From: Pseudomonadota bacterium | Lineage (GTDB): Bacteria; Pseudomonadota; Alphaproteobacteria; Micropepsales; Micropepsaceae | Reading direction: 5' to 3' | Assembly (NCBI GenBank): GCA_041178445.1 | Contig: JBEGVG010000064.1 | Span: 34 to 64,033 of the forward strand | DNA: 64,000 nt | Shown: piece after piece, positions 1 to 64,000 of the stretch | How positions within the stretch are numbered: the first letter of the stretch is position 1 | Layout of the letters: every line of letters begins with the position of its first letter | The notes under the pieces: generated by a model | The model's database searches: none | Seen by the model: the letters and a program-made list of their open reading frames with translations, nothing else | What the model was told of the DNA's origin: nothing | Translations under genes and position numbers: made by a program

Positions 1-135
1 ACCTAGTTCCATGCGGCAAGGCCGTCTTTGGTACCAAAGCAGCCAGTTACTCACTTAAGTCATTGAAATGACACATAAATTACTTGAAGCCCGTCGCCGA
101 TGGGGGCATGATGACGGTGAAAGGAGGATGCTTCC

Positions 136-825
136 ATGGACGCACTCCTCGCCCAGCCTGCCCTTCAAATACCCCCCACGGATCTGGTCGCCGAAGCCAA
201 CCACCGTATCGCCAACAGCCTGACCCTCCTGGTCAGCATGGTGCGGATGCAGGCGGTTTCGGTGAAGAAGAAGCCGGAGCCTTTGAGCAATGCCGATGTG
301 CGGTTGATGCTGGATGGCATCGCCGCGCGCATCAACACCATCAGCCAGCTTCACCGCATCCTCTCGCGCTCTGGCGCCGATGGCGCGGTGAGTCTGAAGC
401 CGCACCTGGAAGAAGTCACCAGCGCGCCGGTCGCGGCCCTGTCCTCGCCCGAACAACAAGTGAAGGTGATGCATACCGGCACAGATTGCATGGTGCTGAT
501 GCGCCACGTGCAGCCGATCGTGCTGATCATCTGCGAAGCCTTCATCAACGCCATGAAATATGCCCATCCCGCCAGCGTGCCCCTGATCATGACGGTGGAC
601 TGCAGCGTCGCGGGTGACGGGCGACTGGTGCTTTCCGTCAGCGACGATGGCGTCGGCCTGCCCGAAGCCTTCGATGCCGAAAAAAGCGGCGGCCTGGGCT
701 TTCGCGTCATGCGCAGCCTGGCGGCCGAAATCGGCGGCGAACTGCAGATGCAATCCACGCATCTGGGCCTGACCTTCCGCGTCGCGCTGCCCGCCGGCGC
801 CATGGCCGGCGTCAAGCCTTCCTGA
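136..825 (+). CDS. Sensor-less histidine kinase, HisKA_2/HWE-like with HATPase domain
   Basis: H-box EANHRIANSL, N-box EAFINAMKYA, G1 SDDGVGLP, G2 GGLGF; AGGAGG RBS upstream. Confidence 0.85.
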   Translation: MDALLAQPALQIPPTDLVAEANHRIANSLTLLVSMVRMQAVSVKKKPEPLSNADVRLMLDGIAARINTISQLHRILSRSGADGAVSLKPHLEEVTSAPVAALSSPEQQVKVMHTGTDCMVLMRHVQPIVLIICEAFINAMKYAHPASVPLIMTVDCSVAGDGRLVLSVSDDGVGLPEAFDAEKSGGLGFRVMRSLAAEIGGELQMQSTHLGLTFRVALPAGAMAGVKPS

Positions 826-869
826 ACCTGCGCACATTTTAAGGCGGACGTACCGGGGCTTTTGCGCTA

Positions 870-1274
870 TTGGCGCGTACTATGTTCTTCCAGGGAAAAT
901 TCCTGCCATGGCTTCGCCGCGCCGGACTGTGGCTGTTCTGGCCGGCGGTCCTGGTTGTGGTATGGGGCCAGCTGACACCGCAGCCGCCATCCGTGGTGGA
1001 AGGTCATTGGGACAAGGCCCAGCATTTCACCGCCTATTTCGGGTTGGCGCTGCTGGCGACCTTGGCCTGGGGCCGGCGGCGCGGGCTGGCCTGGATCGTG
1101 TTGGGCGTGATTGCGCTGGGCGGTGTGATGGAAATCCTGCAGGGCATAGTCGGGCGCGATGCGGCCTGGCTGGACCAGCTGGCCAACACGCTGGGCGCGC
1201 TGGCGGGTACCGGCCTGGCCATCGCCTATCTGGCCATTCCCCGCCGTCTTGTTGACCGCCCCAAGCGCGATTAG
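870..1274 (+). CDS. VanZ-family membrane protein
   Basis: WDKAQHFTAY motif, EILQG...R...D..AN..G pattern, four hydrophobic segments; TTG start uncertain. Confidence 0.8.
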   Translation: MARTMFFQGKFLPWLRRAGLWLFWPAVLVVVWGQLTPQPPSVVEGHWDKAQHFTAYFGLALLATLAWGRRRGLAWIVLGVIALGGVMEILQGIVGRDAAWLDQLANTLGALAGTGLAIAYLAIPRRLVDRPKRD

Positions 1275-1312
1275 CCTTACGCTGCCAACGGGCGCTTCAA
1301 ACCGGAGAAGAC

Positions 1313-1717
1313 ATGTTCGAGGAATTCAAGAAATTCGCGATGCGCGGCAATGTGCTGGATCTGGCCATCGGCGTGATCATCGGCGCGTCCTTCACCGGCA
1401 TCGTCAATTCGCTGGTCAATGACATCATCATGCCGCCGATCGGCCTGGCGCTGGGCGGGGTGGATTTCTCCAACTTCTTCTGGACGCTCAAGGGGCCGGC
1501 CGCCGATACGCTGGCCGCCGCCAGGACCGCCAAGGCCGTCACCGTCAATTACGGCCTGTTCGTCAATGCGGTGATCAATTTCATGATCGTGGCTTTTGCG
1601 CTGTTCATGCTGATCCGCCAGATCAACAAGCTCGCCTCGCCAAAGCCCGCCGAAGTGGCGGTGACGCCGGAGGATGTGCTGTTGCTGCGCGAAATCCGCG
1701 ACTCGCTGAAGAAGTGA
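1313..1717 (+). CDS. mscL: Large-conductance mechanosensitive channel
   Basis: MFEEFKKFAMRGNVLDLAIGVIIGASF...LLREIRDSLK. Confidence 0.97.
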   Translation: MFEEFKKFAMRGNVLDLAIGVIIGASFTGIVNSLVNDIIMPPIGLALGGVDFSNFFWTLKGPAADTLAAARTAKAVTVNYGLFVNAVINFMIVAFALFMLIRQINKLASPKPAEVAVTPEDVLLLREIRDSLKK

Positions 1718-2283
1718 TGAAACATCTGGCGCTGCTTCTGGCTTTGATTCTGGCGGCGCCCGCCGCCGCGCAAGCGCCCGCGACACCAGCCGCGGGCGAT
1801 CCGGCCGCGGCGACCAATGCCTTCTATGCGGTGTATGGCCCGCAGGTCGGCAAGGGTGGCGGTATCCCTGATACCGCCGCGCGCCTGCGCTATGCCGCCG
1901 TGCTTTCGCCGCGTCTCAACAAGCAGCTTGCCGACGCCGCCGCCGCGCAAGCGCGCCTGACCGCCAAGGTGAAGAATGCAGTGCCGCCCATGCTGGAAGG
2001 CGATATTTTTTCCTCCCTGTTTGAAGGGGCCACCGGCTGGAAGGTGGGCGCCTGCCAAAGCGACGGCAACACTGCCCGCTGCCCGGTGGCACTGACACAT
2101 GTCTCGCCCCCGATCGCGGGGCGACCGCCGGTCAAGCCCGCCCAGTGGAACGACACGGTCCTGCTGACCAACGGGCCGCAGGGCTGGAAGGTCGACGATG
2201 TGATCTATGACGCGGGCTTTGCCTTCGGCAATACCGGGCGGCTGAGCAGCATGTTGCGCATGGTCATCGCCGCAACCCCTTAA
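1714..2283 (+). CDS. Exported protein, DUF3828/YbjP-like
   Basis: Signal peptide; LSPRL...PPMLEGDIFSSLFEG...WKVDDV pattern; overlaps mscL stop. Confidence 0.55.
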   Translation: MMKHLALLLALILAAPAAAQAPATPAAGDPAAATNAFYAVYGPQVGKGGGIPDTAARLRYAAVLSPRLNKQLADAAAAQARLTAKVKNAVPPMLEGDIFSSLFEGATGWKVGACQSDGNTARCPVALTHVSPPIAGRPPVKPAQWNDTVLLTNGPQGWKVDDVIYDAGFAFGNTGRLSSMLRMVIAATP

Positions 2284-2327
2284 AAACCGTTCGTCCGGTT
2301 CCCACATTGGGAAGGAAAGGAAACCCC

Positions 2328-2702
2328 ATGAGCCAGACCAAGGACCTGACCCCCGAACAGCACCGGGTGCTGCGCGAACATGGCACCGAGCGCCCGGGCT
2401 CCAGCCCGCTGAATCAGGAAAAGCGCCCCGGCGAATTCGAATGCGCCGGCTGCGGCGCCCAACTGTTCGATGCCAGCACAAAGTTCGAAAGCGGCACCGG
2501 CTGGCCCAGCTTCTGGGACACCTTGCCGGGGGCGGTGGAAACCACCACCGACACCAGCCATGGCATGGTGCGCACCGAGTTCCATTGCGCCAAATGCGGC
2601 GGCCATCTGGGTCACGTCTTCAACGACGGGCCCGGGCCGACCGGCCTTCGATATTGCACCAATGGCTGTGCACTGGACTTTAAACCCGAAGACAAAAAGT
2701 AA
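2328..2702 (+). CDS. msrB: Peptide-methionine (R)-S-oxide reductase
   Basis: GTERPG, two CxxC, KFESGTGWPSF, HLGHVF.DGP.PTG.RYC.N. Confidence 0.97.
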   Translation: MSQTKDLTPEQHRVLREHGTERPGSSPLNQEKRPGEFECAGCGAQLFDASTKFESGTGWPSFWDTLPGAVETTTDTSHGMVRTEFHCAKCGGHLGHVFNDGPGPTGLRYCTNGCALDFKPEDKK

Positions 2703-2730
2703 CCCGCGCCTTTTTCGGGCGCGGGTCTTT
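2702..2730. terminator. Intrinsic terminator hairpin between convergent genes
   Basis: ACCCGCGCC-N7-GGCGCGGGT followed by CTTT. Confidence 0.7.
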
Positions 2731-2736
2731 CACGTC

Positions 2737-3096
2737 TTACGTCAGGTTTTCGCGCGAATGCGAGGCCGCTTCGGTTTCGGCCTGGCGCAGGGCGTCGCCC
2801 TCGGGACCTTCCAGCGCCCGGCTCGCTTCCCGGCCCATGGCGGGAATGCTGGACTTGTTGTTCTTCACAAAGCTCGACTGGTCTTTGAGGAAGGCGCGCG
2901 ATGCCTGGTAATCGCCTTCGCCCACGATCTGCTTTTTCTTTGCCGCCTTTTTTGCCGGCTTGCGGGCGGCCGGTTTGGTGGCCACGCGCTTGGCGGATTT
3001 CTTGCTGGTTTTCTTGGCGCTCTTTTTCGCGGCCGTCTTCACCGCCTTCTTCGCCTTGCGGGCGGGCGTCAGCCTTGGCGATGCGGTTTTCCGCAT
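2737..3096 (-). CDS. Small Lys/Ala-rich (histone H1-like) protein with a GEGDY...ALEGPEG C-terminal domain
   Basis: MRKTASPRLTPARKAKKAVKTAAKKSAKK...; the upstream part of the listed ORF is antisense to the nhaA fragment, so the start is placed at ATG 3096; no RBS. Confidence 0.6.
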   Translation of the reverse strand: MRKTASPRLTPARKAKKAVKTAAKKSAKKTSKKSAKRVATKPAARKPAKKAAKKKQIVGEGDYQASRAFLKDQSSFVKNNKSSIPAMGREASRALEGPEGDALRQAETEAASHSRENLT

Positions 3097-3876
3097 GTCG
3101 GCGCTGCACTGGATCAATGACGGCCTGCTGACCATTTTTTTCTGGTGGTGGGGCTGGAAATCAAGCGCGAGTTCACCATCGGCCATCTCGCCAGCCCGCG
3201 CGCCGCGGCGCTGCCCATCGCCGCCGTCATCGGCGGCATGGTCGTACCAGCGCTGCTCTACATCCTCCTGATTCCGGCGGGCGATCTTGCCCATGGCTGG
3301 GGCGTGCCGATGGCCACCGACACCGCCTTCGCCGTGGCGCTGATCGTGATGATGGGCAGCCGCGTACCGGTCGAGCTGCGCATTTTCCTGACCGCCGCCG
3401 CCATCGTGGACGATATCGGCGCCATAGCCGTGGTGGCGGCCTTCTATTCCGGCGCGCTCAATCTTTTCTATCTGGCGGGTGCCGTCGGCATCACCATGGT
3501 GCTGGCGCTGCTGAACCGTGCCCGCATCTACAATGTGGTGCCTTATGCGTTTCTGGGTCTGGCGCTATGGGCCTGCGTTTATGGCGGAGGGCTCCACGCC
3601 ACGCTGGCCGGCGTGATCCTGGCGGTTTTCATTCCCACCCGGCCGCCGCCGAACGTGAAGGCGCTGATGATCCAGGCCAACACCATCATCGCCGCCGAGG
3701 CGCAGCACCGGGGCGAAGTGCTGCGCGGGGGTCCTTCCGCGCCGGCCCTGCGCGCGCTGGATGCCATTCACGACCGGCTGGAATCCCCGTCCGACCGGCT
3801 GCTGCGCCATGCCGGCGCGCGCTCCAGCTATCTGGTTCTGCCGCTCTTCGCTTTCGCCAATGCGGGGGTGGTTCTG
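3095..3876 (+). pseudogene. nhaA: Internal fragment of Na+/H+ antiporter NhaA, with a frameshift at the T7 run 3135-3141
   Basis: [12 protein letters not shown] / [10 protein letters not shown] in two frames, [34 protein letters not shown]; N- and C-termini missing. Confidence 0.85.
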
Positions 3877-4047
3877 GGCATGCACGGCACCGACGATCAG
3901 ATCGTGCCTTACGCGGATGCCGCGCCGCTGTCAGCCAAGCTGCTTAAGAACGGCACGCTCAAGACCTATGAAGGCTATCCGGACGGAATGTTGGCGACCC
4001 ATCCCGAGGGCCTGAACGCCGACATTCTTGCCTTCATCGAGAGCTGA
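3877..4047 (+). pseudogene. C-terminal fragment of a non-heme chloroperoxidase-type alpha/beta hydrolase, fused in frame to nhaA
   Basis: [37 protein letters not shown]...NADILAFI; the expected catalytic His (PHG) reads PDG. Confidence 0.8.
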
Positions 4048-4212
4048 AGCGGCGCGGGCTCGGCTGGCGGCCGCCCTCGCGGCTTTGCCGCTCGGTGCGG
4101 CGCTCAGTTTTTGTAAGCGCGGCTACACTGGGTGTGAGGCGTGGCAGCCCCCCTCGCTTCGCTCGAAGGGGCGCTCAGTTTTCGTAAGTTCGCTACGCTC
4201 ACTAACGAAAAC
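4048..4212. repeat. Two degenerate tandem hairpin units downstream of tRNA-Arg
   Basis: GCGCTCAGTTTTYGTAAG at 4100-4117 and 4171-4188 (17/18 identical), each preceded by CCCTCGC...CGCTCG. Confidence 0.65.
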
Positions 4213-4289
4213 TGGCGCACCCGATAGGATTCGAACCTATGACCTTCGCCTTCGGAGGGCGACACTCTATCCAGCTGAGCTACGGGTGC
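4213..4289 (-). tRNA. tRNA-Arg (CCG)
   Basis: GCACCCGTAGCTCAGCTGGATAGAGTGTCGCCCTCCGAAGGCGAAGGTCATAGGTTCGAATCCTATCGGGTGCGCCA; anticodon loop CTCCGAA. Confidence 0.97.
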
Positions 4290-4326
4290 TGACCGTCCGG
4301 ACCCTATAGCCCAGGCGGTCCAAAAG

Positions 4327-5412
4327 CTAAAGCGCTGCCCCAAGGCTTGTCAGCGCCTGACGGACCGTCCGTTCGCCCAGGGTCCAGACCGCCTGCTTCC
4401 AGGCCGGGGTATCGTTATAAAAAGCGTCGCGCATCAGCCTGGAAATCTCGGCGGCACGGCGGTCGTCCGGGGCGAAGCGGTCCTGCCAGTTGGCCAGGCG
4501 CAGGGTCCGGATCATCTGGTCCAGCGCGATGGTGCCCACTTCCAGTGCCGCGAATGTCAGCTCCACCCCCGGCAGCATCTGTTCGGCCCCGTGATCCAGC
4601 GTGCCGGTCAAAGGCGCGGAGAGGGACTCGCCTGCGGTGCCCGACACCACCATGTCGCCCCAGATGCGGCGCGCGCGGTCGTAGGCGGGCGTGCCGGGCG
4701 CCGCCTCGATGATCATTTCACCCGCGCCCGATTCCCCCAGACCGGTGTGGAAATCCATGGCGATGACCTTCCTGGCGCGCGACAGGTCCTCGCGCAGCAC
4801 GGCGCGCAACGCCTCCCCCGACCAGGCTTCGCGGTCGCCGCCATAAAACAGGCCTTCGGGGTGATTGTACTGGCCGGCGCTGAGCGCCTGCTGCCAGGCG
4901 GCGCGGCCATGGGCCTGGGCGTAAGCGGCCAGCGCGGCGTCGGCCCGCGCGAAGCCGGCATCGCTGACATCGCGCAGCGCGATCGCGTCGGCCAGTTCGT
5001 CGTAACCGGGATTGGCCGGGGGACAGGCGTGGTCGACAAAGTTGCGGTTGAGGTCGACATTGTTCTCGTCCACCGGCCGATTCCAGGCGAAGCCGAAGGG
5101 GTTGAGGGCATGGATCATCACCAGCCGCGCGCCATCCGGCGGCGACACGCCGCTTTGCAGAAGTCCCGTCATCACCCCGGAGCCGAAATAGCCTTCCACC
5201 CCATGGGTGCCGCAAATCAGCAGCAGTGCCTTCTGCGCGGTGCGCGGGCCCATGGCGCAGGCATCCAGGAATAGCGGCTTGCCATCGGGTCCCTTGGCGG
5301 AGGGATGCACGCGGCTGATCACATCCACGCCGCGCGCCTCGCAGGCGGCGATGAAGGCCTTGCGCGCGCCGCGATAGTCTTGCGGAAAATAGCTTTCCGG
5401 GGGCGTGGTCAT
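4327..5412 (-). CDS. M14-type metallopeptidase, DUF2817 family
   Basis: GTHGVEG, HALNPFGF, NVDLNRNF, DFHTGLG, ALEVGT motifs. Confidence 0.85.
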   Translation of the reverse strand: MTTPPESYFPQDYRGARKAFIAACEARGVDVISRVHPSAKGPDGKPLFLDACAMGPRTAQKALLLICGTHGVEGYFGSGVMTGLLQSGVSPPDGARLVMIHALNPFGFAWNRPVDENNVDLNRNFVDHACPPANPGYDELADAIALRDVSDAGFARADAALAAYAQAHGRAAWQQALSAGQYNHPEGLFYGGDREAWSGEALRAVLREDLSRARKVIAMDFHTGLGESGAGEMIIEAAPGTPAYDRARRIWGDMVVSGTAGESLSAPLTGTLDHGAEQMLPGVELTFAALEVGTIALDQMIRTLRLANWQDRFAPDDRRAAEISRLMRDAFYNDTPAWKQAVWTLGERTVRQALTSLGAAL

Positions 5413-5429
5413 CATCCTAGTCTAACCGC

Positions 5430-6215
5430 ATGTCGGCTTTCGGCGCATTGGAAGAATTGCGAAACCGCCCCATTGGCGATCTGACGGGCTTGCGCACATC
5501 GCGCCGCGGCTTTCGCCAGCGTATCGCCCTGGCCTCGGATCAGCCGCTTTTCGCCGAAGCGGTGGTGGAAGCGCGCGCCGTGGGGCTGGCGGGCGAGAAT
5601 TTCTATGCCGGCAGCCGCAACCCGCCCTATTGGCGCCCCATCGACGGCGCCACCGATAAATTGTGGTTGCGCAAGACGGCGGCCGAAAAGCTGGCGCGGG
5701 TCAATGCCCGCGCCGGCGCGGCGGGACTGGAACTGTTCCTGTTCGACGCCTGGCGTCCGCGCGCCGTTCAGGCCTATTTCCATGACGTTTGGATGCCGCG
5801 GGAACTGAAGCGGCGTGGCAGCACGCTGTCCGGCGCGGCGCTGAATGAAGAGGTGGAACGCTATTGGGCCGCGCCTACCGATGATCCGGCTTCGCCCGCG
5901 CCCCATGCCACCGGCGCGGCGACGGATCTCACTTTAAGATGGAAGAATGGCGAGGCGCTGTGGATGGGCTCGCTGTTCGACGATGTCACGGCGCTGGCCC
6001 ATCGCGACCGCTTTGAATCGCTCGGGGACGAAAACTTTTCCTTCTCCGATCAGGAAGCGCGCGCCAATCGGCGGCTGCTCCATTGGCTGATGACGGAAGA
6101 AGGCTTTGCCGGCCACCCCGATGAATGGTGGCATTTTTCCTGGGGCGACCAGTTGTGGGCCGCGCTGACGGATGCGCCCGCCGCGCATTACGGGTTGGCA
6201 TCCATTCCCGAATAG
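5430..6215 (+). CDS. ddpX: D-alanyl-D-alanine dipeptidase (M15D, VanX/DdpX family)
   Basis: FDAWRP, PHATGAATDLTL, EWWHFS. Confidence 0.88.
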   Translation: MSAFGALEELRNRPIGDLTGLRTSRRGFRQRIALASDQPLFAEAVVEARAVGLAGENFYAGSRNPPYWRPIDGATDKLWLRKTAAEKLARVNARAGAAGLELFLFDAWRPRAVQAYFHDVWMPRELKRRGSTLSGAALNEEVERYWAAPTDDPASPAPHATGAATDLTLRWKNGEALWMGSLFDDVTALAHRDRFESLGDENFSFSDQEARANRRLLHWLMTEEGFAGHPDEWWHFSWGDQLWAALTDAPAAHYGLASIPE

Positions 6216-8141
6216 TTATTCGAGGATCGGACGGAACGCCCCATCCCAGTCCGCACCCGGTGGATGTCTTTCGAAATAGGCGATCCGCGTCAGATGCAGG
6301 TCGTACATTTTCTGGCTGGCGCCTGACAGGCGGCGCCACTGAGCGATCAACTCGCGCGCCATCTGCCATTGCTGCTTGCGGATGGCCTGGAAGATATGAT
6401 CGTGAAACACGGTCAAGGCGCGGAACTTGGGCGAGGCGCGATACACCGACGAACCCATGATGGCATAAAGCGTGGTGGCCGGACCACTGGCGCCGACCGC
6501 GATGGAGTCAATCTCCAGAAAGGCAAAGCCGCGTTCGGCGGCGCGCTTGGTGTCTTCGGCCGCGATCAGCGCCGGGCCATATTGATGCGACAGCGCCTGG
6601 ACATGGCCCGCCATCGTCACCGCGCCGCCATGAACGCTGTAGCCCATCCGGCCATAGCCGCCGAACCCGCCGGCAATGACCTGGCCGCTGGCGATGCCGA
6701 TGCCGATCTCCACCAGCGGCGGCGCATCGGGCCCGCGATATTCCTGCGCCAGTTCCTCGTTGACGCGCGCTGCCATGATCGCCATGCCATTGGCCGCCTC
6801 GCAGGCATGCAGCGCATGGTCGCCATCATCCAGCGGCGCGTTCCAGAAGGCGGCGAAGCCATCGGCGGTCAGCCGGTCGATGGTGCCGCCATGCGCCAGC
6901 GCCTGGTCGATCAGCGGCGTCAGCACTTTCTGCATCAGGCGCGTGAAACCGGCGGCGTCGTTGTGATAATCCGCCGCCAGCCCCGAAAGGCCGCGCACGC
7001 CGCACACCAGATAGGTGACGGTGCGGATTTCGCCGTCGAGATTGAGCAGGGCCGGGCGGCGCGCGATCTTCTCGATGGTGGCGCGCGGCAGAGAGTCCGA
7101 AAACGCCATGCGCAAGCCGGCATAGGCCATGCGCAGATCCTGGATATAGGCCGCCGCGCCCGCGCCAAAGGCCAGCATCAGGGCCAGCGCCGGACTGGCC
7201 GCATCCATCAACAGACCCTGCTGCATGAAGAGATACCAGGACAGCGCGAACAGCGCGGCGCCGCCGCCCATCGCCAGGCCCGCCGCCCAGCCCAGGCCGA
7301 AGCGCAGCAGGAAAATCATGATCCCGCCCAGCACCAGCAGAGCTGCGGCTTCGGCCACCATCATCCAGCCGGGCCGCTGCAGCACATCGCGCACCAGAAG
7401 ATTGCCGATCGCTTCGGCCGTCACGCCGGCAAGGCTGGCGGCACCGAAAGGCGTCTTCACCATCGCGCCCTGTTGTCCCACCACCACGATCATGTCTTTC
7501 AGCGGTATGGCGTCCAGCGCATTGGGATTGAGAATCTGTTCGGACATGTTGGCCGCGTAGCGCAGCCAGAAGCGTCCGTCGCTGCCCGTGGGAATGATCC
7601 CGCCATCCGTTTCCAGCGCCGCGATGCCCACGCCGGCAAAGAAGCTCAGCGGATTGCGTTCATCGCTGATGACCGTGATGTCGGGCTTGCGCTGCGCCAC
7701 CCGCAAGGCTTCCGCCGTCATCCCCGGCACCAGCATGGCGTCCACCCGCACCGCCAAAGCGGCGCGGCGCACCACGCCGTCGGCATCGGGCATCAGGGCG
7801 GCGGCGGCCGATCCCGCCGCATGCGTTTCCAGCAGCGCCAGCGGCGCGGCGGCGGAGTCATGGCGCGGGACCTTGGAAAAGGGATCGCGGCTGCCGCGAT
7901 AGACAAAGCGCGCCTTGATGCGGGGGGCGCGTCCTTCGGCCCCCAGCGTCACCGGCACGATGCCGTCAATGTTCTGCAGCGCCACGGCAAGGCCGTGTCC
8001 GGGCTCGGGCAGTTGGGCCAGCGCGGCGCGTGCCGCCTTGTCACCGGGCGGCAGTTTGGCCGAAAGGCTTTGCGGGGAGGGCCCGTGTTGTAGGGGGGCG
8101 GTGAATACCACCAGCCGTGCGCCGGCCAGAAGGCGCGTCAC
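6216..8141 (-). CDS. CHASE2-domain membrane protein with degenerate class III adenylate/guanylate cyclase domain
   Basis: DADGVVRR CHASE2 motif, TM helices, GGTID...FWNAPLDD, IGIGIASG; start (GTG) uncertain and N-terminus looks truncated. Confidence 0.8.
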   Translation of the reverse strand: MTRLLAGARLVVFTAPLQHGPSPQSLSAKLPPGDKAARAALAQLPEPGHGLAVALQNIDGIVPVTLGAEGRAPRIKARFVYRGSRDPFSKVPRHDSAAAPLALLETHAAGSAAAALMPDADGVVRRAALAVRVDAMLVPGMTAEALRVAQRKPDITVISDERNPLSFFAGVGIAALETDGGIIPTGSDGRFWLRYAANMSEQILNPNALDAIPLKDMIVVVGQQGAMVKTPFGAASLAGVTAEAIGNLLVRDVLQRPGWMMVAEAAALLVLGGIMIFLLRFGLGWAAGLAMGGGAALFALSWYLFMQQGLLMDAASPALALMLAFGAGAAAYIQDLRMAYAGLRMAFSDSLPRATIEKIARRPALLNLDGEIRTVTYLVCGVRGLSGLAADYHNDAAGFTRLMQKVLTPLIDQALAHGGTIDRLTADGFAAFWNAPLDDGDHALHACEAANGMAIMAARVNEELAQEYRGPDAPPLVEIGIGIASGQVIAGGFGGYGRMGYSVHGGAVTMAGHVQALSHQYGPALIAAEDTKRAAERGFAFLEIDSIAVGASGPATTLYAIMGSSVYRASPKFRALTVFHDHIFQAIRKQQWQMARELIAQWRRLSGASQKMYDLHLTRIAYFERHPPGADWDGAFRPILE

Positions 8142-8226
8142 CCGGACCAGGTCATGAAGTACCCCAAGCGCGGGAAAAGCCCCGCGCCAGGCACCCTATT
8201 ATCGTTAATGGGACGCGGCTAGGCCG

Positions 8227-8661
8227 CTACTTGGCTGTCACGCGGATGGCGACTTGGGCCAAGAGGATCTTCGCGCCCTTCTTCTTCAGGGCGCGATCGG
8301 TGACCGCCTGCAGGCGGTCGGCAATGGCCCCGACATCGGGCTGGGTATCGGTGCGCACCATATTGGCGGTGAAGGCCATCAGGTTGCGGATATAGGCGTC
8401 GCGCAGCACCGGCAGCGAGCGGGTCACGACCGCGCGCATTTTCTCGTCCGGCACGTCGATGCCGGCGCCCACCATCAGCATTCCGCTGGCGCGGTTGTCG
8501 GCCACGATGGTGGTGTAGATCGGGTCCACCATGATGTAGCTCTTGGACTGGGTGGTCTTATGCTCCGGCGCTTTCTGGGCCTTGTCGCCGCTGTCGGCGG
8601 CGCGCACCGGCGAAATGGCCAGGGCGGCAAACAGCAGAGCGATCAGCGGCAGCTTCCTCAT
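8227..8661 (-). CDS. Exported FliL-like protein
   Basis: Signal peptide, YIMVDPIYTTIV, LPVLRDAY pattern typical of FliL-like proteins. Confidence 0.5.
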   Translation of the reverse strand: MRKLPLIALLFAALAISPVRAADSGDKAQKAPEHKTTQSKSYIMVDPIYTTIVADNRASGMLMVGAGIDVPDEKMRAVVTRSLPVLRDAYIRNLMAFTANMVRTDTQPDVGAIADRLQAVTDRALKKKGAKILLAQVAIRVTAK

Positions 8662-8822
8662 GACCGCCAGTAAGCGCCGGATTGGTAAATCGAATTTTAA
8701 CGGGGCGCGCAAAAGGCCCGATTAGGCCCTAAGCCAAGGCCGAAGCGGCACCCCGAAGGGGTGGTGTGAAGGCCGGGGCGCGGTGAAGTTAAGGTCGGTT
8801 CGGTGACCATCCCCTGGAGGGA

Positions 8823-8898
8823 TGGTGGAGCTGAGCGGAATCGAACCGCTGACCTCCTCATTGCGAACGAGGCGCTCTCCCAACTGAGCTACAGCCCC
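8823..8898 (-). tRNA. tRNA-Ala (CGC)
   Basis: GGGGCTGTAGCTCAGTTGGGAGAGCGCCTCGTTCGCAATGAGGAGGTCAGCGGTTCGATTCCGCTCAGCTCCACCA. Confidence 0.97.
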
Positions 8899-8999
8899 GA
8901 ACCGAGCGCGGTTTTTAGGGATGGGGGCTGGGGCCGTCAAGCCAGCCCAAGATTTTCAGGCTTTTCGGACCAAGTTCCTGCCGCTACAAGGGAATCACC

Positions 9000-9296
9000 A
9001 TGATGATGAACCCAATCGCCGCCCTGCTGATCCAGGTCCTGGAAATCTACAAATGGATCCTGATCGCCTCCGTGATCGTGAGCTGGCTCACCGCCTTCAA
9101 CGTCATCAATGTCCATAACAATTTCGTCCGCAGCCTGCTGCACATCCTGCAGGCGCTGACCGAACCGGTGCTGGCGCCCATCCGCCGCATCCTGCCCGCA
9201 ATGGGGGGGCTGGACCTGTCGCCCATCGTGGTTTTCGTGCTGATCTGGTTCCTGCAATATACGATCCGCTGGGCGTCGTTTAACTACGGGCTATAG
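9000..9296 (+). CDS. yggT: YggT family membrane protein
   Basis: SWL, LTEPVLAPIRRILP.MGGLDLSPIV. Confidence 0.92.
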   Translation: MMMNPIAALLIQVLEIYKWILIASVIVSWLTAFNVINVHNNFVRSLLHILQALTEPVLAPIRRILPAMGGLDLSPIVVFVLIWFLQYTIRWASFNYGL

Positions 9297-9300
9297 CGTC

Positions 9301-10188
9301 ATGACCGCCACGGTGATCGACGGCAAGGCCAGCGCCGCCCGGGTGCGCGAGAAGATCGCGGCCTATACCGCCGAGCTCAAGGCCAAGCACAATCTGCAGC
9401 CCGGGCTTGCCACCGTGCTGGTGGGCAGCGACCCGGCTTCGGAAGTCTATGTCCGCAACAAGCGCAAGACCGCCGAAGCCATCGGCTTCAAGTCGGTGCA
9501 TGTCGAACTGCCCGCTAATGTCGCGCAAGCCGAACTCTTGTCACAGGTGAAGGCGCTGTGCGCCGATACGAGCGTGCATGGCATCCTGGTGCAATTGCCC
9601 TTGCCCAAGCATCTGGACGAGGCCGCGGTGCTGGACGCGCTGGACCCCGCCAAGGACGTCGATGCGCTGACGCCGACCAATGCCGGGCTGCTGCTGTCGG
9701 GCCGCGCCCATCTGGTGTCCTGCACGCCGGCGGGCGTGATGCTGCTGTTGAAAGAATATGCCGGCGACATTGCCGGCAAGGAGGCGCTGGTGATCGGCCG
9801 CTCGCTCTTGTTCGGCAAGCCGGCGGCGCAATTGCTGCTGGCGGCGAATGCCACCGTCACCATGGCCCATTCGCGCTCAAAGGATTTGCCGGGACTGGCG
9901 CGGCGCGCCGATATTCTGGTGGCGGCGATCGGCAAGCCCGAATTCGTCAAGGGTGACTGGGTCAAGCCGGGCGCGACTGTCATCGATGTCGGCATCAACC
10001 GCGTCGATGCGGGCGAGGGCAAAACCAAGCTGGTCGGCGACGTGGATTATGAATCCGCGAAGGCTGTCGCGGGTGCCATTACCCCGGTGCCTGGCGGCGT
10101 AGGCGCCATGACCATCATCTGCCTGATGCACAACACGCTGATCGCGGCGTGCGCGCAGAACGGGCTCCCGCTACCCAAAGCGCTTTAA
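9301..10188 (+). CDS. folD: Methylenetetrahydrofolate dehydrogenase/cyclohydrolase
   Basis: IDGK, YVRNK, GILVQLPLP, KDVD, ITPVPGGVG. Confidence 0.97.
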   Translation: MTATVIDGKASAARVREKIAAYTAELKAKHNLQPGLATVLVGSDPASEVYVRNKRKTAEAIGFKSVHVELPANVAQAELLSQVKALCADTSVHGILVQLPLPKHLDEAAVLDALDPAKDVDALTPTNAGLLLSGRAHLVSCTPAGVMLLLKEYAGDIAGKEALVIGRSLLFGKPAAQLLLAANATVTMAHSRSKDLPGLARRADILVAAIGKPEFVKGDWVKPGATVIDVGINRVDAGEGKTKLVGDVDYESAKAVAGAITPVPGGVGAMTIICLMHNTLIAACAQNGLPLPKAL

Positions 10189-10190
10189 TC

Positions 10191-10231
10191 CCCACTGTCA
10201 TGGCCCGCACTCGGCGGGCCATGACAGTGGG
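10191..10231. repeat. GTCATGG-type REP-like hairpin (18-bp perfect stem), probable bidirectional terminator
   Basis: CCCACTGTCATGGCCCGC-ACTCG-GCGGGCCATGACAGTGGG between convergent folD and senC. Confidence 0.8.
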
Positions 10232-10233
10232 GA

Positions 10234-10845
10234 CTAAGTTTTCGCTTTCAAATCTTTCGCCAGATCGTCGGGTGAAATCGCTTCGGTGTAGAAGTGGATC
10301 ACCTTGCCGTCCGGCCCCACCAGATACATCACATTGGAATGATCGACGCCGTAATTGCCGCCCTTGGGCGCCTCGCCCAGCGGCTGCTTGACGGCATAGA
10401 CGCGAAATTTCTTCTCGACGTCTTTTATCTCGGCCACGCTGCCGGTCAGGCCGACGAAACTGGGGCCGAAGGCTTTCACATACTCCGCCAGGACCTCGGG
10501 CGTGTCGCGTTCGGGGTCGACGGTAATGAGGACCGGCACGATCTTCTTGGCATCGGGGCCCAACTGGTCCAGCGCCTCGGCCATCACCGCTAACGTGGTG
10601 GGACAGATATCCGGACAGAAGGTGAAGCCGAAATAGATCAGCATATAGCGGCCGCGAAAATCGCTATCGCCGCGCGGCTTGCCGGTATGGTCGGTCAGGC
10701 GGAATGGTCCGCCCACCTCCATCTTGCCGGTCGAGACGACGCGGCCCAGCCGCGGCACCTGCTCGCTCTGATACCAAAGCAGGCCGCCCGCCAGTGCGGC
10801 GACCAGCAGCAGATAAGGGATCAAAGCGCGGCTGTTGCGCAGCAT
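10234..10845 (-). CDS. senC: SCO/SenC (PrrC) copper chaperone
   Basis: YFGFTFCPDICP, ITVDPERD, VDHS; divergent from regB. Confidence 0.93.
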   Translation of the reverse strand: MLRNSRALIPYLLLVAALAGGLLWYQSEQVPRLGRVVSTGKMEVGGPFRLTDHTGKPRGDSDFRGRYMLIYFGFTFCPDICPTTLAVMAEALDQLGPDAKKIVPVLITVDPERDTPEVLAEYVKAFGPSFVGLTGSVAEIKDVEKKFRVYAVKQPLGEAPKGGNYGVDHSNVMYLVGPDGKVIHFYTEAISPDDLAKDLKAKT

Positions 10846-10919
10846 GCTTTTTCCGTTTGGCTGGTCATGCTCTAATCCGGATTGCCTTTCCAGGGAAGCA
10901 TTCAGTGGCACGCAAGGAA

Positions 10920-12293
10920 ATGACCCGGGGCTTTGCCCAGGGTGCGGGCGGCGGCCGCCGGGTGCGCCTGCGCACCCTGTCCAACCTGCGCTGGCTGGCG
11001 ATTGTCGGCCAGTCGGTCGCTTTGTTCCTGGTCTATTTCGCGCTCGGCTATCCCTTGCCGATTGTCCATTGCGCACTGGCCATCGCCGTCAGCGCCGCGC
11101 TCAATGTCGTGCTGGCGCTGCGCTATCCCGCCGCCCATCGCCTGACCAACCGCGAAGCCACATTCTATCTGGCCTTTGACGTGCTGCAGCTGGCGGCGCT
11201 GCTCTATCTCACCGGCGGCCTGGCCAATCCCTTTGCGCTGATGTTCTTGGGCCCGGTGGTGATCGCCGCCACCACGCTCAATCTGGGCAATGTACTGATC
11301 CTGGCTTTCATCGCCTTTGCCTCGGTGTCGGTGATCGCCATCGAACATCAACCGCTGCCCTGGCCGGCAGGCGATGTCCTGATACTGCCCCAGCTTTATC
11401 AGGCGGGCATCTGGACCGCGCTGGTGATCGGCATTGGTTTCACATCGGTTTATGCCTGGCGAATCGCATCGGAATCGGCACGCATGTCGGCGGGGCTTGC
11501 CGCCACCCAACTGGCACTATCGCGCGAGCATCGGCTGGCGGCGCTGGGCGCGCTGGCCACGGCGGCGGCGCATGAGCTGGGCACGCCGCTGGGCACCATC
11601 GCGGTGGTGGCGCGCGAGCTGGAACGCGCCCTGCCGGAAAATTCCGCCGAGATCGAGGATGTGCGCCTTTTGCGGGCCCAGGCCGAACGCTGCCGCGCCA
11701 TCATCGCCCGTCTTGCCAATCCGGAAGAGGCGCTGCTGGGCGCCACCGCGCGTCTGCCGCTGGGCGCCCTTCTGGACGATATCGCCGCGCCCCATCGCGG
11801 CGAGGATCTGGAAATTCTTGTCACTGTCGCAACGCCGCCCTCTTCTGGAACAATGGGCGATGCGCCGGCGCCGCAAGTGTGGCGTGCGCCCGAACTGCTG
11901 CACGGATTGGGGAACATCATCGAGAATGCCGCCGACTTCGCCCACTCTCTGGTGGCGGTGCATGCCGAGTGGGACGACCAGACCCTGCGCATTTCCGTGA
12001 CCGATGACGGCCCCGGCTTTGCGCCCGAAATCTTCGAGGCACTGGGCGAGCCCTACATCACCTCGCGCCCCGGCCATCATGCGCTGTCCGAAACCGAGAT
12101 CGGCCCGCAAGGCGCGCTGGACGAACATGAAGGCATGGGGCTAGGCTTCTTTATCGCCAAAATCCTGCTGGAACAGACCGGCGGCGTGGTTAAGGCCGAC
12201 AATCCCCCGGGCGGTGGGGCGCAGGTTTCGGTGCGCTGGCCCCGGGGTGTAATCGATGGGGCGCAGCCTCCGGCCCAGAACGAGCCGGCCTGA
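10920..12293 (+). CDS. regB: Redox sensor histidine kinase RegB/PrrB/ActS
   Basis: RLRTLSNLRW, GGLANPF quinone motif, AAHELGTPL, ERCR. Confidence 0.95.
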   Translation: MTRGFAQGAGGGRRVRLRTLSNLRWLAIVGQSVALFLVYFALGYPLPIVHCALAIAVSAALNVVLALRYPAAHRLTNREATFYLAFDVLQLAALLYLTGGLANPFALMFLGPVVIAATTLNLGNVLILAFIAFASVSVIAIEHQPLPWPAGDVLILPQLYQAGIWTALVIGIGFTSVYAWRIASESARMSAGLAATQLALSREHRLAALGALATAAAHELGTPLGTIAVVARELERALPENSAEIEDVRLLRAQAERCRAIIARLANPEEALLGATARLPLGALLDDIAAPHRGEDLEILVTVATPPSSGTMGDAPAPQVWRAPELLHGLGNIIENAADFAHSLVAVHAEWDDQTLRISVTDDGPGFAPEIFEALGEPYITSRPGHHALSETEIGPQGALDEHEGMGLGFFIAKILLEQTGGVVKADNPPGGGAQVSVRWPRGVIDGAQPPAQNEPA

Positions 12294-12334
12294 AAGTTTG
12301 ACGGTTTGTTAAAAGGGTACTAAAGGCCCCCGCA

Positions 12335-12868
12335 ATGACCGGCGAAGACAAGACCTTGCTTCTGGTCGAGGATGACCGTCCCCTGCGCGAACGACTGGCG
12401 CGGGCGCTGGAGACCCGTGGTTTTATCGTGGTCCAGGCCGAGTCGGTGGCCGAGGGCAAGGCCCAGGCCAAGGACGCGCCGCCGGCCTATGCCGTGGTCG
12501 ATCTCAAGCTGGACGACGGCAACGGGCTGGATGTGGTGGAAACGCTGCACACCACCCGCCCCGACAGCCGTGTGGTGGTGCTGACCGGCTTCGGCAATAT
12601 CGCCACCGCCGTCGCCGCCGTGAAATATGGCGCGATCGATTACCTGCCCAAGCCTGCCGATGCCGACGATATCCTGGCGGCGCTGATGGCGGTGCCGGGC
12701 TCCAAGCCCAAGCCGCCGGAAAATCCCATGTCGGCCGACCGCGTGCGCTGGGAGCATATCCTGCGGGTCTATGAACTGTGCGGCCACAATGTTTCGGAAA
12801 CGGCGCGCCGGCTCAACATGCATCGCCGCACCCTGCAGCGCATTCTCGCCAAGCGCTCGCCGCGCTAG
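12335..12868 (+). CDS. regA: Response regulator RegA/PrrA/ActR
   Basis: PENPMSADRVRWEHI.RVYELC..NVSETARRLNMHRRTLQRILAKRSPR. Confidence 0.97.
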   Translation: MTGEDKTLLLVEDDRPLRERLARALETRGFIVVQAESVAEGKAQAKDAPPAYAVVDLKLDDGNGLDVVETLHTTRPDSRVVVLTGFGNIATAVAAVKYGAIDYLPKPADADDILAALMAVPGSKPKPPENPMSADRVRWEHILRVYELCGHNVSETARRLNMHRRTLQRILAKRSPR

Positions 12869-13773
12869 GCGTTCGCTGTCGCCGTCTGCGCAATCCGCGA
12901 CGGTTTTTTCCACAAAGCGGGTGCGCCCCGGATAAGTCCCACCGCCAGAAGCATGGTCGCGGCGCCCGCGATCATGTCCATCAGATAGTGCCCGCCAAAG
13001 AAGGGTACGGATGCCAGCATCACCAGATTGAGCGCGGCGATCATCCAGCCCGCGGGACCGGTGCCGCGGAAGGCCCAGATGTAAGCCAGCGCCATGGCGG
13101 TGTGGAAAGACGGAAAACTTACCACGCCCGTCATGCCTGACAGGGCAAAGCGAAGATTCTCCCCGCTCAGGATATGCTCCATCACCGGCACGAAGCCGGT
13201 ATGGGTTGCGATATTGTATAGCTTCGATGGCCCCGGAGCGGGGAGCAGCAATGTGCCGGCACAGGCCATCAGACCGCACAGCCCGAACATCCAGAACATT
13301 TCGCGTAAGCGATCCTTGCGCCCCATCACCGCCAGCAGCACGCCGAAATACAGGCCCTGATACACCAGGCTGTGATAGGCAAAGCCCAGCACGCTCTTGA
13401 GCATGGGATGCTGTTCCACGAAGCGATAGCCGGCGAGCCAGTCGAACCCCAGCACCTGATCCATCGCCATCAGCCGCGCGTCCACCAACGGCCCCGCGGA
13501 CGCCAGGCAGAGATAAGACAAGGCACAAATGGCGGTCGAGGAGATCAGGGTCAGCCCGAAATACTCGGCCATCAACGCGCCCCTGGTCAGACGCGAAAGC
13601 TGCAGACCCAGCGTGAGGGCGAAAATCAGCGACGGCAGCAGGAAGTCGTTACGGGTGACGGTAAATTCCAGCGGGATACGCAACGCCCAGACGGCGTCCA
13701 GCACGATGAGCGCGCTGACCGCGCACCATTCTGGCACAAATTCGCTTCCAAGCCTGTGTTTCAGCCCCGTCAT
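12865..13773 (-). CDS. PAP2-family membrane phosphoesterase (AUR1/PAP2_3-like)
   Basis: PAPGP, VSFPSFHT, GGHYLMD. Confidence 0.85.
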   Translation of the reverse strand: MTGLKHRLGSEFVPEWCAVSALIVLDAVWALRIPLEFTVTRNDFLLPSLIFALTLGLQLSRLTRGALMAEYFGLTLISSTAICALSYLCLASAGPLVDARLMAMDQVLGFDWLAGYRFVEQHPMLKSVLGFAYHSLVYQGLYFGVLLAVMGRKDRLREMFWMFGLCGLMACAGTLLLPAPGPSKLYNIATHTGFVPVMEHILSGENLRFALSGMTGVVSFPSFHTAMALAYIWAFRGTGPAGWMIAALNLVMLASVPFFGGHYLMDMIAGAATMLLAVGLIRGAPALWKKPSRIAQTATANA

Positions 13774-13805
13774 GGGCGGGGCATTGCAAGCCCGTCACCA
13801 GAAAC

Positions 13806-14183
13806 TCAGCGCTTAACCGTCTTTGGAATTTTTCTCTTCGCGGTCGCTTTTTTCGCTTTGCGCCGGGGCTTGTCCGCCAGCTGGGCGGCGCGGCCCACCA
13901 GCATGTCCTTGAGCGTCTTCTTGTCCAGCGCCGACAGCCGCGCCAGCACATAGGGGAAATTCTTATAGTGATCGGTGATGTAGAAAAGCTTAGACTCGGC
14001 TTCCAGCATCATGTCGCGCATTTTCATCGAGCCGATGCGCAGCACCATGGCCTCTTCCTTGTCATGCACCTTGGTAAGGAACTGGTCGTGGATGAAGACC
14101 GCGGGCCGGTTGAACCACAGGGTCTCCACACTGCCCGGCAGCGACAGGGCGATCTTCCAGCCTTCCTTGCGGCTAATCGGCAT
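13806..14183 (-). CDS. MmcQ/YjbR-family protein with basic tail
   Basis: IALSLPG...FYITDHYKNFPYVLARL; start overlaps mmcB stop by 11 nt. Confidence 0.75.
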   Translation of the reverse strand: MPISRKEGWKIALSLPGSVETLWFNRPAVFIHDQFLTKVHDKEEAMVLRIGSMKMRDMMLEAESKLFYITDHYKNFPYVLARLSALDKKTLKDMLVGRAAQLADKPRRKAKKATAKRKIPKTVKR

Positions 14184-14640
14184 CGGGCACCACCAGATTG
14201 GGGTTCTGCGCGCACGCGATGGCTTCCAGGTTGCGCGACAGCCGCTCGGCGGCGCAGCGCGCGAAGCTGACAGTGACCGCCTTGCGGCGGCTGGCATGCA
14301 GGCTCTGGGCCTCGGCTTCCTTCACAATCGCGCCGCCATAACGATCGGCCACGATCAGCCCGGTCTGGTGCGGCACATGCTCATCGGGGAAATCCGGCGG
14401 AATGGCGAAATAGAACAGGTCGCAGTAATCCAGATATTCCGGCCACTTCGTGTCGCAACGCAGATCGGCCAGCGCCACCTTGATTTCCACGCCCAGCATC
14501 TCGCCGCCCGGACCGATGGCGGCGACATCCAGCCGCCGGCCATTGGGCAGGGTGAATTCCAGGATGGGGGAATAGCCCTCTTCCAGCAGAAGGCGGCTCA
14601 CCCCGCGCGCGACATCCATCGCGGTGGAAGAAGAGATCAT
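14173..14640 (-). CDS. mmcB: MmcB-family DNA repair endonuclease (DUF1052)
   Basis: EFTLPNGRRLDV, VEIKV...D.KWPEYLDYCD.FYFA, GLIVADRYG, LHASRRKA. Confidence 0.9.
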   Translation of the reverse strand: MISSSTAMDVARGVSRLLLEEGYSPILEFTLPNGRRLDVAAIGPGGEMLGVEIKVALADLRCDTKWPEYLDYCDLFYFAIPPDFPDEHVPHQTGLIVADRYGGAIVKEAEAQSLHASRRKAVTVSFARCAAERLSRNLEAIACAQNPNLVVPDAD

Positions 14641-14647
14641 ATCACTA

Positions 14648-14740
14648 TCACCATGGGCGGCCTTGAGCCGCCCATCCAGAGTCAAAGGCTCGATTTCAGT
14701 TTGAAGTTCTGGATGGCCGGGTCAAGGCCGGCCATGGTGA
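14648..14740. repeat. REP-like doublet (CCATGG...ATCCAG / CTGGAT...CCATGG)
   Basis: TCACCATGGGCGGCCTTGAGCCGCCCATCCAG ... CTGGATGGCCGGGTCAAGGCCGGCCATGGTGA. Confidence 0.85.
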
Positions 14741-14746
14741 GGGTGG

Positions 14747-14812
14747 TTACAAGCTGCCCTTCGAAGACGGCGACGCGCCGTCCAATCGTTCGTCGGGCGT
14801 AATGGCCTGGCG
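14747..14812 (-). pseudogene. Displaced, synonymously divergent copy of the last 22 codons of hisB
   Basis: Encodes [21 protein letters not shown], identical to the hisB C-terminus; 56/66 nt identical to 14861-14926. Confidence 0.93.
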
Positions 14813-14860
14813 CCCCGCGAGCGGAGGCGAGCAAAAATAATGCTTTGCGACAGGCCAGCG

Positions 14861-15448
14861 TTACAGGCTGCCTTTGGAGGAGGGAGACGCGCCGTCCAAG
14901 CGTTCATCCGGCGTTATGGCCTGGCGCAAAGCCCGCGCCAGACCCTTGAAGCAGGTCTCGACGATGTGATGGCTGTTGTCGGCATACAGATTCTCGATGT
15001 GGAGGCACGCGCCGGAATTCTGGGCGAAGGCCTGGAACCATTCCTTGAACAGCTCGGTGTCCATCTCCCCCAGCTTGGGCTTGGGGATCGTCACCTTCCA
15101 GATCAGATAGGGGCGGTTGGACAGGTCCAGCGCCACGCGGGTCAGGGCCTCGTCCATCGGGATCAGGGCCGAGCCGAAACGGGTAATGCCGGAAAAATCG
15201 CCCAGCGCCTGTTTCACCGCCTGGCCGATGACGATCGCGGTGTCCTCGGTGGTGTGGTGATAGTCGACATGCAGGTCGCCGGTGGCGCGCACTTTCAGGT
15301 CGATCATGGAATGGCGCGCGAAGCTTTCCAGCATATGGTCCAGGAACCCGATGCCGGTATCGATATCGGCATCGCCGGCCCCGTCCAGGTCGAGGGAGAC
15401 GGCTATCTCGGTCTCGCGGGTCTTTCGTTCGACGGTGGCGGTGCGCAT
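14861..15448 (-). CDS. hisB: Imidazoleglycerol-phosphate dehydratase
   Basis: [33 protein letters not shown]. Confidence 0.97.
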
Positions 15449-15465
15449 TCGGTCTCTTTCAGCAG

Positions 15466-15567
15466 CTCAGGCCCGCCTCCCCATCGTGCGCGTCAGCGCA
15501 CAAGAGGGGAGGTGGTTTCAGCGATCGAGGCGCGCCAAGCGCCGAGAGGAAGCTGAAACCGGAGGGG
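15466..15567 (-). repeat. CCCCTCC...GGGGAG palindromic intergenic element, copy A
   Basis: Reverse complement shares CCCCTCCGGTTTCAGCTT, GCTGAAACCACCTCCCC and GGGGAGGCGGnCCTGAG with 16912-17007. Confidence 0.88.
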
Positions 15568-15628
15568 AAAATCGAACAAACCGCTGTATAGCACGGGTTT
15601 CGGGGTGGGGAATCCCCTGTGGCGCCAG

Positions 15629-15683
15629 AGGATATGTCATTTTTGGCATATCCTGTTGACCCCCCCGGCAAACCCTGTAAAGA
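15629..15683 (+). promoter_or_regulatory. Operator-like inverted repeat plus sigma70-type promoter of metK
   Basis: AGGATATGTCA-TTTT-TGGCATATCCT abutting TTGACC-N16-TAAAGA. Confidence 0.6.
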
Positions 15684-15714
15684 AGGCGCGCTTCCAACGT
15701 TAAGGACCTCCCGA

Positions 15715-16905
15715 ATGGCGCGTTCCGACTATCTGTTCACCTCCGAAAGCGTTTCGGAAGGTCATCCCGACAAGGTCAGCGACCGCATCTCCGACGAGGT
15801 GGTGGATCTGTTCTTCCGCGAAGGCCCCAAGGAAGGCATGAGCCCCTGGGACATCCGCGCCGCCTGCGAAACCCTTTGCACCACCAACCGCGTCGTCATC
15901 GCCGGCGAAACCCGCGGCCCCAAGTCGGTCGGTCCTGCGGAAGTGGAAGAAGTGGCGCGCGCCGCCATCAAGGACATTGGCTACGAGCAGGACGGCTTTC
16001 ACTGGAAGACCGCACAGGTCGAAGTGTTGCTGCACGCCCAGTCGGCCCATATCGCCCAGGGCGTTGACGCTTCGGGCAACAAGGATGAAGGCGCGGGCGA
16101 TCAGGGCATCATGTTCGGCTATGCCTGCCGCGAAACCCCGGCCCTGATGCCGGCGCCGCTGTTCTACAGCCACAAGATTCTCGAACTGCTGGCCAAGGTC
16201 CGCCATTCGGGCAAGGAACCGACCCTGCTGCCCGACGCCAAGTCGCAGGTCACCCTGCGCTATGTGGGCGGCAAGCCGGTGGAAGCGACCCAGATCGTGC
16301 TGTCCACCCAGCACGCCCATGAATCCCAGACCAGCGCCGACATCCGCAAGATCGTGGAGCCTTACATCCGCGAAGCGCTGCCCAAGGAATGGATCAACGA
16401 AAAGACCGTGTGGCACATCAATCCCACCGGTTCCTTCGTGATCGGCGGTCCGGACGGCGACTGTGGCCTGACCGGGCGCAAGATCATCGTCGACACCTAT
16501 GGCGGCGCAGCTCCGCATGGCGGCGGCGCTTTCTCCGGCAAGGACTCCACCAAGGTGGACCGTTCGGCTGCCTATGCCGCCCGCTATCTCGCCAAGAACG
16601 TCGTGGCGTCGGGTGTTGCCGACCGCTGCACCCTTCAGCTGGCCTATGCGATCGGCGTTGCCGAGCCGCTGAGCGTCTATGTTGATCTGCATGGCACCGG
16701 CAAGGTGGACGAAGCCAAGCTGGAACTGATCCTGCCGCAGTTGATGAACCTGAAGCCGCGCGGCATCCGCGAGCATCTGGACCTCAACAAGCCGATCTTC
16801 GCCCGCACCGCCGCCTATGGCCATTTCGGCCGCGAGCCCGATGCCGAAGGCGGCTTCTCCTGGGAGAAGACCGACCTGGCCGACAAGATCAAGGCGGCGC
16901 TTTAA
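15715..16905 (+). CDS. metK: S-adenosylmethionine synthetase
   Basis: [30 protein letters not shown]-type motif ([11 protein letters not shown]). Confidence 0.98.
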
Positions 16906-16911
16906 AGCGAC

Positions 16912-17007
16912 CCCCTCCGGTTTCAGCTTTCGCGAAGCTTCGCTTCGCACGCTGAAACCACCTCCCCCTCAGATGCGCTGCGCGCATGAAGGGGAGGCGG
17001 ACCTGAG
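16912..17007 (+). repeat. CCCCTCC...GGGGAG palindromic intergenic element, copy B (inverted relative to copy A)
   Basis: Same stems as 15466-15567, different loop sequences. Confidence 0.88.
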
Positions 17008-17057
17008 TAACCGCCCGCAGGCTCGCGCCTGCGGGCGGAATGCTGTCTAAGGCACCG

Positions 17058-17759
17058 ATGTCCGACGCGCCCGACCATCCCGACCGCAACCGCCGCAAGC
17101 TCTATGGCCGGCGCAAGGGGCCAAAGCTGTCGCCGCGACAGGCGGGGCTGCGTACAACCTTGCTGGGCGAGCTTGCTTTGCAGGTTGGCCCTGAGCCGCT
17201 GGGCCAGTTTCCGAACACTGTTCAAGAGGTTTGGCTGGAGGTCGGTTTGGGCGCCGGGGAGCATCTAGTATGGCAGGCGACTCACCATCCCCATGTCGGG
17301 ATGATCGGCGCCGAGCCTTATGAGATGGGCGTCGCCAAGCTATTGACCAAGCTGGAAGAAACACCCCTGAACACCGTTCGCATTCATGAAGGGGACGGGC
17401 GGGATATTATTGAAGCCCTGCCGGATTCTAGTCTTGGACGGTTTTTTTTGCTGTTCCCCGATCCCTGGCCCAAAACCCGGCATCACAAACGGCGCTTCTT
17501 GCAGATGGAGATGCTGGACCAGCTTGCCCGGGTGCTCAAAGACGGCGCGGAACTTCGCTTTGCCACGGACGACAAAAGCTATCTGCCCTATGCCCTGGAG
17601 CGGCTGATGGCCCACCCGGCCTTCGAATGGCTGGCGACAGGGCCCTCGGACTGGAAAAGCCGGCCCGAGGACTGGCCGCCAACCCGTTATGAAACCAAGG
17701 CAATCAAGGGTCCGCCGACCTTTCTAAGGTTCCGGCGCAGGACTAGGCTGGCATCATGA
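17058..17759 (+). CDS. trmB: tRNA (guanine-N7)-methyltransferase
   Basis: LEVGLGAGEHL, IGAEPY, FPDPWPKTRHHKRR, TRYETKA. Confidence 0.95.
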   Translation: MSDAPDHPDRNRRKLYGRRKGPKLSPRQAGLRTTLLGELALQVGPEPLGQFPNTVQEVWLEVGLGAGEHLVWQATHHPHVGMIGAEPYEMGVAKLLTKLEETPLNTVRIHEGDGRDIIEALPDSSLGRFFLLFPDPWPKTRHHKRRFLQMEMLDQLARVLKDGAELRFATDDKSYLPYALERLMAHPAFEWLATGPSDWKSRPEDWPPTRYETKAIKGPPTFLRFRRRTRLAS

Positions 17760-18001
17760 TATTCCGCAAAAAACCCCGCGATCCTAACCAGCGCGAGATT
17801 TTCGGCATGCATCCCGGCGATCTGGGCATCGTGGCGGTGGCCCTGCTTATCACCATTGTTTTTGTCTATATGCTTCTGACGCCAAAGGATTTCGACGCTT
17901 TCAACCGGGCGCTCGCCCCCATGAAACCGCCCCCTTCCAAGGCCCAGACCGGCGAGCCTGGGATCACCCAGATGCAGCTTTACGACGCCAAAAAGAAGTA
18001 A
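17756..18001 (+). CDS. Small single-pass membrane protein, unknown function
   Basis: 81 aa, basic N-terminus, one TM helix; ATGA overlap with trmB. Confidence 0.6.
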   Translation: MIFRKKPRDPNQREIFGMHPGDLGIVAVALLITIVFVYMLLTPKDFDAFNRALAPMKPPPSKAQTGEPGITQMQLYDAKKK

Positions 18002-18123
18002 CGCGGCTTGAATTAACGCTGCATGGGGCGTAGATAGCGCCCATTCCCAAACAACAAGACGTGTTGTGTGGCGGTCGCAAGATCGCCGCGGGGAAAAGCC
18101 TTTGGTTTTTCTATAGGACCTGA

Positions 18124-18675
18124 ATGGTCGTTGCAGCAGCAGTGCATCTCGAACCGATCTTTGAACCCGTCATTGAAAAGGCGGGGTTCAAGCTCGTGCG
18201 CCTGCGCATGATCGGCGGCGCCGCCAGGACCTTGCAGGTCATGGCCGAGCGTCCCGATGGCAGCATGGATGTCGAAGGCTGCGCCACCCTCAGCCACGCG
18301 CTGCTGGACTTCATCGAGGCGGAAGACCCGGTCGAGGGCGAATATGAGATCGAAGTCTCTTCGCCGGGTATCGACCGCCCGCTGACCCGGCTGATGGATT
18401 TTGCCCGCTGGTCAGGTCACGAGGCCAAGATCGAATTGAACGCGCCGGTGCGCAGCGTCAGCGGCACCGACCCGCGCGATCACGCCGGCGAAGGGCGCAA
18501 GCGCTTCCGCGCCACCCTGATGGGCCTGGATGGTCAGGACGTCATGATCCGCGCCGACAATCTGGATTACCGCTTCCCGTTTCGCAGCCTCGTCAACGCG
18601 AAACTCGTGCTCACCGACAAACTCATCAACGAAGATCTGAAGACACGAAAAGTGTTGGACACTGAGGAGAAATAG
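18124..18675 (+). CDS. rimP: Ribosome maturation factor RimP
   Basis: LQVMAER, EVSSPGIDRPL, GRKRF; start may be GTG 18142. Confidence 0.95.
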   Translation: MVVAAAVHLEPIFEPVIEKAGFKLVRLRMIGGAARTLQVMAERPDGSMDVEGCATLSHALLDFIEAEDPVEGEYEIEVSSPGIDRPLTRLMDFARWSGHEAKIELNAPVRSVSGTDPRDHAGEGRKRFRATLMGLDGQDVMIRADNLDYRFPFRSLVNAKLVLTDKLINEDLKTRKVLDTEEK

Positions 18676-18676
18676 A

Positions 18677-20293
18677 ATGGCCACCGCAATTTCCGCCAAC
18701 CGGCTTGAACTGCTGCAGATCGCCGACGCCGTCGCGCGCGACAAGTCCATCGACAAGCAGGTCGTGCTGGCCGCGATGGAAGAAGCCATGCAGCGCGCCG
18801 CCAAGGCCCATTACGGCACCGAGAACGACATCAAGGTCGATATCGACCCCAAGACCGGCGAGACTCATGTCTCGCGCTATCTGCATGTCGTCGAGCAGGC
18901 CGAGAACGACAAGACCGAGATTTCACTGGTCGATGCCCGCAAGCGCAATCCTGACGCCCAGATCGGCGACATCATCGCCGAGACCCTGCCGCCGGTGGAT
19001 TTCAACCGCATCAATGCCCAGAACGCCAAGCAGGTGATCGTGCAGAAGGTGCGCGATGCCGAGCGCGAGCGCCAGTATGACGAATACAAGGACCGCATCG
19101 GTGAAGTGGTGCATGGTGTGGTCAAGCGTTCCGAGTTCGGCTCGGTGGTGGTGGACCTGGGCAAGGCCGAAGGCGTTGTGCGTCGCGACGAGATGATCCC
19201 GCGCGAATCCTTCCGCGCCGGCGATCGCATCCGCGCCTATATCTACGACGTGCGCCGCGAAGCCCGCGGCCCGCAGATCTTCCTGTCGCGTTCGCATCCC
19301 CAGTTCATGGTGCGCCTGTTCGCCCAGGAAGTGCCGGAAATCTATGACGGCGTGATCGAGATTCGCGCCGTGGCGCGCGACCCGGGCTCCAGAGCCAAGA
19401 TTGCGGTGATCAGCAAGGACAGCTCCATCGATCCGGTCGGCGCCTGCGTCGGCATGCGCGGCGTGCGCGTGCAGGCGGTGGTGCAGGAACTGCAGGGCGA
19501 GCGCATCGACATCATTCCGTGGAACGGGGAAGCAGCGACCTTTATCGTCAATGCGCTGGCCCCGGCCGAAGTCACCAAGGTGGTGCTGGACGAGGACACC
19601 CACCGCGTCGAAGTGGTGGTGCCGGACGAACAGCTTTCGCTGGGTATCGGCCGCCGCGGCCAGAATGTGCGCCTGGCCAGCCAGCTCACCGGCTGGCAGA
19701 TCGACATCCTGACGGAAGCCGAAGAATCGGAACGCCGCCAGAAGGAGTTCACCACCCGTACCGCCCTCTTCATGGAATCGCTGGACGTGGACGAAACCGT
19801 GGCCCAGCTCCTGGCCAGCGAAGGCTTCGCCACCATCGAAGACGTCGCCTATGTCGATCTGAGCGAACTGGCGCAGATCGAAGCCTTTGACGAAGAAACC
19901 GCGCAGGAACTGCAGAGCCGCGCGGTGGAATTCATCGAGGCCCGCAACAAGGAAATGGACGACAAGCGCCTGGCGCTTGGCGTCACCGACGACCTCTTGG
20001 AAGTCGATGGCGTCACCCCTGCCATGGCGGTCGCGCTGGGCGAGCACGAGGTCAAGACACTGGAAGACCTGGCAGGCTGCGCCACGGACGACCTGATCGG
20101 CTATTACGAAGTGAACAAGGAAAAGGAGCGCGTGCGCGTTCCCGGTGCCCTGGATGGCTTCAACCTCACCAGCGATGACGCCAACGCCATCATCATGAAG
20201 GCGCGCGTCAAGATCGGCTGGATCGAAGAAGAGCCGGCCCAGGAAGACGTGGCCGAAGAAGGCGCCGAAGGCGAGGAGAAGACCGAAGCCTGA
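18677..20293 (+). CDS. nusA: Transcription elongation factor NusA
   Basis: S1/KH domains, [20 protein letters not shown]-like [18 protein letters not shown]. Confidence 0.98.
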
Positions 20294-20943
20294 TGATGGT
20301 CGCGACAGAAAACATGGATGAGACGAACGATGTGCGGGGCGCGCGTGAGCGCCGCGATATCGTGTCGGAAACCGTCATGCCCGACAGTCGCCTCATGCGT
20401 TTTGCCGCGGACCCCGATGGCAATGTGGTGCCCGATGCGTCGGCCAAGCTGCCGGGCCGGGGCTTGTGGGTGGCGTCCACCCGCGCCGCGATCAACACGG
20501 CAGTGGAAAAAAAGCTGTTCGCCCGCGCCGCCAAGGCCCAGGTGACGGCAACCGCCGATCTCGCCGACCGTGCCGAGAAGGCGCTGGTGACGCGGATGCT
20601 GGGCGATCTGGGGATCGCGCGGCGCAGCGGCCAGCTTCTTCTGGGTTTCGACAATGTGCTCAGGGGCCTGGAAAGCCCCAAGCCGCCCAAGGTTTTGATC
20701 GAGGCCTTTGACGGCGCCGCCGATGGCAAGCGCAAATTATACGCTGCCGCGCACCGGATGGAACTGAAATGCGTGGTGATTGAGAGCCTGACCAGTGCCG
20801 AATTGGGCTTGGCGCTGGGGCGCGAGAATGTGATACATGCCGCCGTCCAGCCGGGCGGTCTTGCCGACCGTTTGACCTTTGATGCGGAACGCCTTTCGGG
20901 CTTTCGCGAGCGGCCACTGGCCCGGAACGAAAGAGACTTATGA
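20293..20943 (+). CDS. ylxR: YlxR/DUF448 RNA-binding protein with L7Ae-like domain
   Basis: RF...PDG.VVPD...KLPGRGLW; between nusA and infB. Confidence 0.85.
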
Positions 20944-23468
20944 GCGATACCGACGAAACCAAACGCCCGGCCAAAACGCTGTCGCTGAAGAAGACGGAAA
21001 CTTCCACCGTCAAGCAGAGCTTCAGCCATGGCCGCACCAAGGCCGTTGTGGTGGAGAAAAAGCGCTCCGCCGCGCCGCCCGCTGCCGCCAAGCCCGCCAA
21101 GGCTGCCGAAAAGCCGGCCGAAAAGCCCGCTGCTGCCGCGCCGGCTGCCGTCGCGGCCAAGCCCGCTGCTGCCGCACCGCGCGGCGTGGTGCTGCGCCAG
21201 CTTTCGGACGAGGAAAAGGCCCGCCGCACCGCCGCGCTGGCCGACGCCCGCGTCTCCGACCCCGAAGCGCGCCGCATGGCCGATGCCGAAGCGCGCCGCC
21301 GTGCCCAGGAAGAAGAACAGCTCAAGATCGAGCGTGCCGCCGCCGAAAAGCGCAAGGCCGAGGAAGAAGCCCGCAAGGTCGCCGACGATCTGGCCAAGAA
21401 GCGCGCCGAGCAGGAAGCTGCCCGCCGCTTTGAAGCGCCCAAGCCGGGCGAGGTTGCCGCCGGCGAAGCGCCGCGCCGCCGCCTGGAAAACGAAGAAGAA
21501 GAAGAAAGCGCCAGCAAGAAGATCGGCGGCAAGCTGGTCCCGGTTAAGGCGCCCGCGCCCAAGAAGGCGGAAGGCGAACGCCGCCGCGGCAAGCTGACCG
21601 TCACCCGCGCGCTGTCCGATGATGACGAGCGCGTGCGCTCGGTGGCCTCCTACAAGCGTCACCTGCAGCGCGTGAACAAGGGCCATCAGCAGCAGCCGGC
21701 CGGCCCTGCCGGTCCGCGCGACATCATTGTGCCGGAAACCATTACGGTGGCCGATCTGGCCAACCGCATGGCGCGCCGCACGGTGGACGTCATCAAGGTG
21801 CTGATGAAGAACGGCATGATGGCAACGCCCAGCGACGTCATCGACGCCGACACCGCCGAACTGGTGGCCGCCGAATACGGGCATGTCGTGAAGCGTGTTG
21901 CCGAAAGCGACGTGCTGGAAGGCCTGACCGGCGAAAAGGACGCGGATGAACATCTGGTGGCGCGCCCGCCGGTGGTCACCGTCATGGGCCATGTCGACCA
22001 TGGCAAGACCTCGCTGCTCGACGCGCTGCGCAAGACCGATGTGGTTGCAGGCGAAGCCGGCGGCATCACCCAGCATATCGGCGCCTATCAGGTGCATCTG
22101 AAATCCGGCGCCAAGATCACCTTCCTGGACACGCCAGGCCATGCCGCCTTTACCCAGATGCGCGCCCGCGGCGCCAAGGTCACCGACCTGATTATCCTGG
22201 TGGTGGCGGCCGATGATGGCGTCATGCCCCAGACGGTAGAAGCCATCGCCCATGCCAAGGCGGCGGGCGTCCCGATGATCGTGGCCGTCAACAAGATCGA
22301 CAAGGGCGACTCCAATCCGACCCGCGTGAAGACCGAATTGCTGCAGCATGAAATCCAGGTGGAAGACATGGGCGGCGAAGTGCAGGTGGTGGAAGTCTCC
22401 GCCACCAAGGGCATCGGCCTGGACAAGCTGGAAGAAGCCATTCTGCTGCAGTCCGAACTTCTGGACCTCAAGGCCAATCCCGACCGCGCCGCCGAAGGCG
22501 CCGTGGTCGAAGCCAAGCTGGACAAGGGCCGCGGCCCGGTCGCAACCGTTCTGGTTCAGCGCGGCACCCTGAAGGTTGGCGACATCGTGGTCGCCGGCGC
22601 CGAATGGGGCCGCGTGCGTCTGCTCGTCAATGAACGCGGCGAGACCGTGCAGTCCGCCGGTCCCTCCACCCCCATCGAAGTGCTGGGTCTTTCGGCGGCG
22701 CCGGAAGCCGGTGATGAAATGGTGGTGGTCGAAAGCGAAGCCCGCGCCCGCGAAGTCGCCGAATATCGCGGCCGCAAGCGCCGGGAAACGCGTCAGGCGT
22801 CCAATTCGCGCCAGACCCTGGACCAGCTGCTCAAGACCCGCGAAGCCGGTGAAAAACGCCTGCTGCCGCTGGTAATGAAGACCGACGTGCAGGGCTCCAG
22901 CGAAGCCATTCAGGGCGCGCTGGCCAAGCTGGGCACCGACGAAGTGGGCGCCCAGATCCTGCAATCGGGCGTCGGCGGCATCACCGAAAGCGATGTCATC
23001 CTGGCCCATGCTTCGGGCGCGGCGGTGATCGGCTTTAACGTGCGCGCCAACAACCAGGCGCGCGACCGCGCCAAGCGCGATGGCGTGGAAATCCGCTACT
23101 ACAACATCATCTACAATCTGGTGGATGACGTGAAGGCGGCGCTGTCGGGCATGCTGACGCCGGAAACCCGGGAAAAGTTCCTGGGCAATGCCGAAATCCT
23201 GGAAGTGTTCAACATCTCCAAGGTCGGCAAGGTGGCGGGCTGCAAGGTCACCGAAGGCGTCATGCGCCGCGGTTCCAAGGTCCGCCTGATCCGCGATAAT
23301 GTCGTGACCCATGAAGGCGAACTGTCCACCCTCAAGCGCTTCAAGGACGAAGTGAAAGAGGTGCAGAACGGTCAGGAATGCGGCATGGCCTTCACCAATT
23401 ACCAGGACATGCAGAAGGGCGACGTCATTGAATGTTTCGATGTCGAAACCATTCAGCGCGCGCTGTAA
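20940..23468 (+). CDS. infB: Translation initiation factor IF-2
   Basis: [29 protein letters not shown]. Confidence 0.98.
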
Positions 23469-23494
23469 TCCTCGCTGCTTTGAGGATCGTGTAA

Positions 23495-23959
23495 ATGTCG
23501 TCTCGTCGTCCGCCCGGCCGTCCCGACCGTTCGTCCAGCCGCCGCAGCGGGCGCGCTGACGGGCCGCTTGGCCCGTCGCAGCGCCAGCTGCGCGTGGGCG
23601 AGGCGCTGCGCCATGCCCTGGCCGAAGTGCTGAACCGCAACGAAATCCGCGATCCTGATCTGGAGGGCGTCTCGGTGACCATCACCCAGGTCAAGCCGTC
23701 GCCCGACATGCGCTATGCCACGGTCTATTGCGAGCCCCTGGGCGGGCAGAACGCCAAGGAGATCGTGGCGGCGCTGAACCGGCATAAAGGATTTTTGCGG
23801 GGCGAGATGGGCCATCGCATCACCATGAAGTTCACGCCCGAACTGCGCTTTGTCGAAGACGAGAGCTTTGCCGAAGCCCAGAAGATCGAGGACATCCTCA
23901 GGTCCGAGCGCGTCGCGCGCGATCTCGCGGCGTCACGCGACGAAAACGATCCCGAATGA
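23495..23959 (+). CDS. rbfA: Ribosome-binding factor A
   Basis: SQRQLRVGE, SPDMRYA, KFTPELRF. Confidence 0.96.
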   Translation: MSSRRPPGRPDRSSSRRSGRADGPLGPSQRQLRVGEALRHALAEVLNRNEIRDPDLEGVSVTITQVKPSPDMRYATVYCEPLGGQNAKEIVAALNRHKGFLRGEMGHRITMKFTPELRFVEDESFAEAQKIEDILRSERVARDLAASRDENDPE

Positions 23960-23977
23960 AAACGAAAACACCGGCTT

Positions 23978-24066
23978 TCTCCCCCCGCAAGGCGAAGCCT
24001 TTGGCGGGGGGAGATGTCGCAACGAGGTGTCGGCGGGACGCCGACCCGAGTTGTGACAGAGGGGGG
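23978..24066. repeat. CTCCCCCC...GGGGGGAG...GAGGGGG palindromic element with nested hairpins
   Basis: Stems TCTCCCCCC/GGGGGGAGA and TGTCGCAAC/GTTGTGACA; inner hairpins AAGGC-GAA-GCCTT and GTCGGCG-GGA-CGCCGAC. Confidence 0.75.
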
Positions 24067-24073
24067 CGCTAAA

Positions 24074-25021
24074 ATGGGACGTCGTAAAAAGGGGAGCCCG
24101 GTCCATGGATGGGTCATCCTGGACAAGCCGCTGGGCATGACTTCAACCCAGGCGGTCGGCGCGGTCCGGCGCATCTTCGATGCCCAGAAGGCCGGTCACG
24201 CCGGCACCCTTGATCCCATGGCCACCGGCATCCTGGCCATCGCGCTGGGGGAGGCGACCAAGACCGTCCCCTACGCCATGGACGCTGAGAAAACCTATCG
24301 CTTCACCGCCAGCTGGGGCGAAAGCCGCGACACGGACGATGCCGAGGGCAAAGTCACCGGCACCTGCGACAAGCGCCCTTCGCAGGGCGAGATCGAGGCC
24401 ATGCTGTCCCGCTTCACCGGCCCCTTAAACCAGACCCCGCCGGCCTATTCGGCCATCAAGGTGGCCGGGGAGCGGGCCTATGACCTGGCCCGGGATGGGG
24501 AAGAGGTGGTGCTGGAACCCCGCACGGTGCAGGTGTTCGAGGCCCGGCTTTTGAACGCGCGGCCAGAGGCGGCCGAGTTCGAAATCCGTTGTGGCAAAGG
24601 CACTTACGTCCGCTCCTGGGTGCGCGATATCGCGCTGGCCTTAGGGACTTTGGGCCATGTCAGCGCCCTGCGCCGGACCCGGCTGGGCGCCTGGGACGAA
24701 AAAGACGCGGTTGGGCTGGATACCCTGACCCCTTTTATGCATAGTCCCGCCGCTTTTGGGTATTTGAGACCCCTTTCGACCGCGCTGGACGGCATCCCGG
24801 CACTGGCCGTCAGTGGTCCCGATACGGTTCGCATCCGATCCGGCAACCCCATCCTCATCCGCAGCGCACTTTTCGCCAAGATGAAGGACGGTTTTGGTGA
24901 CGGCGAACTCTCCGGTCTTACCGTCTTTCTCAAGGAAGAAGACGGTTCGCCCGTAGCATTGGCCGAAATCGCCGAAGGTGAGCTTCGTCCGTTTCGCGTC
25001 TTCAATTTTTCAATCGTCTGA
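24074..25021 (+). CDS. truB: tRNA pseudouridine(55) synthase
   Basis: [34 protein letters not shown]. Confidence 0.97.
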
Positions 25022-25040
25022 TGTCCGGAAAAAAGAAACC

Positions 25041-25307
25041 ATGATTACGCCTGAACGCAAAAAAGAAGTCGTCGCCGAACATGCGACGAGCAAGAACGAT
25101 ACCGGCTCGCCGGAAGTACAGATCGCGATCCTGTCGGAACGCATCACCAACCTCACCGAACATTTCAAGACCCACGCCAAGGACAATCATTCGCGCCGCG
25201 GCATGATCAAGATGGTGTCGTTGCGCCGCAACCTGCTGGACTATGTGAAGTCCCGCGACGTGAAGCGCTACGAAGGTATCATCGCCAAGCTGGGCCTGCG
25301 CCGCTGA
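25041..25307 (+). CDS. rpsO: 30S ribosomal protein S15
   Basis: [24 protein letters not shown]. Confidence 0.98.
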
Positions 25308-25328
25308 GTTCGCGGCAACCAGAATAGG

Positions 25329-25370
25329 ACACGGCCTCGCGCAAAAGCGTGGGGCCGTGTTTTGCTTTTG
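25329..25370 (+). terminator. rpsO terminator
   Basis: About 12-bp stem ACACGGCCTCGC/GTGGGGCCGTGT followed by a T-rich tail. Confidence 0.75.
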
Positions 25371-25509
25371 CGGGGGATGAGCTCGCGCAAAAGCGGGTCC
25401 CATAGGGGGATCACCGGGAGCGCCCCAAACCCAAGGGGTATGGGCGCAACCAAAAGAGGACGGCTCGGACGCAATATGGCGCCCGCGCATGACGAAAGAC
25501 GAAAAACCA

Positions 25510-27642
25510 ATGTTCAATGTCGTGAAAGAAACCTTCGAATGGGGCGGCCGCGAGCTGACCCTTGAAACCGGCAAGATTGCCCGCCAGGCGGACGGCTCCG
25601 TGCTGGCCACCTATGGCGAAACCGTCGTGCTGGCCACCGTGGTCGGCGCCGCCAACCCGAAAGAGGGCGTGGACTTCTTCCCGCTCACCGTGAATTACCA
25701 GGAACGCTATTATGCCGCCGGCAAGATCCCGGGCGGCTATTTCAAGCGCGAGCGCGGCCTGACCGAGCGCGAGACGCTGATTTCGCGCCTGATCGACCGC
25801 CCCATCCGTCCCTTGTTCGCCGATGGCTATCGCAGCGAAACCCTGGTGGTGGCGCAGGTCCTGAGCCATGACCTGGAAAACGATCCCGACATCATCGCGA
25901 TGATCGCGGTCAGCGCCGCCCTGACCATTTCGGGCCTGCCCTTCAAGGGCCCGATCGGGGCTGCCCGCGTCGGTTATATCGACGGCGAATACAGACTGAA
26001 CCCGCCGATCGACGACATGGCCAATTCCAAGCTGGAACTGGTGGTCGCCGGTACCCATGACGCCGTGATGATGGTGGAGTCCGAAGCCCAGGAACTCAGC
26101 GAAGACGTGATGCTGGGCGCCGTGATGTTCGGTCACCGCGAAATGCAGCACGCCATTGCGGCCATCATCCGCCTGGCGGAAAAGGCGGCCAAGGCGCCGC
26201 GCACCGTGCCGGAGGACATCTATGCCCCGATGCGCGCCAAGCTGAAGGCGGCGACCGCGGGCGAACTCGCCAAGGCGTTCCAGCTTCCGATCAAGTTCGA
26301 GCGCCGTGACGCGCTCGGCGCCGTAAAGAAGAAGTTCGCCGCCGATTTCGTCGGCGAAGGCGAAGGCAAGATTCCGGCCAATGTCTACTCCAGCCTGCTG
26401 CATGAGGTCGAAGCCGATGTGATGCGCAATGCGGTGCTGGACACCAAGAAGCGCGTTGACGGCCGCGACCTGACCACGGTCCGTCCCATCGTGGCGGAAG
26501 TGGGCATCCTGCCGCGCACCCATGGTTCGGCGCTGTTCACCCGCGGCGAAACCCAGGCCCTGGTGGTCTGCACGCTCGGCACCGCCGAGGACGAGCAGTT
26601 TGTCGACAGCCTGGAAGGCACCGGCAAGCAGACCTTCATGCTGCACTACAACTTCCCTCCCTACAGTGTCGGCGAAACCGGCCGCATGGGCGCTCCCGGG
26701 CGCCGCGAAATCGGTCATGGCAAGCTGGCCTGGCGCGCCATCCATCCGATGCTGCCCAAGAAGGACGAGTTCCCCTACACGATCCGCGTGGTTTCCGAGA
26801 TCACCGAATCCAACGGCTCCTCCTCGATGGCCTCGGTGTGCGGCACCAGCCTCGCGCTGATGGATGCCGGCGTTCCGCTCAAGCGTCCGACGGCGGGCAT
26901 CGCCATGGGACTTATCCTGGAAGGCGACCGCTATGCGGTTCTGTCGGACATTCTGGGTGACGAAGATCACCTGGGCGACATGGACTTCAAGGTGGCCGGT
27001 ACCGAAGAAGGCATCACCAGCCTTCAGATGGATATCAAGATCGCTGGCATCACCGAGGAAATCATGAAGGTCGCGCTGGCACAGGCCCAGGGCGGACGCA
27101 TGCATATCCTGGGCGAGATGAACAAGGCCCTGACCGGCGCCCGCGCCGAGCTGGGCGAACACGCCCCGCGCATCGAGCAGATCAAGATCCCCACCGACAA
27201 GATCCGCGACGTGATCGGCACCGGTGGCAAGGTGATCCGCGAGATCGTGGAAAAGACCGGCGCCAAGATCAATGTCGAGGATGATGGCACCGTGAAGGTC
27301 GCTTCCAGCGACCATGAAGCGATCAAGGCCGCGATCAAGTGGATCCGGGGTCTGACGGCGGAGCCGGAAATCGGCCAGATCTATGACGGCAAGATCGTCA
27401 AGGTGATGGACTTCGGCGCCTTCGTGAACTTCTTCGGACCCAAGGACGGATTGGTGCATGTCAGCGAGCTGGCCTCCAGCCGTGTCGCGAACCCGAAGGA
27501 CGTGGTCAAGGAAGGCCAGGCCGTGAAGGTCAAGCTTTTGGGCTTTGACGATCGCGGCAAGGTGCGCCTGTCGATGAAGCAGGTGGACCAGACCACCGGC
27601 GAAGACCTCAGCAAGAAGCCGGCGGAAGCGCCGCAGGCTTAA
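25510..27642 (+). CDS. pnp: Polyribonucleotide nucleotidyltransferase
   Basis: [39 protein letters not shown] and S1 domains. Confidence 0.98.
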
Positions 27643-27667
27643 GCCCGCAGTCTTTGCGAAATGTATC

Positions 27668-27695
27668 AGCCGCCCGGGAAGCCGGGCGGCTTTTT
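27668..27695 (+). terminator. pnp terminator
   Basis: AGCCGCCCGG-GAAG-CCGGGCGGCT-TTTT. Confidence 0.85.
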
Positions 27696-28333
27696 CATGA
27701 CATGTTCAGCCGGACATTAAAGGCGATGCAGATGCGCTCGCCCTCGCCCTCGAACGCCGCCACCGAATGTTCCAGCCAGCTGGGGAACAGCAGCAGGTCG
27801 CCTTCCGCGGGCATTTCGGAATGGCGGGTGATCTGGGTGAAAAGCTGGTTCATGTTGGCCCGCGGGCGCGGGTCATAAAAACGGATCTTGCCGCTGGTGC
27901 TGGTTTCGCCCTTCGCGCCCGGCGGCACGGCGATGTAATAGACGCCGCTGATATGGGCGGTGGGATGGACATGCAGTTCCTGGCTGTGTCCGGCTTTCAG
28001 CGAGACGCCCCAGCCCCAGAGCATGAAATCGACATTGGAGGGATTGCGCATGCATTCCTGCTCGAACAGCAGCTTGGCGTAATCCTGGATGGCGCGGATG
28101 AAATGGCTTCTCAGCGTCACCATGGCAGGGTGCTGGGCGAAGCGATGGGTTTCCGACAGCAGGTCTTCGCGGGTCTGGAATCCACCGACATTCGAGGTGC
28201 CGGCGATCATGTTGGGACCGGTGGCGGCCAGCTCGGCGATGATCCCGGCGAGCTGGCGGTTGACCTCGTCCATGTCCGGCAGATGCCGGCGCAGGAGCGT
28301 GGTCGGATAAAGCGAAGTCAGTTGATCAGGCAT
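27695..28333 (-). CDS. Putative 2OG-Fe(II) oxygenase (TIGR02466-like)
   Basis: HVHP..HISGVYY, FYDPRP, FPSWLEHSV, RICIAFN. Confidence 0.85.
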   Translation of the reverse strand: MPDQLTSLYPTTLLRRHLPDMDEVNRQLAGIIAELAATGPNMIAGTSNVGGFQTREDLLSETHRFAQHPAMVTLRSHFIRAIQDYAKLLFEQECMRNPSNVDFMLWGWGVSLKAGHSQELHVHPTAHISGVYYIAVPPGAKGETSTSGKIRFYDPRPRANMNQLFTQITRHSEMPAEGDLLLFPSWLEHSVAAFEGEGERICIAFNVRLNMS

Positions 28334-28467
28334 TGGCGTCCCCCGGCGCGAAATTGCGCTGGGCCGCGAGGAAGGTCAACCAGCAGCTTTTTGCGGATGC
28401 GAACAAAACTTAACCACACCGAGCCGCCATTCTTGTGCGTGCTGGACGCGCGCGATATTGCTGCGCC

Positions 28468-28767
28468 ATGGCCGTTTTCATGCGTCTTGTCAGCCTGATC
28501 CTGATCGACATCGCCCTGATGCTGCTGGGTGCGGACGCCATTTCCAGCCTGGAACGCGGCGGGGCGCTGACCGTGCGCAGCCTGGGCACGATATGGGGCA
28601 TGTTCGATCAACCGCATCTCGACGCTTTCAAGAGCTGGGTCCAGAACAACCAGCCTGCCATGGCGCAAGGCGTCTATTCGTTTCTCGCTTTGCCCGGCTG
28701 GGCCGCGACCGGCGTGCTGGGTGTAATTCTGGCGTTCATCTTCGGCCGAAAAGCCGGCCCCGAATAG
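28468..28767 (+). CDS. Small membrane protein, unknown function
   Basis: Two hydrophobic segments, LALPGWA motif, host-like codons. Confidence 0.7.
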   Translation: MAVFMRLVSLILIDIALMLLGADAISSLERGGALTVRSLGTIWGMFDQPHLDAFKSWVQNNQPAMAQGVYSFLALPGWAATGVLGVILAFIFGRKAGPE

Positions 28768-28866
28768 GCGCGTTCTTTTGCGCCCTGAGTGCGTTGCTCG
28801 TCGCTCATGGGCTATACGCCCACATCGCTCCTCGCTCCTGCTCAGGTCACAAAATCGACGCGCCTA
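28765..28866. repeat. MITE-like palindromic element whose terminal inverted repeats contain both flanking stop codons
   Basis: TAGGCGCGT...ACGCGCCTA ends; inner TTTTG/CAAAA and CCTGAG/CTCAGG pairs; core TTGCTCGTCGCT-[hairpin]-CGCTCCTCGC. Confidence 0.7.
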
Positions 28867-29430
28867 GGGTTGGCGATTGGCTCCGGGAATCCAGAGCACG
28901 TCGCCCTTGCCGCCGTCATTGGCGGCGCGGGCCATCACGAACAGGTGATCCGAAAGGCGGTTGGCATAATGCAGCGCCGCCGGGTTGATATCTTCCTGCG
29001 CGGCCAGCGCGGCGATTGCTGCTTCCGCCCGCCGCGCGATGGCGCGCGCCATATGCAGATGCGCCGAAAGCGGCGTGCCCCCCGGCAGCACGAATGAGGT
29101 GAGCGGCGACAGCTGTTCGTTCATCGCGTCGATCTCGCGCTCCAGCCGTTCCACCTGAACGGACGCGATACGAAGACGGCTTTCGCCCTTGCGGCCATCT
29201 TCGGGGGCGGAGAGGTCGGCGCCCAGATCGAACAGGTCGTTCTGGATGCGCGCCAGCGCAGCATCGAACGCACCCGCTGCCAGTCGGGCCACGCCTATCG
29301 CGCTGTTGGCCTCATCCACTGCACCGATGGCGGCTATCCGCAGGGATGCCTTGGAAACCCGGCTGCCGTCGGACAGCCCGGTTTGCCCGGAATCGCCGCC
29401 TTTTGTGTAGATTCGATCGAGTCTAACCAC
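28864..29430 (-). CDS. pduO: Cob(I)alamin adenosyltransferase, PduO type
   Basis: IYTKGGDSGQT, IQNDLFDLGADL, FVLPGGT, NRLSDHLF; GTG start. Confidence 0.93.
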   Translation of the reverse strand: MVRLDRIYTKGGDSGQTGLSDGSRVSKASLRIAAIGAVDEANSAIGVARLAAGAFDAALARIQNDLFDLGADLSAPEDGRKGESRLRIASVQVERLEREIDAMNEQLSPLTSFVLPGGTPLSAHLHMARAIARRAEAAIAALAAQEDINPAALHYANRLSDHLFVMARAANDGGKGDVLWIPGANRQP

Positions 29431-29516
29431 TGAAAAATCCGCCCTTGCCGGGCAAATCTTAGCTTGTATGATCCCGCCAATCTTCCCCAATTTGCGCGCT
29501 TTTTAGGTTCTTTCGC

Positions 29517-29702
29517 ATGCCAGTCGATGCCCCCGAAATCGTTGAAACCGAGAACACCCGCGTTGCCTGCGACGGCGGTGGCGGCGCCCTGGGACATCCG
29601 CGCGTCTATCTCGAAATGGGCGATGAAACCTCGGTCGAGTGCCCCTATTGCGACAAGCGCTTTGTGCTCAAGGCCGGGGCACACGGGGCTGGCCATCATT
29701 GA
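29517..29702 (+). CDS. Zinc-finger (zf-CHCC, NDUFS6-like) protein
   Basis: VACDGGGGALGHPRVYL...CPYCD. Confidence 0.9.
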   Translation: MPVDAPEIVETENTRVACDGGGGALGHPRVYLEMGDETSVECPYCDKRFVLKAGAHGAGHH

Positions 29703-32575
29703 CCGCTCTTAAAAAGGGCGACCATCTCTATCTGGTGGACGGATCGGGCTATCTGTTCCGGGCCTATCACGCCCTGCCGCCTTTGACCCGCAAGTCCGAC
29801 GGCCTGCCGACCGGCGCGGTGGCGGGCTACTGCAACATGCTGTGGAAGCTGCTGGCCGACGTCAAGGGCCCGGAACAGCCGACCCATCTTGCGGTGATCT
29901 TCGATGCCAGCGAAAAGACCTTCCGCAACGAAATCTACAAAGAATATAAGGCGCACCGCCCGCCCGCGCCCGAAGACCTGATTCCGCAATTTCCGCTGGT
30001 GCGCGATGCCACCCGCGCTTTCGGCGTCTCCTGTGTCGAGATGAACGGCTTCGAGGCCGACGATCTGATCGCCACCTATGCGCGTCTGGCGCGCGAAGCC
30101 GGCGCCCGCTGCACCATCATCTCCTCCGACAAGGATCTGATGCAGCTGGTGGTGGACGGCAAGGTCGAGCTGCTGGACACAATGAAAAACCGCCGCCTGG
30201 CCAGCGCCGAAGTGCTGGAGAAATTCGGCGTCACGCCCGACAAGGTGGTGCAGGTGCAGGCGCTGGCCGGCGATACATCCGACAATGTGCCGGGTGTGCG
30301 CGGCATCGGCGTCAAGACCGCGGCCGAACTGATCAATCTGTATGGGGATATCGAAAACCTGCTGGCCAGGGTGGGCGAGATCAAGCAGCCCAAGCGCCGC
30401 GAAACCCTGATCGAAAATGCGGAAAATGCCCGCATTTCGCTCAGGCTGGTGACGCTGGACGATCACGTGCCGCTGAAGGAACCGCCGGGCGACTTCGCGG
30501 TGCATGAGCCGAACTGCAAGGAGCTGATTGCCTTCCTCAAGGCGATGGAGTTCGGCTCCATCACCAAGCGGGTGTCGGCCCATTTCGAGGTTCAGGACCT
30601 GGACCTGATCGCTGCCGCGCCGACGGTCGTCAACGTGCTGCCGCCAAAGCCCGAACTGCCGCCCATCGAAGGGGAAACCCCCGCCGATACTTCGGCCCTT
30701 AGCGCGCCGATCGACCGCGATGCCTATGTCACGGTGACGACACCAGCGGAGCTGGAAAAATGGATCGCCCGGGCCCATGAGACCGGCATTGTCTGTGTCG
30801 ATACCGAAACCACCTCGCTGGACGCGATGGTGGCAGGACTTTGCGGCGTCGCCCTTGCAGTCGCGCCGGGGGAGGCCTGTTACGTTCCTTGCGGCCATCG
30901 CAAGGGTGACGGCCTGTCGCTCGACCTGTCCCAGGCGCAGGATGGCGGCGATGCCGTGGTGCAGATGACCGAGGCAGACGTGCTGGCCCGCCTGAAGCCG
31001 CTGCTGGAAGACGACAGCATCCTGAAGGTGGGCCAGAATCTGAAATATGACGCGCTGGTTTTCCTGCAGCGCGGCATTCGGCTCGATCCCATCGATGACA
31101 CCATGCTGATGTCCTATGTGCTGGAAGGCGGGTTGCACGGCCATGGCATGGACGAATTGTCCATGCTGCACCTCTCCCACACCCCGATCACCTTCAGCGA
31201 AGTCACCGGCAAGGGCAAGGACAAGCGCAGCTTCGACTGCGTCCCGGTGGCGGAAGCCACCAAATATTCCGCCGAGGATGCCGACGTCACCTTGCGGCTG
31301 CACATGCTGTTCAAGCCGCAATTGCGCGAAAAAACCAAGCGCTGTGTCTATGAGACTTTGGAGCGGCCGCTGGTGATGGTGCTGGCCGATATGGAGCGCG
31401 CCGGCGTCAGCATCGATCCCGACCTGCTGCGCAAACTGTCCAACGATTTCGCCAAGCAGCAGGTTCTGCTGGAAGGCGAGATTCACAAGCTGGCGGACAG
31501 CGACTTCAATATCGGTTCGCCCAAGCAGCTGGGCGAAATCCTGTTCGACCGCATGAAACTGGAAGGCGGGCGCAAGACCAAGACCGGCGCTTGGTCCACC
31601 GACAGCGATGTGCTGGAAGATGTCGCGGCCCAGGGCCATCCCATCGCCACCAAGGTTCTGGAATGGCGGGGTCTTGCCAAACTGCGCGGCACCTATACCG
31701 ACGCGCTGCCCAACTATATCAACGCCAAGACGGGACGGGTGCATACGTCATACGCCATGGCGTCCACCACCACCGGGCGGCTGGCCTCCACCGATCCCAA
31801 CCTGCAGAACATTCCGGTACGCACCGAAGAGGGGCGCCGCATCCGTCAGGCTTTCATTGCCGCCAAGGGCAACAAGCTGATAAGCGCCGACTATAGCCAG
31901 ATCGAGCTTCGGCTGCTGGCCCATATTGCCGACATTCCGGAACTGAAAAAAGCCTTTGCCGACAATCTCGACATTCACGCCATGACGGCGTCGGAAATAT
32001 TCGGCGTGCCGCTTAAGGACATGACCGCCGAAGTGCGCCGCAAGGCCAAGGCGATCAATTTCGGCATTGTCTACGGCATTTCCGGCTTTGGTCTCGCCAA
32101 CCAGCTGGGCATCCCGCAAGGCGAGGCCTCGGACTATATCAAGAAATACTTCACGCGATTCCCGGGCATCCGCGACTATATGGAAGACACCAAGCAGTTC
32201 GCCCGCACCCATGGCTATGTCGAAACCCTGTTCGGACGGCGCATCCATATCCGCGAGATCAACTCCAAGGTCCAGGGCTTCCGCGCCGGGGCCGAGCGCG
32301 CCGCCATCAATGCGCCCATCCAGGGCGCTGCTGCCGACATCATCCGCCGCGCCATGGTGCGCATGCCGGTCGCGCTGGAAGAAGCCAAGGTCAAGGCCAC
32401 CATGCTGCTGCAGGTGCATGATGAACTGATCTTCGAAGCCCCCGACAAGGATGTCGAGAAGGCGTCGAAACTGATCCGGTCGGTGATGGAAAAGGCGGCG
32501 CTGCCGGCGGTTGAGATTTCTGTGCCGCTGGTGGTGGATGCATGCGCTGCCGACAACTGGGACGCGGCACACTAA
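29699..32575 (+). CDS. polA: DNA polymerase I
   Basis: LVDGSGYLFRAYHA 5'-3' exo, VDTET 3'-5' exo, ADYSQIELR, KAINFGIVYG, LQVHDEL; TTG start. Confidence 0.98.
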   Translation: MTALKKGDHLYLVDGSGYLFRAYHALPPLTRKSDGLPTGAVAGYCNMLWKLLADVKGPEQPTHLAVIFDASEKTFRNEIYKEYKAHRPPAPEDLIPQFPLVRDATRAFGVSCVEMNGFEADDLIATYARLAREAGARCTIISSDKDLMQLVVDGKVELLDTMKNRRLASAEVLEKFGVTPDKVVQVQALAGDTSDNVPGVRGIGVKTAAELINLYGDIENLLARVGEIKQPKRRETLIENAENARISLRLVTLDDHVPLKEPPGDFAVHEPNCKELIAFLKAMEFGSITKRVSAHFEVQDLDLIAAAPTVVNVLPPKPELPPIEGETPADTSALSAPIDRDAYVTVTTPAELEKWIARAHETGIVCVDTETTSLDAMVAGLCGVALAVAPGEACYVPCGHRKGDGLSLDLSQAQDGGDAVVQMTEADVLARLKPLLEDDSILKVGQNLKYDALVFLQRGIRLDPIDDTMLMSYVLEGGLHGHGMDELSMLHLSHTPITFSEVTGKGKDKRSFDCVPVAEATKYSAEDADVTLRLHMLFKPQLREKTKRCVYETLERPLVMVLADMERAGVSIDPDLLRKLSNDFAKQQVLLEGEIHKLADSDFNIGSPKQLGEILFDRMKLEGGRKTKTGAWSTDSDVLEDVAAQGHPIATKVLEWRGLAKLRGTYTDALPNYINAKTGRVHTSYAMASTTTGRLASTDPNLQNIPVRTEEGRRIRQAFIAAKGNKLISADYSQIELRLLAHIADIPELKKAFADNLDIHAMTASEIFGVPLKDMTAEVRRKAKAINFGIVYGISGFGLANQLGIPQGEASDYIKKYFTRFPGIRDYMEDTKQFARTHGYVETLFGRRIHIREINSKVQGFRAGAERAAINAPIQGAAADIIRRAMVRMPVALEEAKVKATMLLQVHDELIFEAPDKDVEKASKLIRSVMEKAALPAVEISVPLVVDACAADNWDAAH

Positions 32576-32581
32576 TTTACT

Positions 32582-32688
32582 CTCCATGGCCGGCCTTGGT
32601 GAGTAGCGACAGCGTACGAACGCCATCCAACTTCTCTTTTCGCACAGATGTCGCGATGGATGGGCGGGTCAAGCCCGCCCATGGTGAG
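32582..32688. repeat. REP-like doublet with an insertion in the first unit
   Basis: CCATGGCCGGCCTTG-[GTGAGTAGCGACAGCGTACGAAC]-GCCATCCA ... TGGATGGGCGGGTCAAGCCCGCCCATGG. Confidence 0.8.
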
Positions 32689-32691
32689 GAG

Positions 32692-34413
32692 TTAGGCAGC
32701 GATAGACTTCAATCCCGTTTCGGGCGTGATGCCGGCCTTGCCCAATGTTTCCATCAGCTCGGCCATGGTCTTTTCGCTGTCTGGCATCGCGCCATCCTTG
32801 GCCTGCGACGCGATGTAGCCGCTGAGGAAACCGGGCTGGGACAGGCAGCCCAGGATCATGTCGCGCGCCCGCGACGACAGGGTGCCTTCCGTCAAGACGC
32901 CGCCGGTCACCAGCCGCAGCAATGTCTGCGCTTTCTCGACCGGGTTCGGGCGTGCGGCAATGGAATCAAACAGCTTGCCGCGCGCTTCCATCGTCGCCGC
33001 CAGCGCATCCATCTTGGCCGCGATTTCCTCGCGGGTGACATCGACAAAGCCGCTGCGGCGCACCCGCGCCTGCAACTGCGCCAGCCGCTGCAGCCGCGAC
33101 AGCAGCGGCAGCTTGGGATTGTTGAAATGACTGTCGAACTGGGCCGAGGTCAGGATTGGCATCACATAGCTGGCCAACTGGCGCTTGTTCTCCACCCCGA
33201 TGATATTGTCCTCGACCAACAGGATGCGTTCGATCTTTTCATCGGGTCCGGCCTCGATGATGTAGCTGCCCAGCGATTCCTGGGTGACCAGACGCTTGGA
33301 GCGCAGGGTGAAGGCCGCCACCAGATCTTCATGGCTGAGATATTTTCCCACCCCCATCACGATGCGGTTGGCGATGCTGCGCAGCGCCTTCAGCTCATCG
33401 ACCATGGAATCGGGGCACAGCCGCTTGTTGCTCTTGAATTCCGCGACAATGCGGTTGGTGACGGCGGTGCGCGCCTCGGGCAGGCTGTCGGTGGCGAAAT
33501 TCTGGGTCAGCGCCGCCAGCCCGCTCTTGGCGTCCTCGGGAGCCTTGCCCAGGAACAGGGCGACCAGATTGTTCAGGGCACCGGCCAGATTCTCGGACCG
33601 GCCCATCAGCTCGTGCAGCGCGGCCGAGCCGCCCAGGATTTCCGCCAGGATGGCATCGATCGATGACAGGACCAGCCTGCGCGGGCCCTCTTCCTTCGGG
33701 GCGCCGGCCATGATGGTGATCAGCATCAGGACCTTTTCGTCCCAGCCCTGCGCGTCTTTGAGGTGCCGCGCCAGCGCGCCATTGAAGATATAGGCGGCGT
33801 CACCCTGGCCATAAAGCTTCACGGCCAGCTCGGCGAACTGCTCGGGCCTGGGATCGGGGAACAGCCCCTTGCGCTGGTCGCGATAGACCCGGTTGAAGGC
33901 CTGGGTGGTGGGTTAATTCAGGCTCTTGACGATCTGCTGCACCGGCGTGGTGGTGGAGGCGGCCTGGGCCACCGCAATCTTCTGGATGGCGTGCTGATAG
34001 AGCGTGCCGGTGGCTTCCAGCTTTTCCAGCATGTCGGCGCGGTGGATCAGTTCGGTGATGGTGATCTTGTTGCGCGCCAGATAGTCGCCGAGCAGCCAGC
34101 TCATGGTGGCGCGGGCGTGATAGGAATACAGATCGTCCGGCTTGAAACAGGGCAGGGCATGCGGCGCGTCTTCCTGCGCCGGCTCCACCTTCATCTGGTT
34201 GTGGCCCTCTTCGAAAATCTTGAGGGTGAGATAGTCGCCGGTATCGTCGTTATAGGTTTCCTTGACCACTTTCACGCCGGTGGCCTTCTCGGACGCCATC
34301 AACTCCTGCGCCATGGTGATGGCCAGTTCGCGCGTCGAGGTGACCTCGTGCATGGTCCAGCCGCCCTTGGCGCCGACCCTGCGGAAAACTTCGTAATGAA
34401 TCTCGCGTCCCAT
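32692..34413 (-). pseudogene. Conserved-looking hypothetical gene interrupted by one in-frame TAA (33913-33915)
   Basis: ORFs 33913-34431 and 32692-33822 are in the same frame, and the 30 codons between them are open with host codon usage. Confidence 0.75.
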
Positions 34414-34447
34414 ATGACGATGGTGCCGCAAACGGCCTAAACGGCGG

Positions 34448-35239
34448 TTAACCGTGGCCGTCCAGGGCGTGGATTGTCGCTGCGGAGCCGCACAAGGGGC
34501 AGGCGGGGTCCGGGGCCAGCCGGGCAGTGCGAAATTCGGCGCTAAGCGCTTTAAAGGTAAGGATTTTTCCGGCCAGCCCAGTCCCCAACCCGGCCGCCTC
34601 TTTCAGCACTTCCAGGGCCTGCAGCGACCCCATCACCCCGGCGGCGGCCCCCAGGACGCCCGTTTCCGAGCAGGACCGCACCGTGCCCGGCGCGGGCGGG
34701 GCGGGGAAAAGGCAGCGGTAGCAGGGGTAGGGGTGGCTGCGGTCGAACGCCTTGTAGGTGGCGAGCTGGCCTTCAAATTCGGTCACCGCCGCCGACACCA
34801 GAATCTTCTTCGCGAAGAAGCAGGCATCGTTGAGCAGGAAGCGGGTGGCAAAATTGTCCGACCCATCCGCAACGATGTCATAGCCGCTGATCAGCGCCAT
34901 CACATTGCCGGCCTTCAGCCGTGTGTGATGGACATCGATCTGGACCCCGGGATTCAAGGCTTTCAGCGCCTCGTGACCGGCATCCACCTTGGCGCGGCCG
35001 ACATCGGCGGTGCGAAACAGGATCTGGCGCTGCAGGTTGGAAAGGCTGACCGCATCATCGTCCACCAGGCCGATGGCGCCGATGCCGGCGGCGGCTAGAT
35101 ACAGTGCGGCGGGGCTGCCCAGTCCGCCCGCGCCCACGATCAATACGCGGCTCTTGCGAATCCTGGCTTGGCCCACGCCGCCGACTTCCCGCAGGACCAG
35201 ATGGCGGGCGTAGCGGTCGAGCTCTTCATCCGAAAGCAT
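34448..35239 (-). CDS. moeB: MoeB/ThiF family adenylyltransferase
   Basis: RYARH, GAGGLG, SNLQRQ, DGSDNF, CYRC, C..CG. Confidence 0.92.
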   Translation of the reverse strand: MLSDEELDRYARHLVLREVGGVGQARIRKSRVLIVGAGGLGSPAALYLAAAGIGAIGLVDDDAVSLSNLQRQILFRTADVGRAKVDAGHEALKALNPGVQIDVHHTRLKAGNVMALISGYDIVADGSDNFATRFLLNDACFFAKKILVSAAVTEFEGQLATYKAFDRSHPYPCYRCLFPAPPAPGTVRSCSETGVLGAAAGVMGSLQALEVLKEAAGLGTGLAGKILTFKALSAEFRTARLAPDPACPLCGSAATIHALDGHG

Positions 35240-35296
35240 CAGGTTCCTTACGGCCAAAGACGCGATGCTGACAACGCCGTGACAACAGGTCACCCA

Positions 35297-35368
35297 TGTA
35301 TACAGCGAGCGTCTTTCTAAAAACTTGAATACAATAGATATTTAGGCGTGAGTTCCAGCCTGTATACA
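35297..35368. promoter_or_regulatory. Repeated TGTATACA palindromes in the moeB/pckA divergent region
   Basis: TGTATACA at 35297 and 35361, TTGAATACAA at 35325. Confidence 0.55.
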
Positions 35369-35426
35369 TTTGAGGCCGGTGCCCTGGGCCGCTATGACAA
35401 ACGGGAGAATTACGCTGGAGTATTCC

Positions 35427-37028
35427 ATGTCCGATACCGCGCACGGCCTTGGCCGCCATGGCTTTCGCAACCTCAAATCCGTGAACTGGAATCTGGGCGC
35501 CGCCGCGCTCTACGAAGAAGCGGTGCGCCGGGGCGAAGGCCATGTCGCCAAGAACGGCCCGCTGGTGGTGCGTACCGGCGTCCATACCGGCCGCTCCGCA
35601 TCCGACAAGTTCGTGGTGCGCGATGCCAGCACCGAAGATCAAGTGTGGTGGGACAATAACAAGGCAATGAGCCAGGGCCAGTTCGACGCCCTTTATGCCG
35701 ACATGATGGCCCATGTCGAAGGGCGCGAACTGTTCGCCAAGGACCTGTTCGGCGGCGCCGACCTGACCCATCGCATCCGCGTGCGCGTGGTCACCGAATA
35801 TGCCTGGCACTCGCTGTTCGTCCACCAGCTGCTGATCCGCCCCAGCGCGCAGGAGCTTAAGGGCTTCGATCCGGAATTCACCATCATCGACCTGCCCAGC
35901 TTCAATGCCGACCCGGCCAAGCATGGCTGTGTCAGCCAGACCGTGATCGCGGTCAATTTCAGCAAGAAGGTGATCCTGATCGGCGGCACGTCTTACGCCG
36001 GCGAGATGAAGAAATCGGTCTTCACCATCATGAATTACCTGTTGCCGGCCAAGCGAGTGATGAGCATGCATTGCTCGGCCAATGTGGCGGCGAGCGGCGA
36101 ATCGGCCATATTTTTCGGCCTTTCCGGCACCGGCAAAACCACGCTGTCCGCCGATGCGTCGCGCACCCTGATCGGCGATGACGAGCATGGCTGGAGCGAG
36201 AACGGCATCTTCAACATCGAAGGCGGCTGCTACGCCAAGGTGATCCGCCTGAGCCGCGAGGCGGAGCCCGAAATCTTTTCCACCACCGAGCGCTTCGGCA
36301 CCGTGCTGGAGAATGTGGTGATGGATCCGGCGACGCGCGAGCTGGACCTGGATGACGCGACCTATGCGGAAAACACCCGCGCGGCCTATCCGATCGACTA
36401 TATTCCCAATGCCAGCGCCACGGGCCGCGCCGGGCACCCCAAGAATGTGATCATGCTGACGGCCGATGCCTTTGGCGTCCTGCCGCCGATCGCAAAGCTG
36501 ACCCCGTCCCAGGCCATTTATCATTTCCTGTCGGGTTTCACCGCCAAGGTGGCGGGCACCGAGAAGGGGCTCGGCAAGGAGCCGCAGCCTACTTTCTCGA
36601 CCTGCTTTGGCGCCCCCTTCATGCCGCGCCATCCGTCGGAATATGGCAACCTGCTGCGCGCCCTGATCGCCGAGCATCAGGCCGATTGCTGGCTGGTCAA
36701 TACCGGCTGGACCGGCGGCGCCTTCGGCACCGGCAGCCGCATGCCGATCAAGGCGACCCGCGCGCTTCTGAATGCGGCGCTGGACGGCAGCCTGGGCAAC
36801 GCCGAAATGCGGATCGATCCGCACTTCAAGTTCCGGGTGCCGGTGGCGGTGCCGGGCGTGGACCCGGCCATCCTCAACCCGCGCGACACCTGGGCCGACA
36901 AGGCCGCCTATGACGCCCAGGCCAGGAAGCTGGTCGGCATGTTCCGGGATAACTTCAAGAAGTTCGAAGCCCATGTCGGGCAAGATGTGCTGCAGGCCGC
37001 TCCGAGTTTGGCAGAAGCAGCAGAATAG
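35427..37028 (+). CDS. pckA: Phosphoenolpyruvate carboxykinase (ATP)
   Basis: [43 protein letters not shown]. Confidence 0.98.
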
Positions 37029-37060
37029 AGCATAATCAAATACTTACCGCGCAGCATGGG

Positions 37061-37092
37061 GTGCAGCATGGATCTCCATGCTGCACTTTTTG
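37061..37092. terminator. Terminator after pckA
   Basis: GTGCAGCATGGA-TC-TCCATGCTGCAC-TTTTT. Confidence 0.8.
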
Positions 37093-37148
37093 CTGCAGCA
37101 TGAGCCGCAGCAAAACGCTCACCTCGGGCAAGGTTTACGCGGCGCCGG

Positions 37149-37724
37149 TCAGAGTTTGCGGTAGACCCACACCCGCGCGGGCGGGATGTTGGCCCAGACT
37201 AGGGCGGCGCGGCTGACCGCGCAGCCGGGCGGCGCTTCCACCGGCGCCTGGGTGCCATAGGAAAACTGGATCACCGGCGCGCCATGCTCCAGCCGGTCGA
37301 TCAGGCCCGCCATGTAGCTGTTGCGCAGGGCCACCGGGAAATTGAGCAGCGGCAGGCCGGAGACAATGGCGCTGAAGGGTTCGCCATGACGGCCCCCCAG
37401 CATGCGCTCCAGATCGAAGGCGTCGCCCTGCACCACATGAACCCGCGGAAAGCGATGCGCCAGATGTGCCGCCATCTCTGCGTCATACTCGATCAGCGTC
37501 AGACGCTCCGGCGCGATGCCGCGTTCCAGGATGGATTGGGTGATGACGCCGGTGCCGGGGCCAAGCTCCAGAATCGGTCCGGAGCGGCTGAGGTCGATGG
37601 CGCCCGCAATGGCGCGGGTCAGCGCCGGGCTGGACGGCACGATGGCGCCGACATTCTTGGGTCGGGTGATCAGCGCCTTGAGAAAACGCAGATTGTCGGC
37701 AAGGGCAAAGGTCTGGTCGGTCAA
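37149..37724 (-). CDS. pmtA: Phospholipid N-methyltransferase (Sinorhizobium-type)
   Basis: VGAIVPSS, LELGPGTG, VSGLPL, QFSY, WANIPPARVW. Confidence 0.88.
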   Translation of the reverse strand: MTDQTFALADNLRFLKALITRPKNVGAIVPSSPALTRAIAGAIDLSRSGPILELGPGTGVITQSILERGIAPERLTLIEYDAEMAAHLAHRFPRVHVVQGDAFDLERMLGGRHGEPFSAIVSGLPLLNFPVALRNSYMAGLIDRLEHGAPVIQFSYGTQAPVEAPPGCAVSRAALVWANIPPARVWVYRKL

Positions 37725-37819
37725 GGCGATACCACCGTGGGAGAGGGCCGGACTTTAAGCTGAAAAGACGATTCCGTGAAACACTTGACTTTGCAAAAAA
37801 TGCCGCAAAACCGGGGGTT

Positions 37820-38953
37820 TTATGCCCCAGCGCCGCCGCTCCAGAACTCCTTCAGCCGGGCCATGAAGCCCTCGGCTTCCGGGTGGGTGCCGGCCTGGCT
37901 TTCGGCGTCGAATTCCCGCAGCAATTCCTTTTGCCGCTTGGTCAGCCGGACCGGGGTTTCCACCGCCAGCTCGACATACAGATCGCCCCTCTGGGCACTG
38001 CGCAGCACCGGCATGCCCTTGCCCTTGAGGCGGAACTGCCGCCCCGGCTGGGTGCCCTCGGGAATCACCACCTTGGCGCGGCCACCATCCAGGGTCGGCA
38101 CTTCGATGCTGCCGCCCATCGCGGCGGTAACAAAGGAGACCGGGGCGCGGCAATGCAAGTCATGGCCGTCGCGCTGGAAGATGGGATGTTCGGCGACTTC
38201 CAGGAAAATATAGAGGTCACCGGATGGTCCGCCATTGACCCCGGCGGCGCCCTCGCCCGACAGGCGGATGCGCGTGCCTTCCTCGACGCCCGGCGGCACA
38301 TCGACATTCAAGGTGCGCTCCTTCTGGACAAGGCCCGCGCCGCGGCAGGTCTTGCAGGGATGGCGCACGATCTTGCCGCTGCCGCGGCACGATGAGCAGG
38401 TGCGTTCGATGGTGAAGAAGCCCTGAGTCGCCCGGACCTTGCCGTGACCGGCGCAACCGGGACAGGTTTCGGGGCTGTGGCCGGGCTCCGCGCCGCTGCC
38501 CGAACAGTCTTCGCAGGCAATCTGCGTCGGCACCCGGATTTCGGCGCTGCGGCCCCGAAAGGCTTCTTCCAGGCTGATCTCCAGATTGTAGCGCAGGTCT
38601 GCCCCGCGATTCTGCCGCTTGCCGCGGCCGCCCATCATCTGGCCGAAGAAATCCTCGAACACATCGCCGAAGCCGCCGGCGAAATCACCGAACGGATTGC
38701 CGCCGCGCGCGCCGGCAGCGCCGGTGCCGCCTTCGAATGCGGCGTGGCCGAAACGGTCATAGGCGGCGCGCTTCTGATCATCCTTCAGGATGTCATAGGC
38801 CTCGTTGATTTCCTTGAATTTGACTTCGGCGGTGTGGTCGCCGGGATTCTTGTCGGGATGAAACTTCATCGCCAGCTTGCGGTAAGCCGACTTCAGGACA
38901 TCGCCGCTCGCGCCCTTCTGGACTTCCAGACATTCATAATAACAGCGCTTCAT
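37820..38953 (-). CDS. dnaJ: Chaperone DnaJ
   Basis: HPDKN J-domain, four CxxCxGxG repeats. Confidence 0.98.
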
Positions 38954-38980
38954 CGATACATCCGCCCCCGGATACAAAGC

Positions 38981-39013
38981 AAAAGGCCCTTCGCGCCCGA
39001 GGCGCGAAGGGCC
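38981..39013 (-). terminator. Terminator between dnaK and dnaJ
   Basis: 13-bp stem GGCCCTTCGCGCC/GGCGCGAAGGGCC with a U-tract on the minus strand. Confidence 0.8.
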
Positions 39014-39021
39014 GGTACTGG

Positions 39022-40956
<1,935 letters not shown>

Positions 40957-41072
40957 TGCAGTTCCTCTTATCGGGCATGGGTTCCGAGACCCCGAAGGCG
41001 TCTAAGCCCCATCCCATTGAATTCTTTGACAAAATCAGGCCTAAGCGAAAGCCCATGCTGACCTATGGGGGT

Positions 41073-41101
41073 ATATAGGGACGCGCTCCCGACTTGCCAA
41101 G
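41073..41101 (-). promoter_or_regulatory. RpoH (sigma32)-type promoter of dnaK
   Basis: CTTG-N18-CCTATAT on the minus strand, fitting the alphaproteobacterial heat-shock consensus. Confidence 0.6.
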
Positions 41102-41114
41102 CCTATGGCCGGAT

Positions 41115-41600
41115 TCAGGGATTGAGCACCCAGAACCGCCAGGTCAGGAGGGTGGCAAAACTGGTCCAGGCCAGATAGGGCAGCATCAGCCAGCCGGCGA
41201 TCTTGTCCCGCCGCCAGAACAGCAGCAGCGTACAGAGGATCGCCAGGTCCAGCAGCACGATTTCGACAAAGGCGGCGCCGATCCGGTGCATCGCAAAGAA
41301 GATCGCGCTCCAGGCGAAGTTCAGCGCCAGCTGGATGCCCCAGGCCGCCATCTCGATCGATGCAAGGCCGGTGATCCGCCACACCCGCCAGGCCGCCACC
41401 GCCATCATGACGTAAAGCGTGGACCAGACCGGAGCGAACACCCAGTTGGGCGGGGTGATCGAAGGATGGTTCAGCTGGGCATACCAAGTGGGGATGTTGG
41501 GCTGGGTGAAAAAGCTGCCCAAAGCCCCGATCGCCACCGTCACCAGCACGAAAATCAGCAGGGGACGGCGGTTCTTTTCTCCTATTTCACCGAAGATCAT
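41115..41600 (-). CDS. tspO: TspO/MBR tryptophan-rich sensory protein
   Basis: WY..L..P...PPNWVFAPVWS.LY, QLALNFAWS, PYLAW. Confidence 0.95.
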   Translation of the reverse strand: MIFGEIGEKNRRPLLIFVLVTVAIGALGSFFTQPNIPTWYAQLNHPSITPPNWVFAPVWSTLYVMMAVAAWRVWRITGLASIEMAAWGIQLALNFAWSAIFFAMHRIGAAFVEIVLLDLAILCTLLLFWRRDKIAGWLMLPYLAWTSFATLLTWRFWVLNP

Positions 41601-41693
41601 GGGCTCTCCACACAATTGCCTAACAGTGAAGCCAGCTTAGGCCCGGCGGTGATTTGCCGCCAGATAACAAAAACAAGGGGCGGGGGCGCTGGA

Positions 41694-42296
41694 ATGGAAC
41701 GCATCAAGGAGCTGGCGCGCGCTGTTGTTTTCGGGCTGACCGGCTATCGCCCGCAACAGGTTTCGGCCGAGACCTGGGACCGGGAGTATCGCGATGGCCA
41801 GTGGGAATATTTGCGCAAGATGGACAGCCTGGCGGGGCTGGTCTCCATCCTGGGTTATTGCCAGTTCTTGAATCCGGCTTCGATTCTGGATGCGGGCTGC
41901 GGCGAAGGCCTGCTGGCGGAGAAACTCAAGATCCTGCCTTACAAGACCTATCTCGGCATGGATGTCTCCCGAGAGGCCATCGCGATTGCCACAAACCGGC
42001 TGGGCGATGATCGCAGCCGCTTCACCGTCGCGGACGCCTGGGCGTTTGAAACCGATGAGCATTTCGACGTCATCGTCTTCAACCAGAGCCTTTACTATCT
42101 GACTGATCCCGCCGGCATTTTGAAAAAGTATCGCGCCATGCTGAACCCCGGCGGGCGCATCATCGTCTCGATGGTCGACAATGCCCGCACCCGCGCAGTG
42201 TGGCGGCTGATCGATCCGGTGTTCGGAATCGAAGACGCCATGACCACCATGCAGGGCAAGGGCACCGTCGTCACCAAGGTGATGCAGCCGAACTGA
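41694..42296 (+). CDS. Class I SAM-dependent methyltransferase
   Basis: ILDAGCGEG, GMDVS, FDVIVFNQSLYY. Confidence 0.88.
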   Translation: MERIKELARAVVFGLTGYRPQQVSAETWDREYRDGQWEYLRKMDSLAGLVSILGYCQFLNPASILDAGCGEGLLAEKLKILPYKTYLGMDVSREAIAIATNRLGDDRSRFTVADAWAFETDEHFDVIVFNQSLYYLTDPAGILKKYRAMLNPGGRIIVSMVDNARTRAVWRLIDPVFGIEDAMTTMQGKGTVVTKVMQPN

Positions 42297-42297
42297 T

Positions 42298-43719
42298 CTA
42301 ATGAGACGGGCGTGCCGCGTGATCGGCCAGCACCTGGGCGATGGAGGCTGCCAGCTTCTTGGCAAAGGGGATGTGCAGGAATTCATTGGGACCATGGGCG
42401 TTGGAATGCGGCCCCAGAAGACCCGTCACCACGAATTGCGTACCGGGGAATTTCTCGCCCAGCATGGCCATGAAGGGGATCGAGCCGCCTTCCCCCTGAT
42501 AGGCGACCGGCTTGCCGAAGGCGCACATACTGGCCTTGTTCAAGGAGGCTTCCAGCCACGGCGCCAAGGTCGGCGCATTCCAGCCATTCTCGCCGCGCGG
42601 CGCGTTGAAGGTCACTTCGGCGTCATAGGGGGGACTATCTTCCAGCACCTTCTTGACGGCGAGGCGCGCTTTCTCCGCATCGCCGGTGGGCGGCACCCGC
42701 AAGGAGAGTTTGGCCACGCTGTAAGGCAACAGCACATTGCCGCCATCGGCGGGCAGCGGATAACCCGCCATGCCCGTCACTGCCAGTTGCGGCCGCCAGG
42801 TCTTTTCCAGGATCAGCTCGGCCCCACCGCCCGCCATGGGCTTTGTGTTTCCGGCGAAGGGCAGTTCCGACCAGACTTCATCGCCCAGAATCTCGGCCGC
42901 CTGTTTGGCCTGGGTTTGGCGGTCCTGCGGGATCTCGACGAACAGTTCGGGCAAGGTCATGCGGCCCGTCGCTTCGTCCTCGATGCGTGACAGCAGGCTG
43001 CGCAGGATGCGGAAAGAGGATGGCACGATGCCGCTGGCCGCGCCCGAATGCACGCCTTCGCTCAAGACGCGCACGCTGAGATTGCCGATCACCATGCCGC
43101 GCAGCGACGTGGTGAGCCACAACTGCTCGTAATTGCCGCTGCCCGAATCCAGGCAGACGACAAGATCGGGCGTGCCGATCCGCCCCGCCAGATGGTCGAT
43201 ATAAAATGGCAGGTCGGGCGAGCCGGATTCTTCTGACGCCTCTATGATGATGACGGCGCGGTCGTGCTTTACGCCCTGTTCCTTCAGCGCCAGCAGCGCG
43301 GCAAGACTGGCGAACATGGCATAGCCGTCATCGGCGCCGCCGCGACCAAACAGCTTATCGTTCTTGCGCACCGGCACCCAGGGCCCGGTGCCTTCGGTCC
43401 AGCCCTGCATTTCCGGCTGCTTGTCGAGATGGCCGTACATGAGAACGGTGCCGGATGCGTCCCCGGGTACTTCTATGAAGATCAGCGGCGTGCGCCCGGG
43501 AAGCCGCACGACCTCCAGCTTGCTGCCGGGAAGCTGGCCCAGCTTGGACTTTGCCCAGTCGGCGAACATGGTCACGGCCTTTTCCATATGGCCGTGTTTT
43601 TCCCAGTCCGCATCGAAGGCGGGGCTCTTGTTGGGAATGCGGATGTAATCGGTGAGGACCGGGATGATCTCGTCTTCCCAGATCTTCTCCATGAAGGCGG
43701 TTACTTTTTTGAAGTCCAT
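42298..43719 (-). CDS. M20-family metallopeptidase/dipeptidase
   Basis: YGHLDKQP, GRGGADDG, EESGS, GGSIP, NAHGPNE. Confidence 0.93.
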   Translation of the reverse strand: MDFKKVTAFMEKIWEDEIIPVLTDYIRIPNKSPAFDADWEKHGHMEKAVTMFADWAKSKLGQLPGSKLEVVRLPGRTPLIFIEVPGDASGTVLMYGHLDKQPEMQGWTEGTGPWVPVRKNDKLFGRGGADDGYAMFASLAALLALKEQGVKHDRAVIIIEASEESGSPDLPFYIDHLAGRIGTPDLVVCLDSGSGNYEQLWLTTSLRGMVIGNLSVRVLSEGVHSGAASGIVPSSFRILRSLLSRIEDEATGRMTLPELFVEIPQDRQTQAKQAAEILGDEVWSELPFAGNTKPMAGGGAELILEKTWRPQLAVTGMAGYPLPADGGNVLLPYSVAKLSLRVPPTGDAEKARLAVKKVLEDSPPYDAEVTFNAPRGENGWNAPTLAPWLEASLNKASMCAFGKPVAYQGEGGSIPFMAMLGEKFPGTQFVVTGLLGPHSNAHGPNEFLHIPFAKKLAASIAQVLADHAARPSH

Positions 43720-43751
43720 CGCGTCAGTACTCTATTGAATCAAAAACCAGA

Positions 43752-43853
43752 TTGTCATGGCCCACCGAGTGTGGGCCATCCAGTTGAGGTTTGCTCAACA
43801 CTCTCCGGGCAATCTGCGTCACCTGGGTGGCCCGCATTCGCGGGCCATGACAA
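43752..43853. repeat. GTCATGG REP-like doublet
   Basis: TTGTCATGGCCCACCGAGTGTGGGCCATCCAG ... CTGGGTGGCCCGCATTCGCGGGCCATGACAA. Confidence 0.85.
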
Positions 43854-43865
43854 TAGAGCTGAATT

Positions 43866-46121
43866 CTACCGGTTGATATCATAGGCCGCGATCACCGCGG
43901 CATTATAAATCTCGCTCATCTTGGCGCCCAAGGGCGCGATCTGAACCGACTTTTCCAGCCCGACCAGCATCGGGCCCATCACACTGGCCCCACCCATCTG
44001 CTGCAGCAGCTTGGTGGAAATCGAGGCGGAATGAACCGCCGGCATGATCAGCACATTGGCGGTTTCGGTGATGCGGGCAAAGGGATAGAGCGCCAGCCTG
44101 TCCTTATCCAGAGCGACATCGACCGCCATTTCGCCGTCATACTCGAAATCCACGCCGCGATTTTCCAGGATCTGCACCGCTTCGATGATGCGCTCGCTGC
44201 GTTCGCTGCGGGGAAAGCCGAAAGTGGAAGATGCCAGCAGCGCGACGCGCGGCGTCAGGCCAAAACGTGTGGCCACGGCGGCGCCCTGCACCGCGATATC
44301 GGCCAGCTGGTCGGCGGTGGGCATTTCCGTCACCGAGGTGTCGGCGATCAGCACCACCCTTCCCTTGGCAAAGATCACCTGCATGCCCATGGGCCGCTGG
44401 CCCGGCGGCGGATCCAGCACGGTGCGCACATCGGCCAGGGCATTGGCGTAATTGCGCGTCACGCCCGTCACCATGGCGTCGGCGTCACCCGCCTTGAGCA
44501 TGGAGGCGGCATAGATGTTGCGGTCGTTGGTCACCATGCGCGCGGCGTCGCGGTGCAATCCGCCGCGGCGCTGGATGCGCTTGTAGAGCGCGTCGATATA
44601 GGCGGCGGCGTCCTGCGCCGAATGCGGCACGCGAATTTCCAGAAGATTCTCGTCCAGGCCGGCGCGCTTGAGACCCTGCTTCACGATATCGGTACGGCCG
44701 ACCAGGATCGCCTTGCCCATGCCGGAATTCTGGAAGGCGGCGGCGGCGCGGATCACCGAATCTTCCTCGCCCTCGGCGAACACCACCCGCTTGGGCTTGG
44801 CGCGCACCGCATTGGTCACCATCTGGAACAGGCCCGCGCTGGGGTCCAGCCGCGCCGACAGTTCGTACTGATAGGCGTTGAGGTCCGCAATCTGGCGCTT
44901 GGCGACGCCCGACTTCATCGCCGCTTCCGCCACCGCCGCCGACACGCGGCTAATCAAACGCGGATCGAAGGGCGAGGGGATGATATATTCAGGACCATAG
45001 ACCGGGCGCGCCCCGCGATAGGCGGCCGCCACTTCGTCGGGCACGTCCTCGCGCGCCAGCGCCGCGATGGCTTCGGCGGCGGCGATCTTCATTTCCTCAT
45101 TGATTGTGGTGGCGCGCACATCCAGCGCCCCGCGGAAGATGTAAGGGAAGCCCAGCACATTGTTGACCTGGTTGGGATAGTCGCTGCGCCCGGTGGCGAC
45201 GATGACATCGCCGCGCACCGCCTTGGCATCTTCCGGCGTGATTTCCGGATCGGGATTGGCCATGGCGAAAATGATCGGCGAGGAGGCCATGGAGCGCACC
45301 ATGTCGGGGGTCAGCGCGCCCTTGGCGGACAGGCCCAGGAACACATCGCAGCCCACCATGGCATCGGTGAGTGTGCGGGCCTTGGTATCCACCGCATGGG
45401 CCGATTTCCACTGGTTCATGCCTTCGGTGCGGCCGCGATAGACCACGCCCTTGGTGTCGCACAGAATGATGTTCTCGCCCTTGACGCCCATGGATTTGAG
45501 AAGCTCCAAGCAGGCGATGCCCGCGGCCCCGGCGCCGTTCACCACCACCTTGATGTCGACCAGCTTGCGGTTGGTGAGGTGGGCGGCGTTGATCACGCCG
45601 GCGGCGGAAATGATCGCGGTGCCATGCTGGTCGTCATGGAACACCGGAATGTCCATCAGCTCGCGCAACCGTTCCTCGATGATGAAACAGTCCGGCGCCT
45701 TGATATCTTCCAGGTTGATGCCGCCGAAGCTGGGCCCCAGATAGCGCACCGCATTGATGAACTGCTCGACATCCTTGGTATCGACTTCCAGGTCGATGGA
45801 GTTGACGTCGGCGAAGCGCTTGAACAGCACCGACTTGCCTTCCATCACCGGCTTGGAGGCCAGCGCCCCCAGATCGCCAAGCCCCAGGATGGCAGTGCCG
45901 TTGGAGATGACCGCCACCAGATTGCCGCGCGTTGTGTATTCCCAGGCGAGCTCGGGGTTTTCGGCGATGCACAGCACCGGCACCGCCACGCCCGGCGAAT
46001 AGGCGAGGCTCAGGTCGCGCTGGGTCGCCATCGGCTTGGTGGGATTGATTTCCAGCTTGCCGGGCTTGGCGCCGGAATGAAAGGCAAGGGCTTCGTCGTC
46101 GGTGAAAGTCGGGCGTGACAT
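43866..46121 (-). CDS. maeB: NADP-dependent malic enzyme with PTA domain
   Basis: [34 protein letters not shown]; true start MSRPTF at 46121. Confidence 0.97.
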
Positions 46122-46241
46122 CTGTTCCCCTGCCTGCTGCTTTATGGTTCTGGGTGGATTTTCCACAGAATAACAACTCGCCCGCGCTTTGCACCAAGCT
46201 TCGGTGACGCGCCGCCTTTTGGGCTCTGCTAGGGTTGCCGC

Positions 46242-48914
46242 ATGAGCGAGATGGATTTCGGTATACAGCCAGATGTCAGCGGGTCGGGCGATGCCACCCC
46301 CATGATGGCGCAATATCTCGCGCTCAAAGCTGCGCATGCGGACTATTTGCTGTTCTACCGCATGGGCGATTTTTACGAGCTCTTCTTCGCGGACGCAGCA
46401 AAGGCCGCCGAAGCGCTGGATATCGCGCTCACCAAACGCGGCAAGCATCAGGGCGAAGACATCCCCATGTGCGGCGTGCCGGTGCATGCCGCCGAGTCCT
46501 ATCTGGAAAATCTGATCCGCAAGGGCCACCGGGTGGCGGTGTGCGAACAGGTCGAGGACCCGGCCGAAGCCAAGAAGCGCGGCGCCAAGTCGGTGGTCAG
46601 GCGTGAGGTGGTACGGCTGGTGACGCCGGGCACCCTGACCGAGAATTCGCTGCTGGAAGCGCGCAGCTCCAACCTGCTGGCGGCGTTGGGGCGCAGCGGC
46701 GCGGACTTCGCGATTGCCAGCGCCGACATGTCGACCGGCGAGTTTTCCGTCGCTGCCGTGGGGCAAGGCGAGATCGCCACCGAGCTTGCGCGGCTGTCCC
46801 CGCGCGAACTTCTGATCCCGGATTCGCTTCTGGCGCAGGAAGAGCTGGCGGCGCTTTTCAAGTCGTTGGGCGCGGCGCTGTCGCCGCTGCCTGCCAGCCG
46901 GTTTGATTCCGCCAATGGCGAGCGCGCCTTGAAGGCGCATTACAACATCCTGTCGCTCGACGGGCTGGGCGCCTTTGCCCGTGCCGAACTGTCGGCGGCG
47001 GGCGCATTGATCGCCTATCTGGAATTGACACAGAAAGGCCGCAAGGTCGCGCTGCAGCGGATCGCGCGAATATCGCCGTCGCATTTCATGGGCATCGATG
47101 CTGCTACGCGGCGCAATCTGGAACTGACGCAGACCCTGTCGGGGCAGCGCGGTGGTTCGCTGCTTGCCGGAATCGATCGCACCGTGACGGCCTGCGGCGC
47201 GCGGCTCCTGGCGGGACGCCTGGCCGCGCCGCTCACTGATGTGGCGGCGATCGCATCGCGCCACGACGCGGTGGAAGCGTTTTCGAAGGATTCCGAGTTG
47301 CGTCGCAAGGCGCGCGAAGCCTTGCGCGCCGCGCCCGATATTGCCCGCGCGCTGGGACGTCTGTCGGTGGCGCGCGGTGGTCCGCGCGATCTTGCCAATC
47401 TGCGCGATGGCGTGAAGGCGGCACGCGGTCTTCGCGATGGATTGAGAAAAGAATCGCTGGGTGGCGAAGCGCTGAGCGCGCTCGAAGCACTGACCCAGAA
47501 TATCGCGGCGGTATCGCGCCTGTCCGACCGGCTGGAATTCCTGCTGGTGGACGAGCCGCCCTATCTGGCGCGCGATGGCGGCTTCATCAAGACCGGCGCC
47601 CATGCCCCGCTGGATGAACACCGCGCCCTGCGCGATGAATCCCGCCGGGTCATTGCCGGGCTGGAAGGCAAATACCGCCAGTCCAGCGCCGTCGCCCAGC
47701 TCAAGATCAAACATAACGGCGTGCTGGGCTATTTCATCGAAGTCAGCCAGCAACATGCCGACAGGCTGATGGCGGACAAAGACACGTTCCGCCATCGCCA
47801 GACCATGGCGGGGGCGGTGCGTTTTTCCACCGATGAGCTGGCGTCGCTGGCCTCGCGCATCAGCGAAGCGGGTGAAGCCGCGCTGGCGCTGGAATCCACC
47901 CTGTTTGACGAAATGGTCATGCTGGCCACCCTTCATGGCGAAGCCCTGTCAGCCATTTCTGATGCCTTGGGCACGCTGGATGTCGCCGCCAGCCTGGGCG
48001 AACTGGCGATCGCGGCGCGCTATGTGCGTCCCAGAATCGATGGCGGGCTTTCCTTCGACATCCAGCGCGGCCGCCATCCCGTAGTGGAAGCGGCGTTGCA
48101 AGCGGCCAATGCCGGGCCCTTTGTGCCCAATGATTGCGATCTGGGGCCGAAAGCCAAAGGGCGGCTGTGGCTGGTGACCGGCCCCAACATGGCGGGCAAA
48201 TCCACCTTCCTGCGCCAGAATGCGCTGATCGCCATCCTCGCCCAGATGGGCTCGTTCGTGCCGGCGGAAAGCGCGCATATCGGCGTGGTAGACCGGCTGT
48301 TTTCCCGCGTCGGTGCCGGCGACGATCTGGCGGCGGGCCGCTCCACCTTCATGGTGGAGATGGTCGAGACCGCGGCGATCCTCAATCAGGCGACGCCGCG
48401 TTCGCTGGTGATACTGGATGAGATCGGGCGCGGCACCGCCACCTATGACGGCCTGGCCATCGCCTGGGCGGCGGCCGAGCATCTGCACGAGACCAACAAG
48501 AGCCGTGCGCTGTTCGCCACCCATTATCACGAGATGGTGACGCTGTGCGAAAGGCTCAAGACCATGGCGCCCTACACCATGAAGGTGCGCGAATGGAACG
48601 ACTCCATCGTCTTCCTTCATGAAGTGGTGCCGGGCATTGCCGACCGGTCCTACGGCATTCATGTCGCCAAGCTGGCGGGTCTGCCGTCCGCCGTTATCAC
48701 GCGGGCGGAAGAAGTGCTGCGCGCGCTGGAAGAGGGGCGCGAAGGCCACAAGCCGCTGGCGAAAATTGACGACCTGCCTTTATTTGGCGCTAACGCGCCA
48801 GATTCCAAAAAAAGTGAAGTAGAAGAAGCACTGAAAACCATCGAGCCCGATGCCCTGACGCCCAAACAGGCGCTGGAAGTGCTTTATGACCTCAAACGCA
48901 AGCTGCCGTCCTAG
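46242..48914 (+). CDS. mutS: DNA mismatch repair protein MutS
   Basis: [42 protein letters not shown]. Confidence 0.99.
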
Positions 48915-49354
48915 TCCAGCGCCTTGCGGAAATAGACCACGCGCTCGGTTTCGGTGAAGCCCAGCGCCTGATGCATCGCGTGAGATGCCGCATTGTCCAA
49001 CAACGCATCCGAGGCCAGTTCGCGCAAGCCTTTCGCTTTTGCCCAGTCCGTCACCGCCGCGATCAGCGCGCGTGCTACGCCGCGCCCGCGATAGTCGGGA
49101 CGCACAAAGATGCCTTCGACAAAAGCCACCGGAGACGTCTCGCAGCCATTGACGTGATCGCGCCGGATGGCGGCCTCGGCAAAACCCACCACGGCTTCGC
49201 CCTCGCGCGCCACCAGCACCAGCAGATCGGGCTGGCCCAGCATGCCGGGTGCTTCCCGGGCCATGATCTGTGGCTCTTCGTCCGGCCATAGCGCGATGCG
49301 CAACGCCACCCATTGGGGGATCATCTTCGCGTCACACTTCTGTATGTGCGCCAT
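48911..49354 (-). CDS. GNAT acetyltransferase, aminoglycoside 6'-N-acetyltransferase type I family
   Basis: [49 protein letters not shown]. Confidence 0.88.
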
Positions 49355-49402
49355 GCGCCGCCTCTTGCCGGGAATTGGCCATAATGCCAGCATCGGCGCA
49401 CC

Positions 49403-49876
49403 ATGAGCAGCCCTGCCAATCGCGCGCCCAGAAAATTCCTGGTGATGATCGACAAGACACCAGAATGCGCCGTGGCGCTGCGCTTTGCCGCGCGCCGCGC
49501 CCAGCATACCGGCGGCCGCGTCACCCTGATGTGCGCCGCGACCCTGCCGGATTTCCAGCAATGGCGCGGGGTCGAAGAGATCATGCGCGACGAGGCCCAT
49601 GCCGAGGCCGAAGCCCTGCTGCACGAGGCCGCCAAAACGGTGAACGAGCTGGCGGGCATACTGCCCGAGCTGGTGATCCCTTATGGCCTGGTCACCGACT
49701 GCCTCCTTCAGCTTCTGAAGGAAGACAAGGACATCTCCATCCTGGTGCTGGCCTCCGCCGCCGGCAAGGAAGGTCCCGGTCCGCTGGTCTCCATGTTCGG
49801 GGCGGCGGTGCAGGCGATTCCCGTGACGATTGTTCCTGGCAACTTCACGGCCGAGCAGATTGACGCTCTGGCCTGA
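49403..49876 (+). CDS. Universal stress protein
   Basis: FLV.ID...EC..ALRFA, ILVLA...GPGPLVS, PVTIVPG. Confidence 0.9.
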   Translation: MSSPANRAPRKFLVMIDKTPECAVALRFAARRAQHTGGRVTLMCAATLPDFQQWRGVEEIMRDEAHAEAEALLHEAAKTVNELAGILPELVIPYGLVTDCLLQLLKEDKDISILVLASAAGKEGPGPLVSMFGAAVQAIPVTIVPGNFTAEQIDALA

Positions 49877-49894
49877 CCGGCCGATAAACCCGCC

Positions 49895-50083
49895 ATGGGA
49901 AACTTTCTTGTCGCCGTGGCCATCGGGATCGTCTTTGTCGTCCTGTGCCTGGGCCTTTACACCCTGATGAAGGGCGGCGACACCGCCCGCAGCTGGTCCA
50001 ATAAACTGATGCGAATCAGGGTATTAGCCCAATTTGTCGCGATCATTATCATCATGATCGTGGTCTATCTGTCCCAGCGTTGA
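49895..50083 (+). CDS. HIG1-like twin transmembrane small protein
   Basis: SNKLMRIRVLAQFVAI. Confidence 0.88.
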   Translation: MGNFLVAVAIGIVFVVLCLGLYTLMKGGDTARSWSNKLMRIRVLAQFVAIIIIMIVVYLSQR

Positions 50084-50137
50084 AGATTCAGCGCGCCGCT
50101 TATATGTAAGCGGCCTTCAAACCCGCAAAGTAGAGCC

Positions 50138-51535
50138 ATGGCCAAGACGCTGTACGACAAGATCTGGGACGCCCATCTGGTGGATTCCACCCCCGGCGAG
50201 ACCCCGGTCATATATATCGACCGTCACCTGGTCCATGAGGTCACCAGCCCCCAGGCCTTTGAAGGCCTGCGCCTGGCAGGCCGCAAGGTGCGCCGCCCGG
50301 AACTGACCCTGGCGGTGGCCGACCACAACGTCCCGACCAAGGACCGCGACCAGGGCATCACCGATCCGGAAAGCCGCGCCCAGGTCGAAGCCCTGAAAAA
50401 GAACACCAGCGATTTCGGCGTCGAATATTTCGCGATGGACGATGTGCGCGCCGGCATCGTGCACATCATCGGGCCGGAACAGGGCTGGACCCTGCCGGGC
50501 ACCACCATTGTCTGCGGCGACAGCCACACCTCGACCCATGGCGCCTTCGGCGCGCTGGCTTTCGGCATCGGCACGTCCGAAGTCGAACATGTGCTGGCGA
50601 CCCAGACCCTGCGCGCCCAGCCCTCCAAGAACATGCGCGTCACGGTGAGCGGCAAGCTGCCCGAAGGCGTGACGGCGAAAGACATCGCGCTGGCGGTGAT
50701 CGCCAAGATCGGCACCGCCGGCGGCACCGGCTATGTCATCGAGTATGCCGGCGACGCCATCCGCGCGCTGTCGATGGAAGGGCGCATGACCCTGTGCAAC
50801 CTGACCATCGAGGGCGGCGCTCGCGCCGGACTGATCGCGGTCGATGATGTCACGCTGGATTACGTCAAGGGCAAGCCGCGCGCGCCCAAGGGCGCGGCCT
50901 TCGAAGCCGCCGCCATGTACTGGCGCACCCTGAAGTCCGATCCCGACGCCAAGTTCGACGCCGAAGTGACGCTGGATGCGCGCGACATCGTGCCGATGGT
51001 GACCTGGGGTACTTCGCCCGAACAGGCGCTGCCGATCACCGCCAATGTGCCCGACCCGGCCCTGATGACCGACGCCCACAAGCGCGACGCCGCCGAACGC
51101 GCTTTGGCCTATATGGGCCTGACCGCCAACATGAAGCTCACCGACATTCCGGTGGATCACGTCTTTATCGGCTCCTGCACCAATGGCCGCATCGAAGATC
51201 TGCGCGCCGCCGCCGCCGTGGCCAAGGGCCGCAAGGTTTCGGCCGGTGTGAATGCCATCGTGGTGCCGGGCTCGGGCCTGGTGAAGGACCAGGCCGAGGA
51301 AGAAGGCCTGGACAAGGTGTTTCTGGAAGCCGGCTTTGAATGGCGCGACCCGGGCTGTTCCATGTGCCTGGCCATGAACGCCGACAAGCTGCAGGAAGGC
51401 GAACGCTGCGCCTCCACCTCCAACCGCAATTTCGAAGGCCGTCAGGGCCGCGGCGGACGTACGCATCTGGTGTCGCCCGCGATGGCGGCGGCGGCGGCGG
51501 TGACGGGCCACCTGACGGATTGGCGGACGCTTTAA
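50138..51535 (+). CDS. leuC: 3-isopropylmalate dehydratase large subunit
   Basis: [42 protein letters not shown]. Confidence 0.99.
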
Positions 51536-51541
51536 TCTTAC

Positions 51542-51604
51542 TTGTCATGCCCGCGAAAGCGGGCATCCATCGGGCTTGGATTCCCGCCTGCGCGGGAATG
51601 ACAA
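51542..51604. repeat. GTCAT...ATCCA / TGGATTCCCGC...GGGAATGAC REP-like doublet
   Basis: TTGTCATGCCCGCGAAAGCGGGCATCCA ... TGGATTCCCGCCTGCGCGGGAATGACAA, between convergent genes. Confidence 0.9.
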
Positions 51605-51607
51605 AGG

Positions 51608-52549
51608 CTAATTGCGATACAGCTCGGTCCGATCACCCATGATCGCCAGCCAGGTCTCGCGCAGTTCCTGTTCAAACACCGTGCGGGAGAATTGCGCCGC
51701 CGTGGCGCGGCCCGCTGCGATTTTCGGATTGGGCTGCGCGGACTCGTAAAGCCGGCAGGCGTCACGCAGCTTTTCGACGAAAGCATCATGGTCGCCTTCG
51801 GCGATCCAGTCGCCATTGTCGGGGGTCGCATATTCGGTGCCGCCCTGGCCGGTATAGCCCACCACATGACAGCCCGACGCCATGGCTTCCAGGTTCATCA
51901 GCCCCAGGCTTTCCAGCAGCGGCAGCGCGGCATAGACCGCGCTCTGTCCCATCGCCTGCGCGCAATCGGCGCGGCTCATATTGATCAACGGCACCCATGG
52001 CACATGGGCATATTCCGGCACGCGGGCCTGGAAGTAGCCCTTGAGAAACAGCGCCTCGATCATCCGCTTGTGCGGTCCAAAGGCAATCTGCAGGCGCTTT
52101 TCGCCGGGGGCAAAATAGTCCGGCACCGCCGGGCGCACCCGCTTGATGGGCTGGGGCACGCCGATGGCTTTCAGGCGCTGGGCGCTGAAATCGCTGGGCA
52201 CGATGAGGCGCGTCAGGGGGTAAGTGGCCAGTTCGGCGATGCTGTCAAAACCGGCGAAGGTGTAGAAGAACGCCTGGTGATGCAGAATCTTGATGCAGGA
52301 CAGATTCTTCAGCTCTTTCAGCAGCGGCTTGTGATCCTCGCCCACCACCACGATATCGTCGCTGAGCAGCGGCGCGCCGGCACGCACGGCGGGCACGGTG
52401 AATTTGGCAAAGCCGTCGGGCGCGCCGACATAATAGACCTTGGCGTTGAAGCCCATCGCATTCAGGGCGGCGATATGTTCCAGCGACACGAAATGGCCGC
52501 CGCTGACCGGCGGCAGGGTGAAGACGTAATAGATCGTGTTCTTCGCCAT
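51608..52549 (-). CDS. GT-B fold glycosyltransferase-like protein
   Basis: PPVSGG N-terminal loop; LESLGLMNLEAMASGCHVVGY.G.GG.EY. Confidence 0.75.
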   Translation of the reverse strand: MAKNTIYYVFTLPPVSGGHFVSLEHIAALNAMGFNAKVYYVGAPDGFAKFTVPAVRAGAPLLSDDIVVVGEDHKPLLKELKNLSCIKILHHQAFFYTFAGFDSIAELATYPLTRLIVPSDFSAQRLKAIGVPQPIKRVRPAVPDYFAPGEKRLQIAFGPHKRMIEALFLKGYFQARVPEYAHVPWVPLINMSRADCAQAMGQSAVYAALPLLESLGLMNLEAMASGCHVVGYTGQGGTEYATPDNGDWIAEGDHDAFVEKLRDACRLYESAQPNPKIAAGRATAAQFSRTVFEQELRETWLAIMGDRTELYRN

Positions 52550-52554
52550 AGGCC

Positions 52555-54777
52555 CTAGAAAAAGCTCACCGGATCGACGTCCACCGCGACGCGCACCGAC
52601 GCCGGCACTTTTATACCGGCCAGCCAGCTTTTCAGATAGGCCTGCACATCCACGCTTTTGGCCGCCTGCACCAGCAGCCTCTCGCGGGTCTGGCCGCGCA
52701 GCAGCGCATAGAAAGCCGGCGTCGGGCCCCACACTTTCACGTCCCGGGCATTGGGCGCGCACTTGCCCAGCTGGCGGGCGATCTCACGCACCGCTTCGCC
52801 GTCATAACCACTGACCACCAAGGCCGCCAACCGCCCATAGGGCGGCGAGGCATAGGCTTCGCGCGAACTGCGCTCCTGCTCATAGAAACCATCGCGGTCG
52901 CCCCGGGCCAGGGCCTGCATCACCGCGTCTTCGGGATTGCGGGTTTGCAGCAAAACCAGTCCCGGCTTTTCGGCGCGTCCGGCGCGGCCCGATACCTGAT
53001 GCAGCAACTGAAACGTACGCTCGCGGGCGCGCAAATCGCCGTCGCTGCCGCCCAGATCGGCATCCACCACGCCCACCAAGGTCAGCTGCGGAAAATGATG
53101 TCCCTTGGCGACGATCTGGGTGCCGATCAGCACATCGATCTCGCGCCGCGCCATGGCGCGGATCGCGCCTTGCGTCTCAGCGGGGCCCTGCAGGATGTCG
53201 GATGAGGCGATGGCAAAGCGCGCATTGGGAAAGAACAGCGCGAATTCCTCGGCCACCCGTTCCACGCCAGGGCCACAAGCGATCAGCGTGCCGGTCTCGT
53301 TGCATTGCGGACAGCTGGACGGCATCGGCAGCTGATAGCCACATTGATGACAGGCCAGGCGCTTTTTGTATTTGTGCTCCACCAGCCAGGCCGAGCAATG
53401 CGGGCAGGTGAATTTGTGGCCGCAGGCTTCGCACAAGGTAAGCGGCGCATAGCCGCGGCGGTTGAGGAACAGCATCGCCTGCTCGCCCGCCGCCAGGGTG
53501 GTTTCCAGCGCCGCGCGCAGGGGCGGCGACAGCCATTGCGCCTTGCGTTCCGCATCGGGTGCATCACGCGCATGACGCAGATCGATCAATTCCACGCGCG
53601 GCATCTGCGCCACGCCATGGCGTGAAACCAGCTTTAAATGGCTGTAGCGGCCCTGGCATGCATTGACGAAGCTTTCCAGCGACGGGGTGGCGCTGGCCAG
53701 CACCACCGGACAATTCTCGATCCGGGCCCGCACCACCGCCATGTCGCGGGCGTGATAGATGGCGCCTTCCTGCTGCTTGAAGGCCTGTTCGTGTTCTTCA
53801 TCGACGATGATCAGGCCCAGTACGGGAAAGGGCAGAAAAAGCGAGGAGCGCGCCCCCACGATCACCCGCGCTTCGCCATTCATCACGGCGCGATAGGTGC
53901 GGCGGCGTTCCTTTTGCGACAGGTCGCTGTGCCATTCGGCGGGCCGCACCCCGAAGCGCGCGGCGAAGCGTTCCAGGAACTGCACCGTCAGCGCGATCTC
54001 GGGCAGCAGGATCATCACCTGCCTGCCACCTTCCAGCGCCGCCGCGATGGCTTCGAAATAGACTTCGGTCTTGCCCGACCCGGTGACGCCGTCCAGCAGA
54101 TGGGCGGAGAATTTTTCCTGCGCCACTGCATCGCGCAGCATCTTGGCAGCAGCGGTCTGATCATCGCTGAGCGTCGGCGCGGCAAATCCGGCTTCCGGCT
54201 GCTTGAAGGGCGCGAACTCCGGCAGCTCGGTGGGAATCAGCGCACCGGCGGTGACCAGCCCGCGTACCACGGCGGCTGACACATTGGCGTCCTCCGCCAA
54301 TCCGCTGACGCTACGCGCCAAGCCATCGCTGGCCACGTCCAGCGCCCGCACTCGCGCCGCCGACATGCGCGGCGGGGTGATCGAGCCGCGCACATAGGCG
54401 ATGCGCTTGGTTTCCGGCTCGAACGCGCCACGCGACCTGAGCGCCATTGCCAGGATCGCGCCCGGCGGGTTCAAGGTGTAATCGGCCACCCAATCAATGA
54501 AGTCGCACAATTTCTCCGGCAGGCGCGGCGCGCCATCCAGCGGCACGGCCTCTTTCAGCCGGTTGTCGCCGATCGTGCCCTCGGCTTTTCCCCACACCGC
54601 ACCCAGCACTTCACGGTTCCCCAGGGGCGCCGCCACCAGCGTGCCGCGCGGAACATTGACCCCCGGCGGCAGCTTGTAGTCATAGGCCCCGGCCAGCGGC
54701 AGCGGCAGCAGCACGCCGACAACCGGTTTGGGCTGGATTTCCGCATGCGAAGCGGGGTTTAAGCGGGCGCGTATCAT
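52555..54777 (-). CDS. priA: Primosomal protein N'
   Basis: GVTGSGKTE, IVDEEH, LASATPS, four CxxC, QVSGRAGR. Confidence 0.98.
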   Translation of the reverse strand: MIRARLNPASHAEIQPKPVVGVLLPLPLAGAYDYKLPPGVNVPRGTLVAAPLGNREVLGAVWGKAEGTIGDNRLKEAVPLDGAPRLPEKLCDFIDWVADYTLNPPGAILAMALRSRGAFEPETKRIAYVRGSITPPRMSAARVRALDVASDGLARSVSGLAEDANVSAAVVRGLVTAGALIPTELPEFAPFKQPEAGFAAPTLSDDQTAAAKMLRDAVAQEKFSAHLLDGVTGSGKTEVYFEAIAAALEGGRQVMILLPEIALTVQFLERFAARFGVRPAEWHSDLSQKERRRTYRAVMNGEARVIVGARSSLFLPFPVLGLIIVDEEHEQAFKQQEGAIYHARDMAVVRARIENCPVVLASATPSLESFVNACQGRYSHLKLVSRHGVAQMPRVELIDLRHARDAPDAERKAQWLSPPLRAALETTLAAGEQAMLFLNRRGYAPLTLCEACGHKFTCPHCSAWLVEHKYKKRLACHQCGYQLPMPSSCPQCNETGTLIACGPGVERVAEEFALFFPNARFAIASSDILQGPAETQGAIRAMARREIDVLIGTQIVAKGHHFPQLTLVGVVDADLGGSDGDLRARERTFQLLHQVSGRAGRAEKPGLVLLQTRNPEDAVMQALARGDRDGFYEQERSSREAYASPPYGRLAALVVSGYDGEAVREIARQLGKCAPNARDVKVWGPTPAFYALLRGQTRERLLVQAAKSVDVQAYLKSWLAGIKVPASVRVAVDVDPVSFF

Positions 54778-54836
54778 GGGTTAGAATGGGGTACGCCCCG
54801 CCCCAATCCCAGGTCAATAAATAAGGTCTTTGGTCC

Positions 54837-55490
54837 ATGAAAATCTTCCTCGACACCGCCGATGTGGCGGAAATCCGCGAATATGCCGCCAGCGGCCTGG
54901 TCGATGGCGTCACCACCAATCCCAGCCTCGCCGCCAAGACGGGCCGCGATTATGTCGAATCGCTGAAGGAAATCTGTTCGGTGGTGCCCGGCGCGGTGAG
55001 CGGCGAGGTGCTGGCCACCGACTATGACGGCATGATGAAGGAAGCGGCGATCCTGACCAAGATCGCCAAGAACATCGCGGTGAAAGTGCCGCTGACCTGG
55101 GACGGGCTGAAGGCCTGCGCCGCGCTGGCCAAGGACGGCACCATGGTCAATGTCACGCTGTGCTTCTCGCCGGTGCAGGCCTGGATGGCCGCCAAGGCGG
55201 GCGCGACGTTCATTTCGCCCTTCATCGGCCGCGTCGATGATGCGGGCGAAGACGGTATGGGACTGATCCGCGATATCCGCACCGTCTATGACAATTACGG
55301 CTTCAAGACGGAAATCCTGGCGGCTTCGATCCGCAGCATCAGCCATGTGCGCGAGTCGATTCTGGCGGGCGCCGATGTCGGCACCATGCCGAGCGACATT
55401 TTCAAGAAGCTGATCAGCCATCCCTTGACCGACAAGGGCCTGGCCGCCTTTGTCGCCGACGCCAAAAAGGCCAATGTCGTCATAAAGTGA
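54837..55490 (+). CDS. tal: Transaldolase / fructose-6-phosphate aldolase (TalC/Fsa family)
   Basis: FLDTA, GVTTNPS, VKVP, NVTLCFS, ISPFIGR. Confidence 0.9.
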
Positions 55491-56404
55491 GCGAAAGCGC
55501 CGACACGCTTCGCAAAAGCTGGCTTTCGATGCTGGCGCATGAGCGGCGCGCTTCGCCCAACACCTTGCGCGCTTACGGCGATGACGTGGCGCGCTTCATC
55601 GGTTTCCAGGCGCAGCATGTCGGCGGGGCGGTGACGGCCAAGGCGCTGGCCAAGCTGAAGCCCGCAGACATCCGCGCCTTTGTTTCCAGCCGCCGCAGCG
55701 AAGGCTTGGGCGCGGGCGGGGTGCAGCGGGCGCTGGCGGCGGTGCGCAGCTTCTACAAATTCCTCGCCCGCGAAGGCATCCTGGAGAATGCCGCCGCTCG
55801 GTCCATCCGCACCCCGCGCGTGCGCCGTCCGCTGCCGCGCCCGCTGACGGCGGTGGATGCGGCGCGCGCCATCGAGGAAGCCGGCGAACATAATGTGGAA
55901 TGGCTGGGGGCCCGCGATGCGGCGCTGCTGACGCTGCTCTATGGCGCGGGCCTGCGCATTTCCGAGGCGCTGGGCCTCAAGCGCGGCGACGTGCCGCTGG
56001 GCGAAAGTCTGACGGTGGTCGGCAAGGGCCGCAAGGAACGCAGCGTGCCGATGCTGCCTTTGCTGCGCGAAGCGCTGCAGACTTATGCCGACAAGATTCC
56101 CTTCACCGGGGCGCCGTCCTCGCCGCTGTTCCTGTCGCGGCGGGGCCTGCCGATGAGCGCGCGCGAGGCGCAAGGCTTGATGCAGAAACTGCGCGGGCGC
56201 TTGGGTTTGCCCGAAAAGGCCACGCCCCATGCCCTGCGCCATTCCTTCGCCACCCATATCCTGCAAGGCGGCGGCGACCTTCGCAGCGTGCAGGAATTGC
56301 TGGGGCATTCCTCGCTCTCCACCACCCAGATCTACACCGCGATCGAGACCAGCCAGCTGCTGAAAACCTACGAAAATGCGCATCCCAGAGCCCGGCGTGG
56401 CTGA
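55487..56404 (+). CDS. xerC: Chromosomal tyrosine recombinase XerC
   Basis: [41 protein letters not shown]. Confidence 0.9.
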
Positions 56405-56479
56405 TATTGCGGGCACCAAAGCCGCGGGCTAGGCTCGCGCCCGCTGACAATTGGGCGCATCGCCCGCTGGGGAGAATTC

Positions 56480-57730
56480 ATGAAGAAGTTGATCTGTGCC
56501 GCCGCACTGTTGTGCGGCGCGGTGCCGGCTTTTGCGCAACAACCCGATGGCCTGATCCTGCCCAAGGGCTTTCATGCCCAGGTGGTGGCTGACAATCTGG
56601 GGCCCATCCGCCACATGGCGCTGCGCGGCAACGATATCTATGTCTCGACCCGCCACGGCGCCAAGGACCCTTCCGTCGGCATCATCGCGCTGCGCCTGGC
56701 GCCCGATCACACCGTGCTGCAAAAGGCCAATTTCGGCGTGGGCACGGTCGACCAGGGCACCGGCATCAAGGTGTGGAAGGGTTCGCTCTATGCCGCCTCG
56801 GGCACCCAGGTTCATCGCTTCACGCTGGACGACATGCTGGTCCCCACCAAATCCGAAGTGATCGTGGACGGTATCACGCCCAGCAATCACCCCCTCGCAT
56901 TTGACGGCAAGGGCAGCCTGTATGTCTCGATCGATGGCGGCGGCGGCGTCAACAATTGCCCCGACCCCAAGAATCCCAAGGAAGCCAAGCCCAAGGGTCT
57001 CATGCCCTGTCCGCTGCTGGCCTTCCGCGGCGGCATCTGGCGTTTTGACGAAGCCAAGGCAGGCCAGAAGCTGGCCGACGGCGAACACTTCGCCACCGGC
57101 ATCCGCAATTCCAGCGCGATGGACTCGCGCCAAGGCGACGGCCTCTATCTGACCAATCACGGCCGCGACGGCACCTCCAAGGGCTGGCCCGAACTTCTCA
57201 CCCAGGCCGATGACGATGCGATCCCCGACGAGATGTTCAAGGTCGCCAAGGGCACCGACATGGGCTGGCCCTATACCTATTGGGATGGGGTGAAGAAGGT
57301 TCGCCTGTCGGCGCCGGAATATGGCGGCGACGGCAAGACGGCGGTGACGGACGCAAAGTACGCCAAGCCGGTGGTGGCGTTCCACCAGCTGCGCCCCGCC
57401 ACGCTCGACATGACCTTCTATAACGGCACCCAGTTTCCGCGGAGCTATCGCGGCGGCGCCTTCCTGGCCATGCATGGCGGCAACGATCCGGCGATCGTGC
57501 CGGGCGGCCGCAAGGGCTATAATGTGATGTTCGTGCCGTTCGTGGGCGGCAAGCCCGGCACCCCGGTGGCCTTCGCCGAAGGCTTTGCCGGCCCTAGTCC
57601 TGAGCACAAGAATACCAAGCAGGCCACCTACCGCCCGGTGGGCGTGGCGGTGGCCCCGGACGGCGCGCTGTTCGTCGCCGATTCCCGAAAGGGCCGGATC
57701 TGGCGGATTTCCTATACCGGCAAGCCCTGA
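56480..57730 (+). CDS. Exported glucose/sorbosone dehydrogenase-like beta-propeller
   Basis: Signal peptide, ATGIRN, GWP, AFLAMHG, YRPVGVAVAPDGALFVADS..GRIWRI. Confidence 0.85.
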   Translation: MKKLICAAALLCGAVPAFAQQPDGLILPKGFHAQVVADNLGPIRHMALRGNDIYVSTRHGAKDPSVGIIALRLAPDHTVLQKANFGVGTVDQGTGIKVWKGSLYAASGTQVHRFTLDDMLVPTKSEVIVDGITPSNHPLAFDGKGSLYVSIDGGGGVNNCPDPKNPKEAKPKGLMPCPLLAFRGGIWRFDEAKAGQKLADGEHFATGIRNSSAMDSRQGDGLYLTNHGRDGTSKGWPELLTQADDDAIPDEMFKVAKGTDMGWPYTYWDGVKKVRLSAPEYGGDGKTAVTDAKYAKPVVAFHQLRPATLDMTFYNGTQFPRSYRGGAFLAMHGGNDPAIVPGGRKGYNVMFVPFVGGKPGTPVAFAEGFAGPSPEHKNTKQATYRPVGVAVAPDGALFVADSRKGRIWRISYTGKP

Positions 57731-57809
57731 TTAAGGGGTTTTGGGCTAGCTTAGGCGTTGCGCCGGGGGTGCGGGATCAGTAGTTTCCGCCACCTCCGGC
57801 CAACCGGAA

Positions 57810-57885
57810 GCCGCCTTAGCTCAGTCGGTAGAGCATCGCATTCGTAATGCGGGGGTCGCCAGTTCGAGTCTGGCAGGCGGCACCA
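57810..57885 (+). tRNA. tRNA-Thr (CGT)
   Basis: GCCGCCTTAGCTCAGTCGGTAGAGCATCGCATTCGTAATGCGGGGGTCGCCAGTTCGAGTCTGGCAGGCGGCACCA. Confidence 0.97.
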
Positions 57886-57960
57886 TTCAATTGCCCCGCA
57901 AAGCGGGTCAATTGAATGACAAGCGGCGGCTAGCGTCAGCGTAGCGCCGCCGCGCGTCAG

Positions 57961-57986
57961 TGCCCGCGAGAAATCGCGGGCTTTTT
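57961..57986 (+). terminator. Terminator after tRNA-Thr (third of three hairpins)
   Basis: GCCCGCGA-GAAA-TCGCGGGC-TTTTT. Confidence 0.75.
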
Positions 57987-57989
57987 AAT

Positions 57990-59213
57990 GCCAAGCCCAT
58001 CACAAAGTGAAATGAGCATTTAGCAAGCTCCATAGTGGCGGGGGTTCGAAATCATGACCTAGCGCTTTAGCAGATATGAGGTGAAGCTTAGGCACGGGCG
58101 TGGAGTCGGGTAGTACGTGTCTAATGAAGGGGGCGGCAGATGGCGCAATTCTCGTCAGAGCAAATAGCGACAAATATAAAGAACGAATCAATATTTTGTC
58201 CGCACACTCGTTACCTTAGAGAAAAGAAGCAGCAAAGCGACAATCCGCCTTCGACTCCGGCCGGTGCTGAGCAAGGCACCTTTGTACACTATACATCTGC
58301 GGAAGCGGCCCTTCAGATCATCAGAGATAAGCGTCTCTGGATGAGAAACACGACGTGTATGGCGGACTACAGCGAGGTACAGCGCGGCTACTCGATTCTT
58401 AGAACTTCTTCCGTGCGAATGACAGCGAGAACATGAAGCGTCTAATCGCTGTGACTGATGTTATACAGCCAGGCTTGGCGGTCAATGCTGTGCAAGTGTT
58501 CGATCAGCTGTGGAATAAGCATCGCTACCAGATATACATAACTTCCGTTGCTGAACATGATCGAGTCACGGAGGACGTCAACGGCCGCCCCTCAATGTGG
58601 CGCGCTTTCGGAGCAACTCCGCGTGTGGCCCTAACTTTTTCCATTCCATGGAGCTCATCTGCGACACATGCATTGAAAATAATGTTCAATCCTGTGAGCT
58701 ACCTTGATGAAGCAGGTGCATATGCAGATCTAAATGCTGCTATAGGCAATATTGAGCGCGAAACTGAGTACTTGAAGAGCCGTCCGCCCGAGGAGGTCCA
58801 TGGGTGGGTGTTTCAGATGCTGCTGACAGCAGTCTGTTGCATTAAGCACGAAGGCTTTTCAGAAGAGCGAGAATGGCGAGGCGTATACTCTCCATTTTTC
58901 GGTAGTGGGCGGCCATCAGAAACGTCGGCGTTGGAGAAAAGTTTGAAAGTGATCCAAGGCGTACCTCAAACTGTCTATCAGATACCGCTCGACGTATCGG
59001 TTAGTGCCGGACTTGAAGACTTGGATATGGTGCGCTGTTTGCGCAAAATTATTATAGGCCCGACATCGTATCCATGGGTGATGTACGAGGCGTTCGTCGA
59101 GGCATTGACGGACCTAAAGGCTCCAGACCCTACCAGCATGGTGGCCGTCACCTCCTTGCCGCTCAGAGGATAATTCTGCGGGCCTTAGTTTATCTTCCGC
59201 GTTGCCACAACAC
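57990..59213. mobile_element. AT-richer islet at the tRNA-Thr 3' end; no integrase or att repeat seen
   Basis: Abrupt shift to A/T-ending codons and lower GC than the flanks (judged by eye). Confidence 0.55.
58140..59173 (+). pseudogene. DUF2971-domain gene, frameshifted near 58401-58404
   Basis: HYTSAEAA..I...LWMRN...MADYSE in frame 1; SMWRAFG, KHEGFSEEREWR, IIIGP in the -1 frame. Confidence 0.75.
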
Positions 59214-59281
59214 CTAACGCGCCAGCAGATCAGACCTGAGCTGGGATTTCACGATCGGTGCCTTGCCGCTCTGGCTGTGCT
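59214..59281 (-). pseudogene. Decayed copy of the 3' end of the 60398-62572 gene
   Basis: 39/43 nt identical to 60398-60440 including the TAG, then continued similarity with a net 9-nt deletion. Confidence 0.85.
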
Positions 59282-59287
59282 CAGCAC

Positions 59288-60367
59288 CTACGTCTCCGTG
59301 AACAGCCCCGTCTTGGGCGGCACCGGCAATTTCACCTTCAGCACATCGCGCATGTAGCGCACGCTGGCCGCGATATTATCGTCCACGCTGCCGGTGCCAT
59401 CGCCGGGGCGGGGCGCGTCGATGTCGAACACCGTCCAGCCCTTCCAGCGCCGCTTGCGCAGCACCGCGAACACGCCGGGAAAATCCACGCCGCCGCCCTG
59501 GCCGACCGAGGCATAGACACTTTTGACGCGGTGCTGCGCCTGGGTCGGGGTGGCCTTGTTGCCGCGATATTCCGGAAACGTGTCCTTCAAATGGAATTCG
59601 GCGATTCTGGGCAGGAACTCATCGGTGATCTTCACCACATCCATGCCGCCCAGCACATTGTGGCCGGTGTCCAGGCAGAGGAAGACATAGCGCGGATCGG
59701 TCAATTCCATCACCCGGCGAAATTCGTGTTCGCGCTCCATCGGCCCCCAGGTGTGGGGATGCAGGGCAAGCTTGACGCCATAGGGCAGGGTGCGCCGCCC
59801 GATCTCATTGGCGGTGTCCGCCAACCCTTTGAGCTGGTCGTCGCTGGGGCCGTTCGGCGGGCGGCCGCCCATATTGTTCTTCCACGGCACGATGCCCAAA
59901 GGCTGCAGCAGATCGCGGGCGCTGGCTTCCATCTCCGCTATCAGCTGCTTGCTGCCTTCGCCGCCCAGCCAGGGATAGGCACCCGCATCATTGGCGGCGG
60001 CCGGCGCGCCGGCGGGGCGGGGACGACGGGCCAGCCCGCCGACGCTGACCGGCGTTATGCCGATTTCGTCATACAGCTTCTTCAGCGCCATGGGATTGTC
60101 GAGCCACTGCGTCACCTGGCCGGGATAGGGCTCAAAGCCTTCCAGCCCGTAATGCCGGCAGTCTTCCAGCATCATGCGCATATTGCTCGACATCCGCATC
60201 GAGGTGGCACCGGGGGGCCAGACGCCGAAGATCGAACCGGTGGTGCCGAACCCGATATCGGGATTGACGGGATCGAGGCCCTTGGGCGCCGCGAAAGCGG
60301 AGCCCGCCGCGCACAGCCCGGCGACTGCAACTGTCGAGCTAAGAAAATCGCGTCTGGTGCTGGTCAT
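59288..60367 (-). CDS. Tat-exported sugar-phosphate isomerase/epimerase-like TIM barrel (AP_endonuc_2/IolE family)
   Basis: TRRDFL Tat signal, LHPHT, LCLDTGHN, FHLKD; GGAGGGG RBS. Confidence 0.82.
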   Translation of the reverse strand: MTSTRRDFLSSTVAVAGLCAAGSAFAAPKGLDPVNPDIGFGTTGSIFGVWPPGATSMRMSSNMRMMLEDCRHYGLEGFEPYPGQVTQWLDNPMALKKLYDEIGITPVSVGGLARRPRPAGAPAAANDAGAYPWLGGEGSKQLIAEMEASARDLLQPLGIVPWKNNMGGRPPNGPSDDQLKGLADTANEIGRRTLPYGVKLALHPHTWGPMEREHEFRRVMELTDPRYVFLCLDTGHNVLGGMDVVKITDEFLPRIAEFHLKDTFPEYRGNKATPTQAQHRVKSVYASVGQGGGVDFPGVFAVLRKRRWKGWTVFDIDAPRPGDGTGSVDDNIAASVRYMRDVLKVKLPVPPKTGLFTET

Positions 60368-60397
60368 GGTGTTTCCCCTCCGTTTTTATTTTTTTGA

Positions 60398-62572
60398 CTA
60401 TCGCGCCAGCGGATCAGGCCTGAGCTGGAATTTCACGATCTTGCTGGTGGTGCCCTTGCCGCCCTCGATGTGCTGCGGGGCGCGGGTCGCATAGGTGGAC
60501 CACAGGCCCTTGCCTTTCCAGCCCTTGCCCGGATCGTCGATGCGCCCGTCCAGCCCCTTGGCGTAAAAGCCCATTGGATAGGGCACGCGCAGGGTGACGA
60601 ACTTGCCGTCCTTCAGCGCCAGCAGCGCGTCGGAGGCATTGCCGGTGGCGATCGGCACATCGTTGCCCAGACCGAACGTGTCCTGCTGATCCACCCAGGC
60701 GTAATAGCTGGATTCCACGCTGCCCGGCGCGTTCACGCCCTTGAATTGCGGTCCGGGGAAGGGATACATCGTCCACCCCTCGGGACAATGATGGCCCGTC
60801 GCCTTGGGCCCGTTCAGTGGCCCCTTGCACTTGCGCCGGTCGAAGCTGGCGAACTGGCCGCTGGACAAGGACACCCAGGCGACACCATTGCTGTCGATAT
60901 CCATGCCGCGCGGCCCATAGCCCTTGGCCGCGGCTTTCGGGTCGTCGACCGGGACATAGAAGATTTCCGCGATCGCCGTCTCGGGCGGGTTCTTGCCCGG
61001 CGCGAGGCGCTGGACGCCGCCGTTCGGATAGCCCAGGAACGAGCCCCAGATCGCGCCGTCCTTCGGGCTGATCGCCACGGCGTAATATCCCGCGCGCACC
61101 CGCATGTCCTTGCCCGGCTCCTGCGGCTGGCCCGGCTCGGTATATTCGCCGCGCTTGCCGTCGCCATTGGTGTCCAGGATCAGCGCCGTCCAGCCCTGCG
61201 ACTTCTGTTCGTCGCCGGTTTCCAGATACATCTTGCTGTTCAGCCAGCCGATCACATCGCCGCCGCCGCTGGTCCATAGCGTGTTGTTCGCGTCATAGGC
61301 GAAGTTGAGATGATGGGTGCTGTAGCAGGTGTCGATCAGCGAGAATTTCTTGGTCTTAAGATAGTACACCGCCAGATTGCGCCCGGTGGTCTGGGTGGGG
61401 AACAGCTTGGCGGAAGGATGCGAGGAACCCGCGCGGCAGAAGGCCGGCGTCTCGGGGGCGCGGATGCGCTGGGTCAGCCACACCCGTCCGTCCTGGTCGA
61501 ACATCGGATTGTGGATGTTGGTCTGGCTGTCCCAGATCGGCGTGTTGCCCCAATAGGGCGAGGGCGCCGGAATCACATTGTTCTTGGTGGTGGGGGTATT
61601 GGCGTCGCGGGCCGGGGCCTTGACCATGGTGGCGACGTGCTTGGTGGGGTCCAGCACCGGAATGAAGTCGGTGCTTTCCTCTGCCGCGCCATAGAGCGGG
61701 CCATAGGCATTGACCCGCGGATTGCGCCGGTCGGTGGCGATTTCATCATGCAGATAGGCGGTGGGGCTGTGCCAGTCCCACAATGTCACCACGACATTGC
61801 GCTCGATTCCTTGCGGGCGGGGCGGCTTGGCGAAGGGTAGCTCGCCCTTCCGGACCCGGTCGGTCCAGTCGCCGAACAGCGCCAAGGCCCGCTGGGTATC
61901 CAGCCGGCCGATGCCGTTGATCATGGAATTGCCGGCCTGTCCCACCTGGATGCGATGCTCCCAGGCTTCGGCGGATGTCTTGAACTTGCCCAGCGCCGGC
62001 AGGTAATCGCGCGTGGCTTCATTGCCCAGCTGGTGACAGGTGAAGCAGCCATTGGTCTTGACCACGTCCAGCCACTGGGCCTGGCTTTTCATCTTGGGGT
62101 CCATGCCATTGCCCTGCGGCTTGGGCCCGGTGCCGGGAAATTCATTCGCCGCCGGAATCCCCAGCATGGCGTACCAGTACATCGCGGGATAATAGCGCGC
62201 CGCCGCCGCGTCATTGGGCGCGGGCACCGCCTTCAGGGTCAGCATCTTGCCCGGCGCCGACGTCACTTTGGGGGAATCCACCAACCCATAACCCCGCACC
62301 CAGATGGAGTAGCTGGCGCGCGGCAGATCGGGAATCAGAAAGCGCCCCTGATCGTCGGTCACCACGATCTTGGCATACTTGGTGGGAAGGTCCTTGGTCT
62401 CGGCGATGACCCAGACCCCGGCTTCGGGGCCTTTGGCGCCCGTGACGGTGCCGCCGATATCATCGCCGTCTATGGCGGGGGTGTTCTGCGCGGTGCCCGG
62501 CGCAACGGCGAACCAGAATGCGGCGGCCGCGCCCGCGGCCAGTGATCCACCCAACAGGAATCTTTTTCTCAT
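60398..62572 (-). CDS. Secreted protein: carboxypeptidase-regulatory-like N-domain, one CxxCH motif, beta-propeller-like repeats
   Basis: Signal peptide, GVWVIAET...VTDDQGRF..PDLP, NGCFTCHQ, repeated DG.VW motifs. Confidence 0.75.
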   Translation of the reverse strand: MRKRFLLGGSLAAGAAAAFWFAVAPGTAQNTPAIDGDDIGGTVTGAKGPEAGVWVIAETKDLPTKYAKIVVTDDQGRFLIPDLPRASYSIWVRGYGLVDSPKVTSAPGKMLTLKAVPAPNDAAAARYYPAMYWYAMLGIPAANEFPGTGPKPQGNGMDPKMKSQAQWLDVVKTNGCFTCHQLGNEATRDYLPALGKFKTSAEAWEHRIQVGQAGNSMINGIGRLDTQRALALFGDWTDRVRKGELPFAKPPRPQGIERNVVVTLWDWHSPTAYLHDEIATDRRNPRVNAYGPLYGAAEESTDFIPVLDPTKHVATMVKAPARDANTPTTKNNVIPAPSPYWGNTPIWDSQTNIHNPMFDQDGRVWLTQRIRAPETPAFCRAGSSHPSAKLFPTQTTGRNLAVYYLKTKKFSLIDTCYSTHHLNFAYDANNTLWTSGGGDVIGWLNSKMYLETGDEQKSQGWTALILDTNGDGKRGEYTEPGQPQEPGKDMRVRAGYYAVAISPKDGAIWGSFLGYPNGGVQRLAPGKNPPETAIAEIFYVPVDDPKAAAKGYGPRGMDIDSNGVAWVSLSSGQFASFDRRKCKGPLNGPKATGHHCPEGWTMYPFPGPQFKGVNAPGSVESSYYAWVDQQDTFGLGNDVPIATGNASDALLALKDGKFVTLRVPYPMGFYAKGLDGRIDDPGKGWKGKGLWSTYATRAPQHIEGGKGTTSKIVKFQLRPDPLAR

Positions 62573-62723
62573 GTCCGTTTTCCGCCATGAGTTCACGCGG
62601 CTCCATGGCCGCGCGCGGACCCTAGCACTTTGGCTTGAAATTTCAGAGTCCCGGCGCACCGGAAACAGGCTGTGCGACTTGCCCGGCCTGACAGCCTGTC
62701 GCTAACTAGGGGCGGGGAAATGG

Positions 62724-63935
62724 ATGCCGCAAACGCAAGACCAGCCTGAAGGTACGCGCGGTTCGGCGTTGGAAGTTCTTTGGGTGTTCCTCGGGCTAGG
62801 GCTGACATGCTTTGGCGGCCCGGTGGCGCATCTGGGCTATTTTCGTCAGGCCTTTGTGATCCGCCGCCGCTGGCTGGACGAGGCGGCCTATGCCGATCTG
62901 GTGGCGCTGGGCCAGTTCCTGCCGGGACCGGCCAGCAGCCAGGTCGGTTTCGCCATCGGCCTGTCGCGCGCCGGCTGGTGGGGCGGCTTGGCGGCCTGGT
63001 GCGGCTTCACCTTGCCATCGGTGCTGCTGCTGCTGGCCTTCGCGTATTTTGCCACATCGTTCCACGGCGTCGCCGCCACCAGCGCCATTCATGGTCTCAA
63101 GCTGGTCGCGGTCGCCGTGGTGGCGCAAGCGGTCTGGGGCATGGCGCGGACATTGACGCCCGATGCGCGCCGTATTGCCATTGCTGCAGGCGGTGGGCTG
63201 ATTGTGCTTTTCGTCAGCGGCGCGGTGGGACAGATCGGGGCGATCCTGCTGGGCGCTGTGGCCGGACTCATTCTCTGCCGCAAAATGTTCGCGCCGGTGA
63301 CCGGGCGGATCGGGGCTTCCGTCTCTGCCTCCCTGGGCGCGGCGTTGCTGGTGGTGTTCGCCCTGTTGCTGCTGGGTCTGCCGCTGGCGGCAAGCCAGTC
63401 GCCGGCCTTCGCGGTGTTCGATGGCTTCTACCGTTCGGGCGCGCTGGTGTTCGGCGGCGGGCATGTGGTGCTGCCGCTGCTGCATGACGCGGTGGTGACC
63501 CCGGGATGGATTTCCGCCGATGATTTCCTGGCGGGCTATGGCGCGGCCCAGGCGGTGCCCGGCCCCCTGTTCGCGGTTGGCGCCTATCTGGGCGCGAAGC
63601 TGGCTTTCTGGCCCAATGGCCTGGCGGGCGCGGCGATCGCGCTGGCGGGCATCTTCCTGCCGGGCATCCTGATCATGGGCGGCGCACTTCCCTTCTGGGA
63701 CCGGTTGCGCACCCGCGCCGACGCGCAAGCCATCATGCGCGGTGTCGCCGCCGCCGTGGTGGGCATTCTGGCGGCGGCGCTCTACGACCCGCTGTGGAAG
63801 AACGCCATTCTGGATTGGACCGATCTGGCGCTGGCGCTGGCGGCATTTCTTCTGCTCACCATCGCGAAAATGCCGCCGCTACTCGTGGTCGTGGCGACAA
63901 CAACCGCGGCCGTCGCCGTGGCGATTGCGGCTTGA
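62724..63935 (+). CDS. chrA: Chromate efflux transporter, long-chain CHR family
   Basis: FGGPVAHLGY, QFLPGPASSQ, FGGGHVVLP, AQAVPGPLF. Confidence 0.95.
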   Translation: MPQTQDQPEGTRGSALEVLWVFLGLGLTCFGGPVAHLGYFRQAFVIRRRWLDEAAYADLVALGQFLPGPASSQVGFAIGLSRAGWWGGLAAWCGFTLPSVLLLLAFAYFATSFHGVAATSAIHGLKLVAVAVVAQAVWGMARTLTPDARRIAIAAGGGLIVLFVSGAVGQIGAILLGAVAGLILCRKMFAPVTGRIGASVSASLGAALLVVFALLLLGLPLAASQSPAFAVFDGFYRSGALVFGGGHVVLPLLHDAVVTPGWISADDFLAGYGAAQAVPGPLFAVGAYLGAKLAFWPNGLAGAAIALAGIFLPGILIMGGALPFWDRLRTRADAQAIMRGVAAAVVGILAAALYDPLWKNAILDWTDLALALAAFLLLTIAKMPPLLVVVATTTAAVAVAIAA

Positions 63936-63949
63936 GACGTTGGTGATTT

Positions 63950-64000
63950 TCAGGCTAGCTCGACCGGCTGGTAACCGGGCGCGCGCGTGCGCCACAGGAT
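63950..64000 (-). CDS. 3' end of an unidentified gene running off the window
   Basis: Open frame ILWRTRAPGYQPVELA* ending at TGA 63950. Confidence 0.35.
   Translation of the reverse strand: MLWRTRAPGYQPVELA

Follow-up and report, generated by a model that had tools for sequence, protein, structure and literature searches.

Hairpins and duplicated gene tails at six 3' ends of a Rhizomicrobium-like genome probably represent three separate phenomena

The window, the whole 64,000-nucleotide stretch of DNA analyzed here, belongs to a 97%-complete Rhizomicrobium-like MAG (Micropepsaceae). Three of its tRNA genes, those for tRNA-Arg(ccg), tRNA-Ala(cgc) and tRNA-Thr(cgt), carry a trailer hairpin that pairs with the CCA end, and these tRNAs were the only matches to Rfam 15 in the window at the gathering score. 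The tails of hisB and of a gene encoding a protein of 753 aa are each present twice. At the sixth site the TAG and CTA termini of a palindrome form the stop codons of a convergent ORF (28468-28767, plus strand) and a cobalamin adenosyltransferase gene (28864-29490, minus strand). An earlier note had tentatively attributed all six sites to a single insertion process acting on 3' ends. The sites themselves were all found in place and are listed in Table 1.

Table 1 Positions of the genes, hairpins, repeats and tail copies at the six sites of the window
Feature	Position	Strand	Remarks
Second copy of far arm (4096-4128) and GC-rich core hairpin CCCCTCGCTTCGCTCGAAGGGG (4150-4171)	4096..4171	+	
tRNA-Arg trailer hairpin	4166..4222 (shorter span 4176-4214)	-	-32.9 kcal/mol, z -6.2
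tRNA-Arg(ccg)	4213..4289	-	Rfam 15 match
tRNA-Ala trailer hairpin ACCAUCCCU / GGGGAUGGU	8806..8826	-	9-bp stem taking in ACCA of tRNA end
tRNA-Ala(cgc)	8823..8898	-	Rfam 15 match
Displaced hisB tail copy	14746..14813	-	85% identity to functional tail
Insert X, 46 nt	14814..14859	-	Homologous core 3' of hisB in G014, L049, L051
Functional hisB tail	14860..14927	-	Gene 14861-15448
Family C inverted-repeat element (MITE-like)	28765..28866	+	21 copies by nhmmer; orthologous site empty in G023, G001
tRNA-Thr(cgt)	57810..57885	+	Rfam 15 match
Two-hairpin insertion, ~75 nt, 3' of tRNA-Thr	57884..57953	+	Site empty in G023
Displaced, decaying tail copy of 753-aa gene	59214..59281	-	79% identity
Xylose-isomerase-like TIM-barrel gene, inserted between tail copies	59288..60367	-	
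Functional tail of 753-aa gene (60398-62659)	60398..60474	-	

The palindrome recurs elsewhere in the genome as a dispersed, non-coding repeat of ~105 nt (family C), with 6-11 matches in each of the five closest relatives. Its layout is TA with a GGCGCG arm, an inner stem TTTTG...CAAAA, a central hairpin, and a CGCGCC arm with TA; the terminal inverted repeats of the family can be written as (TA)G(G)CGCG ... CGCG(C)C(TA). Because the TA flank is followed by the G(G)CGCG start of the arm, the ends of the element read TAG...CTA. The window copy has a calculated folding energy of -43.3 kcal/mol on the plus strand and -53.9 kcal/mol on the minus strand. Filled and empty sites were found at no fewer than eight loci (L132, L133/L142, L136, L139, L144, L145, L152 and L154), and at L133, L139 and L152 an empty TAA site corresponds to a filled TAG site. 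Clean comparison with empty sites in the own genome revealed TA on both sides at L133, L142, L136, L145 and L154; only 23 of 47 copies have TA on both sides, and one copy (L138) was inserted between CC and GG. At the window locus, here and in G016, the convergent gene is two codons longer and ends at the CTA of the element. The 47 copies also showed stem covariation at single pairs (for example GC 19/AU 18, GC 31/CG 11, AU 30/GC 14), and copies at the same locus carried compensating arm changes (G001 compared to G063; G041 compared to this genome).

The copy at 28765-28866 is an ordinary non-autonomous inverted-repeat element, usually TA-flanked, whose own first base completes TAG. The earlier note had taken one arm of the palindrome for the host target sequence, which is incorrect: the apparent target arm consists of TA and the element's own G. 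Family C would insert at TA, probably with duplication of TA, as suggested by the five clean filled/empty pairs. With G at the start and C at the end of the terminal repeat, both junctions would read TAG inward, and an insertion that hits TA within a TAA or TAG stop would rebuild the codon. The gene then survives, so that copies may persist flush against stops, mostly between convergent genes. The whole element is predicted to fold into one long hairpin, the stems of which appear to be kept by compensatory change. The left end is flush with a co-directional stop codon in 18 of the 21 copies in this genome and the right end in 2, while 13/21 have a convergent stop at 0-12 nt beyond that end. 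This strong orientation bias is not explained by symmetric, TA-duplicating insertion and counts against the interpretation given here, as do the limited share of copies with TA on both sides, the failure to find a parent transposase, and G.U wobbles, which point to the other strand than that of the flush gene.

Known MITEs of the TA-duplicating IS630/Tc1-mariner type include RUP of Streptococcus pneumoniae and Correia/NEMIS of Neisseria (review PMC2229807). Like these, family C falls in the ~100-150 nt size class, has no coding capacity, carries terminal inverted repeats and inserts at TA; its numerous copies are scattered close to gene ends, its transcripts would fold into one long hairpin, and relatives differ in whether a site is occupied. 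It differs in being flush with stops in most copies, in its strong orientation bias and covarying arms, and in that no parent IS with matching ends was found; its TA duplication rests on five clean pairs only. PF13358 (IS630-type) was absent from this genome and from the five closest relatives, MAGs often losing IS copies, and the IS630-like elements present in 18 of 61 genus genomes have ends without similarity to those of family C. Family C also resembles the RAYT-mobilized REP/BIME sequences, palindromic extragenic repeats at 3' ends that often lie between convergent genes, and families A, D and E of this genome resemble paired REP hairpins. Unlike REP, family C is a single long TA-flanked hairpin rather than a 20-40-nt unit with a GTAG-type head. 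Moreover, no PF01797 (Y1/RAYT) match was obtained in this 97%-complete genome, the controls matching in 6 of 14 genomes.

Both tail duplications stand out in the genome, ranking as the top two of 2,443 features; six duplication scores of 18 or higher were observed compared to 0.9 in a swap null. The displaced hisB tail encodes the same 21 residues and stop as the functional one, all 10 differences being synonymous, and is found in the ancestral context (TAA-CCACYC-family A) that is also present in G001. The hisB site is empty in G009, G001, L047 and L050. Insert X contains GGCCTGTCGCAAAGC (14841-14855), of which 14/15 nt are complementary to hisB GCTTTGCGCCAGGCC, followed by a T-rich run and a core GCTCGCCTCCGCTCGCGGGG (14814-14833). 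The duplicated tail and the target-complementary arm reported in the earlier note are thus both present at hisB, but the match of the arm is within chance expectation, with ~6 such matches expected per genome. In three lineages the same core motif is accompanied by a duplicated hisB tail, which measures 13 nt, 41 nt (in at least three copies) or 68 nt; this recurrence is odd for independent accidents and counts against one-off insertion. At the second site, G023 lacks the TIM-barrel gene and instead has a convergent, transporter-like ORF of 433 aa directly against the stop. TIM-barrel homologues in nine relatives do not neighbour any homologue of the 753-aa gene, and a donor arrangement combining both genes was not found. 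The only gene on an island adjacent to the insert(s) is a DUF2971 gene. Hairpins are not consistently associated with the tail duplications, and the TIM-barrel insertion lacks one altogether.

Judged from their sequences, the tail duplications look like recombinational insertions that carried a replacement tail. They may represent rare, one-off events in which incoming DNA recombined inside the gene and brought its own 3' end together with extra sequence, 46 nt at hisB and the TIM-barrel gene of 1.1 kb at the second site. The far end of this DNA would have been joined upstream of the resident tail, which was thereby pushed downstream; at hisB the junction lies within the shared GCGCCAG heptamer. 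Either homology-facilitated illegitimate recombination or att-type integration may have been the route. Comparable systems are site-specific integration at the 3' ends of tRNA and other genes with att duplication, as in genomic islands and CIME-type remnants, and homology-facilitated illegitimate recombination during transformation. As in att-type integration, the insert lies between direct repeats of the target's 3' end, the sites of relatives are empty (hisB and the 753-aa gene), and the gene stays intact because the insert supplies a replacement tail. In contrast, the inserts comprise only 46 nt and one gene, the repeats have diverged to 79-85% identity, and hisB has an extra inverted copy of the boundary sequence.

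It may be speculated that both duplications are attL/attR remnants of tyrosine-recombinase integration, the element having brought the target 3' end and having later lost its interior at hisB, with GCGCCAG, a mimic of the tRNA-Arg 3' end, as secondary att core. The direct repeats indeed take in the stop codon, and the heptamer at the exact hisB junction recurs both as the tRNA-Arg end and within the trailer cassette discussed below. Furthermore, part of the tRNA-Arg 3' end is directly repeated ~85 nt downstream in G055, and the tRNA-Lys trailer of this genome is repeated 4.1 kb away. This explanation is nevertheless improbable: no tyrosine or serine recombinase gene was found in or beside the inserts, which hold 46 nt or one TIM-barrel gene only, the hisB insert is too small for autonomy, and the repeats share no single identical core.

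The three tRNA loci have a different character from the insertions carrying a replacement tail. The tRNA-Arg hairpin has exact 10-bp arms (4176-4185 and 4205-4214) in which the last 10 nt of the tRNA are paired. It is the same in six relatives (G017, G045, G016, G061, G014 and G012), whereas G023 and G052 have different trailer hairpins that still pair GCGCCA, and tRNA-Pro(tgg) on contig C113 has the same two-hairpin trailer. The tRNA-Ala hairpin is weak (-14 kcal/mol, z -2.5). Downstream of tRNA-Thr, the first hairpin (57884-57918; -21.6 kcal/mol, z -4.25) begins in CA, the second (57923-57953) has loop CTAGCGTCAGCGTAG, and a canonical terminator follows at 57962-57986, with none nearer. In G023 the CCA-TTGAAAA sequence leads directly into the terminator, and the site is therefore empty. 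The sequences right after the three CCA-pairing hairpins (GAGCGCC, TCACCGA and ACAAGCG) contain no U-run, and these hairpins are thus not canonical terminators.

CCA-pairing trailer hairpins were found at 7 of the 36 tRNAs in this genome compared to a mean of 0.8 for control trinucleotides (~9-fold), and CCA ranked first among all 64 trinucleotides. Among genus orthologues, 18/24 for tRNA-Ala(cgc) and 10/21 for tRNA-Arg(ccg) have such a hairpin, compared to ~1 for controls, these counts being non-independent as the orthologues are related. Other alphaproteobacterial families sampled for tRNA-Ala(cgc) remained at control level (1-3/28). Stem sequences at orthologous sites are unrelated between species while pairing with GCGCCA or CCA is retained, and compensatory changes were seen. 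Two tRNA-Leu genes have homologous trailers, each matching its own acceptor strand. Protein-coding genes behaved differently: inverted matches between gene tails and downstream DNA equalled a tail-swap null genome-wide, and hairpin starts showed no spike at the stop codon but a terminator-like peak 3-26 nt after it. The target-complementary arms proposed in the earlier note are therefore far above expectation at CCA ends, while neither complementary arms nor hairpins at stop codons exceed the null for protein genes.

The retained pairing, sequence turnover, compensatory changes and, for tRNA-Ala(cgc), absence from the other families sampled make selection on an RNA stem the better explanation. 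At many tRNA genes of this genus the 5' arm of the hairpin is the tRNA's own CCA end, sometimes with 4-15 nt of tRNA. Selection would act on the precursor RNA, the likely role of the hairpin being to sequester CCA as a signal for 3'-end processing or termination. Since the tRNA side is unable to change, the trailer side tracks it; old hairpins may be replaced by new palindromes, some of which appear to come as a two-hairpin cassette. Monocistronic tRNA genes of Escherichia coli (leuX, proK/L/M) have intrinsic terminators directly after the gene (PMC2811032, PMC5291269). The CCA-pairing trailers similarly place a stable hairpin, the removal of which is needed for tRNA maturation, within a few nt of the encoded CCA. 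Unlike in E. coli, CCA itself forms part of the stem, together with as many as 15 nt of tRNA, and no U-run follows; the feature was absent from the other families sampled for tRNA-Ala(cgc). A limited search of the literature found no description of such trailers.

Perfect palindromes of 14-23 bp in the trailers of G023, G052, G046 and G057, and of C8 and C34 in this genome, are hard to make by point mutation; they count against this interpretation and suggest that some mechanism generates them. At quasi-palindromes, template switching during replication could make perfect palindromes or extend existing ones outward, so that the complement of the tRNA end replaces the free flank. This would account for perfect stems with 3-5-nt loops and unrelated sequences at or beside orthologous tRNA ends in the four relatives, for C34 (14-bp stem, 3-nt loop) and C8 (23-nt arms, 15 nt of which are tRNA, and a 36-nt loop), and for family C arms that change together at the same locus. 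As the main explanation it is, however, rather improbable, since a general mutational process should also affect protein-gene tails, where no excess is seen. The signal is also absent in other families, for which nothing suggests a different mode of replication, and many stems are short and imperfect with a conserved downstream motif CCGAACCGA, in agreement with long-term selection. A lineage-specific 3' module acquired by tRNA genes of the genus is conceivable but doubtful: a CCA-sequestering hairpin, often followed by a second one with a conserved GCGC-GACA/GTCA-GCGC tip, which would represent either a distinct mode of tRNA 3'-end formation or a cassette homing to CCA ends. If the latter were true, the hisB insert, which has the same core and the GCGCCAG mimic of the tRNA-Arg end, would be an off-target event.

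Taken together, the six sites probably represent three separate phenomena (probability about 0.6): the family C repeat, CCA-pairing tRNA trailers and tail-duplicating insertions. The filled/empty differences that the earlier note anticipated do exist among relatives, for family C and at the tRNA-Thr, hisB and TIM-barrel sites, and the target genes remain intact at the sites studied, but a process common to all six is not borne out, as palindrome, tRNA hairpins and tail duplications are each explained differently. That a single trans-acting enzyme, such as a RAYT-type HUH transposase or a nuclease of the small GIY-YIG or DUF559 kind, places hairpin DNA at 3' ends while copying the target into one arm is quite unlikely. 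Small inserts with a flank-complementary arm do occur at tRNA-Thr, tRNA-Arg (G023, G052) and hisB (in this genome and in G014), the trailers of tRNA-Arg and tRNA-Pro share with the hisB insert a core motif that precedes CGCCAG, and G019 has a small GIY-YIG-like ORF, judged by translation, 3' of a family A half-element just after hisB. A search covering Y1/RAYT, IS630-type and small GIY-YIG genes revealed no common enzyme, the sole small GIY-YIG gene of this genome having no repeat beside it. Protein-gene tails without excess complementarity, the bare TA of the family C target and an insertion without a hairpin also disagree with such an enzyme. Ordinary terminators touching stops or CCA by chance, together with chance repeats, would fit the position of hairpin starts, the null-level tail complementarity and the weak tRNA-Ala hairpin, but are very improbable and already contradicted by the CCA enrichment, not seen in other families, the missing U-runs, the multicopy, polymorphic family C and the outlying tail duplicates.

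Family C illustrates that a TA-inserting repeat with an arm starting with G can occupy stop codons harmlessly. This offers a simple reason for such repeats piling up flush with gene ends and calls for caution when terminators and gene ends are annotated. Both tail duplications are clean natural cases of insertion that preserves a gene by means of a spare 3' end. The CCA-pairing trailers are the more interesting part and would make tRNA 3'-end formation in this uncultured group directly testable.

All six sites of the earlier note were found again in the window: the trailer hairpins of tRNA-Arg(ccg), tRNA-Ala(cgc) and tRNA-Thr(cgt), the tail duplications of hisB and of the 753-aa gene at 60398, and the palindrome at two stop codons. 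The single mechanism proposed for them, a trans-acting enzyme inserting at 3' ends and leaving target-complementary hairpins, is not supported. The sites split into three kinds: the palindrome belongs to the TA-type MITE class, the hairpins are a feature of tRNA trailers, and the two tail duplications appear to be rare insertions by recombination. The genome harbouring the window (assembly of 2.49 Mb, 128 contigs, 63% GC, 97% complete) encodes neither a RAYT/Y1 transposase nor an IS630-type enzyme, and a small GIY-YIG nuclease is present as a single copy with no adjoining repeats; both RAYT/Y1 and GIY-YIG were rejected on these grounds.

A census at protein-gene ends, based on the stop positions alone of 2,420 calls from a purpose-built codon-likelihood caller, revealed no general signal of target-complementary hairpins. 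Inverted exact matches of at least 8 nt between the last 24 nt of genes and the next 100 nt numbered 107, compared to 97 in a tail-swap null, and matches scoring at least 12 between the last and next 100 nt numbered 6, compared to 6.2. The 5' arms of hairpins of at least 8 bp mostly begin 3-26 nt past the stop, with a dip just ahead of the stop codon and no spike at it. Such hairpins overlap a stop codon in 38 cases, of which 5 are family C and several others have TA(G/A)CGCG-type arms. A 13-mer repeat profile was too noisy at 63% GC to be used.

Searching the window against its own genome revealed five families of interspersed repeats of ~100 nt, and the stop-codon palindrome belongs to one of these, family C. 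With nhmmer, on which the count rests (a regex search gave noisy results), 21 copies were found in the genome, and 6-11 matches per genome in the five closest relatives. The left end is flush with the stop codon of the co-directional gene in 18 of the 21 copies, and in 13 the right end has the stop of a convergent gene at a distance of 0-12 nt. The right end is flush in only 2 copies, an orientation bias for which symmetric insertion with TA duplication does not account.

Comparison of 30 family C copies from the five closest relatives with the own genome revealed filled/empty polymorphism of the kind that the earlier note had proposed to look for: the relative is filled and the own genome empty at loci L132, L133/L142, L136, L139, L144, L145, L152 and L154. 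At empty sites the stops of the two convergent genes touch or share bases (TTAA, CTAA, CTAG, TAGCTA). TAA at the empty site becomes TAG when filled, and G is therefore part of the element. TA flanks both ends in the clean filled/empty cases; among 47 copies, only 23 have it at both ends. The locus in the window is empty in relatives G023 (gaaTAGTCAgcgg) and G001 (gaaTAATCAgcgg) and filled in G016, G019, G046 and G057; the cobalamin adenosyltransferase gene of the own genome and of G016 has two additional codons and uses the CTA of family C as its stop. Family C is thus a TA-flanked inverted-repeat element with an arm starting with G. Each junction spells TAG when read inward, and an insertion at a stop codon's TA does no harm. 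This explains the stop-codon palindrome without target copying beyond TA: its termini are indeed the stops of two genes, but TA and the element's own G suffice, and the arm need not be a copy of the target.

Family C stems covary strongly in an alignment of 47 copies. Compensating arm changes at the same locus were found between G001 (AGGCGCGG/CCTCGCGCCT) and G063 (AGCACGAGG/CCTCGTGCTT), and between G041 (TGA...TCA) and the own genome (TAG...CTA). The G.U wobbles favour minus-strand RNA. An IS630-type parent was also considered and rejected: the own genome and its close relatives have no such gene, and in the rest of the genus no matching ends were found. One gene end on contig C108 carries a multi-hairpin element with GCTCGCCCAGGCTCGCGGCG and CTAGCGTCAGCGTAG, while G023 and G063 have a family C copy there (L137, L153); different repeats have thus settled at this gene end, a hot spot for them.

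Features of the window and of other contigs (C8, C50, C108) of the same genome
Feature	Coordinates	Description
Family A	14642-14744; half copy 32654-32691	~94 nt, two inverted hairpins (TCACCATGGGCGGCCTTGAGCCGCCCATCCAGA ...)
Family B	15463-15573 and 16909-17013	~105 nt, about 30 copies
Family C	28761-28865	from window-vs-own-genome search
Stop-codon palindrome (family C)	28765-28866	RNA fold: + strand -43.3 kcal/mol, z -4.3; - strand -53.9 kcal/mol, z -7.4
Families D and E	43752-43853 and 51541-51603	4-7 copies of D, about 4 of E
tRNA-Arg trailer hairpin		RNA fold -32.9 kcal/mol, z -6.2; pairs last 10 nt of tRNA
tRNA-Thr trailer hairpin		RNA fold -21.6 kcal/mol, z -4.25; pairs CA of tRNA
tRNA-Ala trailer hairpin		RNA fold -14 kcal/mol, z -2.5; pairs ACCA of tRNA
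tRNA-Thr to displaced tail copy	57990-59213	low GC (56%)
DUF2971 gene	58433-59173	
TIM-barrel gene	59288-60367	between the two tail copies
753-aa gene	60398-62659 (-)	tail duplicated
Inverted copy after tRNA-Ala(ggc)	C8:14235-14400	perfect, 23 nt
tRNA-Lys(ctt) trailer repeat	C50:8449-12633	
Multi-hairpin element	C108:29067-29197	

About 25 copies of family A were found in the own genome and many in relatives. Families D and E resemble family A and consist of hairpin pairs (TGTCATGGCCCAC...GTGGGCCATCCAG and TTGTCATTCCCGCGCAGGCGGG type). Family B has a conserved architecture of several stems (CCGCCTCCCC-hairpin-GGGGAGGTGGTTTCAGCG-hairpin-GCTGAAACCGGAGGGGG) in which stem sequences vary and pairing is kept; its usual distance from a gene stop is about 5-15 nt, and it has no Rfam match.

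A scan of 2,443 features for direct repeats of their 3'-terminal 45 nt in the 1.5 kb downstream placed the hisB and 60398-gene duplications in the first two ranks; 6 scores of at least 18 were found, compared to 0.9 in the null. The two hisB tails encode 21 identical residues and differ at 10 positions, all of them synonymous. The copy lying downstream is still in the context known from G001, TAA-CCACYC-family A, and family A begins 6 nt past the ancestral hisB stop in both genomes. Neither insert nor repeat follows hisB in G009 or at loci L047, L048, L050 and L052. The 46-nt insert contains a core, GCTCGC-N4-GCTCGC-GGGG, that also follows hisB in G014, with a 13-nt tail repeat, and in L051, without a repeat. 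In L049 (MAG PE_dung12, 1745-2110) at least three tandem units follow hisB, each of a 41-nt hisB tail and a 58-nt core-bearing spacer, interrupted by an N-run. The core with CGCCAG is present in tRNA-Arg and tRNA-Pro trailers too, and the hisB junction falls within the shared GCGCCAG. The hisB hairpin (a 14/15 match) is within genome-wide chance and was discarded as standalone evidence. At the 60398-gene site of G023 a convergent transporter-like ORF (433 aa) abuts the stop and the TIM-barrel gene is missing; none of the TIM-barrel homologues in nine relatives adjoins a homologue of the 753-aa gene.

Both tail duplications fit homology-anchored import. Homology within the gene would have anchored the incoming DNA, and its far end would have been joined ahead of the resident tail, either illegitimately or at an att-like core. 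The hisB tail repeat recurs in three lineages, a recurrence of which the import model gives no account.

Several further arrangements were observed. In G019 (L007) a family A half-element directly follows the hisB stop, followed by a small ORF whose translated product resembles a GIY-YIG nuclease (GFVYILASARNGTLYIGVTSNL...). In G055 (L170) the 3' half of tRNA-Arg(ccg) is partly repeated in direct orientation (TTCGAAC...ATCCGGGTGCGCCA) 85 nt downstream of the tRNA, the repeat being preceded by a hairpin-bearing insert of ~85 nt, the same tail-insert-tail layout as at hisB. On contig C50 the trailer of tRNA-Lys(ctt) has its initial 57 nt repeated 4.1 kb downstream with 95% identity, an arrangement suggestive of the ends of an integrated island. 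The low-GC segment with the DUF2971 gene is replaced in G023 by the transporter-like ORF.

A trailer-swap null is uninformative for tRNAs because CCA ends every tRNA. Instead, all 64 trinucleotides took the place of CCA in turn, and a tRNA was counted if a stem of at least 7 bp included at least two of those bases. CCA ranked first of 64, with 7 of the 36 own tRNAs (mean 0.8) and NCA trinucleotides as runners-up. The proposed hairpin arms starting in CCA ends are thus enriched at tRNAs, but protein-gene ends show no general target-complementary signal. Across the genus, CCA-pairing hairpins were found at tRNA-Ala(cgc) in 18 of 24 cases (control mean 1.3) and at tRNA-Arg(ccg) in 10 of 21 (0.8-1.2), compared to 1-3 of 28 for tRNA-Ala(cgc) in 28 other alphaproteobacterial families (0.45-1.2).

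Trailer stems vary by species while the pairing with the tRNA end is constant, as in the tRNA-Ala variants TCCC/GGGA, ACCG/CGGT and ACCT...AGGT or the tRNA-Arg ends of G023, GCGCCA/TATCGCGC-TTC-GCGCGATA/TGGCGC, and G052, GCGCCA/TTCGTTCGC-TTCG-GCGAACGAA/TGGCGC (slashes marking segment boundaries). A CCGAACCGA motif lies 3' of the tRNA-Ala hairpin in many species. Two own tRNA-Leu genes have homologous trailers, in each of which an inverted segment matches its own acceptor strand. The two-hairpin insert of ~75 nt after tRNA-Thr is missing in G023, which has the shared terminator alone; the second hairpin, with a GCGC-GACA/GTCA-GCGC tip, is found after different tRNAs in different genomes. On contig C8, tRNA-Ala(ggc) is followed, across a 36-nt loop, by an inverted copy of its last 15 nt and 8 trailer nt. 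Perfect long palindromes, such as those of 14 bp (G046) and 18 bp (G057), suggest that some trailer hairpins may have been created or imported whole, leaving room for a generative mechanism.

A missing CCA-adding enzyme was rejected as the cause of CCA protection, since the own genome encodes a member of this enzyme family, and so do 29 of 30 relatives. An Rfam search of the window matched the three tRNAs and no further family. The tRNA-trailer feature is strong in the genus and apparently has not been described before; the other families, sampled for tRNA-Ala(cgc), lack it. In our reading, selection would keep a CCA-sequestering stem in the precursor tRNA while the hairpins themselves turn over.

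Follow-up and report, generated by a model that had tools for sequence, protein, structure and literature searches.

The hisB gene in the window, as we call the whole 64,000-nt stretch of DNA analysed here, is followed by a displaced second copy of its own 3′ end, and this doubled end is confirmed as a real feature that is seen across species. Our favoured explanation, which we regard as about an even call, is that the window carries one allele of an insertion/duplication scar that formed at the hisB 3′ end in one clade and was later overwritten by recombination between alleles. The insert that separates the two copies contains a member of a dispersed 27-nt unit, a genus-specific family that is previously undescribed.

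The doubled hisB end and its spacer

The hisB gene, taken from the list of open-reading frames (14861–15448, minus strand), encodes an imidazoleglycerol-phosphate dehydratase of 195 aa with a Pfam IGPD domain at residues 31–174 (E = 1.5e-65). Its closing 22 codons to the TAA stop form the translated copy, tail 1 (14926–14861, minus strand), and the same closing 22 codons to TAA recur as tail 2 (14812–14747, minus strand), a displaced and untranslated repeat with no in-frame start codon ahead of it within the window. A repeat search returned the pair as a 68-nt direct repeat (14746–14813 and 14860–14927) of 85% identity at a spacing of 114 nt, corresponding to the closing 22 codons and stop with one base on either side. 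Translation of both copies gave an identical 21-residue peptide, and all ten differences between them were silent, nine at third-codon positions and one a CTG/TTG exchange, confirming the preliminary description of a gene end that recurs 114 bp downstream with silent changes only. The silent fraction of single changes in this stretch is ~26%, and an all-silent outcome for ten random changes has a probability of ~1.4e-6 (none in 200,000 simulations).

The genome, a 2.49-Mb draft in 128 contigs, was scanned for gene tails repeated within 450 nt downstream. hisB was the sole true case among four matches, the other three being the antisense ghost of hisB itself and two internal repeats that lack a stop in the second copy. 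A second doubled gene tail (…IVKFQLRPDPLAR*) was observed in the window, belonging to a gene at 60398–62659, with the tail at 60398–60474 and its repeat at 59214–59281, the pair bracketing a 359-aa TAT-signal TIM-barrel gene (59288–60367). Unlike hisB tail 2, the displaced copy at 59214–59281 is decaying in the way expected of a neutral pseudo-tail, through missense changes and a 9-nt deletion.

Directly after the stop of tail 2 lies a MITE-like hairpin repeat of ~100 nt (14643–14745, unstranded; an inverted repeat with 38-nt arms), of which the genome contains 25 copies 70 nt or longer. It stands outside the duplication and marks the original downstream junction, and beyond it is an mmcB-like gene (14173–14640, minus strand; Pfam MmcB-like, E = 3e-42), a downstream neighbour whose synteny with hisB is conserved in G001, G009, G014, and G019. 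The junction from the stop of tail 2 through the MITE-like repeat to mmcB matches the one that follows the stop in the close relative G001, which has a single tail, indicating that tail 2 is the copy in the original position. A different dispersed repeat of ~100 nt, with two hairpins, flanks metK on both sides in inverted orientation (~15465–15570 and 16912–17010), and 34 BLAST alignments in the genome represent ~30 distinct copies of it.

The spacer between the tails is 48 nt, free of stops, and keeps the frame, as had been described for this sequence; this does not extend to relatives, whose homologous spacers measure 47, 49, and 50 nt (44–50 nt for the insert overall), so the in-frame spacer here is a coincidence. 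A read-through or in-frame extension containing both tails was rejected on the same 47–50-nt lengths and on an in-frame TGA in G014. Reading from the hisB stop, the spacer consists of CGC, a 16-nt inverted copy, the T-rich stretch ATTATTTTT (14833–14841, minus strand), and GCTCGCCTCCGCTCGCGGGG (14813–14832, minus strand), which is the 20-nt core of the dispersed unit. The T-rich stretch is also the 5′ part of the 27-nt unit, and the hisB insert carries one copy of that unit, the T-rich stretch plus GCTCGCnTCCGCTCGCGGGG. The motif CTCGCCTCCGCTCGC, singled out in the preliminary description, belongs to the core, which has a single occurrence in its own genome and recurs in relatives. A search for the spacer elsewhere in the window genome was thus negative, and the spacer was rejected as a repeat of that genome, only the downstream MITE having further copies there.

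The pairing reported earlier, between TGGCCTG in the spacer and CAGGCCA at the start of the copy, is more accurately seen as part of a 16-nt inverted repeat with 15 of 16 positions complementary (94%). The 5′ arm, GCTTTGCGCCAGGCCA (14917–14932, minus strand), straddles the left edge of the duplication and is made up of the 6 nt just before tail 1 and the first 10 nt of tail 1, and the 3′ arm, TGGCCTGTCGCAAAGC (14842–14857, minus strand), is an inverted copy of these boundary codons set 3 nt past the stop. The arms were found by inverted-repeat search and by RNAfold, and they pair in four species. In three of the four (the window genome, G055, and G195), a 14–16-bp stem is part of the minimum-free-energy fold, where the predicted stem closes tail 1 and the U-run of the T-rich stretch comes next. 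The arms co-vary between species, with changes from G-C to A-T and from GCC/GGC to GCG/CGC, and G218 shows wobbles and mismatches.

On this predicted fold, the stem and U-run may act as a terminator or 3′ stabiliser for hisB. Like intrinsic terminators with their 5′ arm in the gene end, the structure has a G+C-rich stem just past the stop, a U-run, and co-varying arms; unlike them, the predicted stem encloses ~59 nt rather than 3–8, and a consensus terminator scan makes no call there. Rfam gave no match in the spacer and no ribozyme, intron, or known sRNA, its sole match being a weak one to the MITE hairpin.

Alleles of the hisB–mmcB locus among relatives

The locus was compared across 229 species-level genomes of the genus, several of which are public MAGs labelled Rhizomicrobium sp., and in the best 20 of 80 metagenome hisB loci; L050, L053, L065, and L066 have the same coordinates and sequences as G090, G095, G094, and G088, respectively. 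Four or more further species-level genomes or contigs of the genus had the same full layout (G055, as L062/L069; G195, as L083; G218, as L085), where tail 1, the stop, 3–5 nt, the inverted bit, the T-rich stretch, the core, and tail 2 follow one another in that order. The inverted bit measures 13–16 nt in alleles of this 66-nt repeat type, and the full cassettes have a junction in common at which the GGGG of the core stands immediately ahead of the CGCCAGG of tail 2. The preliminary description had made much depend on comparable structures in relatives, and these full cassettes in G055, G195, and G218 are such structures.

These alleles bear on the possibility that the doubled end is an assembly artefact, a concatenation of the hisB tails of two strains, of the kind that a 128-contig draft might contain. 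The same order and the same specific, non-hisB spacer occur in independent assemblies of different species and from different studies (G055, G195, and G218), and a conserved 48-nt spacer with a dispersed repeat is not what an assembler bubble would introduce. Since independent assemblies have the ordered structure in common, an artefact is very unlikely.

Other relatives have simpler or reduced loci. In the empty allele, hisB is followed after ~14 nt by mmcB; it occurs in G009 and in the metagenome contigs L091, L093, L094, and L095, and the hisB proteins of these four contigs are 93–96% identical to that of the window. A single tail followed by the MITE is found in G001, and in G019 (L014), a single tail is followed by MITE hairpin arms that flank a GIY-YIG nuclease gene of ~95 aa at the hisB–mmcB site. 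Decayed cassettes take several forms: G014 (L011/L088) has the homologous spacer and then only the closing 12 nt of the second tail, the metagenome contig L102 has the closing 36 nt of the second tail left, G193 (L082) has two units and no second tail, and L092 has one unit straight after the stop and no repeat. Of these, G014, L102, and G193 retain a spacer homologous to that of the full cassettes. The G014 spacer opens with a 9-nt perfect complement to the start of its own 12-nt repeat, and the L102 spacer has a 7-nt complement at the edge of its own 36-nt repeat, a match that is not significant (P = 0.2). In a tree of the hisB body, which took in genus genomes and left metagenome contigs (L102 included) outside, all six unit-bearing genus-genome loci fell in one 10-row clade (support 94/91), and the same clade holds four single-tail alleles interleaved with the cassette alleles. 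The spacers of different hisB types are alike beyond the core, with CTTGCCG in both G014 and G218 and TTTATTTGTTTT in both G055 and G193.

Because the hisB types have spacer sequence beyond the core in common and are interleaved in one clade, we favour a single origin followed by deletions and losses. Local hisB sequence would have been duplicated in a single event near the base of a genus subclade, and candidate routes for the joining are staggered-break repair with fill-in, snap-back synthesis with capture of the unit, or replicative template switching. The scar would then have been inherited, exchanged, partly deleted (G014, L102, and G193), or lost entirely, the last probably through tail-to-tail recombination that restored a single tail. 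Duplications arise at repair and insertion sites through staggered-break fill-in, homology-facilitated illegitimate recombination, and end-joining with snap-back insertions. Like these, the hisB locus has a local direct repeat flanking foreign filler and a short inverted copy at the junction; its repeat, however, at 68–71 nt, far exceeds duplications of the transposase type, and its filler is a member of a recurring family instead of random sequence.

The preliminary description had instead read the locus as the remnant or minimal form of a site-specific integrative element that entered the hisB 3′ end and brought its own recoded tail. The model for such an event is provided by phage 21 and e14, which integrate at the 3′ end of icd in E. 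coli and whose attP carries a replacement gene end. As in icd, the 3′ end of hisB is doubled, the upstream copy completes the open-reading frame as the new end, the differences are mostly silent, and the displaced original end stays downstream on its original flank, which for hisB is the MITE–mmcB flank that also follows the single tail of G001. The second tail duplication of the window (59214–60474), which brackets a whole gene, is also in keeping with an element. In G218, tail 1 ends GSL* and tail 2 retains the native GTLSDAD*; the last three codons of its tail 1 look imported, the only relative where this is so, which argues that at least the last codons arrived with the cassette. Unlike the icd case, however, the hisB locus has no integrase, a cargo of only 48 nt, and no long allele of the phage type in the sampled genomes. 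No integrase, recombinase, or nuclease was found between the tails in the 229 genus genomes and the best 20 of 80 metagenome loci, so that of the alleles expected among relatives the empty ones exist and the full ones with a nuclease or integrase do not appear in this sample. Tail 1 tracks the peptide of its host lineage and has stretches identical to tail 2, rather than being a constant, element-borne sequence (the G218 end excepted), and the conserved part of the cargo is the dispersed 27-nt unit, which elsewhere is a plain insertion inside open-reading frames. What survives of the earlier reading is an insertion-associated duplication with the original end displaced downstream and a cargo that is a non-autonomous repeat; an element supplying its own recoded tail seems to us improbable.

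Several other candidates were also rejected. The GIY-YIG nuclease was set aside both as the driver of the duplication and as a homing endonuclease beside a recoded segment, its gene being found at hisB–mmcB only in the single-tail genome G019, within the MITE arms, with no homologue in the window genome. The MITE-like hairpin and its GIY-YIG version in G019 suggest a putative pair of non-autonomous and autonomous forms. An insertion of the MITE or transposase type does not fit a unit without terminal inverted repeats and hisB repeats of 13, 36, and 66–71 nt, with no fixed size. A diversity-generating retroelement does not fit tail differences that are of mixed base types and all silent, and on viewing the listed open-reading frames at the hisB locus, rather than by a dedicated search, no reverse transcriptase was noticed.

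Silent differences between the two tails

In each cassette genome, both tails carry the peptide variant of their own lineage (VTPDERLEGSVAST in G055 and VAPDERLEGGVAST in G218) and have identical middle stretches, indicating that the duplication was made from local sequence. Over five genomes, 44 of the differing bases lie in synonymous codons as against 6 in non-synonymous ones, and all six of the latter separate natural tail variants (GSL* and GTLSDAD* in G218; T and S in L102). The earlier claim that both copies were shaped as coding sequence is upheld by these counts together with the silent-only probability of the window copy, and the simple drift of a tandem duplicate (P ~ 1e-6 for the window copy) was rejected on the same evidence. 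At three Ser positions in G195, one tail uses a TCN codon and the other an AGY codon, which neutral drift of an untranslated copy would not yield.

The distribution of the differences offers a clue to their source. In G055/L069 (P = 0.008) and in G195/L083 (P = 0.004), they are concentrated towards the two ends of the tail and the middle is identical, a pattern that would be expected of recombination tracts entering from the gene and flank sides and halting at the non-homologous spacer. The 3′ part of tail 2 in G195 has 6 differences over 30 nt to the G001 allele compared with ~13 to its own tail 1, as counted by eye. Under the scar explanation, a functional hisB allele from a related lineage could replace either tail by homologous recombination, tail 1 being swapped along with the gene body and tail 2 along with the downstream flank, with the outcome that the tails differ like two alleles of one constrained gene. 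What looks like recoding is thus most plausibly allelic mosaicism between two versions of a gene end under constraint, and on these sequence comparisons, exchange of alleles among relatives is the most likely source of the silent-only differences, rather than an element with a recoded tail. The window copy has its ten differences distributed evenly (P = 0.55), and no donor allele was found, the tails differing from each other at 10 positions and from any sampled species at 12 or more, so for the window genome, we infer recombination as the source of the tail differences from its relatives.

The third-position divergence of the tail, taken over the last 21 codons of hisB, is raised in the cassette clade, at 0.52 compared with ~0.29 for the gene body (~1.8-fold), and we count this in favour of the scar explanation. 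The rest of the genus shows 0.49 compared with ~0.39 (~1.25-fold). Between the window genome and its closest relatives, the third-position values are 0.38–0.71 for the tail and 0.21–0.28 for the gene body.

A further observation runs counter to the favoured explanation. Had tail 2 been passed down neutrally from the root of the clade, it would be expected to carry missense changes, and none is present in four genomes; the scar model therefore needs frequent refreshing of tail 2 or a recent spread. The same observation, in a cassette that spans the clade, would be accounted for if selection held tail 2 coding-like, by either of two routes. Recombination between the tails might collapse the cassette or copy tail 2 into tail 1, so that lineages with a damaged tail 2 are purged, or an unrecognised event at the RNA or DNA level might make tail 2 the translated end in some molecules. 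The interleaving of single-tail and cassette alleles, suggestive of frequent collapse, and the raised silent divergence of the tail in the cassette clade are consistent with selection. Yet in three of four species the spacer length (47, 49, or 50 nt) puts tail 2 in a different frame from tail 1, and in the window no in-frame start stands ahead of it. G014 and L102 have lost most of tail 2 and G193 lacks it altogether, with hisB unaffected, and Rfam contains no ribozyme or intron that matches. Taken together, we judge selection on tail 2 to be quite doubtful.

The 27-nt dispersed unit

The unit is 27 nt long and consists of ~8 T-rich bases followed by GCTCGCnTCCGCTCGC and GGG, with a T-rich part that varies from site to site. 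It is non-palindromic, has no terminal inverted repeats, and is built on the direct motif GCTCGC-N4-GCTCGC. Allowing at most one mismatch, the 20-nt core gave 23 matches in 19 of the 229 genus genomes compared with 2 for a reversed control, and copy number is 1–5 per genome. When every prokaryote species was represented by a single genome, the exact core turned up in meaningful contexts in this genus only, and the other matches were chance-like. A relaxed 16-nt core pattern did no better across the genus than its reversed control and was uninformative.

Within open-reading frames, where insertions were defined against the window genome, which lacks those copies, clean in-frame insertions of 27 nt were found in glyQ of five species (L071, L074, L076, L079, and L086), in a ylxR/L7Ae-like gene of two species (L073 and L081), and in leuS (L068). 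The ylxR/L7Ae-like gene sits upstream of infB, and the window has a unit-free homologue at ~20131–20912. In proB (L087), the clean in-frame insertion is 54 nt and consists of two tandem units, and a fifth gene, on contig C112 (L070/L075), carries an insertion of ~30 nt. The unit in these relatives is a T-rich stretch plus GCTCGCnTCCGCTCGCGGG, and it lies mostly antisense to the gene, reading PASGGEQ, with leuS having it in the sense direction as SPPLAG. Neither a target duplication nor an inverted bit was found at the insertions inside open-reading frames. Further copies are intergenic, often directly after a small hairpin.

Rickettsia palindromic elements are dispersed repeats of ~100–150 bp that are palindromic and numerous and lie in frame in protein genes. 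Like them, the 27-nt unit is dispersed, of non-coding origin, and in frame in glyQ, leuS, and proB as well as intergenic; unlike them, it is only 27 nt long, is non-palindromic, and has 1–5 copies per genome (23 strict copies in the 229 genomes). A literature search for in-frame short repeats in alphaproteobacteria returned no directly relevant paper.

The relaxed-pattern search also exposed another dispersed repeat, which starts GGCC-GCTCGCTTTGGCTCGC-GGCG (L171–L190; G195, G088, and G014) and has GCTCGC-N4-GCTCGC in common with the 27-nt unit, that is, two direct hexamers one helical turn apart. This motif could be a common protein-binding site. Among viral contigs, there was a single core match, at a gene junction of L191 (IMGVR_UViG_3300048597_000622, 6049–6074), which is uninformative. 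On the opposite strand of the L191 unit, GGAGG stands 11 nt ahead of an ATG, and several other unit copies lie, in the GGAGG orientation, just upstream of start codons.

If the unit were still mobile, the hisB alleles might be independent events, in which it repeatedly hit the hisB stop and each time duplicated a stretch of target that varied in length (13, 36, or 66–71 nt) and left a snap-back inverted copy of its left edge. Three repeat lengths are found, and in each the inverted bit matches the edge of its own repeat, over 13–16 nt for alleles of the 66-nt type and over 9 and 7 nt for G014 and L102, respectively; were the G014 and L102 matches not due to chance, the structure would have been made repeatedly by a process that duplicates its target and inverts its edge. 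The L092 unit straight after the stop without a repeat, a non-hisB site (L084) where a 14-nt repeat abuts the core after a 13-bp hairpin, and a T-rich part that differs between sites like a heterogeneous tail all point in the same direction. Against this, the spacer sequence held in common beyond the core (CTTGCCG and TTTATTTGTTTT) favours common descent with deletions, the L102 match has P = 0.2, and the L084 repeat is weak given that ~20 sites were tested. Units inside open-reading frames show neither of the two signs, and a fresh target duplication starts out identical and alone does not explain silent-only differences. A reverse-transcriptase source for the unit was rejected, since genomes with the unit have the enzyme no more often (6 of 19) than the genus at large (68 of 229), which also leaves a cDNA origin of the unit without support so far. 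Recurrent active insertion is an unlikely alternative, though the main rival to a single origin.

A related and rather unlikely proposal is that the 27-nt unit is the footprint of an ultra-short insertion process, with the hisB stop as a hot spot and a self-made terminator hairpin. An abundant oligonucleotide or cDNA, for example CCCCGCGAGCGGAGGCGAGC-(A-rich) with a heterogeneous A-rich tail, might be captured at DNA breaks at gene 3′ ends, where a variable length of target would be duplicated and the hairpin built from target sequence. We know of no enzyme that delivers the unit. If this proposal were true, cycles of duplication, divergence, and collapse would quicken the silent evolution of an essential C-terminal tail.

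Whichever process formed it, the hisB locus is a case of an essential gene that survives an insertion at its 3′ end through duplication of its tail, the open-reading frame staying whole. It also illustrates that a displaced tail can stay coding-like without translation, and untranslated coding-like tails of this kind are a trap for inferences of function or of "recoding" that are based on dN/dS. The unit found between the tails has, within this genus, entered the essential genes glyQ, leuS, and proB in frame. Should the hairpin, which is formed from codons of hisB itself, function as a terminator, the hisB cassette would be a regulatory structure born of an insertion event.

Follow-up and report, generated by a model that had tools for sequence, protein, structure and literature searches.

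A duplicated gene end around a TIM-barrel gene in a Micropepsaceae genome: the probable scar of a single-gene horizontal insertion

A gene that lies between two copies of its upstream neighbor's 3′-end raises the question of how it came to be there. The case considered here is found in a window of 64,000 nucleotides, by which we mean the whole stretch of DNA that was analyzed, from an alphaproteobacterium of the family Micropepsaceae. In it, TIM (59288–60367, minus strand), which encodes a 359-aa, Tat-signal, xylose-isomerase-like TIM-barrel protein of the AP_endonuc_2 family (PF01261), follows P0001 (60398–62572, minus strand), which by translation encodes a 724-aa secreted, periplasmic protein with an alternative GTG start at 62659.

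Two copies of one gene end

Repeat search, alignment, and translation define two copies of the P0001 tail on the minus strand: a functional upstream copy made up of the last ~29 codons and the TAG of the gene (tail B, 60398–60485), and a displaced, decaying downstream copy that includes a TAG of its own (tail A, or the relic, 59214–59285). The core match of 39/43 nucleotides between 59214–59256 and 60398–60440, stop codon included (repeat D2), stands as the original prediction described it in both repeat search and alignment, as do the missense changes F>S, P>S, and P>L, which agree with the translations of both copies (AEHSQSGKAPIVKSQLRSDLLAR in the relic and PQHIEGGKGTTSKIVKFQLRPDPLAR in the live tail, each ended by a TAG within the copy). 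A second match of 18/21 nucleotides (59261–59281 against 60454–60474; repeat D13) is offset from the first by 9 nt, and gapped alignment resolves the net 9-nt deletion that had been noted into two gaps of 4 and 5 nt. The copies are 80 to 91% identical, with indels, and in the gapped alignment their homology stretches to about 59285/60482 (AGCAC), 2 to 3 nt from the TIM stop codon (59288–59290). The duplication is as first proposed, but the estimate of ~70 bp for its length gives way to a duplicated target of ~87 bp, running from 2 to 3 nt past the TIM stop to 1 to 2 nt past the P0001 stop. The pair has an E value of 8e-11 against the whole 2.49-Mb genome and of 2e-9 in an all-versus-all genome self-comparison, and because the genome holds just two copies, the tail is not a dispersed repeat.

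Between the copies, the ORF and Pfam listings leave only the TIM ORF and a 30-nt spacer with its ribosome-binding site (60368–60397), in agreement with the earlier claim. Junction J1 falls at the upstream end of that spacer, 0 to 2 nt past the P0001 stop, and J2, placed by alignment at 59286–59287 (minus strand), separates tail A from the TIM stop; the target sequence at the joint is TAGG ahead of the TIM leader and CGCAGCAC on the TIM-stop side. Beyond tail A, the minus-strand segment 59203–59213 (GGTGTTGTGGC) matches the post-stop sequence of TIM-less alleles (GGCGTTGTGAC in L039, GGCGGTTGGCC in L210 and L211) as well as the relic flank of L038, and is the ancestral intergenic flank that once stood behind the original P0001 stop. 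Apart from the deletion, the two copies differ by about 10 substitutions, one of them silent, and nearly every change in tail A is a missense one, at a position that the P0001 family keeps invariant. Tail B is 92 to 94% identical to the tails of L041, L211, L038, and L039, and the two copies have synonymous states in common that are absent from G023, the closest relative. These missense changes, together with a relic in L038 that carries different, larger deletions, bear out the proposal that the downstream copy is decaying. The relic has no fold signal (z = +0.6), no terminator, and no Rfam match, no ORF of any length was found to run through it, and in neither tail copy did searches turn up an RNA family, a terminator, a promoter, or a stable fold. 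Judged by its sequence, the relic is without function.

P0001 combines a CarboxypepD_reg-like β-sandwich, with a weak Pfam match to PF13620, a helical domain with a CxxCH heme-c motif, and a β-propeller; it has no NCBIfam match and no PDB sequence match, and its family has more than 8000 members. The propeller of its AF2 model (pLDDT 87.6) was matched by Foldseek to virginiamycin B lyase and to NHL/lactonase types. The tail contains the invariant residues R718, P719, P721, and A723 and a modeled terminal β-strand at 710–717, and is structurally important. Relative to L038, dN/dS was 0.011/0.136 for P0001 and 0.011/0.093 for TIM; by these values both genes are under purifying selection.

Filled and empty alleles

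The same junctions J1 and J2, the same P0001–TIM order, and a relic are present in L038 (ENA ERZ27315062), a 96%-identical relative from an independent assembly. Nine alleles of P0001 have a single tail and no TIM: those of G023 (locus L040), L039, and L041, with synteny as far as tRNA-Thr/GSDH, and those of L042 to L044 and L210 to L212. These alleles, which lack 59282–60397, are those for which comparison of orthologous loci had been suggested, and they favor the reading of TIM as an insertion. The search for donors and adjacency covered 120 genus genomes, 76 P0001 loci, 80 metagenome TIM loci, and a 5.8-billion-protein set. P0001 was next to TIM at none of the 76 P0001 loci in GTDB genomes, none of the 19 TIM loci of the genus, and none of the 80 metagenome TIM loci, that is, at 0/175 other loci, and the adjacency is present only in this genome and in L038. 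No P0001–TIM allele lacking the relic was found. Parsimony over about 10 alleles, for an accessory gene in a recombining region, shows the polarity to be gain and not loss, and sequence comparison likewise shows the relics of the window and L038 to have a common ancestry, followed by independent decay.

The cargo gene itself is a clear member of its family (PF01261 E = 1.1e-21; 78.1 bits against a cut-off of 31.1; residues 68–340 covered), distantly related to IolE (TIGR04379) and to 2-hydroxy-3-keto-glucal hydratase, with distant PDB matches 3cny and 8ro4. Its C-terminus (...GLFTET, then stop) is native to the TIM family, and its 5′UTR and ribosome-binding site (TCAAAAAAATAAAAACGGAGGGGAAACACC; 60368–60397, minus strand) are native as well, an A-rich leader with GGGGAAAC(A/G)CC also standing ahead of the orthologs L014 to L018. 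The limits of the insert run from this 5′UTR to about 3 nt beyond the TIM stop, and no promoter-like site was found upstream of TIM on the minus strand. In the TIM phylogeny, which had been proposed as a check, the window and L038 form a 100/100 clade on a stem of 0.28, separate from the TIM clade of G023. The G023 gene occupies another locus, and in this genome the orthologs of its flanking genes lie on contig C8, on either side of a different gene of 55% GC. By this phylogeny TIM is shown to be a xenolog, of foreign origin, although rapid change once the gene had moved could also account for the long stem. Contig C8 carries the native TIM site, but a reciprocal exchange with it was rejected, since an unrelated formamidase-like gene stands there; the absence of the G023 MFS gene from this genome also counts against it. 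No TIM donor closer than ~76 to 79% amino acid identity was found in the genus genomes, the metagenome TIM loci, or the 5.8-billion-protein set, and because the closest TIM relatives are only that similar, microhomology at the joints is unreadable.

The sequence downstream of the relic is variable. A low-GC (~50%) islet identified by composition and PF11185 (58000–59202, plus strand) carries DUF2971-type ORFs at 58140–58436 and 58433–59173, and beyond it a conserved far border (57810–57999, plus strand) comprises tRNA-Thr(CGT) at 57810–57885 and a terminator at 57962–57981; homology to G023, L038, and L039 ends at about 57999. Every lineage carries a different cargo in the slot that separates the P0001 stop from tRNA-Thr, seven cargos in all, among them an MFS gene in G023 and L039, a type II restriction-modification system in L038, PDC-M28B-like ParA/TPR plus MqsA in L041, a TPR protein in L211, and an acyltransferase in L212. 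On the other side of the insert, the live tail and P0001 itself are ordinary for the local clade, with 87 to 96% identity to relatives throughout. The 3′ third of P0001 is a mosaic between lineages, with patches in which the window is nearer to L039 than to L038; a single clean recombination breakpoint in P0001, which would mark an anchor for homology-facilitated illegitimate recombination (HFIR), was sought, and only this patchy mosaicism was found.

Routes of insertion

We consider it probable that the locus records the horizontal gain of a single gene, as a scar left by the insertion of imported DNA. The ancestor of this genome and L038 would have carried P0001, its stop, GGCGTTGTGGC..., a variable cargo, the terminator, and tRNA-Thr, and a promoterless fragment of ~1.1 kb with the foreign TIM would have been spliced into the very 3′-end of P0001. 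With the two joints ~87 bp apart in the target and in overlapping order, filling in would have duplicated the P0001 tail, that is, the last ~29 codons and the stop (plus 1 to 2 nt). The upstream copy would leave P0001 intact, and because the C-terminal strand and the RPxPxA motif are invariant in the family, only a P0001-sparing outcome would survive selection. Since the insert spans TIM from its 5′UTR to ~3 nt past its stop, the gene would have become the second of a new operon, read from the P0001 transcript, and the functionless downstream copy would have been worn down by deletions and missense substitutions. The most likely cause is that imported DNA recombined illegitimately, in a microhomology-type manner; as for the joining chemistry, we infer that single-stranded imported DNA was linked at both ends independently of RecA, through microhomology-type joining or template switching. 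The genome encodes ComEC and DprA. Capture by NHEJ was rejected because no Ku was found in this 97%-complete MAG. For an insertion with two illegitimate joints to duplicate an 87-bp target is unusual, and to our knowledge there is no measured frequency for it; the position of the left joint, 0 to 2 nt from the stop codon, needs selection and luck, or else a two-step history.

Such a two-step history, by HFIR, is the strongest competitor, although we regard it as rather unlikely. P0001 and TIM would already have been adjacent without a duplicate when a linear fragment from a TIM-less strain, extending from GSDH and tRNA-Thr through the islet and flank into the final ~87 nt of P0001, recombined homologously on the GSDH/tRNA side, its other end joining illegitimately behind the TIM stop, so that the relic would be an imported allelic tail and not a duplicate made in situ. 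Several observations fit: the slot has been swapped in every lineage, TIM-less donors for a tRNA-side anchor are the common type, the relic has its natural post-stop flank, the 3′ third of P0001 is mosaic, and the spare hisB tail in the window, with its silent changes from a diverged functional allele, has the signature of HFIR, which has also been proposed for displaced 3′-ends at T6SS/Rhs loci (PMC5361080). Against it, the earlier placement of TIM exactly at the P0001 stop is left unexplained, and the P0001–TIM state without a relic that it presupposes was absent from the searched loci. Moreover, the synonymous states of the relic match the resident tail and its changes are 9:1 missense, and the relic thus shows no sign of a separate functional history.

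We give little credence to classical HFIR within P0001, in which a donor with adjacent P0001 and TIM would have crossed over in P0001 and formed an illegitimate joint ~87 nt before the recipient's stop, so that the live tail would have come from the donor and the relic would be the recipient's own former tail. The topology yields exactly a tail, a cargo, and a displaced tail, and the L039-like patches in the 3′ third of P0001 would suit a crossover there; however, a P0001 anchor beside TIM was found at 0/175 independent loci, and the live tail and upstream gene are 87 to 96% identical to relatives as against at most 76 to 79% for TIM.

The alternative raised in the original prediction, a tandem paralog (P0001–TIM–P0001′) deleted except for its last ~87 bp, is very improbable. 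P0001 does occur as three tandem copies in L052, a MAG from a distant alphaproteobacterium, and acidobacterial contigs carry partial copies in inverted orientation, but this genome was found to have a single copy, a second one is absent from all of the ~10 close alleles (L038 to L044 and L210 to L212), and no relative has an intact paralog at this position. The scenario also requires TIM to have lain between two copies and a deletion to have ended 2 to 3 nt past its stop, and the relic retains the ancestral single-copy flank.

Equally hard to credit is a site-specific cassette or integrative element that targeted the P0001 3′-end and brought a replacement tail, the copies being attL/attR-like repeats. 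The architecture resembles that of 3′-end-targeting islands, and the genome has two other tail duplications, at hisB and at a CitMHS gene on contig C13. Profile and repeat searches found no integrase, transposase, or inverted repeats between or around the copies, and a putative element would consist of one metabolic gene and its 30-nt leader, with no integrase within. The nearby tyrosine recombinase (55487–56404) lies outside the copies and is conserved in TIM-less relatives. No further copy of the tail or element was found in the genome or beside 99 TIM homologs, TIM orthologs elsewhere lack such repeats, and the three tails have no common motif; decay, which has left the copies diverged and with indels, could hide a conserved core. 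An integron fares no better: the 111 nt past TIM have a fold no stronger than that of shuffled sequences (z = +0.59) and contain no inverted repeat or attC-like hairpin, and an ordinary structural gene, not an IntI/attI platform, lies upstream of TIM. Nor are there inverted repeats at the insert ends or a transposase to indicate an IS or transposon, for which a duplication of 2 to 15 bp, as against ~87 bp, is expected. Chance similarity or an assembly artifact has next to no probability: although the genome is a 128-contig MAG, the similarity is colinear, stop included, at E 1e-9 to 1e-10 genome-wide, and the same junctions and relic in the independent assembly L038 show that the duplication is not an artifact of assembly.

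Comparison with known systems and other scars

The displacement of C-terminal ends at Rhs, CDI, and T6SS effector loci, for which HFIR is the proposed cause (Jackson et al. 2009, BMC Genomics 10:584; Kirchberger et al. 2017, PMC5361080), is similar in that new DNA arrives at a gene's 3′-end, a working end is kept, and the old end is orphaned downstream. At those loci the ends encode alternative toxin tips, are accompanied by immunity genes, and accumulate in arrays, whereas here both ends are of the same allele type, the cargo is a single PF01261 gene, and the orphan is 87 bp and decaying; no alternative toxin domain or immunity gene was found at the relic, whose tail type is that of the live copy. 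Homology-facilitated and double illegitimate recombination have reportedly been described in natural transformation, by de Vries and Wackernagel in 2002, Prudhomme and colleagues in 2002, and Meier and Wackernagel in 2003. The present locus is similar in having gained foreign DNA without an integrase or transposase, in a genome with ComEC and DprA, and differs from HFIR in that none of the 175 contexts revealed a homologous anchor beside the cargo. In natural transformation, illegitimate joints form at microhomologies, and laboratory events usually delete recipient DNA, whereas here ~87 bp were duplicated. Integrative islands that insert at the 3′-ends of tRNA genes or protein-coding genes bring a substitute end with them, and they too leave a gene end, a cargo, and a displaced end as direct repeats with the target gene intact; unlike them, this locus has no integrase, one 1.1-kb gene, no apparent conserved att core in its diverged repeats, and no other copies. 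The tRNA-Thr/P0001-end slot, with a different small cargo per lineage, largely of defense-type genes, resembles the hotspots of minimal mobile elements (Neisseria MMEs), small variable segments between conserved genes (Touzain et al. 2010, PMC2884548). That likeness belongs to the islet beside the relic and not to the TIM insertion, as flank-mediated replacement makes no duplicated tail.

The original prediction held the architecture to be the same as at hisB in the same window. A tail is duplicated there as well, but the kind differs: all 10 differences at hisB are silent, which indicates a diverged functional allele as the source of its spare copy, whereas the spare P0001 tail looks, by its changes, like an in-lineage copy that decayed. 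Three tail-duplication scars are present in 2.5 Mb (P0001/TIM, hisB, and the CitMHS transporter gene). We can only speculate, and think it improbable, that this genome, perhaps the whole Micropepsales-like genus, undergoes recurrent recombinase-independent docking behind stop codons that duplicates 60 to 90 bp of gene ends; if true, it would be a general route for plugging promoterless foreign genes into existing transcription units. Illegitimate-recombination gene gain is known mostly from laboratory transformation, and tail-cargo-tail scars, if common, could be used to count such gains in natural genomes. With empty and filled alleles both known, the P0001 locus would be an example of one foreign gene joining a transcription unit without mobile-element machinery and without damage to the target gene, in which the duplicated tail both dates and orients the insertion. 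As a single case, it is a tidy, fairly ordinary gene-gain scar and not a surprise. Separately, the genus is rich in palindromic repeats of ~100 nt, which adjoin two of the three scars.

The displaced gene end and its alleles

P0001, a 724-residue gene on the minus strand (62572 to 60398), ends in ...IVKFQLRPDPLAR-TAG, and 30 nt downstream of this stop lies the start of TIM, a 359-residue minus-strand gene (60367 to 59288) encoding a xylose-isomerase-like TIM barrel (PF01261, 78 bits) with a twin-arginine signal. The P0001 tail recurs 2-3 nt past the TAG of TIM (59285 to 59214, minus strand), and this downstream copy, which we call the relic, carries its own TAG at its end. Compared with the live tail (60398-60485), the functional 3′ end of P0001, the relic has ungapped blocks of 39/43 and 18/21 identical bases in a repeat search of the window, and a gapped alignment gives a net 9-nt deletion and ~10 substitutions across ~76 aligned bases. 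Translated in the tail frame, the relic reads AEHSQSGKAPIVKSQLRSDLLAR and the live tail PQHIEGGKGTTSKIVKFQLRPDPLAR. Genome-wide searches found just these two copies in the 2.49-Mb genome (E = 8e-11 and 2e-9). The repeat of the P0001 3′ end, stop included, that the original prediction described is therefore confirmed in every detail; its length, put at ~70 bp, is slightly greater, at about 87 bp.

Past the relic come 11 nt of GGTGTTGTGGC and then a 1.2-kb islet whose plus strand carries DUF2971-type ORFs and whose GC content is ~50%, versus 64% elsewhere; the next features are the tRNA-Thr(CGT) terminator, the tRNA gene itself and a GSDH-like gene. The bases after the relic stop match the post-stop bases of alleles without TIM (GGCGTTGTGAC in locus L039, GGCGGTTGGCC in L210 and L211), whereas the stop of the live tail is followed instead by TIM's own leader. 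The relic thus occupies the original downstream context of P0001.

Relatives supply both empty and filled alleles. P0001 is accessory, being present in 3 of 24 sampled genomes of the genus. The closest genome-level relative (G023, 87% DNA identity) keeps the window's borders, with GSDH, tRNA-Thr and the terminator at one end and P0001 at the opposite end, and the interval holds a convergent MFS transporter gene alone, with one P0001 tail and without TIM. The syntenic loci L039 (OW818643.1; MFS plus 580 bp) and L041 (CAMCWK01; a PDC-M28B-like ParA/TPR gene and an MqsA-type antitoxin) likewise have one tail and lack TIM, as do L042-L044 and L210-L212 (the latter at 90-92% identity), with still other downstream genes. 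All of these are alleles of the kind proposed as a check, lacking 59282-60397 and keeping a single tail, and they indicate insertion. The filled allele is L038 (ENA ERZ27315062), 96.4% identical to the window over 4.7 kb, where homology spans both genes up to 59277 and then reaches a relic. That relic agrees with the window's in its first bases (TAGG.GC.GAGCAC) and in CCAGCTCAGG, lacks ~30 and ~6-20 nt at other places, and is likewise trailed by a related flank remnant; past it, a type II restriction-modification pair replaces the DUF2971 islet. Since L038 is filled and has a relic while the other relatives are empty, the alleles argue for a single insertion before the window and L038 split and after divergence from the L039, L041 and G023 lineages, and the relic has eroded independently in the two lineages since.

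The inserted gene and its host

TIM orthologues elsewhere have both the A-rich leader containing GGAGGGGAAACACC and the ...GLFTET* C-terminus, so the insert (roughly 1115 bp) runs from the native 5′UTR to ~3 nt past the stop. This cargo appears both foreign and complete. An IQ-TREE phylogeny of 95 TIM sequences pairs the window and L038 sequences with 100/100 support; the pair has a long stem (0.28) and is placed as a xenolog apart from the G023 TIM clade, and no database sequence other than L038 is nearer to the window TIM than 76-79%. The G023 TIM sits between TauE-like and MR_MLE genes, whose orthologues in the window's genome (85-89% DNA identity) flank a different gene on contig C8 (4475-5836; 55% GC; acetamidase/formamidase-like by eye). 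The other gene at that site and the tree together argue that the native TIM was lost there by replacement and a xenologous one gained beside P0001. Adjacency of P0001 and TIM was seen in 0 of 76 P0001 loci, 0 of 19 genus TIM loci and 0 of 80 metagenome TIM loci. Several genus members have TIM in third place in a PQQ-dehydrogenase / NHL-lactonase-like / TIM operon, and the pairing with P0001 resembles this usual company of periplasmic sugar-oxidising propeller enzymes, which may reflect a functional link.

P0001 itself gave no Pfam match beyond a weak N-terminal CarboxypepD_reg hit and no NCBIfam or PDB sequence match, and its confident model (pLDDT 87.6, AF2) comprises a beta-sandwich, a helical CxxCH haem domain and a beta-propeller of lactonase / virginiamycin-lyase type. 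Its family (>8000 proteins at E<=1e-100, across Proteobacteria, Acidobacteriota and Gemmatimonadota) is uncharacterised, without its own Pfam or a solved relative; invariant positions include CxxCH (C176, C179, H180), C379, C416, C582, C596 and many Trp/Asp. The 3′ third of the gene (60600-61100) is in places nearer L039 (92-95%) than L038, the nearest overall (85-91%), a mosaicism that suggests short recombination patches.

A comparison of the window with L038 shows purifying selection on both genes (dN/dS 0.12 for TIM, 0.08 for P0001). On the minus strand, a promoter-like site is lacking upstream of TIM, and terminators are lacking both between the genes and downstream of TIM, so TIM and P0001 are most likely co-transcribed. 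Nothing points to a function of the relic: it has no Rfam match, terminator or ORF, and its fold is not better than shuffles (z = +0.6). Nine of its ~10 changes are missense, at invariant or near-invariant family residues (F, P, P), and these, the 9-nt net deletion and the independent erosion in L038 bear out the predicted decay of the downstream copy.

Mechanism of insertion and competing readings

The predicted insertion origin was right, and tail-TIM-tail is a genuine, well-preserved insertion scar. We propose that illegitimate recombination attached both ends of a foreign fragment; because the joints lie 87 bp apart in the target and in overlapping order, the intervening target would be duplicated. 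The joining could have come about by microhomology annealing or by template switching while imported single-stranded DNA was repaired or replicated; the genome has ComEC and DprA, and Ku was not found. Selection would keep only events that leave the structurally important P0001 C-terminus intact. Live tail and relic share synonymous states absent from G023, and P0001 as a whole is unremarkable within its local clade, set against a very divergent TIM, which argues that the tail did not come in with TIM. [quoted passage not shown] The scar is of a known kind, in which illegitimate or one-sided recombination leaves behind a displaced gene end. Its unusual features are a lone metabolic gene as cargo, docked at a stop codon, a long duplication, and the availability of both empty and filled alleles.

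A less likely alternative is a two-step history in which the relic came later with the islet from a TIM-less strain, through a homologous joint on the tRNA side and one illegitimate joint; in its favor, the slot between tRNA-Thr and P0001 is swapped in every lineage examined, the P0001 3′ third is mosaic, and the window's spare hisB tail carries ten changes, all silent. The original prediction's own alternative, a former tandem paralogue deleted but for its tail, finds no support in any close relative and requires more events. A mobile element is very unlikely: insert and flanks contain no integrase, transposase, terminal inverted repeats or attC-like hairpin, the 87-bp duplication compares with 2-15 bp typical of IS or transposon target duplications, and a nearby tyrosine recombinase is kept in TIM-less relatives. 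Chance similarity and mis-assembly of this MAG are excluded by the E values and the independent L038 assembly.

Other gene-end repeats and the replacement slot

At the hisB end (14747-14926) the last 22 codons occur twice, 114 bp apart, with 10 differences; because all are silent, the spare tail must derive from an imported, diverged functional allele. The spare copy is followed by a ~100-nt palindromic dispersed repeat (14645-14745); in genome G063 the next gene directly follows hisB, with one tail. Similar REP/MITE-like intergenic repeats lie at 15465-15570 and 16910-17000, and dozens of copies occur on both strands in every genus genome searched. A third tail-cargo-tail case is found on contig C13 (8982-9054 and 12032-12098; L195:3983-4055 and 7033-7099), where the 3′ end of a CitMHS transporter gene together with its stop (...PMIVMVWM*) recurs 3 kb downstream beside a convergent MR_MLE gene; among the cargo are a PLD-type (cardiolipin-synthase-like) gene, a DUF6675 fragment and a MITE-like palindrome (9093-9190, also 13429-13527). 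This transporter had no DNA match among five relatives searched. That three tail duplications in a small genome reflect a dedicated process seems very improbable, no shared motif or enzyme having been found, although the interest of the scar would rise if such a process had made all three.

The slot from the tRNA-Thr terminator to the P0001 end (58000-59213) is a replacement hotspot, with equivalents at L038:7147-9898, L041:7185-10587, L039:7215-9115 and L010:7705-9021. It holds DUF2971 ORFs in the window and, in relatives, a type II restriction-modification pair (XamI-like REase and Eco57I-like MTase), PDC-M28B-like ParA/TPR with MqsA antitoxin, an MFS transporter, a TPR protein or an acyltransferase. 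The islet ORFs (58140-58436 and 58433-59173) overlap at an ATGA junction, both have DUF2971-like motifs and neither has a PADLOC match; they may represent one gene that has been split or duplicated. In the window ~65-75 nt (57886-57961), including a hairpin (57884-57918), separate the tRNA-Thr CCA end from the terminator, a segment missing in G023 and L038, whose terminator lies directly 3′ of the tRNA. The left border of the slot is invariably the same base after the terminator (gccaagccca).
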